Source: Candidatus Methanomethylicia archaeon (GTDB lineage: Archaea; Thermoproteota; Methanomethylicia; Nezhaarchaeales; B40-G2). From it: a DNA stretch of 24,617 nucleotides. Both the position numbers and the translations under genes were made by a program. The notes under the pieces are model-generated. The model made no database searches and was not told the DNA's origin. It was given only the letters and a program-made list of their open reading frames with translations. Shown piece after piece: positions 1 through 24,617 of the stretch. The first letter of the stretch is position 1, and every line of letters begins with the position of its first letter. Location of the stretch: NCBI GenBank assembly GCA_029259155.1, contig JAPDJI010000035.1:1-24617 (forward strand). Direction: 5' to 3'.

Positions 1-2
1 AT

Positions 3-251
3 AGCCTTGAGCGGATGTTCCTGGTTCGTGAAGGCTTATCTAGGAAGGACGACTACTTACCCGAACGCTACTACAAGGAACCTACACCTACAGGGCTGCC
101 CATAGCGAAGGGCAGGTATATTGACCGTGCAGAGTTCGACAAGATGCTCGACGAGTACTACGACCTACACGGCTGGGACCGCAACGGCATACCTAAGCCT
201 GAAACCCTTCAGAGGCTACGGCTCGACAAAGAGCCAAGCCATAAACTATGA
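3..251 (+). CDS. Aldehyde:ferredoxin oxidoreductase (AOR, W/Mo-pterin) family protein, C-terminal fragment (5'-truncated by window edge)
   Basis: Frame is open from position 3 (SLERMFLVREG...). LERxFxxREG-x4-DDxLPxR...P and ML.EYY..HGWD..G.P..ETL.RL.L match the AOR-family C-terminal domain. Stop TGA at 249-251. Confidence 0.88.
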   Translation, partial: SLERMFLVREGLSRKDDYLPERYYKEPTPTGLPIAKGRYIDRAEFDKMLDEYYDLHGWDRNGIPKPETLQRLRLDKEPSHKL

Positions 252-313
252 AGCCCGCGCTGCGTAGTGAAGCTTAAAACCTCTAACTCTTTATAGGTTC
301 TCGGCGATCATAG

Positions 314-1347
314 ATGCCTAAGCAAGTAGTTAAGGTAGCTGTGAACGGTTATGGGGTAATAGGTAAGCGTGTCGTAGATGCTGTATTGAAGCAGCAGGAT
401 ATGAAGCTCATCGGGGTAGGCGACGTAGCCACTGACTGGCGCGTTAAGATGGCGGCTCGGCGAGGCCTAGCTATCTACGCCTCTATCCCCGATAGAGCTG
501 AAGATATGCGTAGAGCAGGAATCGACGTGGCTGGTACAATAGATGATCTTCTAAAGGAGGTAGATGTGGTAGTAGACTGCACGCCAGCTAAGATAGGGGC
601 CAAGAATAAGGAGGTCTACGCTAAGGCTGGCGTCAAAGGCATATTTGAAGGCGGAGAGAAGCATGAGGTAGCTGGCGTCAGCTTCGTAGCTCAATGTAAC
701 TACGACGAATCTTACGGAAAACCCTTCACGAGAGTAGTGAGCTGCAACACGACGGCGCTATGTAGGGTGTTGGGAGCCATCCATAAAAACTACGGGATAA
801 AAAAGGTCAGAGTAGTCATTGTGCGTAGGGCGGTGGATGTCTGGGAGTCCGGTAGGACAGGCATCATGAACACCGTGGTCCCTGAGATGGGAGTCAGCCA
901 CCATGCCCCCGACGTGAAGACTGTGCTCCACGACCTGGACATTGTTAGCATGGCAGCTAAAGGCTCCCATAACCTATTCCACATGCACTTTGCCATCCTT
1001 GAACCCAAGACTAAGTTATCGAAGGAAGACATCGTTAGAGTCCTACAAGAGGAGCCTCGAGTAGTATTGTCAGAGGCTCTGACGGCGTCGATGGTCTACA
1101 CGCTATCTTCGAGATAGGTAGGGATACTGGCCGACCTAGAGGAGATATCTACGAGATCCCTGTATGGGAGGACGGGATCATGGTTCTAGGCGACGAAGTA
1201 TACTTAATGTGGGCTACCCCTAACGAAAGCAACGTTGTTCCAGAGAACATCGACGCTATAAGGAGCCTAACTCAGCTAGAGTCTGACTGGCGGAGGTCTG
1301 TGGAGCTAACCGATAAAGCCATGGGCATAGTGAAGTCTCTGTATTAA
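314..1347 (+). pseudogene. gap: Glyceraldehyde-3-phosphate dehydrogenase type II (archaeal), interrupted by a 1-nt frameshift near 1067-1069 (pseudogene or sequencing error)
   Basis: VAVNGYGVIGKRV Rossmann motif, VVDCTP, catalytic VVSCNTT and SHHAPDV are present. The listed ORF stops at 1117. The frame starting at 1069 continues VRGSDGVDGLHAIFEIGRDTGRPRGDIYEIPVWEDG...ESNVVPENIDAIRSL...GIVKSLY* (TAA 1345-1347), the expected GAPDH-II C-terminus. Restoring one base gives 344 aa. Confidence 0.92.
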
Positions 1348-1362
1348 CCCTACTTCTATCTT

Positions 1363-2133
1363 TTATTGAAGGGATCTTAAGATAGTTTCCAACCCTTTGA
1401 GCTTACAGGGGAAGTTTATCTTTATAGGGGTTATAGTTAAAGCTCCCTCCTTAACAGCCTCTACATCAGAGCCTGGATCGTCAGGGTAGACGTCCAGCGT
1501 CCAAGATTTGATGATGTAGCCTCCATCTTCCTCTACGTGTAGGTCTCTATAAGGCTTCAGTGAGAGCTTCGTTACCTTCACAGGCGTAGAGCCTAGCCTA
1601 AACCCTTTAGGGACGTTAACTGATAGGACATCTACGCCTCTTGGCATGCCGTTTTTAAGCACCGACTCAGCTAACCGCTTTGTCACCTCGGCAGCTGCAC
1701 TTAAATCATCTATTACCAGTTCCTCTCCTTCTCCTCTAACCATACAGTATGACACGGCTATGGAAGGTATACCTCTTAGAGCAGCCTCAAAGGCAGCTCC
1801 CAGAGTCCCGGAATCCAATGCATCGTCCATTCCTAGGTTAGGCCCAAGGTTTATACCGGATATTAGTAACCTCGGTTTACGTCTTAGCAGTTTATTTAGA
1901 GCTATCAAGACAGAGTCCGCCGGAGTTCCACTTACGGCATATGCCAGCTTTCCGTCAGCCATCCTAGTCTTCCTCACCTTTATCACCCTGCCCGCCGTTA
2001 TGGCCTTACCGATGCAACTGTACTCCCTGTCTGGCGAAACCACCATCACTTTGCCGAGCTCTTCAAGTGCTTTCCTTGCAGCTAAAAGCCCCGGTGAGCG
2101 TATACCATCGTCGTTAGTGAGAAGTATATTCAA
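1363..2133 (-). CDS. surE: 5'/3'-nucleotidase SurE
   Basis: ILLTNDDG, SGTPADS, SGINLGPN and SGTLGAAFEA motifs; TTG start preceded by the SD-like sequence GGAGGGAGG. Confidence 0.95.
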   Translation of the reverse strand: MNILLTNDDGIRSPGLLAARKALEELGKVMVVSPDREYSCIGKAITAGRVIKVRKTRMADGKLAYAVSGTPADSVLIALNKLLRRKPRLLISGINLGPNLGMDDALDSGTLGAAFEAALRGIPSIAVSYCMVRGEGEELVIDDLSAAAEVTKRLAESVLKNGMPRGVDVLSVNVPKGFRLGSTPVKVTKLSLKPYRDLHVEEDGGYIIKSWTLDVYPDDPGSDVEAVKEGALTITPIKINFPCKLKGLETILRSLQ

Positions 2134-2273
2134 CCTAACCTCCCTCCTAGGCTTAAAGTCTCCAGCTCAATAGGGGACCACGTTGAGAAAGGGTAGAATC
2201 TATATTAATCCTTATGGTACACCTTCCGCTCAAATTTGGATGTCCGTGAGGATACCATGAAGGGTTTGGAAGC

Positions 2274-5129
2274 TTAGTCCCAAAAGACCCTCGTAGCGGC
2301 GTATTCCCTTTCAGCCTCAAGTATATCTAAGTAGAACTCGTCGTCGCTTCTATGAGGTTTACCTAAGATCCTTGCCGCGGTTTGAGGCCCAACACCTTTA
2401 GCGGCCATCGCCACGACGGCTCGTTTACCGTAAGTCAGCACTAAGCCAGCTGAATGTTGACCTCGTCGAAGGATCTCTCGCTCCTCCTTGGTCAATCTGG
2501 TTTTCCTCAAGTGTTTACGTAGAACCTTGCTTAATTCTTCGTCTCCTTTCCAGGTTACTGCGATAAACTTAGCACCGCACTTTGGGCACTTAATCTCTTC
2601 AGGTAGGTAACCCACCTTCCTCACAGACTCCCAGTTACCACAGTACATGCATATTAGCTTCACATCTTTCTCCATCAACCTCTGCTTCAATAGATCCAAG
2701 AGCACCTTAACAGGTTTGGCTGGCGGTATAAGGCCGTGAGGCGTAGCTAGGTCTATGATCGAGTAAGCTAACGGTGAAACGCCTACATCGGCGCTGCCCT
2801 CGAAGACTTTAAGGTCTATCTTCTTCTCCGCGATGTTCCTCAAGGTGTCCTTTAACTTAGCCACGTCCAGCTTATCGACGAGCACTTCTTCAATGGCTGC
2901 CCGCTCCATTAAAGTGCCTTCAAGCAGCTTGCTAAGCCTCCTAGCTGCGCTTATCTCCACCCCTCGCTCTACGACTCCGAACCTACGAGCAACATGTAGC
3001 AACCTCCATCTATAGATGTCTGAGTTCTTCACTAATGCATGGATTACCTCGTCTACTTCGTCGTCTCTGATCGATGTCAGCTCCTCAGCAACCATTGCCG
3101 CCTTCACTTCCCTAGGGAAAAGAAGTAGTACACGGTAAGGGTCTGAGCGGTAGCCTACGCTTTCACCCAACCTGCTGCTCATTAAGCCAGCCATTAGGAG
3201 CCCCAGGGTCTCGTTGACTTTAGAGCCTAAGCAAGCATGAATCACGGCCATCCTTCCAAGCCCTTCAACCACTATGCAGCGGTCAGTGGCAAGTGGAACA
3301 CCACTTATGAGCTGTTCCTTCACCATTGTCCAAGCTCTAAGCGAGGCCTCTTCATCTAATGGATAGTCCTTGAACACTTCGCTGGGCTCGAAGTCAGCCT
3401 CCAACGCTTCAGCTACCCTACGTCTTAGTGATCCTACTTCCTGCGCCACCTCGAAGGGTACAGGGATGAGCTCTCCCACCCAGCTCGGTATGGCACCTGC
3501 AACATCGGTTGCTTCCTCTACATAGACCTCCCCTTCGCCCACGCCGTCTAGTCTCCAAGGCTTCCCAGCTAAAATGAAGACCAGGCCTGGTTTTCCATGT
3601 ATTGCCACGAACTCCTCGTCTAACTCGCCTATACGCTTCCTCGATGCCAATTCTATTACTGCGTATCTTCTCGTGTCTGGTATCACGGAGACGTTTTCAA
3701 AGTAATAGGCCCAAGCCTTGTCAGGCCTAGGCTTAATTCTATCGTCAAGCTTCCTAAGAAAGCCTCGCTGCACTAGGTACTCTACGACCGCCTCGAAGTC
3801 TTCCCAGCTGAGTTGGCGATAAAACCAAGCCTGCCTAACGAGATCGTAAGCCTTGTCCAAGGAGACTGAGCCTTTATCTAAGGCAACCCCTACGAGCTGG
3901 TGAGCAAGCACATCTAAAGGTGCTATGTGGACCTCCACGTCCTCCAGCTCTTCCCTCAACGCTTTAGCGGATATTACTATGCTTTCATACACGTCGTCCG
4001 CCGTCATCGCCAACACTATCCCCTTAGGGGCCTCCCATACTCTATGACCTGACCTGCCCACGCGTTGAACTAGGCGTGTCACCTGCCTTGGCGACATGTA
4101 TTGGATGACCAGGTCTACGCGACCTACATCAATGCCTAGCTCCAGTGAACTAGTACACACTAGTGCCTTAACCTCGCCTTCCTTAAGGCCCACCTCAGCC
4201 TCTACTCTAGCCTCTCTGGACAATGAGCCGTGATGTGCTTGCACGTTTAGGTCTGGCCCAGCTGCCTTCAGCCTAGATGCTAATAATTCAGCTGCTTCCC
4301 TTGTGTTGGTAAATACGAGCACTGATCTATGCTCCTCGATGAGCTCTATGATGCGTTTTAGCCTAGAAGCTACTTCAACGCTGACTTTAAGTCTCTCTGC
4401 TAATTTGTTATCCTCGACATGCCTAGGTACTTCAACGTGTAACTCCGTCCCTCTCGGCATCGGTACATAGACAACTCGCACTTCTCTGCCTGAACCTTGA
4501 AGGAACTTTTTCACCTTTCCCGGCGAGCCTATAGTTGCTGAAAGCCCTATGCGCTGGTAGTCGAAGCCTGCAAGCTCCTTCAGCCTTTCTAAGGCAACCG
4601 ATAACTGGACCCCTCTTTTATCTCCCACCAGTTCATGGATCTCGTCGACCACTACCCATTTAACCCATTTAAGGTGCTTTTTCATCACCCTCGCGGGCAG
4701 TAGAATTTGGAGGGTCTCAGGCGTAGTGATTAACATGTCCGGGGGGGTCAACGCCTGTTTTCTACGCTCAGTAGGTGTAGTGTCTCCATGTCTCACAGCC
4801 ACCTTAATCCCAAGTTCCTCTGCCAACTGAGCCATACGTCTTAGGATGTCTCTGTTTAAGGCTCTTAGAGGGGTGACGTATAGGATCGAGGTCCCTCTAC
4901 CTTTAAGGGATGGAGTGCGTAAGAAGAGGTCAAAGATAGGTAGTAACGCTGCTTCCGTCTTCCCAGTGCCTGTTGGGGCGATGAGCAGGACATTCTCACC
5001 CTTAAGGATTAAGGGTATGGTTTGTCGTTGCGGCTCTGTAGCTTCCTTGAAGCCCATGCGCTCTAAGGCTTGTTGAAGAGGTCTGCACAGCAGATTGAAG
5101 GGGTTTTCGGACAGCTCTATCTCCTCCAA
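2274..5129 (-). CDS. lhr: Lhr-family SF2 DEAD/DEAH-box helicase with C-terminal Cys-rich Zn-ribbon
   Basis: APTGTGKT, TPLRALNRD, DEIH, LSAT, HHGSLS, TSSLELGID and QRVGRSGH motifs; C-terminal CMYC...CPKC; 951 aa; TTG start with AAGGAG upstream. Confidence 0.93.
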   Translation of the reverse strand: MEEIELSENPFNLLCRPLQQALERMGFKEATEPQRQTIPLILKGENVLLIAPTGTGKTEAALLPIFDLFLRTPSLKGRGTSILYVTPLRALNRDILRRMAQLAEELGIKVAVRHGDTTPTERRKQALTPPDMLITTPETLQILLPARVMKKHLKWVKWVVVDEIHELVGDKRGVQLSVALERLKELAGFDYQRIGLSATIGSPGKVKKFLQGSGREVRVVYVPMPRGTELHVEVPRHVEDNKLAERLKVSVEVASRLKRIIELIEEHRSVLVFTNTREAAELLASRLKAAGPDLNVQAHHGSLSREARVEAEVGLKEGEVKALVCTSSLELGIDVGRVDLVIQYMSPRQVTRLVQRVGRSGHRVWEAPKGIVLAMTADDVYESIVISAKALREELEDVEVHIAPLDVLAHQLVGVALDKGSVSLDKAYDLVRQAWFYRQLSWEDFEAVVEYLVQRGFLRKLDDRIKPRPDKAWAYYFENVSVIPDTRRYAVIELASRKRIGELDEEFVAIHGKPGLVFILAGKPWRLDGVGEGEVYVEEATDVAGAIPSWVGELIPVPFEVAQEVGSLRRRVAEALEADFEPSEVFKDYPLDEEASLRAWTMVKEQLISGVPLATDRCIVVEGLGRMAVIHACLGSKVNETLGLLMAGLMSSRLGESVGYRSDPYRVLLLFPREVKAAMVAEELTSIRDDEVDEVIHALVKNSDIYRWRLLHVARRFGVVERGVEISAARRLSKLLEGTLMERAAIEEVLVDKLDVAKLKDTLRNIAEKKIDLKVFEGSADVGVSPLAYSIIDLATPHGLIPPAKPVKVLLDLLKQRLMEKDVKLICMYCGNWESVRKVGYLPEEIKCPKCGAKFIAVTWKGDEELSKVLRKHLRKTRLTKEEREILRRGQHSAGLVLTYGKRAVVAMAAKGVGPQTAARILGKPHRSDDEFYLDILEAEREYAATRVFWD

Positions 5130-5309
5130 AGGCTCCTTAAACCGCTCTGGAGTTTCTCTTCACTAAGCTTCATCTTAAACCCTCTCGATCTTCGTCATTG
5201 GCCGGCCGTTTCGTTGCTCCAGGCTAGATAGTCTTGGATAGGAGGGCTACATTCAGCGCAGCAATCAACACTTCGGTGAAGCTGAATCTATGAGGCCTTA
5301 GCTAAGCCT

Positions 5310-6257
5310 CTAACTTACATGCGTATTCAAGTGGCTGAGCCTTATGTTAACCAAGCCCTCAACAAGGCCTTTAAGGTCCAAGCTGCTGATTTTCTTAAGC
5401 CAATTAGCTGGTATTCTTGGGAGGCCCATGTAAGCTCCACATAGACCGCCGGCCATGGAAGCTACGCTGTCAGCGTCTCCTCCCGCGCTTATGGCAATAG
5501 TTAAAGCTGTTGAGAAGTCTCCCTTTGAGGCCTTGAACACGCAGAAGGCTGCTGGAACGGATTCTAAGCTAAGAGAGCTTACACCAACCTCTAAGGGAAG
5601 CAGGTCGGGCAGGTCATCCATGGCGGCATCGTCGGCTAATCTTAAGGCTTTCTTTAACGCCTCCGCTAGGCGTATGTCTAACCTCTCAGCTCCCTCCAAG
5701 GCAGCGTTTAAGACCTCCTCTAAGGTTACGTTTGGCTCTAAAGACCTCGACGTGGCGAAGGCTATGGAAGCAGCAGCCGCTAGTGCTTCACTGGAGCCGT
5801 GAGTGAGTGTGGTGAGCTCTACTACGGTTTCCAAGAGCTCTTGCCTATACCTGTACGGTATGGCTATTCCGATGGGGAAGGCTCGTAGAGCCCCTCCATT
5901 GGTAGCTCCATTAACAGCCCTATAGTTAAGATCCCGCCTGAGCTCCTTTACTGCTTTAAGGGTTGTAGCTCCAGCTCTATGGGCCTTAAGCGACCTTTCC
6001 GTGTCTAAAAGCTTTTGGGCTAGGAATCTTCGTAGGTTTTTATCCCAAGCTTTACAGAGGGCTTCAGCTACGAGTAGGTTTAGCAGGGTATCGTCGGTAA
6101 AGGGCCCTATAGGTTTAGGTTCCAGCAGCTTACCATAATTTTTTCTGATTACACGTCGTGGCAGCCCTTCAAACGGAGACCCTGCTATGTCTCCTAGCAC
6201 TACACCTGCTAAACAGCTGTAGGCTTTACTAAAAAGTTCTCTAAACCTACTTGTCAT
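5310..6257 (-). CDS. ADP-ribosylglycohydrolase (DraG/ARH family)
   Basis: GDIAGSPFEG, TDDT, GATNGGALR, THGS and GGDADSVASMAGGLCGA motifs. Confidence 0.92.
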   Translation of the reverse strand: MTSRFRELFSKAYSCLAGVVLGDIAGSPFEGLPRRVIRKNYGKLLEPKPIGPFTDDTLLNLLVAEALCKAWDKNLRRFLAQKLLDTERSLKAHRAGATTLKAVKELRRDLNYRAVNGATNGGALRAFPIGIAIPYRYRQELLETVVELTTLTHGSSEALAAAASIAFATSRSLEPNVTLEEVLNAALEGAERLDIRLAEALKKALRLADDAAMDDLPDLLPLEVGVSSLSLESVPAAFCVFKASKGDFSTALTIAISAGGDADSVASMAGGLCGAYMGLPRIPANWLKKISSLDLKGLVEGLVNIRLSHLNTHVS

Positions 6258-6276
6258 AAAAATACATGAGTGTGGT

Positions 6277-7458
6277 TTAGATTAGCTCCACGGCCAGTGA
6301 AGTTCCTCCACCTGTTCCATGGCAGAGTGTAGCTAGGCCTCTCTTTAAGCCCTTCACCTTGAGAGCATTAATCAACGTGACCACTATTCTGGCACCACTG
6401 CATCCTACGGGGTGACCGAGCGCTATGGCTCCGCCGAAAACGTTGATCTTGTCGTAGGGGACCCCAAACTTACGGTTGAAGAGAATGTTGTTAGAGGCGA
6501 AGGCCTCGTTAACCTCGAAGAGGTCAAAGTAATTAATATCCACCTTCATGCGTTGAAGCAGCTTTTCAGTAGCGGGCAGAGGACCTTCATTGAAGCGCTG
6601 AGACTCTATGCCTGCCCAAGAGTATCCGATAAGCTTGGCTAAAGGTTTAAGCCCTAGCTCCTTGGCTTTATCTTTGCTTGCCAACACTAGCGCAGCGGCT
6701 CCATCGGATATCTGCGACGAGTTTCCTGCAGTTAATTTGCCATTCGGCCTAAAGGCTGGCCTCAACTTTGCCAGCTTCTCCAACGAGGTGTCACGCCTTA
6801 TGCCTTCATCGTAGTCAAATAGCTCTCCAGCCACCTCGATAGGCACGATCTCGTTCTTAAAATAGCCTTTATCTGTAGCTTCAGCAGCCCTAACGTGGCT
6901 TAGGTAGGCCACGTTATCTAGCTCCTCCTTGGTAATCCCCCAGTTTTCGATGACGTCTTCGGTCTCGTCACCCATGACCCTGTGTGCTATGGAGTCGGTG
7001 AGACCGTCGTGGTACATGGTATCAATCAGCTTCATCTCTCTGCCCAGTAGGAAGCGTATTCCCCACCTTACGCTAGGGTCTATGGCCAGGTAGCTGTGGC
7101 TCATACACTCCATGCCTCCGGCGACGGCTAAGTCGAAGTCCCCAACCATTATGCCTTGGGCTGCGTTGATTATCGCCATCATACCTGAACTGCACACAAG
7201 GTCCACGGTCACGTTATCCACTTCGGGTGGAATTCCGGCCTTCATTGCTGCCTGTCTGGCTGTGTTCTGTCCGTGAGCAGCTCGTATGACGTGTCCCATG
7301 TAAACTATGCCTAGATCCTTGGGATCAATACCAGCCTGCTCTATAGCTGCCTTGATCGCCACGGCCCCGAGGTCATAGGGCTTAAAGTCCTTAAGTTTAC
7401 CCCCGAACCTGCCGATGGGGGTCCTGATAGCACTAACTATCCATACCTCCTGCGCCAT
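6277..7458 (-). CDS. Acetyl-CoA C-acyltransferase (thiolase)
   Basis: RTPIGRFGG, catalytic VCSSG, GGMECMS, AGNSSQISDGAAA, NEAFA, GHPVGCSG and C-terminal CHGTGGG motifs. Confidence 0.95.
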   Translation of the reverse strand: MAQEVWIVSAIRTPIGRFGGKLKDFKPYDLGAVAIKAAIEQAGIDPKDLGIVYMGHVIRAAHGQNTARQAAMKAGIPPEVDNVTVDLVCSSGMMAIINAAQGIMVGDFDLAVAGGMECMSHSYLAIDPSVRWGIRFLLGREMKLIDTMYHDGLTDSIAHRVMGDETEDVIENWGITKEELDNVAYLSHVRAAEATDKGYFKNEIVPIEVAGELFDYDEGIRRDTSLEKLAKLRPAFRPNGKLTAGNSSQISDGAAALVLASKDKAKELGLKPLAKLIGYSWAGIESQRFNEGPLPATEKLLQRMKVDINYFDLFEVNEAFASNNILFNRKFGVPYDKINVFGGAIALGHPVGCSGARIVVTLINALKVKGLKRGLATLCHGTGGGTSLAVELI

Positions 7459-7498
7459 AGAGCCTTCCTCCTCTTTCGGAGGATGTCAATGACGATGA

Positions 7499-7515
7499 TT
7501 TTTTAACTTTTTCTC
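7499..7515 (-). promoter_or_regulatory. Putative BRE-TATA internal promoter for thiolase
   Basis: Minus strand reads GAGAAAAAG-TTAAAAAA, about 40-50 nt upstream of the ATG at 7458. Confidence 0.5.
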
Positions 7516-7523
7516 AAGCTATG

Positions 7524-8939
7524 TTAAAATGGGACGTTAGCTCTGCTTAGATATTCTCCGTACTCCACGAGCGCCTTAAGTGCTTCAACGGCCAGTTCAG
7601 GGGTGGGGAAGGTAGGGATACTTGCTTTCCTAAGGCTTTCCTTCTCTACGTCCCACACTCCATGGGGGTAGCGAAGGCACATCGTCACAGGTTTACCGGT
7701 CTCTCTATGAGAACTGATTATTGCTTCGATCGGTAGGAGCAGGAAGTCCTCTGACCATGAAAATATGTAGTTAACAACCACCGCATCAACGTTTGGATCA
7801 TCGAACACCAGTCTAATCGCCTCTCCACACTTCTCCGGGTCATTGGCTACGAAACCTAGGTCAACGGGGTTTGTCCTGATGGTGAATGGGGGTAATAGCT
7901 TCTTTATCTTACTTACAGTTTCTTCTGTGAACTCTGTCAGCTCTAGCCCTTTAGCTTCACAAGTATCAGCCGCTATTATGCCTAAACCAGCTACTAAGGA
8001 TATTACCGCAACTCTTCGGCCTTTGGCGGGAGGCTGATGTGCTAAGGCATCGGCTTTAGATATTAGTTCAAGGCTTCCGTCAGCTACGACTATGCCTGAC
8101 TGTTTAAAGGCAGCCTTATAAAGTTCATAGTTTCCGGCTAAGGAACCTGTATGGGACTTTGAGGCGGCATCGGCTTTTCTTGACCTTCCAGTTTTAAACG
8201 CGACGATAGGTTTAACCCTCGCAACCCTTCTAGCGGTCTCCATCAACTTCCTGGGCTCATCAATGCCCTCGACATAGAGGGCTATGCTCCTCGTGTCTTC
8301 ATCGTGAGCTAGGTATTCAAGCATATCTGCGAAGTCTACGTTTAGCCTATTACCTAACCCTACGATCTTGCTCATGCCTATGCCCTGCTCCAATATGTAG
8401 GGCATGAGGAGGTGGCATACACCTCCGCTTTGGCTCACTAGCGAAACTACACCTTTCTTTATCCTTGAGAAGGAGGGGGTAAAACCAGCGTTCAGGTCAG
8501 CGTGTAGGTTAACCATACCAAAGGTGTTAGGGCCTATGACCTTCACCTTGCTCTTCTCCGCAATCCTCCTTAACTCTTCTTGAAGCCTAGGGCCTTCTTC
8601 AAGCTCAGCTTCTCTAAGCCCAGCTGTTATTAAAACAGCTCCTTTGACCCCGGCTTCTCTACATTCTTCTAGAACTTCTAAGGCGACCTTAGCGGGCACG
8701 ACAATTATAGCTAGGTCTATCTCTCCTGGGACGTCTTTAAGCGATGAATATGCTTTGAGGCCGAAGATTGACGAGTATCCTGGGTTGATTGGATATATTG
8801 GTCCTTTAAAGCCCCCCTCTATCAAGCTCTTTAAGGCATGATACCCCATCTTCTTCGTGTTTTTAGAGGCACCGACGACTGCAACAGACCGAGGGTAAAA
8901 TAGGAAGGCCAACCTCCGCTTTCCATCTTCTAAACTCAA
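7524..8939 (-). CDS. acdA: Acyl/acetate-CoA ligase (ADP-forming) alpha subunit
   Basis: PRSVAVVGAS CoA-binding domain, IGPNTFG, SQSGG, phospho-His motif SHTGSLAG and NPVDL; no ATP-grasp beta domain (471 aa). Confidence 0.9.
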   Translation of the reverse strand: MSLEDGKRRLAFLFYPRSVAVVGASKNTKKMGYHALKSLIEGGFKGPIYPINPGYSSIFGLKAYSSLKDVPGEIDLAIIVVPAKVALEVLEECREAGVKGAVLITAGLREAELEEGPRLQEELRRIAEKSKVKVIGPNTFGMVNLHADLNAGFTPSFSRIKKGVVSLVSQSGGVCHLLMPYILEQGIGMSKIVGLGNRLNVDFADMLEYLAHDEDTRSIALYVEGIDEPRKLMETARRVARVKPIVAFKTGRSRKADAASKSHTGSLAGNYELYKAAFKQSGIVVADGSLELISKADALAHQPPAKGRRVAVISLVAGLGIIAADTCEAKGLELTEFTEETVSKIKKLLPPFTIRTNPVDLGFVANDPEKCGEAIRLVFDDPNVDAVVVNYIFSWSEDFLLLPIEAIISSHRETGKPVTMCLRYPHGVWDVEKESLRKASIPTFPTPELAVEALKALVEYGEYLSRANVPF

Positions 8940-9092
8940 GGCTTTCCCTAGTGATGTTGAAGAGTAGGAAGCTCTTTAAGCTTGTCAGCTTCTCGAACCT
9001 TCACATCATGCCTAGACGAGCTCTCGCAGAGATTCAACCTATCAGAGTTTAAAATCATATGTGTTAGAAGTTTAGAGAAGTGATCATGGCTC

Positions 9093-9162
9093 TGATGAAG
9101 GTCATGTAGCCTTCATCAAGCATCATCAACTAAGTGAACGACGTCTCTTAGTTGATGCTTGA
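9093..9162. repeat. Two adjacent/overlapping inverted repeats downstream of yqeB
   Basis: TGATGAAGG(9093-9101)/CCTTCATCA(9110-9118) forms 9 bp. CATCAACTAAG(9124-9134)/CTTAGTTGATG(9147-9157) forms 11 bp, extendable by TCAAG(9116-9120)/CTTGA(9158-9162). Confidence 0.75.
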
Positions 9163-9167
9163 GTACC

Positions 9168-10001
9168 TTAAGGTGATGCACGCTTATTTAGTAGCTTCGA
9201 ACGTAAATGAAGTATAGCCTCCAACACTCCTCCTCCCACAGCTCTAGCCCTGTCTGAGATCATGTAGCAGTACTCTCTCAACCCTGTCGGGTCGATTTCA
9301 ACTATTTTTTGTCCACGTCTAACTTTAATCCCCTCGTGTAACAGCCCTCTAATGACGCCTTTAATCATGCACCTTATGGGCTCCTCGCCTACTTTGGCTA
9401 TTAAGGAGCCTTCCTCCACATAGTCCCCTATTTCCTTAATAGGTCTAAACTCGCCGTCTGTAGGAGCTCTCAGTACTCTTTCATGCGTTAAGCCTTCAAT
9501 TTCCTCAGGAACACCTGTACTAGCCTCGGCCTCTCCCTCATAGATTACTCTTCCTAGGCTTATTCCTCTCCTAGTCTCGATGACTGCGTGAACATCTTTT
9601 TCGGCCTTAAACCCGGGGCCTAGGCCTATGACTATGGGGGCGTCGCTAATCATAGTACCTAGGTTCCTCCTAGCCATAATGGCGTCGACCACTACGTCGG
9701 GCTTAGCCCAGGATATGAAGCTCCATGCTTCATCAACTAGAACAGGTATTATTTTCAGCTTAAGAGCCTCTAGTGCCTCATGGTAGTCTTCAACCCTCCT
9801 AGCTTCTATGCCCTCAACCACGACTGACCTTGAGTATACGGCCTCCGCGAATGAAGCCAACCTGCGAAGCACAGTGGGTTGATGCTTTTCAAGGATCACC
9901 ACCTTTAGACCCGCCATGAATAGCCTGTGCGCTACACCCGTGCCTAAATCCCCTCCTCCTTTTACCACCACGAGCATTTCTGTAACTTCATCTAGCGCCA
10001 T
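9168..10001 (-). CDS. yqeB: Selenium-dependent molybdenum hydroxylase system protein YqeB (short, EF2563-type)
   Basis: VVKGGGDLGTGVAHRL, RR..SFAEAVY, VVVDAIMARRN, IGLGPGF, VIETRRG..LGRVI, ERVLRAP, lipoyl-like domain and ISDRARAVGGGVLEA. Likely start is ATG 10001, overlapping the mocA end (ORF track extends to 10028). Confidence 0.9.
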   Translation of the reverse strand: MALDEVTEMLVVVKGGGDLGTGVAHRLFMAGLKVVILEKHQPTVLRRLASFAEAVYSRSVVVEGIEARRVEDYHEALEALKLKIIPVLVDEAWSFISWAKPDVVVDAIMARRNLGTMISDAPIVIGLGPGFKAEKDVHAVIETRRGISLGRVIYEGEAEASTGVPEEIEGLTHERVLRAPTDGEFRPIKEIGDYVEEGSLIAKVGEEPIRCMIKGVIRGLLHEGIKVRRGQKIVEIDPTGLREYCYMISDRARAVGGGVLEAILHLRSKLLNKRASP

Positions 10002-10602
10002 GTCCAGCTCTCTCCACGTACCTAGCATAATCCTCGAAGGTGTCTATATCTATTAAAACTTCCTTGGAATGTACCTCAACTAACTTAACCTCGTTGCTGT
10101 GAGCCCTCACCACCTTCCTCAATCCCATGGTTTCCTCGTTTATCTCCTTTACCTCATCGAAGAGAGATCTGTCGATGAGGATGGGGTGTCCGCGTTTACC
10201 TTGAAAGGAAGCTATAAGTATTGGTCCGCCTGACACCTGATATTCCTTAATGAGGGCGTCTATGGGCCTTGAAGTCATTAAGGCGTAGTCGCCCGGCAGG
10301 ATAATCACCGCCTCAGCGGCATCATCTACTGCATGAAGCCCAGCTTTAATAGAAGAACTCATGCCTTCCTCGTAGCGCTCGTTGTATACAAGCTGAAGCT
10401 TACCTGTATCATCTAGTCCTCGAAGAACCTCCCTAACCCTGTCGGCCTCATGTCCAAGAACCACCACGACTTTATCGGCCATAGAATGCAACGCCTCCTT
10501 CGCGACCCTCCTTATCATAGCCTCTCCGTCCACTAAAGCCAATAGCTTATTCTTGGCAAACCTAGTTGATTTACCTGCAGCTAGCACTATTATCGCTATC
10601 AA
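9988..10602 (-). CDS. mocA: Molybdenum cofactor cytidylyltransferase (MocA/YgfJ-like NTP transferase)
   Basis: IVLAAGKSTRF..NKLL, GMSSSIKAGL, LPGD, GKRGHPIL and DIDT motifs; context of an MCD-requiring Xdh-family enzyme. Confidence 0.88.
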   Translation of the reverse strand: MIAIIVLAAGKSTRFAKNKLLALVDGEAMIRRVAKEALHSMADKVVVVLGHEADRVREVLRGLDDTGKLQLVYNERYEEGMSSSIKAGLHAVDDAAEAVIILPGDYALMTSRPIDALIKEYQVSGGPILIASFQGKRGHPILIDRSLFDEVKEINEETMGLRKVVRAHSNEVKLVEVHSKEVLIDIDTFEDYARYVERAGHGAR

Positions 10603-10634
10603 CGCTCCGTCATCGTTGAGAACTTAACTCAAGG

Positions 10635-10646
10635 TTTATATATTAA
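10635..10646. promoter_or_regulatory. Putative bidirectional TATA box between mocA and tfx
   Basis: TTTATATATTAA lies in a 62-nt divergent intergenic region and starts 30 nt before the tfx ATG (leaderless geometry). An adjacent TTGAG-N7-CTCAA inverted repeat is at 10616-10632. Confidence 0.55.
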
Positions 10647-10664
10647 GCTCTCCGGTCATTATCG

Positions 10665-11087
10665 ATGCCTAAACGCTACGGCTTCTTAACTGAACTTCAA
10701 CTAAAGGTTTTAACGCTTAAGTTGAAGAATGGGCTGACTCAAGAGGAGATAGCCAAGCTCTTAAACACGACGAGGGAGAACATAGCTATCATCGAGAGGA
10801 GGGCTAAGCGTAACGTGCAGTTAGCCATGGAGACCGTGATGTATTACAATAGGCTTAGGGCCATCGCTGAGGTCGAAGTTAAGCCTGGTACACACCTAGT
10901 CGAGATACCTAAGCTGATAATTGATGCTGGGGATAAGTTGAACGTGAAGTTGAAGGTCAATTTTACCAAGGTGTACGACGAGATAAAATTCAGGGCAAGG
11001 GGATGTGTCGAAGGGGTCAGGGTTGTTAAACCTTTTGTCATCGCTATTTATAGAGATGGTGAAATAGAGATCATGCCGAAGAAGTAA
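10665..11087 (+). CDS. tfx: Tfx-family DNA-binding transcriptional regulator
   Basis: FLTELQLKVL...GLTQEEIAKLLNTTRENIAIIERRAKRN (sigma-70 region 4-like HTH) followed by the Tfx C-terminal domain (V.PGTHL.EIP..I...GD...VKL). Confidence 0.88.
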   Translation: MPKRYGFLTELQLKVLTLKLKNGLTQEEIAKLLNTTRENIAIIERRAKRNVQLAMETVMYYNRLRAIAEVEVKPGTHLVEIPKLIIDAGDKLNVKLKVNFTKVYDEIKFRARGCVEGVRVVKPFVIAIYRDGEIEIMPKK

Positions 11088-11136
11088 ACATAGTTGTTTA
11101 ACAAAAATTTATAAATTTGTTATCGAACCTGTTTAC
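11084..11136 (+). promoter_or_regulatory. BRE-TATA promoter of the ABC operon flanked by TAAACA/TGTTTA repeats (candidate operator)
   Basis: TAAACA-N4-TGTTTA at 11085-11100, CAAAAA-TTTATAAA at 11102-11115, and a further TGTTTAC at 11130-11136. Confidence 0.6.
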
Positions 11137-11146
11137 GGAGCTACTG

Positions 11147-12094
11147 ATGAGAATTTCGCTCAATTATGTATTATTGATGTTAATTGCGTTAACAGTAGTT
11201 TTGATCCCATCAATCTTCACTATAACTCACTCTAGTGAAGAAGATAACCTACGCATGGCTGTGGAGTTTAACGATCATTCAGCAGCTGCTTGGGTGGCTA
11301 TTGATAAGGGAATATTCGAGGAGCTTGGGCTGAATGTCACCTACCTCGAAACGTTTAGGACAGGACTTGAGCTCAGCGCTGCTATGATGAGGGACGACGT
11401 CGACGTTGCATGGGCCTGCTTGGGCCCTGTAATCATGGCTTACAGCAACGGTTTACCCATAAAGGTGGTTGCGGGCACACACCTACAGGGGTATGCCATC
11501 GTTGCGAGGAGCGAGTTTGAGGAGCCTAGCCAATTAGATGGCGGTGTTCTTGCATGTCCTGGTAAAGGTAGCCCCTGCTACCTATTATTGAAGTTATTCG
11601 TCGAGAGACATGGATTAAACTACACCTTAATGTATCTTAGGCCTGACCTCGCAGTCAATGCTCTGATCACAGGTCAGATCGATGCTGCCGCACTACCTGA
11701 ACACTACGTAACCTTAGCTGTAAGAAGGGGGGAGTGCAGGGTGCTAGCTCAAAGTCAGGATCTATGGCCTAACATGCCTGGGAGCGTCTTAGTTGTAAGA
11801 GAAGACCTTATCGAGGAGAAACCAGAGCTAGTATCAAAGTTAGTTCAAGCTACAATTAAGGCCACATGCCTCATAGAAGATGATTTTGAGGGTTCAGCTA
11901 GCGTCGTAGCTTCCCGCTTAGGGTTAACGTTAGATGAAGCCTTAGAGTCCATGAGCCACCTTGAATACGACGTGAAGGTTGATCTAGCTGAGTATCAGAA
12001 ATACATAGATTTAATGGCTCAGTATGGATGCATACCTCAAAGCTTCAACGCCTCTAACCTCGTCGACCTGAGCTTTCTAGGTGAATCAAGTTGA
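11147..12094 (+). CDS. ABC transporter substrate-binding protein, NitT/TauT/SsuA-like
   Basis: N-terminal hydrophobic anchor; VAIDKGIFEELGLNV, DVDVAW, GQIDAAALPE and VLVVREDLIEEKPELV motifs. ATG 11147 (GGAG upstream) is preferred over TTG 11117, which lies right next to the TATA box. Confidence 0.88.
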   Translation: MRISLNYVLLMLIALTVVLIPSIFTITHSSEEDNLRMAVEFNDHSAAAWVAIDKGIFEELGLNVTYLETFRTGLELSAAMMRDDVDVAWACLGPVIMAYSNGLPIKVVAGTHLQGYAIVARSEFEEPSQLDGGVLACPGKGSPCYLLLKLFVERHGLNYTLMYLRPDLAVNALITGQIDAAALPEHYVTLAVRRGECRVLAQSQDLWPNMPGSVLVVREDLIEEKPELVSKLVQATIKATCLIEDDFEGSASVVASRLGLTLDEALESMSHLEYDVKVDLAEYQKYIDLMAQYGCIPQSFNASNLVDLSFLGESS

Positions 12095-12837
12095 GAGTTA
12101 AGGCTCTAATAGTTCTCTTTGCGGCTTTAACCATGTGGGAGATGGCTATAAGATTCGGTTTTCTCTCCGGCTTCCTCTTCCCATCGATGGTTGACGTGGC
12201 CTATTCTCTCAATAAGTTAATCGTCTCAGGGATCCTAGTAAACCATTACCTGGCTTCGCTAATAAGGGTCCTTGTTGGCTTCACCCTAGGGTCAATCGCT
12301 GGGGTAGCTGTAGGAGTAGCGATGGGATATAGTAGAGTGGTCTACGACTCCACTTTCCTTATACTGACTCTCCTCTATTCCATCCCTGCGGTTGCCTGGA
12401 TACCTTTACTCATAGTTTGGATAGGGCTTAGGGAGCTTTTACCCATAGCCGTGGTCTTCCTATGCTCCTTCGTCCCACTCGTCTTCATCACCCTCACAGG
12501 TGTTAGGGGAGTGGACAGGAACGTGATCAACGTGGCTAAGACTTTGGGGGCTTGTAGGTGGAAGCTAGTGACATCTATCATAATTCCTCAAGCCTTGCCC
12601 TCAATACTATCCGGGTTAAAGGTGGAGATTGGGATGGCTTGGAGGTCGTGCTTCGTGGCTGAGATGGTGGCTATGTCTTCAGGCTTAGGCTTCCTGGCCA
12701 TGGAGGCCAGCAGCATGTTGAGAGTCGATGTAATAATAGTGACGGTCACGGTCTTAGCTGCCTCGAATTACCTTTTCCAAGAGCTCTTTGAGAGGCTTGA
12801 GCTTATGATCACTAAAAGGAGAGGGGATGTTGCCTAA
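12091..12837 (+). CDS. ABC transporter permease, TauC/SsuC-like
   Basis: FPS...ASLIRVLVGF, IPAVAWIPL, EAA-like loop NVAKTLGA, IIPQALPSILSGL and AEMVAMSSGLG; TTGA overlap with the upstream gene. Confidence 0.9.
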   Translation: MRVKALIVLFAALTMWEMAIRFGFLSGFLFPSMVDVAYSLNKLIVSGILVNHYLASLIRVLVGFTLGSIAGVAVGVAMGYSRVVYDSTFLILTLLYSIPAVAWIPLLIVWIGLRELLPIAVVFLCSFVPLVFITLTGVRGVDRNVINVAKTLGACRWKLVTSIIIPQALPSILSGLKVEIGMAWRSCFVAEMVAMSSGLGFLAMEASSMLRVDVIIVTVTVLAASNYLFQELFERLELMITKRRGDVA

Positions 12838-13843
12838 CGTAGAGCTCGTGGAAGTGTGGAACTATGCGCTTAAAGGATTGAACTTTAAAGCTGAACACGG
12901 CTGCTTTACCTTCCTCCTTGGCCCTTCAGGTGCTGGCAAGACCACAGCCTTAAATGTCATGGCAGGCTTGGTTGACTATGAAGGCTCCGTGCTCTTTGAC
13001 GGTAGCCCCGTCGATAAAATTCCTCCTGACAAGAGATGTGTTGGCCTAGTTCCTCAAAACTTAGCACTTTTCTCCCACATGACTGTGGAGGATAACATAG
13101 CTTATGGCTTAAAGCTGAGAAAGCTGCCTAAGAGCGTGGTTAAGGAAAAGGTATTGGAGCTCGCTAAGCTCCTCGACCTTAAACACCTGCTCCACCGTTA
13201 TCCAGGTGCTCTAAGCGGTGGTGAGAGGCAGCGAGTAGCTATTGCTAGGGCTCTAGCCATTAACCCGAGGGTCCTGCTCCTCGATGAACCCTTTAACAAC
13301 CTCGACGCGGCGTCAAGAGAAGTGTTAAAGCTATGGCTAGTCAGCCTACAGAAGGCTCTTAAATTAACGACGATCCTCGTCACCCATGAGGTGAGCGAGC
13401 TTAAGGGGTTGAAAGGAAAAGCAGTAGTGTTGGTTAACGGTAAAGCCGTCGAGGAGGGTCCTCTAGAAAACATCGCGTCTTCACCTCTAGGCCAGAACCT
13501 CATAGGTTTAAACCTATTCAAGTGCGAGGTTTATGAAGCGCTGGGTAACGGTCTAATGAAGGCATCATGCGGTGGGCTTAACGTCGTTCATGAAGGAGGC
13601 CAAGCAAACTTTCTATATATTCCTCCAACAGAGGTGAAGGTCTCAAAGGACCCATTTAAGGGGTTAAACGCGTATCGCGGTGTTATCGTGGGTGTCGAGA
13701 GCCTAGGCTCGGCAATCAAGTTAAAAGTGGCTGTTGGCGACCATATCTTAAGCTCAATTCAAGCTAACTCCTCTGAGGCTCCTAGTCTTGGAGAGGAGGT
13801 ATATGTGAGACTACCTATGAAGTCGGTGAGGGCGTTACGTTGA
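12827..13843 (+). CDS. ABC transporter ATP-binding protein with C-terminal TOBE/OB-like extension
   Basis: GPSGAGKT, VPQ..ALF.HMTV.DNIAYG, LSGGERQR, LLLDEPF and VTHE motifs; about 110-aa beta-rich C-terminal extension. Confidence 0.92.
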   Translation: MLPNVELVEVWNYALKGLNFKAEHGCFTFLLGPSGAGKTTALNVMAGLVDYEGSVLFDGSPVDKIPPDKRCVGLVPQNLALFSHMTVEDNIAYGLKLRKLPKSVVKEKVLELAKLLDLKHLLHRYPGALSGGERQRVAIARALAINPRVLLLDEPFNNLDAASREVLKLWLVSLQKALKLTTILVTHEVSELKGLKGKAVVLVNGKAVEEGPLENIASSPLGQNLIGLNLFKCEVYEALGNGLMKASCGGLNVVHEGGQANFLYIPPTEVKVSKDPFKGLNAYRGVIVGVESLGSAIKLKVAVGDHILSSIQANSSEAPSLGEEVYVRLPMKSVRALR

Positions 13844-14586
13844 ACTGGCTTGACAGGTTGGCTGTAGAAGCCTTCGTTGAGAGGCTTAAGTTACATAGAT
13901 TGGAAGGCTTAGAGGCCAGGTTCATGGTGTTGGGGAAGGATGAAGTGAAGCTTCCTTCCAGCGAGTACTTCCTGATGAGGGGGAGGGAGGTAATAGAGCA
14001 CTGTGAGATCGAGGGGGGCTGTGGACAGGCTTTCACAAGCCATGCGAGAAACTGCGTCTTACCGTTCAGCGAAGTTCCGTTCTTAGACCTATCTTTAGAG
14101 GTTAACAGAGCTTTATTCTACTCAGCGCTCAACGCCTTACTGAACAGGCTGGGGGAGGTTAAAGGTACTCTTCACTGTAAGGGTGTAGAGGCTGAGGCTT
14201 GCGGTGACCTATTAGCTGCGGAGATACGTAAGAGGCTGAGGAAAGATGATGTTGTGCTACATATAGGTTATCAACCTGGCCACGTTAGGGCTTTAGCCAA
14301 GGCTTTTGACAGGCTACTCGTAACAGACATGGATCCCGCTAATATAGGCTCCGTTAAGTTCGGAGTTAAGGTGCTCAGTAGCTCAGAGAACGAGGAAGCT
14401 ATAAGGAGAGCTAGGCTGGTCCTGGTGACGGGTAGTGCAGTGGTGAATGGGACGCTCCACGAAATCATTAACTGGTGCGACCGCTATGCGGCAGAGTGTA
14501 TAATTTATGGCGTTACGGGTAAAGGAGTCGCCAAGCTCCTAAACCTGCCCATTTTCTGTCCATATGCTCGTGATCAAGGTGGGTAG
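13840..14586 (+). CDS. DUF364-like (Rossmann-like, putative metal-chelation) protein
   Basis: GQAFT, RALF.S.LNALL, IGYQPG, VTGSAVVNGT and YGVT motifs; several Cys/His pairs (HC...C, FCPY). Confidence 0.72.
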   Translation: MNWLDRLAVEAFVERLKLHRLEGLEARFMVLGKDEVKLPSSEYFLMRGREVIEHCEIEGGCGQAFTSHARNCVLPFSEVPFLDLSLEVNRALFYSALNALLNRLGEVKGTLHCKGVEAEACGDLLAAEIRKRLRKDDVVLHIGYQPGHVRALAKAFDRLLVTDMDPANIGSVKFGVKVLSSSENEEAIRRARLVLVTGSAVVNGTLHEIINWCDRYAAECIIYGVTGKGVAKLLNLPIFCPYARDQGG

Positions 14587-14588
14587 AG

Positions 14589-15104
14589 TTGGAAATGGAA
14601 ATAGTTCTCAAACCTATAGGTTTCATTAGGACTGGGCTAAGCGATGAAGAGGTAAAGGGAAGCTGGCCTGGCGGTGTAGAGGCTGAGATAGAGGTCTTAG
14701 AGGAGTTTAAGGATGCCTTAGAGGGTATCGATGGTTTTTCTCACCTCATCGTTATCTTTTACATGCATAAGGTCACGGAAGAGCAGCGCAGAGTACTCAA
14801 AGCAAGACATAAAAGGTTTATTCAGCGCTATGGCTTCAAGCTTGAGGAACTACCCTTAGTTGGGGTTTTCTGTCTAGACTCGCCTCATAGACCTAATCCC
14901 ATAGGCTTAACGATCGTTGAGCTCATTGAAAGGCGAGGTAGAGTGTTGAAGGTTAAAGGCATGGACGCCTTCGATGGCACCCCAGTCTTAGACATTAAAC
15001 CGTACACACCGAGCAGATGCAAGGTTGACCTAAGGTTTCCGACATGGTACACCAGGTTAATGGAGGAGCTCAAACGTAGAGGTGTAGAGACCGATGAATT
15101 TTAA
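14589..15104 (+). CDS. TrmO/TsaA (YaeB/AF0241, UPF0066)-family SAM-binding beta-barrel protein, single-domain
   Basis: LKPIGFI, F.DALEGIDGFSHLIVIFYMH, GVF...SPHRPNPIGLTIVEL and D.FDGTPVLDIKPY motifs; start TTG 14589 or ATG 14595. Confidence 0.88.
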   Translation: MEMEIVLKPIGFIRTGLSDEEVKGSWPGGVEAEIEVLEEFKDALEGIDGFSHLIVIFYMHKVTEEQRRVLKARHKRFIQRYGFKLEELPLVGVFCLDSPHRPNPIGLTIVELIERRGRVLKVKGMDAFDGTPVLDIKPYTPSRCKVDLRFPTWYTRLMEELKRRGVETDEF

Positions 15105-16326
15105 GCAGCTTAAAGGATCTCTTAGGGTTAAACTTCTTGACTATGTAGAGCTCGAGGAGGTCTATGAAAGGCTGAAGCTTAACGTTAAGCCTTTAGGAGA
15201 GGTAGAGGAGGTAGATGTTCTCGAGGCTTGCGGTAGATACTTAGCCGAGGATGTAGCTGCTCCTTTCGACTCTCCTCTCTTTGACACGGCTCACTTCGAC
15301 GGCTTTGCAGTAAGAAGCTCAGATACTCGAGGCGCCTCGCTTAGTGCACCTGTATTCTTGAAGCTTACTGGTGACGGTAGGTTGGGGGTGGGTGAGGCCT
15401 GCTATGTGCCAACAGGTAGACCTCTTCCAGAGGGCTCAGACGCTTTGATTGAGCTAGAGAAGGTTGAGGTGCTTGAAGACACCGTGGTCATCCGCAGCGA
15501 GGTGAAACCTTGGTTAAACGTTACGAGAAGGGCTTCAGACTTTAAGAAACAGGAGGTGGTGTTTTGTAGTGGTAGAAGGCTTAGGCCGCTGGATGTTAAG
15601 GCTCTTCATGTCTTCGGTCTGAGAAAAATTAAGGTTCATAGGAAGCCCACTATCCTTATCGTTCCCACGGGGACTGAGCTCGTTGAGGATCGTAGGGAAG
15701 ATACCCATAGTCCGCTTGTAAAGCAGGTTTTACTTAAAGCTGGCTTTAAGGCCTTAATTGCTCGTCCCGTTAGGGATGACGTGAACGAGATCGCCGCCAC
15801 GGTGATTAAAGGCCTCGAACGATGCGACGCTGTATTTACGGTCGGTGGGGCTTCAGTGGGGCTTTACGACCATGTGTGGGAGGCGGCCATGAGCATTGGA
15901 GGTAAGCCCTTGGTTAGAGGAATTAAGATGGTTCCTGGCAGGGTGACAAGCTGCGTGGCTGTCGATGGAAAGCCCCTCGTCCTCCTTCCAGGCCATGTTC
16001 AGTCTCTGATCGTCGGCTTGTCCTTCATAGGTATACCAGCGGTGGGCGTGAGTATGATGGGTGTTCCATTAGAACCTAAGCCTACTGGTAAAGTCAAGCT
16101 GACCAGGAGCCTTAGCTTTGGAAGATTCAAGGACTTCAAGAAGGTAATCTTCGTTAAACTGGCTTGGGGAAACGATGTACTCGCTGAGCCGTTAGAGGGG
16201 GATAGTTCTAAGCTAAGCCCCTTAGTGAGAGGAGACGGCTTCACGGTGGTGGAGAAGGGCGTGGAAGCACTGGACACTGGCTCCCTTATTGACCTGTACC
16301 GACCTTACGAGCTCTATGGAGGCTAA
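15094..16326 (+). CDS. moeA: Molybdopterin molybdotransferase MoeA-family protein (divergent)
   Basis: GRYLAEDV.AP.DSP.FD.AHFDGFAV, TG.PLPEG.DA, TG.EL, GG.SVG..D and LPG motifs; 410 aa. Confidence 0.88.
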   Translation: MNFKQLKGSLRVKLLDYVELEEVYERLKLNVKPLGEVEEVDVLEACGRYLAEDVAAPFDSPLFDTAHFDGFAVRSSDTRGASLSAPVFLKLTGDGRLGVGEACYVPTGRPLPEGSDALIELEKVEVLEDTVVIRSEVKPWLNVTRRASDFKKQEVVFCSGRRLRPLDVKALHVFGLRKIKVHRKPTILIVPTGTELVEDRREDTHSPLVKQVLLKAGFKALIARPVRDDVNEIAATVIKGLERCDAVFTVGGASVGLYDHVWEAAMSIGGKPLVRGIKMVPGRVTSCVAVDGKPLVLLPGHVQSLIVGLSFIGIPAVGVSMMGVPLEPKPTGKVKLTRSLSFGRFKDFKKVIFVKLAWGNDVLAEPLEGDSSKLSPLVRGDGFTVVEKGVEALDTGSLIDLYRPYELYGG

Positions 16327-17117
16327 GGTTTAAGTAAACTTAAATGAGGTAGCTTAGCTCCTTTTCGAAGCCCTATTATCTCAGCCATGATGCTTAAAGC
16401 TACCTCCTCAGGCGTATCAGCCCCTAGATCTATGCCTACCGGTGCATAAAGTCTACCCCTAAGATGCTCTAAGTTGAAGCCCTCGCTGCCTAGACGTTCA
16501 AGTAGGAGCTTTGTCTTTCTCTTGCTACCCAATAACCCGATGTAGCTTGGCTCTTGTTTAAGCGCAACCCTTAAAGCTTCATAGTCTCTTTCAGGGTCTC
16601 CGTAAGCTATCACTATGTAATCCGACCTCCCTACCTTAACCTCCCTTAAAGCTTCACTTGGTGGTTTAGCTAGGACGCCAGGCTCTTCAGCAGCCTCGTC
16701 CACTAATATTGCCTCAAACCTTAGCTCCCTGGCGAGCCTAGCTAGCGCTATGCCTACATGACCTACGCCCATGATTACGAGCCTAGGCTTAGGAGTTAAG
16801 ACGTCGATGAAGACTTCAGCTGCACCTCCACATGGAAGTCCAGTGTCTACGCCTTCACCGAAACCAAAGCTATACCTAACGAGCTTGCTAGCCCCTTTCT
16901 TCAACGCCTCTAAGGCCTCCTCCTTAACTAGCTCCTCGAACTTTCCTCCCCCTATTGTCCCCTCCACCTCGCCGTCTTCGGTCACGAGCATCTTAGCTCC
17001 TTCGTCTCTAGGGGCGGAGCCCTCCTTCTTAACCACGATACAGAGAGCCACCTTTTTGCCGCTTGATAAGGCCTCTAAGGCCCTCGATAGTATACGCTCA
17101 ACCATCACCACCACCAT
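16323..17117 (-). CDS. xdhC: XdhC/CoxI-family Moco maturation/insertion factor
   Basis: GSAPRDEGAKM, GTIGGG, GLPCGG, GVGHVG, YIGLLGSKRK and YAPVGIDLGADTPEEVALSIMAEI motifs; alternative start ATG 17105 after GGTGGTGGTG. Confidence 0.93.
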   Translation of the reverse strand: MVVVMVERILSRALEALSSGKKVALCIVVKKEGSAPRDEGAKMLVTEDGEVEGTIGGGKFEELVKEEALEALKKGASKLVRYSFGFGEGVDTGLPCGGAAEVFIDVLTPKPRLVIMGVGHVGIALARLARELRFEAILVDEAAEEPGVLAKPPSEALREVKVGRSDYIVIAYGDPERDYEALRVALKQEPSYIGLLGSKRKTKLLLERLGSEGFNLEHLRGRLYAPVGIDLGADTPEEVALSIMAEIIGLRKGAKLPHLSLLKP

Positions 17118-17166
17118 ATTAATTGAACAGCAACCTACTCAACCGTGGCTCCTACAAGCTAATAAG

Positions 17167-17198
17167 ATTATATATTTTTCAATAGAAAGTTTTTTAAT
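17167..17198. promoter_or_regulatory. Back-to-back BRE-TATA promoters for xdhC (-) and the Mo-hydroxylase operon (+)
   Basis: Minus strand GAAAAA-TATATAAT (17180 to 17167); plus strand GAAAG-TTTTTTAAT (17185-17198). Confidence 0.55.
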
Positions 17199-17233
17199 TG
17201 ATATTGTAGCAAGGCTTGGTTGGATTGATTAGA

Positions 17234-18127
17234 ATGGTGCTTAAACTTCCTCCTTTTGAGTATTTTGAGCCTCATAGCTTGGAGCAAGCCTGCGACCTCC
17301 TATCCAAGTACCGCGGTAAAGCTGCTCTATTAGCTGGAGGCACTAACCTTCTTGTCCAGATGAAGCTTGGTAGGAGGAGGCCTCAAGCTGTCATTAACTT
17401 AAAGCGCATACCTAAGCTTAGCTACGTGGCCCATAGCGATGAGGGTTTGAGGATAGGGGCTTTAACCACGATACGTGAGATCTTGAGGTCCACGGTGGTA
17501 AAGGAGCACTTTACCGCTCTTTGGGAGGCTGCCCAAGTTATGGCCTTCCCCAATATTAGAAACATAGCCACTATAGGCGGAAATATATGCAACGCTGCAC
17601 CTACGGCGGATCTTCCTCCTCCTTTAATGGCGTTAGGCGCACGTGTAGTAGCTAGGAGTAGTCGCGGATTAAGGTCTATAGCTCTCGCGGACTTCTTCCA
17701 AGGACCTAATAAGACCTCCTTGAGCGAGGATGAAGTTCTCGTAGAGGTTTTCATCCCCAACCCTCCTCGAAATACCTCCTCGACCTACCTTAAGCTACCG
17801 TCTAGAACCTTGGAGGACATCTCGGTTGCCGGCGTGGCGGTTTCGCTTAGCTTGAACGGCCAGGAGGTCAAGAGCTTGAGGCTTGCTTTAGGAGCTGTGG
17901 CGCCTGTACCTATCTTGGTTAGAGAGGCTGAGGAGATTGCGAAGGGGAGGAGGGTTGATCAACAGCTTATAGATGAAGTGGCTGAGGAAGCTTCAAGGAA
18001 AGTAAATCCTCCTAAAAGCGAGTTATGGGATTTTCGCGCCCCTGCGGAGTATCGCAGGGAGGTGGTCAAGGTATTGACGAAGAGAGCTTTAAGAAAAGTA
18101 TTGGGGTCCTTGGGGTGGTCTGGGTGA
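17234..18127 (+). CDS. Xanthine dehydrogenase/CoxM-family FAD-binding subunit
   Basis: FEYFEP, LAGGTNL, IGALTT, IRNIATIGGNICNAAP.AD and DFRAPAEYR motifs; no [4Fe-4S] insert; likely start ATG 17234. Confidence 0.93.
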   Translation: MVLKLPPFEYFEPHSLEQACDLLSKYRGKAALLAGGTNLLVQMKLGRRRPQAVINLKRIPKLSYVAHSDEGLRIGALTTIREILRSTVVKEHFTALWEAAQVMAFPNIRNIATIGGNICNAAPTADLPPPLMALGARVVARSSRGLRSIALADFFQGPNKTSLSEDEVLVEVFIPNPPRNTSSTYLKLPSRTLEDISVAGVAVSLSLNGQEVKSLRLALGAVAPVPILVREAEEIAKGRRVDQQLIDEVAEEASRKVNPPKSELWDFRAPAEYRREVVKVLTKRALRKVLGSLGWSG

Positions 18128-18594
18128 AGAAGGCCATTAAGCTGAAGGTAAATGGTGAAGTTAAGGAGTTAGAGGTGGAGCCTTGGAAGACTCTCCTCGA
18201 GGTTTTACGGGAGGATCTAGGCTTGACCAGCGTTAAGGAGGGCTGCGGGACAGGTGATTGTGGGTCATGCACGGTTATACTTAACGGTAAGGCGGTGAAC
18301 TCCTGCCTAGTCCTAGCTGTGGATGCTGATGGAGGCGAAGTCTTAACTGTTGAAGGGCTATCTGACGGCTCTAAGCTTCATCCTCTACAAGAGGCTTTCA
18401 TTAAGTATGGCGCTATTCAGTGCGGCTTCTGTACGTCAGGCATGATAATGGCGGCTAAAGCTCTACTCGACGAAAACCCTAACCCTACTCCTGAAGAAAT
18501 CAAGGAGGCTTTGAGCGGCAATATCTGTCGCTGTGCAGGTTACTCAAACATAGTTAAGGCTATCTTAGCAGTGGCTAAAGGTGAGATCAAATGA
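18124..18594 (+). CDS. Xanthine dehydrogenase/CoxS-family 2x[2Fe-2S] subunit
   Basis: GCGTGDCGSCTV...NSC and QCGFC...NICRC motifs; likely GTG start at 18124 in a GTGA overlap (the ORF track's extra 33 N-terminal residues overlap the upstream gene). Confidence 0.95.
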   Translation: MKKAIKLKVNGEVKELEVEPWKTLLEVLREDLGLTSVKEGCGTGDCGSCTVILNGKAVNSCLVLAVDADGGEVLTVEGLSDGSKLHPLQEAFIKYGAIQCGFCTSGMIMAAKALLDENPNPTPEEIKEALSGNICRCAGYSNIVKAILAVAKGEIK

Positions 18595-20975
18595 GCAACT
18601 ATAGCTTTGTGGGTAAGCCTACTCCACGGTTGGATGGAGCAGAGAAAGCCACTGGTAGAGCAGTATATGTTTCAGACTTAGAGCTGCCCGGTATGCTATA
18701 CGCCAAGATACTACGTAGCCCTCTACCCCATGCAAGGATTGTAAGCATAGATGTAAGCGAAGCGCAGGCTCTTCCAGGAGTGAAAGCCGTTATAACTGGT
18801 AGGGATACTTTAGGGGTAAGGTATGGCTTCGTTGACACGCCTAGCCTCCCAGCCGACGAGCCTCCATTGGCTGAAGACAAAGTAAGGTATGTTGGTGAAC
18901 CTATTGCCGCAGTGGCGGCGGTTAGCGAGGAAATAGCTGAGAGAGCGTTGAGGTTAATCAAGGTCAAGTATGAGGAGCTTCCTGCGGTATTTGACGCTGA
19001 GGAAGCCATGAAGGAGGGCGCTCCCAAGATACATGAAGTGATCAAGCCCACGGCTCCCTCTTTCTGGCAAGAATGGGGGGTTGCACGCCCTTCGAAGGAA
19101 CAGGTTGTAGTTAATAATGTAGCTTCAACCTGTTTCGTCTCCTATGGCGATGTGGATAAGGGGTTCAAGGAAGCTTACTTGGTCAGGGAGGACGTGTTTA
19201 AGACTAGTCCTCACTCACATTGCTGTATGGAAACCCATGACGTTGTGGCGAGCTATAACCCCACAACGGGCTTCTTGGATGTATGGACCGGCCACATGGG
19301 CTTTCCGATTAAACAGTATTGGCTGGCTAGGACGCTGGGCCTACCAGTTAGCAAGGTGAGGATACGTAGGATCCACATAGGAGGGGTCTTTGGCGGAAAG
19401 ATAGAGCTTCAGCCCCACGAGTTCATAGCTGCTTTCCTATCTAAGAAGCTAGGCAAGCCCGTTAAGATAGTCCTAACTAGGGAAGAGGACTTAGAGTCCT
19501 CTAGGTCTTCACAGCATTTAGCTAAGATATATTTGAAGACAGGGGTGACGAAAGACGGCCTCCTGGTAGCTCAACACGCTAAAGTGATAGGTGACTGCGG
19601 TGCTTACCGCGGCTCAGCACCTGTTTTCATCTTCCTAGCTCACGCCTTCTCTCAGCCCATCTACCACATTCCTAACTATAAGTATGAGGCTTACGCCGTA
19701 TATACCAATAAGCAGGTAAGGGTGCCAAAAAGAGGCCATGGAGCTCCTGAGTTCCGGTTTGCCATGGAGTCTCAGCTTGACATGTTAGCTGAAGAGCTAG
19801 GTATGGATCCTGCGGAGATAAGGCTTAAGAATTTCAGGAAGAAAGGTGACGTGTTACCTAACGGCGATATACTTCATAGCTGTGGGTTAACAGAAGGACT
19901 TCAAAAGCTCGTGGATCGTATAAAGTGGACCGAGAAGAGGCGTAAAGGAAAGGAGGGCGAGAAGGCTTACGGAGTAGGTTTAGGAGTAGCCGCTATGTTT
20001 AATGGCGCCCAGTACTATCCTTTTGGGAGTACCGCGGTAGTTAGGCTAAACGAAGATGGTAAAGCGGTGGTCTTCACAGGTGCTGCTGAGTTCGGACAGG
20101 GCTCCGACACCTTAATGGCGCAGATAACCGCTGAGACCCTAGGCTTACGCCTAAACGACGTTATAGTGATCTCCGGCGACTCTGTGCTCTGTCCCATTGA
20201 CATGCACAACTGGCTAAGCGGGGGCACCTTTGTCTCAGGAAGGGCAGTGAAGCTGGCTGCTGAGGATGCTAAACGACAGCTCCTCGAGGTTGCAGCCGAG
20301 ATGCTGGAGGCCAGCCCCGAGGACCTTGAAGTGAAGGAGGGCTGGGTTCGTGTTAAAGGCCAACCTGAACGTGGCATTACTGTATCTCAGGCGGTTAGAA
20401 GGCATATCTTGACTAGAGGGGGTAAACAGATCGTTGGGGTCGGGCATACTAAAGCAATACCCGACGACCCAAGCGTTAACTGGTATCCTAGTCTCCATAC
20501 CGCTCGTGGCCGCTTCACAGGAGCCTATAGCTTTACCGTGGCTGGCGCAGAAGTAGAAGTGGACATAGCGACAGGCAAGGTGAGAGTTTTAAAGGTCACC
20601 GTAGCCCACGACTGTGGTTTTCCCATCAATCCTCAGATGGTAGAGGCCCAGGTAGAAGGTCAAGTAGCCATGGGGATAGGTCAAGCGCTGTTTGAAGAGC
20701 TCGCTACTTCAAGACATGGCAGGGTGCTTAATCGCACCCTCGCGGACTACAAGGTCGCTAGGTTTACCGACATGCCTGAAGTGGAAACCGTTCACGTAAT
20801 CACCGTCGACCCGAACGGCCCCTTCGGTGGCAAGGAGGTTGGTGAGGGTGTACTAGGGGCTCTCCCAGCGGCGATAGCTAATGCTGTTGCTAACGCCATA
20901 GGGGCATGGATCAAGGAGATACCTATGAGGCCTTATACAGTGCTGAAGGCTATTAAGGAGCGTTCACGTAGCTAG
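18591..20975 (+). CDS. Xanthine dehydrogenase-family molybdopterin-binding large subunit (4-hydroxybenzoyl-CoA reductase alpha-like motifs)
   Basis: DG.EKATG.A.Y..D, RSP.PHARI, DKVRYVGEP, GGVFGGK, RGHG, EFGQG, GQVAMGIGQAL.E and GPFGGKEVGE motifs; ATGA overlap with the Fe-S subunit. Confidence 0.93.
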   Translation: MSNYSFVGKPTPRLDGAEKATGRAVYVSDLELPGMLYAKILRSPLPHARIVSIDVSEAQALPGVKAVITGRDTLGVRYGFVDTPSLPADEPPLAEDKVRYVGEPIAAVAAVSEEIAERALRLIKVKYEELPAVFDAEEAMKEGAPKIHEVIKPTAPSFWQEWGVARPSKEQVVVNNVASTCFVSYGDVDKGFKEAYLVREDVFKTSPHSHCCMETHDVVASYNPTTGFLDVWTGHMGFPIKQYWLARTLGLPVSKVRIRRIHIGGVFGGKIELQPHEFIAAFLSKKLGKPVKIVLTREEDLESSRSSQHLAKIYLKTGVTKDGLLVAQHAKVIGDCGAYRGSAPVFIFLAHAFSQPIYHIPNYKYEAYAVYTNKQVRVPKRGHGAPEFRFAMESQLDMLAEELGMDPAEIRLKNFRKKGDVLPNGDILHSCGLTEGLQKLVDRIKWTEKRRKGKEGEKAYGVGLGVAAMFNGAQYYPFGSTAVVRLNEDGKAVVFTGAAEFGQGSDTLMAQITAETLGLRLNDVIVISGDSVLCPIDMHNWLSGGTFVSGRAVKLAAEDAKRQLLEVAAEMLEASPEDLEVKEGWVRVKGQPERGITVSQAVRRHILTRGGKQIVGVGHTKAIPDDPSVNWYPSLHTARGRFTGAYSFTVAGAEVEVDIATGKVRVLKVTVAHDCGFPINPQMVEAQVEGQVAMGIGQALFEELATSRHGRVLNRTLADYKVARFTDMPEVETVHVITVDPNGPFGGKEVGEGVLGALPAAIANAVANAIGAWIKEIPMRPYTVLKAIKERSRS

Positions 20976-22723
20976 TCTTCAATTATGAGGGGTACAAGTT
21001 TTCTCTGCTTAACATCGACCAAACCTTTAGGGCAGAGCCTTATTTCTGGCAGCGTTACGAAGGTAATGAAGGCCATCACGTTTAAAGGCTTCTTCAGCTT
21101 AGAGCCTTTGCCTCTAAGGTAGCTATTCATTTCTTTTAACCTCCTCGAGACGCTATCTAGGCTATCAAGTGACATAACTCCAGCTAAGGGCATGGGAAGC
21201 TCATAGACCACTGTCCCTCCATCAACGATAACTATTCCGCCTCTAAGCTCCGCTATCCTATTCGCGGCTATGGACATATCTTCCTCCAGCTTGCCCAACA
21301 CTACCAAGTTGTTTTCGTCAAAGTTTAGGGTTGAGGCTAATCCTCCTACCTCGGCTCCAAACCCCTCCATGATGCCTAAAGCGATCTTTCCTGTTTCCCA
21401 GTGTCGGTCGATAACAGCTACTTTTAGGTAGCCCGGTGGAAGTTTAACTTCGCCTCGCCTTACGGGTAGTTCTTCTATACTTAGTTTATTTATGGCTTCA
21501 TTCATTAACTTCATTACCCTCACCTTCACCTCACCTTCCTTACCGACCTTTATTTTGAAGTCTTCAGGGAGCATAGCTCTACCTACTTTAACAGTGTCAA
21601 AGGCGTATGGAGGATAAGTGATGGGGGCGGCTTCGACTAGAACCTCACCATCCTTAGCCGCTACCTTCCCCTTACTTATGGTAACCCTGACTTTTACTTC
21701 CCTTAGATTCTCAAGTAAGACCAGGTCAGCTTCCTTTCCAGGCCCTATTCCGCCTATTTCATGGTCAAGCCTAAAGCGCCTCGCAGGGTTAATGGTGACC
21801 ATCATAATGGCCCTTACAGGGTCTACGCCTAGCTCAATGGCTTTACGCACTACGTGGTCCATGTAGCCTAGCTCCCTCAAGTCCTCAGGGTCCATGATGT
21901 CAGTAACCAGAGATACTGCACATAGGTTTATGTTTTCCATAATCAAGCCTGGCAATACATTAGCTAGGTCCTGCCTCAGAGAGCCCTCCCTAACCATTAC
22001 ATGTACTCCTAGCCTCGCACGCTCCAATGCCTCATCTGCGTTTATAGCTTCGTGACAGGAGTTGATGCCAGCTGCTACATATGCCTGAAGCTTCATCCCC
22101 TTAGCGCCAGCTGAATGTCCCTCTATGATCTTACCCATCCTTTGAGCAATAGTTATCTTAGTCTCGTAGTCTTTATCGCCTGCAAGCAGCCTAAGCCATC
22201 CTACCACTTCTCCTAATCCTACTACATAGTCCCATCTTAATGCCTCCTCTACCTCCTCAGGCTTCAACGAATGGGTCTCATCGAATAAAGGGTCTTGAGG
22301 GCATACAAGCGGTACTAACATGTACACCTTTATTGGAAGCTGTCTGATCATCTCTGCGAACAACTTGAGGCCTTCAAAGCCCAGTACGTTTGCGAGCTGG
22401 TCTGGCTCAGCGAATAGGGTAGTGGTACCGTGTATCAATGCAGCCTTGGATTGCTCTGCAGGCGTACAGTAAAGATCTATATGGGTGTGAGCATCTATAA
22501 AGCCTGGCACCACGTACATTCCTTCAGCGTCTATGAGCTTTGTCTCACTTCCTACTGTATGGGAAGCGTTAGGGCCCATGTACACGATCTTAGACGCTTT
22601 AATAGCTACATCTATTCCTTCTAATATTTCCCCCGTGTACACGTTTACTAAGGTTCCCTGCTTTACTACAAGGTCTGCTTTGACCTCGCCTAAAGCAGCT
22701 TTAATGGTGAGGGGGTCTAACAT
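20972..22723 (-). CDS. Adenine deaminase-family amidohydrolase (non-canonical active site)
   Basis: PGFIDAHTH, GTTT, GLGEV, EGH, CHE, REGS, TINPA, GPGK.ADLV and adenine-deaminase C-terminal domain (VIDRH, LPMPLAGVMS). ATG 22723 has GAGG upstream; ORF track start is 22741. Confidence 0.85.
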   Translation of the reverse strand: MLDPLTIKAALGEVKADLVVKQGTLVNVYTGEILEGIDVAIKASKIVYMGPNASHTVGSETKLIDAEGMYVVPGFIDAHTHIDLYCTPAEQSKAALIHGTTTLFAEPDQLANVLGFEGLKLFAEMIRQLPIKVYMLVPLVCPQDPLFDETHSLKPEEVEEALRWDYVVGLGEVVGWLRLLAGDKDYETKITIAQRMGKIIEGHSAGAKGMKLQAYVAAGINSCHEAINADEALERARLGVHVMVREGSLRQDLANVLPGLIMENINLCAVSLVTDIMDPEDLRELGYMDHVVRKAIELGVDPVRAIMMVTINPARRFRLDHEIGGIGPGKEADLVLLENLREVKVRVTISKGKVAAKDGEVLVEAAPITYPPYAFDTVKVGRAMLPEDFKIKVGKEGEVKVRVMKLMNEAINKLSIEELPVRRGEVKLPPGYLKVAVIDRHWETGKIALGIMEGFGAEVGGLASTLNFDENNLVVLGKLEEDMSIAANRIAELRGGIVIVDGGTVVYELPMPLAGVMSLDSLDSVSRRLKEMNSYLRGKGSKLKKPLNVMAFITFVTLPEIRLCPKGLVDVKQRKLVPLIIED

Positions 22724-23144
22724 GGTTGGTCCTCTAGGCATTGCGTCTTGTGCTTAATTAATATTATAGCCATCTCGGGCGCCTTAATCTTCGAGGGCTC
22801 TCTGGCTACTTGATATAGGGTTGATAACGTTTTAGCAGCTTCCCGATTGAAACAGTTGTTATGAAAAAATATTAGATCAGGGCTTGAAGCCAAGCATAGT
22901 ATCTGCCTGAACCTCCTCGAGTAGGTATGAGGCAGGGCTAAGTCTCTTAGAAGCTTCACCTAGCTTGTAGGCTGCTCATAACCACGGCGACATTGAGATA
23001 AGGGAGCGATGGCCTTTACGTTGCCTCCTAAAACGTAACCCTGTGTTTAAGAGCGCTTCGCTTTCCTTTATAGCCCTTAATATTCTTATAATTTTCACAA
23101 CATTAAAATACTGGTTTTATCAACAATGAAGGGGTGGTTGTTGG

Positions 23145-23915
23145 TTGTCTTACAAAGACGTTCTCTATGAGGTAAAAGATGGCGTGGCTTGGATAACCCT
23201 CAATAGGCCTCCGCTTAACGTCATGAACACTGAGATGCTACTAGAGCTAGCTGATGCTTTTAGAAAGGCTGGCTCTGACGAGGCGGTATCAGTTATAGTT
23301 GTCACCGGCGCTGGCAAGGCTTTCTCAGCGGGGGCTGATGTAGCCGACCACATGCCCGATAAGCTGGACGCTTTTATCAAGGCTTTTAACGGCGTGTTCT
23401 ACGCCATGTGGGAAGTCGATAAACCTATCATAGCAGCGGTTAATGGCCATGCGCTGGGTGGGGGCTGTGAACTAATGATAGCGTGCGACATGGCTATAGC
23501 TGCCGCAGAAGCCCAGATAGGTCAGCCTGAGATTGTAGTAGGGGTCTACCCCCCTGTAGCTATTCCTATAATGCCTCAATTAATAGGTAGAATGAAGGCC
23601 TTCGAACTCATACTTACAGGGGATCGTGTCAGTGGTGAGGAAGCTGCTAAGATCGGACTAGTGAATAGGGCAGTTCCTTCAGATAAGTTAATGGAAGCCG
23701 TTAACGAGCTGGTGGCTAAGCTCAAGGATAAAAGCCCCGCCGTCTTAAGGATAACTAAGAAGGCCCTTATGAAAGCCATAGACATAGTTGCCACTAGGAA
23801 GGCTGTGGAGGAGGTCACCAAGATATACGTGGAGGAATTGATGAAGACAGAAGACGCTGTGGAAGGCCTTAAGGCTTTCATGGAGAAACGTAAACCTACA
23901 TGGAAGGGTAGATGA
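23145..23915 (+). CDS. Enoyl-CoA hydratase/crotonase family, cyclohexa-1,5-dienecarbonyl-CoA hydratase (Dch)-like
   Basis: LNRPPLN, AFSAGADVADHMPD, ALGGGCEL, GQPEI and EGLKAF.EKR.P.WKG motifs; TTG start after GGGGTGG. Confidence 0.9.
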   Translation: MSYKDVLYEVKDGVAWITLNRPPLNVMNTEMLLELADAFRKAGSDEAVSVIVVTGAGKAFSAGADVADHMPDKLDAFIKAFNGVFYAMWEVDKPIIAAVNGHALGGGCELMIACDMAIAAAEAQIGQPEIVVGVYPPVAIPIMPQLIGRMKAFELILTGDRVSGEEAAKIGLVNRAVPSDKLMEAVNELVAKLKDKSPAVLRITKKALMKAIDIVATRKAVEEVTKIYVEELMKTEDAVEGLKAFMEKRKPTWKGR

Positions 23916-23964
23916 CGGCAACTACCTAGAGTCGGCGGGCATCTAGCCTCCTCTTTTTAGCTTC

Positions 23965-24402
23965 TTACTTTACTAGGGCGGTGGTGAGCAGCTTTAGGTG
24001 TTTAACTCCTCGAAGGCTTTGAAGCATGTTTGAGAGCTTCTGTATCCTCTCAGCTGGCCCTCTGCTTACGAGGACTTCTAAGCAGTTTTCTTCGTCGAGG
24101 TGGACATGCATCGTGGAGACGATGACGTCGTTAAAGGAATGCTCTACTTCAAGCAGCCTTTCAGCTACTGCTCCTGTTTCATGCTCGTAGATGAAGGAGA
24201 TAACTCCTATGACATTGCCTTGAGCTTCCTTCCACGAATACTCCACGATGAAGTTTCTCATGGCGTCGCAGATGGCTTGAGACCTCTTCCTATATCCCAA
24301 GCTTTTAGCTAGCTCATCAAACTCTCTTAGCAGCTCAGGGGGGAACGATACGCTAGCTCTAATTACTCCTTCCTCCTTAAGTTGAGCTTCCTCGCTAGAC
24401 AC
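23965..24402 (-). CDS. nikR: Nickel-responsive regulator NikR
   Basis: N-terminal ribbon-helix-helix (RASVSFP.ELL.EFD...GY..RS.AI.DAMR); ACT-like domain with Ni ligands H...HVH.....C. Confidence 0.93.
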   Translation of the reverse strand: MSSEEAQLKEEGVIRASVSFPPELLREFDELAKSLGYRKRSQAICDAMRNFIVEYSWKEAQGNVIGVISFIYEHETGAVAERLLEVEHSFNDVIVSTMHVHLDEENCLEVLVSRGPAERIQKLSNMLQSLRGVKHLKLLTTALVK

Positions 24403-24457
24403 CCAAACCCCCAGTTATTTTTGGTGTGAAGGGCTTAAATAAGCTAGGGGGATACAA

Positions 24458-24491
24458 GTGTTACTGAAAAAGTATTAGTAACATTTATATA
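24458..24491 (+). promoter_or_regulatory. NikR-type operator abutting the TATA box of the divergent gene
   Basis: TGTTACT(24459-24465)-N11-AGTAACA(24477-24483) is a perfect inverted repeat, equivalent to GTGTTAC-N13-GTAACAT. TTTATATA follows at 24484-24491. Confidence 0.75.
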
Positions 24492-24521
24492 CGCCCTCAA
24501 CTTAGCTGCCCAGCGATCGCT

Positions 24522-24617
24522 ATACACATGCCCGTCAGCTTCCTAGACATTACCGCTGCTGCGATTACATACATTATCTTCTTGGGCTACGGTGGCTACG
24601 CGCTAAGCCGCATTAAA
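24522..24617 (+). CDS. 5' end of NikM/CbiM-like ECF transporter S-component with degenerate N-terminus (3'-truncated by window edge; may be a pseudogene)
   Basis: Reads IHMPVSFLDITAAAITYIIFLGYGGYALSRIK, resembling MH(I/M)PDGFL followed by a first TM helix. It is divergent from nikR, behind a NikR-type operator. ATA occupies the expected start position; first ATG is at 24528. Confidence 0.55.
   Translation, partial: MHMPVSFLDITAAAITYIIFLGYGGYALSRIK

Follow-up and report, generated by a model that had tools for sequence, protein, structure and literature searches.

What does a YqeB protein do in an archaeon whose assembly holds neither of the selenium genes with which yqeB is usually read? The question is raised by a 24,617-nucleotide stretch of DNA, called here the window (contig JAPDJI010000035.1 of assembly GCA_029259155.1, Candidatus Methanomethylicia archaeon), in which yqeB lies among the genes of a molybdenum hydroxylase and its maturation.

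Of all the biological routes of selenium use, insertion of the element into molybdenum hydroxylases is understood least, and YqeB is the one accessory gene of that route with a genetic phenotype (PMC11448449). The same source gives the biochemical function of YqeB as known in no organism, and the sole genetic case is SelD-dependent purine use in C. difficile. For the E. coli protein, a relationship to XdhC or a role as an XdhC-like chaperone has been considered (PMC2997495). The Se-cofactor trait is described as being marked solely by SelD, YqeB and YqeC together (PMC5029168; PMC9312934), and YqeB or YqeC alone may serve processes unrelated to selenium (PMC5029168).

A native molybdenum-hydroxylase island

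Genes were called from open reading frames (ORFs), Pfam profiles and NCBIfam profiles with their family cut-offs, and the following features were obtained:

9168..10028, minus strand: yqeB (TIGR03309, 345 bits; likely start Met at 10001)
9988..10602, minus strand: mocA-like Mo cofactor cytidylyltransferase (PF12804, 119 bits; TIGR03310, 159 bits against a cut-off of 186)
10635..10644, plus strand: TATA-like box TTTATATATT, read from the sequence, of putative function
10665..11087, plus strand: tfx-family DNA-binding regulator (TIGR00721, 101.6 bits against a cut-off of 60; PF14601)
11117..12094, plus strand: NMT1/SsuA-like ABC substrate-binding protein (PF13379, 89 bits)
12091..12837, plus strand: ABC permease (PF00528, 86 bits)
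12827..13843, plus strand: ABC ATPase with a TOBE-like C-terminus (PF00005, 112 bits; TOBE_2, 22.5 bits, a weak match)
13840..14586, plus strand: DUF364 protein (PF04016, 47 bits against a cut-off of 23)
14589..15104, plus strand: TrmO/TsaA-like (UPF0066) protein (PF01980, 102 bits; TIGR00104, 110 bits against a cut-off of 93)
15094..16326, plus strand: moeA, molybdopterin molybdotransferase (PF03453, PF00994, PF03454)
16323..17117, minus strand: xdhC-family cofactor chaperone (PF13478, 113 bits; PF02625, 82 bits)
17216..18127, plus strand: hydroxylase FAD-binding subunit (PF00941, 183 bits; PF03450, 80 bits)
18025..18594, plus strand: 2x[2Fe-2S] subunit (PF01799, 117 bits; PF00111)
18591..20975, plus strand: molybdopterin-binding large subunit (PF01315, PF02738, PF20256)
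20972..22741, minus strand: adenine-deaminase-like amidohydrolase (PF13382, 158 bits; TIGR01178, 414 bits against a cut-off of 472)

A sequence-only reading of this DNA had named yqeB, mocA, tfx, an ABC importer, moeA, xdhC, the FAD, FeS and Mo subunits and an amidohydrolase, and all of them were found where it had placed them or close by. Its view that YqeB sits inside a self-contained hydroxylase and maturation island also holds: mocA overlaps yqeB, with which it forms one operon, and xdhC and the three subunits lie within 11 kb. MocA is a stand-alone protein of 204 aa (that is, there is no YqeC-MocA fusion). The divergent mocA/tfx spacer measures 62 bp and contains the TATA-like box, 21-30 nt upstream of the tfx ATG; from tfx onwards, an operon runs through the ABC importer (binding protein, permease and ATPase, 11117-13843, plus strand), two genes that the reading had left unnamed (those for the DUF364 and TrmO/TsaA-like proteins) and moeA, which closes it, stops and starts overlapping from 12091 on.

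The same reading had taken the host for a non-halophilic archaeon, and the window agrees: the nearest clusters of its Lhr helicase are archaeal, a type II GAPDH and Tfx are both present, the median pI is 7.2 and only 5% of the ORFs have a pI below 5. The IVYWREL fraction (0.452) is hyperthermophile-like. Among the compared loci, the best match of MocA belongs to an archaeal relative (G005, 48%), and those of XdhC to two archaea (G005 and G365, 45-46%). The window holds a native archaeal molybdenum-hydroxylase module.

The YqeB protein

The identification of YqeB was confirmed: the protein scores 345 bits on TIGR03309 (matur_yqeB), for which 220 would suffice, and model positions 1-256 of 256 correspond to residues 20-275. 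The 10001 end given for the gene in the sequence-only reading is the second in-frame Met of the ORF. No Pfam family, and hence neither XdhC model, matches the protein at E 0.001.

The motif had been correctly read as ETRRGI, and the alignment places it at residues 151-156. The E, T, R and G of ET-x-R-G-H are retained and His156 is replaced by Ile, so that the full motif is not present. His occupies this last position in 197 of 202 aligned family members, and the window's YqeB is alone among the 202 in having Ile there. E151, T152, R154, G155 and K241, each of them invariant or near-invariant over the 202 sequences, are all retained, and so is C254 (alignment). To judge from the intact, full-length ORF and these near-invariant residues, yqeB looks functional.

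The AF2 model of the protein (pLDDT 92.4) is made up of (i) a Rossmann-like N-terminal domain, the XdhC-like chain 3on5_B being among its tied structural matches (Z 9.1); and (ii) a biotinyl/lipoyl-like barrel, residues 172-248 of which resemble the biotinyl domain 1bdo (TM 0.72, rmsd 1.3 A).

Selenium genes in the genome

The assembly consists of 47 contigs, with an estimated completeness of 94% and a contamination of 2.6%. Profile searches found neither selD nor yqeC in the window or in the whole assembly. For YqeC (TIGR03172), the assembly gave no match at E 0.001, three candidates having been scored; for SelD (TIGR00476), the highest score was 90 bits, below the cut-off of 125. Four proteins matched the SelD model; the three strongest were rejected as HypE, ThiL and an AIRS paralogue, and the fourth scored 20 bits. 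The AIRS paralogue (P0122), the sole SelD-like candidate, lacks the N-terminal Cys and is found in 27 of 29 good-quality relatives without YqeB. Furthermore, neither SepSecS nor a tRNA-Sec (among 28 tRNAs) was found in the assembly. Given the 94% completeness, the absence of SelD from this genome is probable.

The sequence-only reading had proposed a Se-ligated enzyme and had itself tied that proposal to the presence of SelD and YqeC in the genome; as the assembly has no YqeC, and no SelD above the cut-off, the proposal finds no support. Its fallback, a Se-independent role of YqeB, is favored by the comparative data that follow, and the pattern is wider than the reading had supposed.

Distribution of YqeB in archaea and bacteria

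The reading had also placed the Se-cofactor trait in archaea mostly among halophiles, and published surveys of 215 archaeal genomes are in line with this, as they describe it from Halobacteriales only (PMC4210487; PMC5322559). Both YqeB itself and the full trio now extend beyond the Halobacteriales of those 2013-2015 surveys, into Thermoproteota. Fifteen Thermoproteota genomes with a YqeB match were counted: (i) the window's genome; (ii) G365, from another class of the same phylum; and (iii) 13 Bathyarchaeia, out of 301 Bathyarchaeia genomes sampled. SelD was found in 1/15 and YqeC in 2/15 of them (1/13 and 2/13, respectively, when only YqeB matches above the cut-off are counted), which leaves 14 of the 15 without SelD. 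All three genes occur together in Candidatus Hecatella alone; in the other 12 Bathyarchaeia, SelD is above the cut-off in none and YqeC is present in one, and in G365 (88% complete) neither SelD nor YqeC was found. Some of these absences could be assembly gaps, since the window's genome is a 94% bin, G365 stands at 88% and the completeness of the 12 Bathyarchaeia is unreported. In the bacteria with the closest YqeBs, SelD is present in 48/50, 4/5 and 30/32 genomes (82/87 overall) and YqeC in 49/50 and 4/5 (53/55). In the YqeB tree, the window's protein groups with that of Hecatella in a starred clade of nine rows (98*). The window's YqeB lies within a Thermoproteota branch that is split from selD and yqeC in almost all sampled genomes; the presence of Hecatella, with SelD and YqeC, in the same clade shows that a tie to selenium is possible in this lineage.

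As for gene neighborhoods, 8 of 10 Bathyarchaeia loci have MocA, and in 7 of the 10 it directly adjoins YqeB; all three long bacterial frames examined encode a fusion of YqeC with MocA. Together, these fusions and the conserved archaeal YqeB-MocA linkage place the YqeB/YqeC pair at the step of the cytosine-dinucleotide cofactor (MCD). The neighbors of 81 bacterial YqeB loci include XdhC (40/81), a large subunit (30/81) and MocA (28/81). Intact YqeBs that have MocA and a hydroxylase as neighbors, in genomes that lack SelD and YqeC, argue that the core job of YqeB is not Se-specific, and they call for caution with the annotation "selenium-dependent", as in NCBIfam's family name, when it is drawn from YqeB alone.

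Motif state and SelD

Of the 83 SelD-positive rows, 81 keep both R154 and H156, versus 1 of 12 SelD-less archaeal rows; the other 11 of these archaeal YqeBs have a degenerate motif (in Bathyarchaeia, for instance, ETSEGP, ETKPGP and ETNWGH). Nevertheless, the motif is not a clean marker of SelD, given two exceptions: G365 has no SelD and yet an intact ETLRGH, and the bacterium L094 has SelD and the motif ESNRGP. The control for relatedness left four independent contrasts on supported branches (sign test, p = 1) and had no power, so that the link between motif and SelD is unproven.

It is possible, though we regard it as doubtful, that YqeB has two separable functions: (i) a Se-blind handling of MCD with MocA; and (ii) a Se-specific job that depends on the motif Arg and His, which might, for example, bind selenophosphate or a seleno-intermediate. 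The SelD-less Thermoproteota YqeBs would then be natural Se-blind variants that mature a sulfur/oxo Mo centre in hyperthermophiles, and the variant motifs would mark the exact residues that determine whether a molybdenum hydroxylase receives Se or S. Two contrasts are on offer here: the full set of Hecatella versus the window's genome, and intact versus degenerate motifs.

Comparison with known systems

[quoted passage not shown] The window resembles it in having a YqeB above the TIGR03309 cut-off beside XdhC, MocA and a hydroxylase of the xanthine-oxidase (XO) family, as well as a purine-type neighbor, the adenine deaminase, strong matches to which (at least 270 bits) were found at 3 of the 81 bacterial YqeB loci (L057, L084 and L092). 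It differs in the lack of SelD and YqeC from its genome, in the change of the motif His to Ile and in its archaeal, hyperthermophile-like host. In addition, its YqeB is accompanied by ABC, DUF364 and Tfx genes; a phmmer scan of the bacterial loci, blind to DUF364 even at G365, detected the binding protein, the permease and Tfx at 0/81.

The YqeB of Candidatus Hecatella orcuttiae (Bathyarchaeia) is 59% identical to that of the window. Its gene is chromosomal: it is surrounded by archaeal housekeeping genes, and a fragment of a Mo-hydroxylase gene lies 9 kb off. In Hecatella, however, the motif is an intact ETKRGH and both SelD (257 bits) and YqeC (163 bits) are present, in contrast to the ETRRGI of the window and the lack of both genes from its genome.

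With the system-specific MCD chaperones of the XdhC/PaoD type, such as XdhC of R. capsulatus and PaoD of E. coli (PMC2997495), YqeB would share its proposed role, namely to bind the completed cofactor and pass it to the apo-enzyme, but YqeB has the extra biotinyl/lipoyl-like barrel and matches no XdhC Pfam model. The window also encodes a canonical XdhC, with both the XdhC_CoxI N-domain and the XdhC_C Rossmann domain of that family, and YqeB and XdhC are, in consequence, not redundant by sequence.

Proposed role of YqeB and alternative explanations

YqeB probably works without selenium in this archaeon. On balance, we incline, with moderate confidence, towards a YqeB lineage that is uncoupled from selenium and handles the MCD cofactor together with MocA and XdhC. 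The enzyme is a three-subunit XO-family member (FAD, 2x[2Fe-2S], Mo-pterin). Metal supply and insertion probably fall to the tfx-ABC-DUF364-TrmO-like-moeA operon, while MocA converts the cofactor into its MCD form and XdhC is the usual cofactor chaperone. YqeB, co-transcribed with MocA, would act through its putatively nucleotide-binding Rossmann-like domain and its barrel as a second MCD handler between MocA, XdhC and the apo-enzyme, and the mature enzyme would have a Mo centre of the common sulfido or oxo type, with no selenium.

An ordinary Se-dependent system, with selD and yqeC hidden in sequence that the assembly lacks, would fit the incomplete and contaminated bin (94%, 47 contigs, 2.6% contamination), and unlinked partners are normal, as the three genes of Hecatella lie on separate contigs or far apart and the C. 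difficile trio is described as likewise not co-located (PMC11448449). It is nonetheless very unlikely: chance would have to explain the lack of both genes here, in G365 and in a further 11 or 12 Bathyarchaeia; bacterial bins of a similar kind show SelD in 82 of 87 cases; besides, no other selenium gene and no tRNA-Sec was found in the assembly, and the conserved motif His is gone. Unlikely as well, if less so, is a delivery of selenium without SelD or YqeC, in which a sulfur-trafficking enzyme would pass selenide or perselenide directly to YqeB or XdhC. YqeC is dispensable for the growth of C. difficile on purines (PMC11448449), and YqeB remains intact and near MocA across SelD-less archaea, but SelD is needed in both tested systems, namely for C. 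difficile growth (PMC11448449) and for the DOPDH activity of C. sporogenes (10.1101/2025.04.24.650524). Furthermore, no selenium-specific gene was found in the genome, and the sole SelD-like candidate, P0122, has no N-terminal Cys and is common among the relatives without YqeB.

YqeB might instead be an idle relic of a lost selenium trait, XdhC and MocA alone maturing the enzyme. Relatives do mature molybdenum hydroxylases by XdhC, MocA and MoeA without YqeB, a residue conserved in nearly all family members has been lost, and the motif is degenerate across SelD-less archaea. We give this explanation little credence, as the ORF is full-length and intact, with a score of 345 bits and its other near-invariant residues retained, and yqeB overlaps mocA in one operon; the persistence of intact, degenerate-motif YqeBs beside mocA at 7 of 10 Bathyarchaeia loci argues for selection. 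Uncoupling from selenium, with YqeB kept as an MCD handler, is the explanation that we prefer.

Hydroxylase, substrate and metal supply

The three hydroxylase subunits (17216-20975, plus strand) have FAD_binding_5/CO_deh_flav_C, Fer2/Fer2_2 and Ald_Xan_dh_C/MoCoBD_1/MoCoBD_2 domains above Pfam cut-offs and form a three-subunit enzyme of the XO family. The true start of the 2x[2Fe-2S] subunit is probably near 18130, since its family match begins at residue 36. The large subunit is the only one in the genome (one PF02738 match). Near its C-terminus, a KEVGEG stretch aligns with KEASEG (1rm6, 4-hydroxybenzoyl-CoA reductase), KGIGES (8uem, CoxL) and KGMGES (1t3q, Qor); we take its Glu to be the catalytic base.

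The large subunit falls under every NCBIfam cut-off. Both its best PDB match (1rm6_A, E 1e-122) and its best NCBIfam match (TIGR03194, 640 bits) are to the 4-hydroxybenzoyl-CoA reductase of Thauera, an assignment rejected on the scores of the alpha (TIGR03194, 640 against 995), beta (TIGR03195, 154 against 405) and gamma (TIGR03193, 167 against 258) models; moreover, the neighborhood is purine-like and not benzoyl-CoA-like. Also rejected were a purine-specific, XdhA-type xanthine dehydrogenase (NF043082, 522 against 780; PRK09970, 496 against 916; TIGR03196, 424 against 784) and Se_dep_XDH (TIGR03311, 315 bits against 830). The substrate is perhaps a purine or a related N-heterocycle, as suggested by the adenine-deaminase-like gene, which is convergent with that of the large subunit. 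Same-class relatives run molybdenum hydroxylases that are served by XdhC, MocA and MoeA but not by YqeB, a point against the preferred explanation.

Regarding the putative metal importer, the best NCBIfam match of the ATPase is WtpC (230 bits, below the cut-off of 440). The selenocysteine-assisted organometallic (SAO) ABC system was considered and rejected (SaoX, 64 against 300; SaoP, 140 against 295; SaoA, 147 against 360), and the text of the SAO preprint mentions neither DUF364 nor TrmO. Published accounts place the DUF364 family next to genes for molybdate/tungstate uptake (PMC2954201; 10.1101/2024.03.05.583561), which would be consistent with metal uptake by the ABC and DUF364 proteins. 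The TrmO/TsaA-like protein has 2nv4 as its best PDB match. Orthologues of the binding protein occur in three same-order relatives without YqeB (54-55%) and in G365 (52%); the window's DUF364 protein is 39% identical to the one that adjoins the orthologous ABC genes in G006, and in G365 Tfx adjoins the same ABC genes too.

Gene organization of the island

The window corresponds to a whole contig, C20, of an assembly of 1.55 Mb (47 contigs, 94% complete, 2.6% contamination). Its map was drawn from an ORF listing together with Pfam and NCBIfam scans.

Gene features of the island (window coordinates; each row rests on the ORF listing, Pfam and NCBIfam)
10602 to 9168, minus strand: mocA and yqeB, overlapping genes
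10665-16326, plus strand: operon divergent from mocA-yqeB
17117 to 16323, minus strand: xdhC
17216-20975, plus strand: genes for the FAD, 2Fe-2S and Mo subunits
22741 to 20972, minus strand: adenine-deaminase-like gene, convergent

The operon at 10665-16326 begins with tfx; next come three importer genes, which encode an NMT1/SsuA-like binding protein, a permease and an ATPase that matches TOBE_2 weakly, and then, in this order, DUF364, a TrmO/TsaA-like gene and moeA. From 12091 on, each gene ends in an overlap with, or right next to, the start of the following one. An A/T-rich TATA-like box lies upstream of both tfx and the FAD subunit gene. YqeB matches its curated model over the full length (345 bits, cut-off 220); the Pfam scan placed it in no family and a sequence search of the PDB returned nothing for it. 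Since YqeB passes the curated model and the island genes can be mapped, the sequence-only reading was right in describing a molybdenum-hydroxylase island with YqeB. Its gene list can be extended with DUF364 and the TrmO-like gene, and the gene that it called an amidohydrolase is present and can now be described, more precisely, as adenine-deaminase-like.

The ORF of the 2Fe-2S subunit reaches about 100 nt (18025-18130) upstream into the FAD subunit gene; its family match begins at residue 36, so that the annotation probably sets the start too far upstream. On the same contig, type II GAPDH (314-1345, plus strand) appears frameshifted: of the 343 model positions, the ORF at 314-1117 covers 3-252, and the C-terminal rest continues in a different frame, between about 1051 and 1345.

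Host and origin of the island

The Mo-hydroxylase island is, judging by its gene content and closest kin, native to the archaeal host. Bacterial contamination of the contig was rejected on several grounds: (i) NCBIfam identifies a type II GAPDH and Tfx on it; (ii) the nearest clusters of its Lhr helicase are archaeal, Thermoproteota being the most frequent phylum (a separate scan of the genome_contigs set gave only distant bacterial matches for Lhr, and no taxonomy); (iii) among the loci compared, MocA (48%) and XdhC (45%) are closest to a same-order relative, and the binding protein shares 54-55% identity with those of three same-order relatives; and (iv) the GC content of the contig (0.491) is that of the genome. 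The nearest named relatives of the large subunit come from a 'Thermoprotei archaeon' (86% identity) and an 'Aigarchaeota archaeon' (65%).

The host had been supposed to be a non-halophilic thermophile, and the proteome agrees on both counts. The median pI is 7.2, with just 5% of 1206 long ORFs below pI 5, and the IVYWREL fraction is 0.452, for which the Zeldovich formula would give about 88 °C; in consequence, the host looks like a non-halophilic hyperthermophile.

Selenium machinery in the genome

The labile-selenium label that the sequence-only reading had proposed for this system finds no support in the genome, in which neither YqeC, nor SelD over the cut-off, nor SepSecS, nor tRNA-Sec was found. 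The YqeC model had no match in the 94%-complete assembly, SepSecS was not found there, and none of the 28 tRNAs detected by ARAGORN in the assembly was tRNA-Sec. The SelD model gave four matches, all under the cut-off. The three strongest are HypE (407 bits with its own model), ThiL (243 bits) and a paralogue of the AIRS family; the fourth and weakest (20 bits) was assigned no identity. The paralogue, P0122, lies as follows:

Contig C5 of the same genome, 74097-75131 (L002:1246-2283), minus strand: AIRS-family paralogue P0122

It scores 145 bits with HypE, 121 with ThiL and 90 with SelD, all three under the cut-offs. As a hidden SelD it was rejected, because the N-terminal Cys is absent and because 27 of 29 relatives of good quality, none of which has YqeB, possess homologues of it. 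The only Mo-hydroxylase large subunit of the genome is that of the window.

Distribution of YqeB, SelD and YqeC

A locus search with YqeB as a single protein gave one Clostridiaceae locus, and the 80 loci described below come from an alignment-based search. YqeB passes the cut-off in none of 40 relatives from the same family, order and class and, among 401 genomes sampled across the phylum, in the present genome and G365 alone. The latter, a genome of another class (88% complete), has a best SelD match of 63 bits, under the cut-off, and YqeC was not found in it. Among 301 Bathyarchaeia genomes, 13 have a YqeB match, over the cut-off in 11. One of these archaea, Candidatus Hecatella orcuttiae, has both SelD (257 bits) and YqeC (163 bits); in the other 12 with a match, SelD over the cut-off occurs in none and YqeC in one (G461). 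Thus, for Thermoproteota with a YqeB match, SelD is found in 1 of 15 and YqeC in 2 of 15 (1 of 13 and 2 of 13 when YqeB is over the cut-off), the completeness figures covering the present genome and G365.

In the species-representative collection, the 80 best YqeB loci come from bacteria without exception, mostly from Chloroflexota and Bacillota. In the genomes of these loci plus seven more, SelD passes the cut-off in 82 of 87 (48/50, 4/5 and 30/32); YqeC does so in 53 of 55 bacteria with YqeB (49/50 and 4/5). In a tree of 93 YqeBs, the window protein pairs with a 67%-identical one (support 100, starred), and both fall, with the Hecatella YqeB, in a starred clade of nine rows. Placing the G365 YqeB in that clade is not rejected by the AU test (p-AU 0.94), and the tree so constrained is 58 log-likelihood units better.

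In the matching passages of two papers, the archaeal Se-cofactor trait is reported from Halobacteriales only (PMC4210487, PMC5322559); genomes with YqeB alone are treated, in the matching passages of two others, in general terms and for bacteria only (PMC5029168, PMC9312934). The supplementary tables of the Zhang-group surveys may list such genomes.

Two further archaea were observed. In G461 (L127, C28:5500-16566), DUF364, YqeC, MocA and MoeA are consecutive genes and YqeB lies at a distance of 5 kb; SelD does not pass the cut-off and the YqeB motif reads ETNWGH. Haloferax volcanii, a control genome, has YqeC over the cut-off, no YqeB match and no SelD over its cut-off; it is, therefore, another archaeon in which the selenium 'markers' are uncoupled.

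The ET-x-R-G-H motif

Across 202 aligned YqeBs, E151 and G155 are invariant, and T152 (200), R154 (201) and H156 (197) nearly so. Ile at position 156 occurs in the window YqeB only, its closest relative having Pro there. The motif reads ETKRGH in Hecatella and ETLRGH in G365; in Bathyarchaeia, seven read ETSEGP or similar and two ETKPGP or ETKPGL. In a tally of the 100 YqeB rows of known SelD status, which are kin to one another, R154 and H156 are both intact in 81 of 83 rows with SelD and in 5 of 17 without it (four bacteria and G365), and the motif is degenerate in 11 of the 12 archaeal rows without SelD. On the tree, SelD status requires 8 changes and the motif 6; once relatedness is controlled for, 4 independent contrasts on supported branches are left (sign test, p = 1), a number that confers no power. 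The link between SelD and the motif is, hence, a lead and not a result. Two Dehalococcoidia YqeBs (L122 and L124) have ETNNSE at the motif site, with SelD in one genome and none seen in the other.

Structure and possible role of YqeB

The AF2 model of YqeB is confident (pLDDT 92.4). It combines a Rossmann-like domain, which has a GGGDLG loop and is closed by the C-terminal helix, with a barrel (residues 172-248) whose superposition on biotinyl carrier domains gives TM 0.72 and rmsd 1.3 Å for 1bdo, and Z 9.0 for 2d5d. No whole-chain relative was found in the PDB (Foldseek TM at most 0.34), and VIA returned just tied Rossmann and barrel matches (Z about 9-10). The XdhC-like 3on5_B is one among many tied Rossmann matches (Z 9.1); E. 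coli YqeB is discussed as an XdhC-like chaperone in passages of PMC2997495. The predicted MocA-YqeB complex scores under the mark, which speaks neither for nor against binding.

mocA is the immediate neighbor of yqeB in 7 of 10 Bathyarchaeia loci. In all three long bacterial frames checked (L138:1228-2589, L139:1123-2505 and L140:1142-2545; 453-467 aa), from Anaerolineales, Chloroflexota and Moorellaceae, YqeC forms the N-terminal part of a fusion with MocA. About a dozen more bacterial YqeC matches lie in frames of at least 439 aa and may be the same fusion. Taken together, the overlap of yqeB with mocA, their adjacency and the YqeC-MocA fusion point to a step of cofactor cytidylylation and hand-over. 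Relatives of the host have Mo hydroxylases with XdhC, MocA and MoeA alone; YqeB would, in consequence, add to this standard set and replace nothing in it. According to passages of PMC11448449, growth of C. difficile on xanthine and urate depends on yqeB as much as on selD, and yqeC is dispensable.

On balance, we lean towards a Thermoproteota lineage of YqeB which has lost its coupling to SelD and YqeC and whose probable role, without selenium, is in the handling of MCD, the cytosine-dinucleotide form of the molybdenum cofactor. The same absences might simply mean that the assembly missed the selD and yqeC partners, the present one being incomplete; but SelD is lacking across many archaeal bins and present in 82 of 87 bacterial ones, which makes such an artefact very improbable. 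A selenium route independent of SelD is somewhat less improbable, though still unlikely: the AIRS paralogue, common in relatives without YqeB, provides no YqeB-linked substitute for SelD. That YqeB is a functionless relic is, likewise, very improbable: the loss of His at position 156 would fit such a reading, but the protein matches the curated model over the full length.

The hydroxylase and its substrate context

The large subunit falls under every NCBIfam cut-off, the best scores being those for the 4-hydroxybenzoyl-CoA reductase (4-HBCR) alpha subunit (640 vs 995) and XdhA (522 vs 780), so that identity as either 4-HBCR or a canonical XDH was discarded. Its best PDB match is 1rm6_A, and its C-terminal Glu stretch is common to 4-HBCR, CoxL and Qor. 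Bovine XDH has a Glu directly after the Lys of the GGxFGGK loop; here the loop is followed by I-E instead, so that no canonical purine site can be recognized. The closest enzyme among the loci compared is that of a Rokubacteria (49%), also beside a YqeB, and identity to archaeal relatives and G365 is 36% or less, which argues that the two archaeal YqeBs serve different enzymes.

Of the 81 bacterial YqeB loci, three (L057, L084 and L092) have a strong adenine-deaminase match close by. In G365 (L017:15061-18980), AllH-, AllG- and FdrA-like genes (oxamate carbamoyltransferase-type) stand between YqeB and the Mo hydroxylase, which speaks for the catabolism of purines or ureides in that genome. Together with the adenine-deaminase-like gene of the window, these neighbors suggest, as context only, the catabolism of purines or N-heterocycles.

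The ABC/DUF364 module

The NMT1/SsuA-like ABC importer and DUF364 (11117-16326, plus strand) are a module of their own, coupled translationally in the window to the TrmO-like gene and MoeA. Binding protein, permease, ATPase and DUF364 occur together again in G006 (L116), a relative, without Mo hydroxylase or YqeB; in G365 (L017), the module genes stand beside Tfx, a ModD-like QRPTase homologue, MoeA, MocA, YqeB and XdhC. Binding protein, permease and Tfx were found in none of the 81 bacterial YqeB loci by phmmer, a scan too insensitive for DUF364. Passages of two sources place DUF364 beside molybdate/tungstate uptake genes and describe a modABC-DUF364 operon cofit with nifH in M. maripaludis (PMC2954201; 10.1101/2024.03.05.583561). 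Co-translation with MoeA suggests that the module supplies metal. Against this, nevertheless, the nearest solved relatives of the binding protein bind taurine, sulfonates or nitrate, and the genome has a canonical WtpABC at another place:

Contig C6 of the same genome, 81125-83968 (L137:3125-5969), minus strand: WtpA/WtpB/WtpC-like transporter

Its WtpA scores 403 bits (cut-off 355), with the WtpB-like and WtpC-like proteins under their cut-offs; the window importer was accordingly discarded as the sole Mo/W importer. An SAO organometallic system was also rejected for the window ABC genes, their scores being far under the cut-offs, and the SAO preprint mentions neither DUF364 nor TrmO.

Follow-up and report, generated by a model that had tools for sequence, protein, structure and literature searches.

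The locus examined here raises two questions: whether a run of overlapping genes in a Candidatus Methanomethylicia archaeon constitutes a single system, and what the ABC importer encoded within it carries. The window, meaning the whole stretch of 24,617 nt that was analysed (contig JAPDJI010000035.1), holds seven genes from Tfx to MoeA in its ORF lists, all on the plus strand. The same ORFs and overlaps were recovered for the six-gene overlapping run described in the initial annotation, with junctions from the binding protein to MoeA consisting of overlaps of 4, 11 and 4 nt, a gap of 2 nt and an overlap of 11 nt; two of these junctions were checked by reading the sequence letters. The gene names given earlier match the Pfam and NCBIfam family assignments.

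Gene order and composition of the locus

The same gene order was found in three other metagenome assemblies. Single contigs cover positions 8500–21500 whole in run X3, 8500–16342 in X2 and 11620–21500 in X4, and as these contigs span it, the gene order is not a product of misassembly. Strains from all three runs lack 6 nt at 14590, equal to one tandem hexamer copy, and a start still remains 2 nt past the DUF364 stop. TTG is the predicted start of the permease (12091), DUF364 (13840) and TrmO_N (14589) ORFs.

The gene run is composite rather than a single six-gene system. Its single-domain TrmO/TsaA-like (TrmO_N) gene (14589–15104, plus strand; TIGR00104 110 bits against a cut-off of 93.25) had been proposed as a SAM-dependent step of the system, yet it adjoins the module in 0 of 68 genome loci and is absent from all 80 related metagenome loci. 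In three sister genomes with neither DUF364 nor the binding protein, orthologues (64–73% identity) occupy the same chromosomal place, flanked by genes for adenine deaminase and for CoA ligase or thiolase. Across 41 relatives, the TrmO-like gene is present in 30, against 13 for DUF364. It is a resident bystander enclosed by the island and lies outside the conserved module.

The region forms a molybdenum-hydroxylase island, about 11.5 kb long, which the TrmO-like gene divides into two blocks (9168–14586 and 15094–20975). Divergent from and upstream of the run lies a MocA-like Moco nucleotidyltransferase gene (9988–10602, minus strand; NTP_transf_3 119 bits; TIGR03310 159.3 bits, below the cut-off of 186.45). 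The YqeB-family protein (9168–10028, minus strand), which scored 345 bits with TIGR03309 against a cut-off of 220 and gave no match in the Pfam search, is a member of the island's hydroxylase maturation set. The run ends with the island-type MoeA, a molybdopterin molybdotransferase paralogue (15094–16326, plus strand; MoeA_N, MoCF_biosynth and MoeA_C matches), and is followed in convergent orientation by an XdhC-family Moco insertion/maturation chaperone gene (16323–17117, minus strand; XdhC_C 112.9 bits, XdhC_CoxI 82.2 bits). Three plus-strand genes then encode an XDH-family hydroxylase: the FAD-binding subunit (17216–18127; FAD_binding_5 183.5 bits, CO_deh_flav_C 80.4 bits), the [2Fe-2S] subunit (18025–18594; Fer2_2 117.3 bits, Fer2 34.5 bits), whose true start is probably near 18124 with domains beginning at ORF residue 36–41, and the molybdopterin-binding large subunit (18591–20975; MoCoBD_1, MoCoBD_2 and Ald_Xan_dh_C matches). 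The large subunit gave the genome's only match to PF02738, and the enzyme is the only XDH-family member found there.

The importer–DUF364 core and its conservation

The conserved core consists of an NMT1/TauA-type binding protein, a NitT/TauT-type permease, an ATPase and a His-Cys3 DUF364 protein. The membrane-anchored binding protein (11147–12094, plus strand; NMT1_2 89 bits) has an ORF that opens at TTG 11117; the in-frame ATG at 11147, the start chosen initially, is likelier because the TTG falls within an A+T-rich inverted repeat that surrounds a TATA-like box. Its AF2 model (pLDDT 93.1) has an N-terminal helix at residues 5–26, with 3un6, TauA and SsuA as the closest folds, and E40, H44, H112, Y116, E185 and W207 are invariant in an alignment of 58 sequences. 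The permease (12091–12837, plus strand; BPD_transp_1 85.7 bits) has SaoP (140 bits), SsuC (122.5) and TauC (119.7) as its NCBIfam leaders, all under cut-off, with modB at just 25 bits. The ATPase (12827–13843, plus strand; ABC_tran 112 bits, TOBE_2 22.5 bits) is of the ModC/WtpC/CysA type with a C-terminal TOBE domain, and its family includes both long forms with a TOBE-length C-terminal extension and short forms.

The DUF364 protein (13840–14586, plus strand; PF04016 47 bits against a cut-off of 23) yielded an AF2 model with a pLDDT of 96.7 and closest folds 3npg and 3l5o. All 39 transporter-linked sequences compared have H112, C113, C121 and C240, which are kept in 148, 150, 150 and 132, respectively, of the best 150 DUF364 representatives, the remaining sequences having gaps at the C240 position. 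Fusions were found with an ABC ATPase (623 aa; 4 members, 17 contigs), which one source calls a molybdate transport ATP-binding protein, with FmdE and with NifU_N, and all retain the His-Cys3 residues. The invariant Glu, His and Cys residues would also be compatible with a chelated metal or a metal cation.

The binding protein adjoins DUF364 in 12 of the 68 genome loci, distributed among archaea (Bathyarchaeia/Hecatellales, Desulfurococcales, Nezhaarchaeales, Methanomethylicota, Ca. Terraquivivens and ANME-2/Methanogaster), an actinobacterium and a planctomycete. Permease and ATPase are also present in 11 of these 12; the contig of the twelfth stops at the binding-protein gene. Among 36 informative metagenome loci, defined as having the complete transporter and 900 nt or more on each side, an adjacent His-Cys3 DUF364 is present in 26 and missing from 10, and in two genomes the DUF364 and binding-protein genes lie on separate contigs. 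Among loci checked for this junction, most have the DUF364 start overlapping or abutting the stop of the ATPase gene. The counts do not represent independent events: related uncultured lineages contribute many of the loci, and some of the metagenome loci repeat genome loci (L140 equals L029, L129 is close to L044 and L158 is close to L031).

A compact genome could pack unrelated genes together by chance: this genome is small and dense, short overlaps are common, and the TrmO-like gene itself shows that close packing is no proof of shared function. Such an origin is already contradicted by the conservation data, since the order of the four genes recurs across several phyla together with the molybdenum contexts, and we regard it as hardly credible; among other NMT1-type binding proteins of related genomes, 0 of 14 control loci had DUF364 or molybdenum-context genes.

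Molybdenum and nitrogenase neighbourhoods

Of the 68 genome loci, 7 contain Tfx, MoeA, MocA, XdhC, YqeB or XDH subunits, as do 23 of the 80 metagenome loci. The Bathyarchaeia locus L044 is a compact version without TrmO (FeS-MoLg-FAD-Tfx-SBP-Perm-ATPase-DUF364-MocA-MoeA-XdhC); MocA recurs beside the module in this and six other loci, and YqeB homologues lie near it in six. ModD-like QRPTase was found in 8 of 80 metagenome loci, and single loci hold a ModE-domain regulator, FmdE, MOSC, MogA/MoaB, a MoeA-PBP fusion, TorD or an HTH+PBP_like regulator. DUF364 also lies downstream of canonical ModA-type transporters in four loci.

The Tfx-family DNA-binding protein (10665–11087, plus strand; TIGR00721 101.6 bits against a cut-off of 60.25; TFX_C 67 bits) has a TATA-like box upstream at 10635–10644. 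Tfx adjoins the binding-protein gene in L029, L031 and L044 and was matched in 16 of 80 metagenome loci, mostly beside that gene, some of these duplicating genome loci. Tfx has been described, in the relevant part of PMC3087415, as a Mo/W-responsive regulator of fmdECB, and here it is likely a molybdenum-responsive regulator of the operon. A 7-nt inverted repeat around a TATA-like box (11099–11122, strand unassigned) is a candidate promoter and operator, and a weak lead. Similar repeats (..TTACA, 12 nt, TGTAA..) precede the binding-protein gene in L044, L128 and L134; when these three and the best 9-nt repeat of the window were compared with shuffles, only L044 exceeded expectation (2/200), the window's 9-nt repeat falling short (31/200).

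The window MoeA falls in a clade associated with Tfx and the NMT1-type transporter. It groups with support (97/93) with MoeAs from loci holding Tfx and a related binding protein, and it scores 235 bits with PRK14498 against 420 and 467 for the genome's two standard MoeA genes (contig C19), both of which fall outside this clade. The earlier proposal that importer and DUF364, with Tfx and a specialised MoeA, form a unit tied to molybdenum metabolism is supported, and the unit recurs among the genome and metagenome loci.

NifD/NifK genes lie directly 5' of the binding-protein gene in one genome locus and 11 of 80 metagenome loci, accompanied by nifH, P-II genes, a radical-SAM gene, homocitrate synthase, and GlnA or Amt. 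The nifH match reaches 462.6 against a cut-off of 394, the P-II genes are of nifI type, and three consecutive nitrogenase component-1-type genes are read as nifK/E/N. Nitrogenase is not known to use a pterin, and the need common to the module contexts is molybdenum. One initial suggestion was that a pterin or Moco precursor is taken up and then remodelled by DUF364, by a SAM-dependent step of the TrmO-like protein and by MoeA; the fold relative PqqT binds a cofactor, and a passage of Miller et al. 2010 (PMC2954201) proposes a flavin or pterin derivative for DUF364. It is unsupported because the transporter also stands inside nif operons and the genome encodes MoaA, MoaC and MoaE; with the TrmO-like gene not kept with the module, we consider it highly improbable.

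The same neighbourhoods bear on uptake of the hydroxylase's organic substrate (a purine, N-heterocycle or aromatic acid). Uptake systems often neighbour catabolic enzymes, an adenine deaminase gene adjoins the hydroxylase genes, and NMT1-family proteins bind pyrimidine-like ligands according to part of PMC10443332. However, transporters of this subfamily, with identical invariant residues, occur within nif operons and in hydroxylase-free loci with only MoeA, MogA or FmdE, DUF364 pairs with ModABC elsewhere, and island-free sister genomes retain the adenine deaminase gene, which makes this account very unlikely.

A sulfur or selenium compound (sulfonate, thiosulfate or similar) is an unlikely cargo, with DUF364 passing it to the sulfido/selenido ligand of the hydroxylase cofactor and to cluster sulfur. 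TauA and SsuA are the closest solved folds and sequences, the island YqeB carries a selenium-dependent NCBIfam name, the His-Cys3 residues, NifU_N fusion and MOSC, NifX-like and Mrp/ParA neighbours of some loci would fit, and a section of PMC11423573 presents a sulfonate transporter at the locus of a nitrogenase-like enzyme. Against this, the nif-associated loci are true nif clusters, the ModD-like, ModE-domain, PBP_like-regulator, FmdE and MoeA/MogA neighbours indicate a metal, DUF364 follows canonical ModAB, and the SsuA_fam (122.9 bits against 163.5), TauA and SsuC/TauC scores are all under cut-off. Neither SelD over cut-off nor YqeC was found in the genome, which is 94% complete, and this tells against the seleno-metalate also envisaged earlier.

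A proposed molybdenum supply line

The gene contexts favour the remaining earlier option, metal-oxyanion uptake. We consider it reasonably probable that the module serves specifically to import and handle molybdenum, alongside a WtpABC of tungstate type that the genome also encodes (WtpA 403 bits against a cut-off of 355). Tungstate as the cargo is distinctly unlikely. WtpC is the ATPase's top NCBIfam match (229.9 bits, under the cut-off of 440), carriers come from hydrothermal or sediment settings by their run labels and include a Wolframiiraptoraceae-lineage genome, and this genome has at least 5 AOR genes (5 full), besides 5 DMSOR-family matches over cut-off. Nevertheless, the XDH family, nitrogenase and the FmdE-type operon are, to our knowledge, known with molybdenum only, and WtpA- or TupA-type tungstate transporters are already present in the same genomes, the Bathyarchaeia genome of L044 having a TupA-like one. 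An SBP_bac_11-type binding protein was found in 6 of 6 module-bearing genomes tested, so the module was never seen as the sole Mo/W importer. Presence of the binding-protein subfamily does not follow that of XDH enzymes within the class: of 12 genomes with XDH, 2 have the subfamily, and of the 5 genomes that have it, 3 gave no XDH match, two of the three being only 72–75% complete.

For molybdenum as cargo, we propose that the binding protein is the molybdenum-binding component and that, with permease and ATPase, it would bring in molybdate, or a thiolated form in sulfidic habitats. DUF364, proposed as the importer's cytoplasmic molybdenum-handling partner, would receive the metal at or on the ATPase. 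The island's own MoeA would put molybdenum into molybdopterin, MocA would attach CMP, and XdhC, with YqeB, would mature the cofactor and deliver it to the hydroxylase, while Tfx would switch the operon on or off with metal supply. WtpABC and the two standard MoeA genes would supply the tungsten-dependent (AOR-family) and DMSOR-family enzymes.

Known systems offer partial parallels. By fold and sequence comparison and in PMC10443332, the ligands of the binding protein's nearest solved relatives are taurine, sulfonates, thiamine precursors, nitrate, bicarbonate or PQQ, with molybdate in no case, and an NMT1-type molybdenum importer was not found in the literature searched. The sole characterised DUF364 enzyme, as presented in part of PMC12930334, is a SAM-cyclising enzyme of secondary metabolism. 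The link between DUF364 and molybdate transporters is itself already in print: section 3.3 of PMC2954201 noted STRING links to Mo/W/V transporters in 2010, and in Methanococcus maripaludis DUF364 follows a ModA-type transporter in an operon cofit with nifH, as a portion of bioRxiv 10.1101/2024.03.05.583561 reports. Beside these ModA-type systems, the DUF364-paired NMT1-type importer is probably an undescribed molybdenum supply line in many anaerobes.

The gene run and its conserved core

ORF lists reproduced the gene run of the initial annotation together with its junction lengths, and all of the gene names given there are backed by Pfam and NCBIfam profile matches. Along the forward strand, Tfx (10665-11087) is followed by genes for a binding protein (two possible starts, 11117 or 11147, ending at 12094), a permease (12091-12837), an ATPase (12827-13843), a DUF364 protein (13840-14586), a TrmO_N protein (14589-15104) and MoeA (15094-16326). 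From the binding-protein gene onward, successive genes overlap by 4, 11 and 4 nt, are then separated by 2 nt and finally overlap by 11 nt; three predicted starts in the run are putative TTG codons. Upstream, YqeB (9168-10028) and MocA (9988-10602) lie on the reverse strand; downstream are XdhC (16323-17117, reverse), three XDH-family subunit genes (17216-20975, forward) and adenine deaminase (20972-22741, reverse). A profile scan identified the flanking genes as thiolase, ADP-forming CoA ligase, enoyl-CoA hydratase and a NikR_C protein. The identical order was found on contigs of three other metagenome runs (X3, 8500-21500; X2, 8500-16342; X4, 11620-21500), demonstrating that the arrangement is not a chimera. 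These three contigs lack 6 nt at 14590 relative to the window: a tandem hexamer at the start of the TrmO-like gene (window 14589-14602) is present in them as a single copy, and because hexamer copy number differs, the first residues of the TrmO-like protein differ among strains.

Genome contigs scanned with a DUF364 alignment yielded 68 loci. A reciprocal scan of metagenome contigs with the binding-protein alignment found 449 relatives, and the analysis kept the 80 best of them. An NMT1-type binding protein adjoins DUF364 in 12 of the 68 genome loci (L028-L031, L036, L041, L044, L046, L049, L055, L073 and L089), and the permease and ATPase are also present in 11 of these 12, the L036 contig stopping at the binding-protein gene. 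At most of the junctions checked, DUF364 begins within, or right at the end of, the ATPase gene. Thirty-six metagenome loci were informative, containing the entire transporter plus at least 900 nt on either side; DUF364 of the His-Cys3 type described below is directly adjacent in 26 of them and not in 10, counts that are partly redundant across the two scans (L140 is L029, L129 is close to L044 and L158 to L031). The co-occurrence of DUF364 with this binding protein, which the initial annotation had named as its first check, is thereby supported. Binding protein and DUF364 lie on separate contigs in two relatives' genomes (G014 and G023), and in the planctomycete locus (L089:8173-9918) the module permease and ATPase read as a single 581-aa ORF. 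The module is widely distributed, and source names label its transporter only as NitT/TauT family (61 homologues).

The TrmO-like gene behaves differently from this core. The window's genome (G000; 1.55 Mb, 94% complete) has relatives that the record titles of matching loci assign to Nezhaarchaeales, Methanomethylicota and Culexarchaeia; TrmO-like orthologues occur in 30 of 41 relatives and DUF364 in 13 of 41. Three genomes of the same family (G001-G003), in which DUF364, the binding-protein subfamily and the XDH large subunit were all not found, share the order NikR-like, enoyl-CoA hydratase, adenine deaminase, TrmO-like, then CoA ligase or thiolase. Their TrmO-like proteins are colinear with the window copy at 64-73% identity, and the stop of the gene abuts the deaminase stop. 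The window thus consists of the flanks seen in these sister genomes plus two additional blocks: YqeB-MocA-Tfx-transporter-DUF364 (9168-14586) between the CoA ligase and TrmO-like genes, and MoeA-XdhC-XDH subunits (15094-20975) between the TrmO-like and deaminase genes. No meaningful repeats flank the two blocks in the window sequence, so insertion in the window lineage and double loss in the sister genomes fit equally; under both scenarios, the TrmO-like gene is resident and is retained where the module is absent.

By sequence the protein belongs to its family (TIGR00104, 110 bits against a cut-off of 93.25; TrmO_N, 102 bits), and its Pfam matches cover the N-terminal domain only. A TrmO-like match was found in 3 of the 68 genome loci, 1.6-9 kb away and adjacent in none, and in 0 of the 80 metagenome loci representing the best of the 449 binding-protein relatives. 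The SAM-dependent TrmO-like step that had been included in the proposed operon is therefore dropped: the gene is not conserved with the module and stays in module-free sister genomes. Two further TrmO_N-like matches are present in the window's genome, at C5:15050-15490 (39% identity), which contains an in-frame TAG, and at C42:2042-2347 (45%).

Molybdenum contexts and the host genome

Genes for Tfx, MoeA, MocA, XdhC, YqeB or XDH subunits accompany 7 of the 68 genome loci and 23 of the 80 metagenome loci. The Bathyarchaeia locus L044 forms a compact island with all window components except YqeB and TrmO. In the ANME-2/Methanogaster locus L049, the transporter and DUF364 are preceded by nifH (462.6 bits; cut-off 394), a pair of P-II genes and nifD, and 11 of the 80 metagenome loci have NifD/NifK matches immediately upstream of the binding-protein gene; beside them, the Pfam-scanned examples have P-II, radical SAM, GlnA, Amt or homocitrate synthase. 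A ModD-like QRPTase is present in 8 of 80. With the three sets summed without double counting, 38 of the 80 metagenome loci have a molybdenum-related neighbour, and many of the others are short contigs. Neighbours seen at single loci were a ModE-domain regulator, TorD, FmdE, MOSC, an HTH+PBP_like regulator and a MoeA-PBP fusion with MogA/MoaB. As a control, 14 loci from related genomes were compared, each centred on another NMT1-type binding protein (24-34% identity); DUF364 or any molybdenum-context gene within ~8 kb was found in 0 of 14.

The common denominator of nitrogenase, XDH-family enzymes, Fmd and DMSOR chaperones is molybdenum, neither pterin nor one organic substrate. Import of a pterin or Moco precursor, one of the two cargoes initially suggested, was accordingly rejected, given the nif linkage and the presence of MoaA, MoaC and MoaE in the window's genome. 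The one MoaC gene found there (C2:106817-107238) is split between two reading frames, with one part matching profile positions 1-57 and the other 56-136, which suggests a frameshift or a misassembly.

The genome also encodes a true WtpABC (WtpA, 403 bits against 355), five full and two partial AOR genes and five DMSOR-family matches over cut-off; TupA was not found in it, and the window encodes its sole XDH-family enzyme. In the Bathyarchaeia genome of L044, a TupA-like transporter is the sole SBP_bac_11 match. An SBP_bac_11-type protein was present in 6 of 6 module-bearing genomes tested; the module is therefore an addition and not a replacement, and we rejected a role as sole Mo/W importer. 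Of the 41 relatives, 5 encode a strong match to the binding protein and 12 encode an XDH large subunit; only 2 encode both.

YqeC gave no match in the 94% complete genome, and the best SelD match reached 90 bits against 125, the candidates being HypE, ThiL and an AIR-synthase-family protein. The last of these (C5:74066-75103, corresponding to L024:1246-2283 on the reverse strand) scores 145 bits with the HypE model against a cut-off of 251 and is 42% identical to the product of L044:1548-2558, a gene directly upstream of XDH genes; it may be a further maturation factor. In one DMSOR-family match (C22:1184-2438) with a short N-terminal piece, an in-frame TGA immediately precedes the main match. 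The codon could specify selenocysteine or mark a break; SelD was not found in this genome.

Proteins of the island

The binding protein matches only NMT1_2 (89 bits), NMT1 and Phosphonate-bd in Pfam. No ModA, WtpA or TupA model was among its NCBIfam matches, it belongs to neither SBP_bac_11 (ModA/WtpA) nor PBP_like_2 (TupA), and SsuA_fam (122.9 bits) stays below its cut-off of 163.5. Its solved relatives are distant by sequence (TauA, 31.6 bits). The AF2 model (pLDDT 93.1) has a TauA/SsuA/ThiY/NrtA/CmpA/PqqT-type fold with an N-terminal anchor helix; the best solved folds are 3un6, TauA and SsuA (TM 0.77-0.79), with 21-23% identity to TauA and SsuA. Residues E40, H44, H112, Y116, E185 and W207 are invariant in 58 sequences, nif-linked ones included, and C91 is at least 90% conserved. 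In the predicted model the invariant residues are located at strand ends and helix starts; they would line the cleft, as is usual for such positions in this protein class. Archaeal WtpA/ModA proteins bind Mo/W in an octahedral site, of which the two invariant carboxylates may be reminiscent. Sequence and fold searches, and the available text of PMC10443332, gave no molybdate-binding member among the solved NMT1-type relatives.

The permease is best matched by SaoP, SsuC and TauC, with SsuC (122.5 bits against 347) and TauC (119.7 against 342) both under cut-off; modB (25.2 against 182.6) and WtpB (17.2 against 340) score far lower, placing it outside ModB/WtpB/TupB. For the ATPase, the best NCBIfam match is WtpC (229.9 bits against 440), and TOBE_2 reaches 22.5 against 21. 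ATPases of the nif-locus, ANME-2 and L030 relatives are short (229-267 aa, with the nif-linked ones at 229-265 aa), too short for a TOBE-length extension. Judged by these matches, the transporter is a NitT/TauT superfamily member that corresponds to none of the known equivalogs. The SAO system was rejected as an identification (SaoX, 63.7 against 300; SaoP, 140 against 295; SaoA, 147.2 against 360).

The window DUF364 matches PF04016 over residues 129-226 (47 bits against a gathering score of 23). Its AF2 model (pLDDT 96.7) has a two-domain fold, enolase-N-like plus Rossmann-like, and the best PDB folds are 3npg and 3l5o (200-253 columns, TM 0.51-0.57, Foldseek probability 1.00, identity 14-17%). 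A PDB sequence search with the DUF364 profile matched 3npg weakly (E = 0.016) and missed 3l5o, and the family was therefore settled by fold search; an ESM Atlas search gave no usable match. Profile comparison with one canonical DUF364 gave 96% probability, and that protein lacks an equivalent of the stretch bearing H112, C113 and C121. The Pfam scan gave no match to the DUF4213 N-domain (PF13938), which a canonical member (L124:3753-4589) matches at 77.8 bits. The His-Cys-x7-Cys...Cys set (H112, C113, C121 and C240) is invariant in 39 transporter-linked sequences; among the best 150 of 1100 representative matches its positions are kept in 148, 150, 150 and 132 of 150, the 18 missing at the last position being gaps. 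At least 236 representative clusters were matched at E <= 1e-30.

Fusions and neighbours extend the family's associations. An ABC ATPase-DUF364 fusion of 623 aa (4 members, 17 contigs) is named 'molybdate transport ATP-binding protein' by one source, and other fusion partners are FmdE (5 members) and NifU_N (two clusters). More distant DUF364 genes adjoin ModA-type binding proteins (L053, L054, L068 and L074), and others adjoin NifX-like, Mrp/ParA, radical SAM and MOSC genes. A recurrent cluster in bacteria and Bathyarchaeia (L060, L072, L077, L081, L085 and L087) joins a distant DUF364 to NifX-like (Nitro_FeMo-Co), Mrp/ParA-ferredoxin, radical SAM, MOSC, FeS_assembly_P and 4HBT thioesterase partners. 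A second, canonical DUF364 with DUF4213 stands alongside the His-Cys3 form at L143, L180, L182, L183 and L061, and at L124 and L149 it replaces that form, between YqeB and MocA; the two types may perform different jobs.

MoeA, Tfx and YqeB are each assigned to their families. The window MoeA exceeds the cut-offs of MoeA_N (118.6 bits), MoCF_biosynth (78.3) and MoeA_C (26.1) and stays below equivalog level (PRK14498, 235.4 against 534; PRK10680, 134.5 against 440). The genome's two other MoeA genes, a tandem pair on contig C19, score 420 and 467 with PRK14498, under cut-off yet far above the window copy. In a 15-row tree the window MoeA falls in a clade of 8 (support 97/93), the C19 pair lies outside, and the other members come from loci holding Tfx and the module binding protein. 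A ~340-aa protein with a C-terminal MoCF_biosynth domain and no MoeA_N match recurs beside the module at L061, L073, L180, L189, L194 and L198. Tfx matches TIGR00721 (101.6 bits against 60.25), TFX_C (67.2) and, as its N-terminal HTH, Sigma70_r4 (28.7); YqeB matches TIGR03309 (345 against 220). An inverted repeat around a TATA-like box at 11099-11122 is a candidate Tfx operator and a weak lead. Such repeats recur upstream in some loci. Against shuffled sequence, only that of L044 stood out (2 of 200); the best repeat did not in the window (31 of 200), in L031 (40 of 200) or in L134 (70 of 200).

Proposed role and comparison with known systems

From the gene content, conservation, contexts, fusions and conserved residues, all observed directly, a working scheme can be drawn. 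The transporter would import molybdenum, and DUF364 would take it over or process it at the ATPase. Judging from its His-Cys3 set, its links to NifU_N, FmdE and MOSC and its Rossmann residues of adenosyl type, DUF364 may do metal-sulfur chemistry coupled to a nucleotide or SAM. The island MoeA would then insert the metal, MocA, XdhC and YqeB would complete a cytosine-dinucleotide cofactor for the hydroxylase, and Tfx would govern the operon. A possible rationale is that molybdenum-only enzymes could be kept supplied where the housekeeping system is tuned to tungstate. NifQ, a cysteine-rich cytoplasmic protein between molybdate uptake and cofactor assembly, is the molybdenum donor for FeMo-co synthesis. 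In its fullest form, the proposal is that the transporter constitutes a fourth molybdenum-importer class, selecting Mo over W or carrying thiomolybdate in sulfidic, tungsten-rich habitats, and that His-Cys3 DUF364 is an ATPase-docked metal-sulfur enzyme making, from the molybdate taken up, a sulfur-ligated Mo donor, NifQ-like, for FeMo-co and Moco; we offer it tentatively and consider it rather unlikely.

Parts of this picture are already in print. The accessible portions of two sources link DUF364 to Mo/W transporters, through a Methanothermobacter homologue associated with the transport genes MTH924 and MTH926 (Miller 2010, PMC2954201) and through M. maripaludis MMP_RS02675, a DUF364 in a modABC operon (bioRxiv 10.1101/2024.03.05.583561); excerpts of PMC3087415 place Tfx (MTH916) beside the molybdenum-enzyme operon fmdECB in Methanothermobacter. 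Neither full-text literature searches, covering main text, nor the 61 homologue names revealed the His-Cys3 DUF364 subfamily with its fusions, the Tfx-transporter-DUF364-MoeA island or any NMT1/TauA-type transporter interpreted as importing molybdenum; the supplementary tables of PMC6147048 and of the M. maripaludis preprint may bear on novelty. A 2018 survey, in the text available, counts 13 archaea and 278 bacteria that use molybdenum without a known transporter and concludes that there may be further systems (PMC6147048). The module is a concrete candidate for a molybdenum transporter missing from the three recognised Mo/W importer classes, and DUF364 gains a testable role through its conserved site and its fusions to ABC ATPase, FmdE and NifU_N. 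The proposal bears on how tungsten-enzyme-dependent anaerobes give the right metal to molybdenum-only enzymes (nitrogenase, XDH family); if true, nif and Moco loci of ANME-2, of Bathyarchaeia and of uncultured lineages related to them would have their annotation corrected.

Like the Tfx-fmdECB locus, the window has Tfx directly beside a molybdenum-enzyme operon; unlike it, Tfx heads a transporter operon with an XDH-family enzyme, in non-methanogen-type lineages, and its DNA binding and regulatory role there are putative. YqeB, YqeC and SelD genes co-occur as the selenium-dependent molybdenum hydroxylase maturation trait; the window likewise groups YqeB, MocA, XdhC and an XDH-family enzyme, but neither SelD nor YqeC turned up in its genome, which is 94% complete.

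The DUF364 protein shares its two-domain fold with Dhaf4260 (3L5O) and PH1506 (3NPG), from which it differs in low identity, the missing DUF4213 N-domain and the additional His-Cys3 residues. By our mapping, the adenosyl-binding Rossmann residues of Miller et al. have window counterparts in G143, D163, T197 and N203, and the link to a molybdenum transporter is shared with MMP_RS02675. The analogy with NifQ is functional only, a cysteine-rich cytoplasmic protein between uptake and cofactor assembly, and DUF364 differs in serving Moco contexts too. The only characterised DUF364 enzyme in the consulted text of PMC12930334, Orf5 from the bonnevillamide cluster, acts in the secondary metabolism of Streptomyces, where it cyclises 4''-methyl-SAM; it shares the Pfam family and possibly an adenosyl ligand such as SAM, whereas the His-Cys3 subfamily is set apart by its transport and metal context.

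For the transporter, the NitT/TauT importers SsuABC, TauABC and NrtABCD, which carry sulfonate, taurine, nitrate and bicarbonate, have identical Pfam families for binding protein and permease. NitT/TauT-family ATPases are usually without a TOBE domain, which the window ATPase matches; the window proteins also fall under every curated cut-off and sit in a molybdenum context absent at the 14 ordinary NMT1-type loci. With ModABC, WtpABC and TupABC, the three known Mo/W ABC importer classes in the available text of PMC6147048, the module shares a binding-protein-dependent ABC importer next to molybdenum-enzyme, Moco and nif genes; as at some ModABC-type transporters, DUF364 follows. Its ATPase, with a TOBE match, may be of ModC/WtpC/CysA type. 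A putative molybdenum importer, the module is set apart from all three by its NMT1_2 binding protein and by a permease nearest SsuC/TauC/SaoP.
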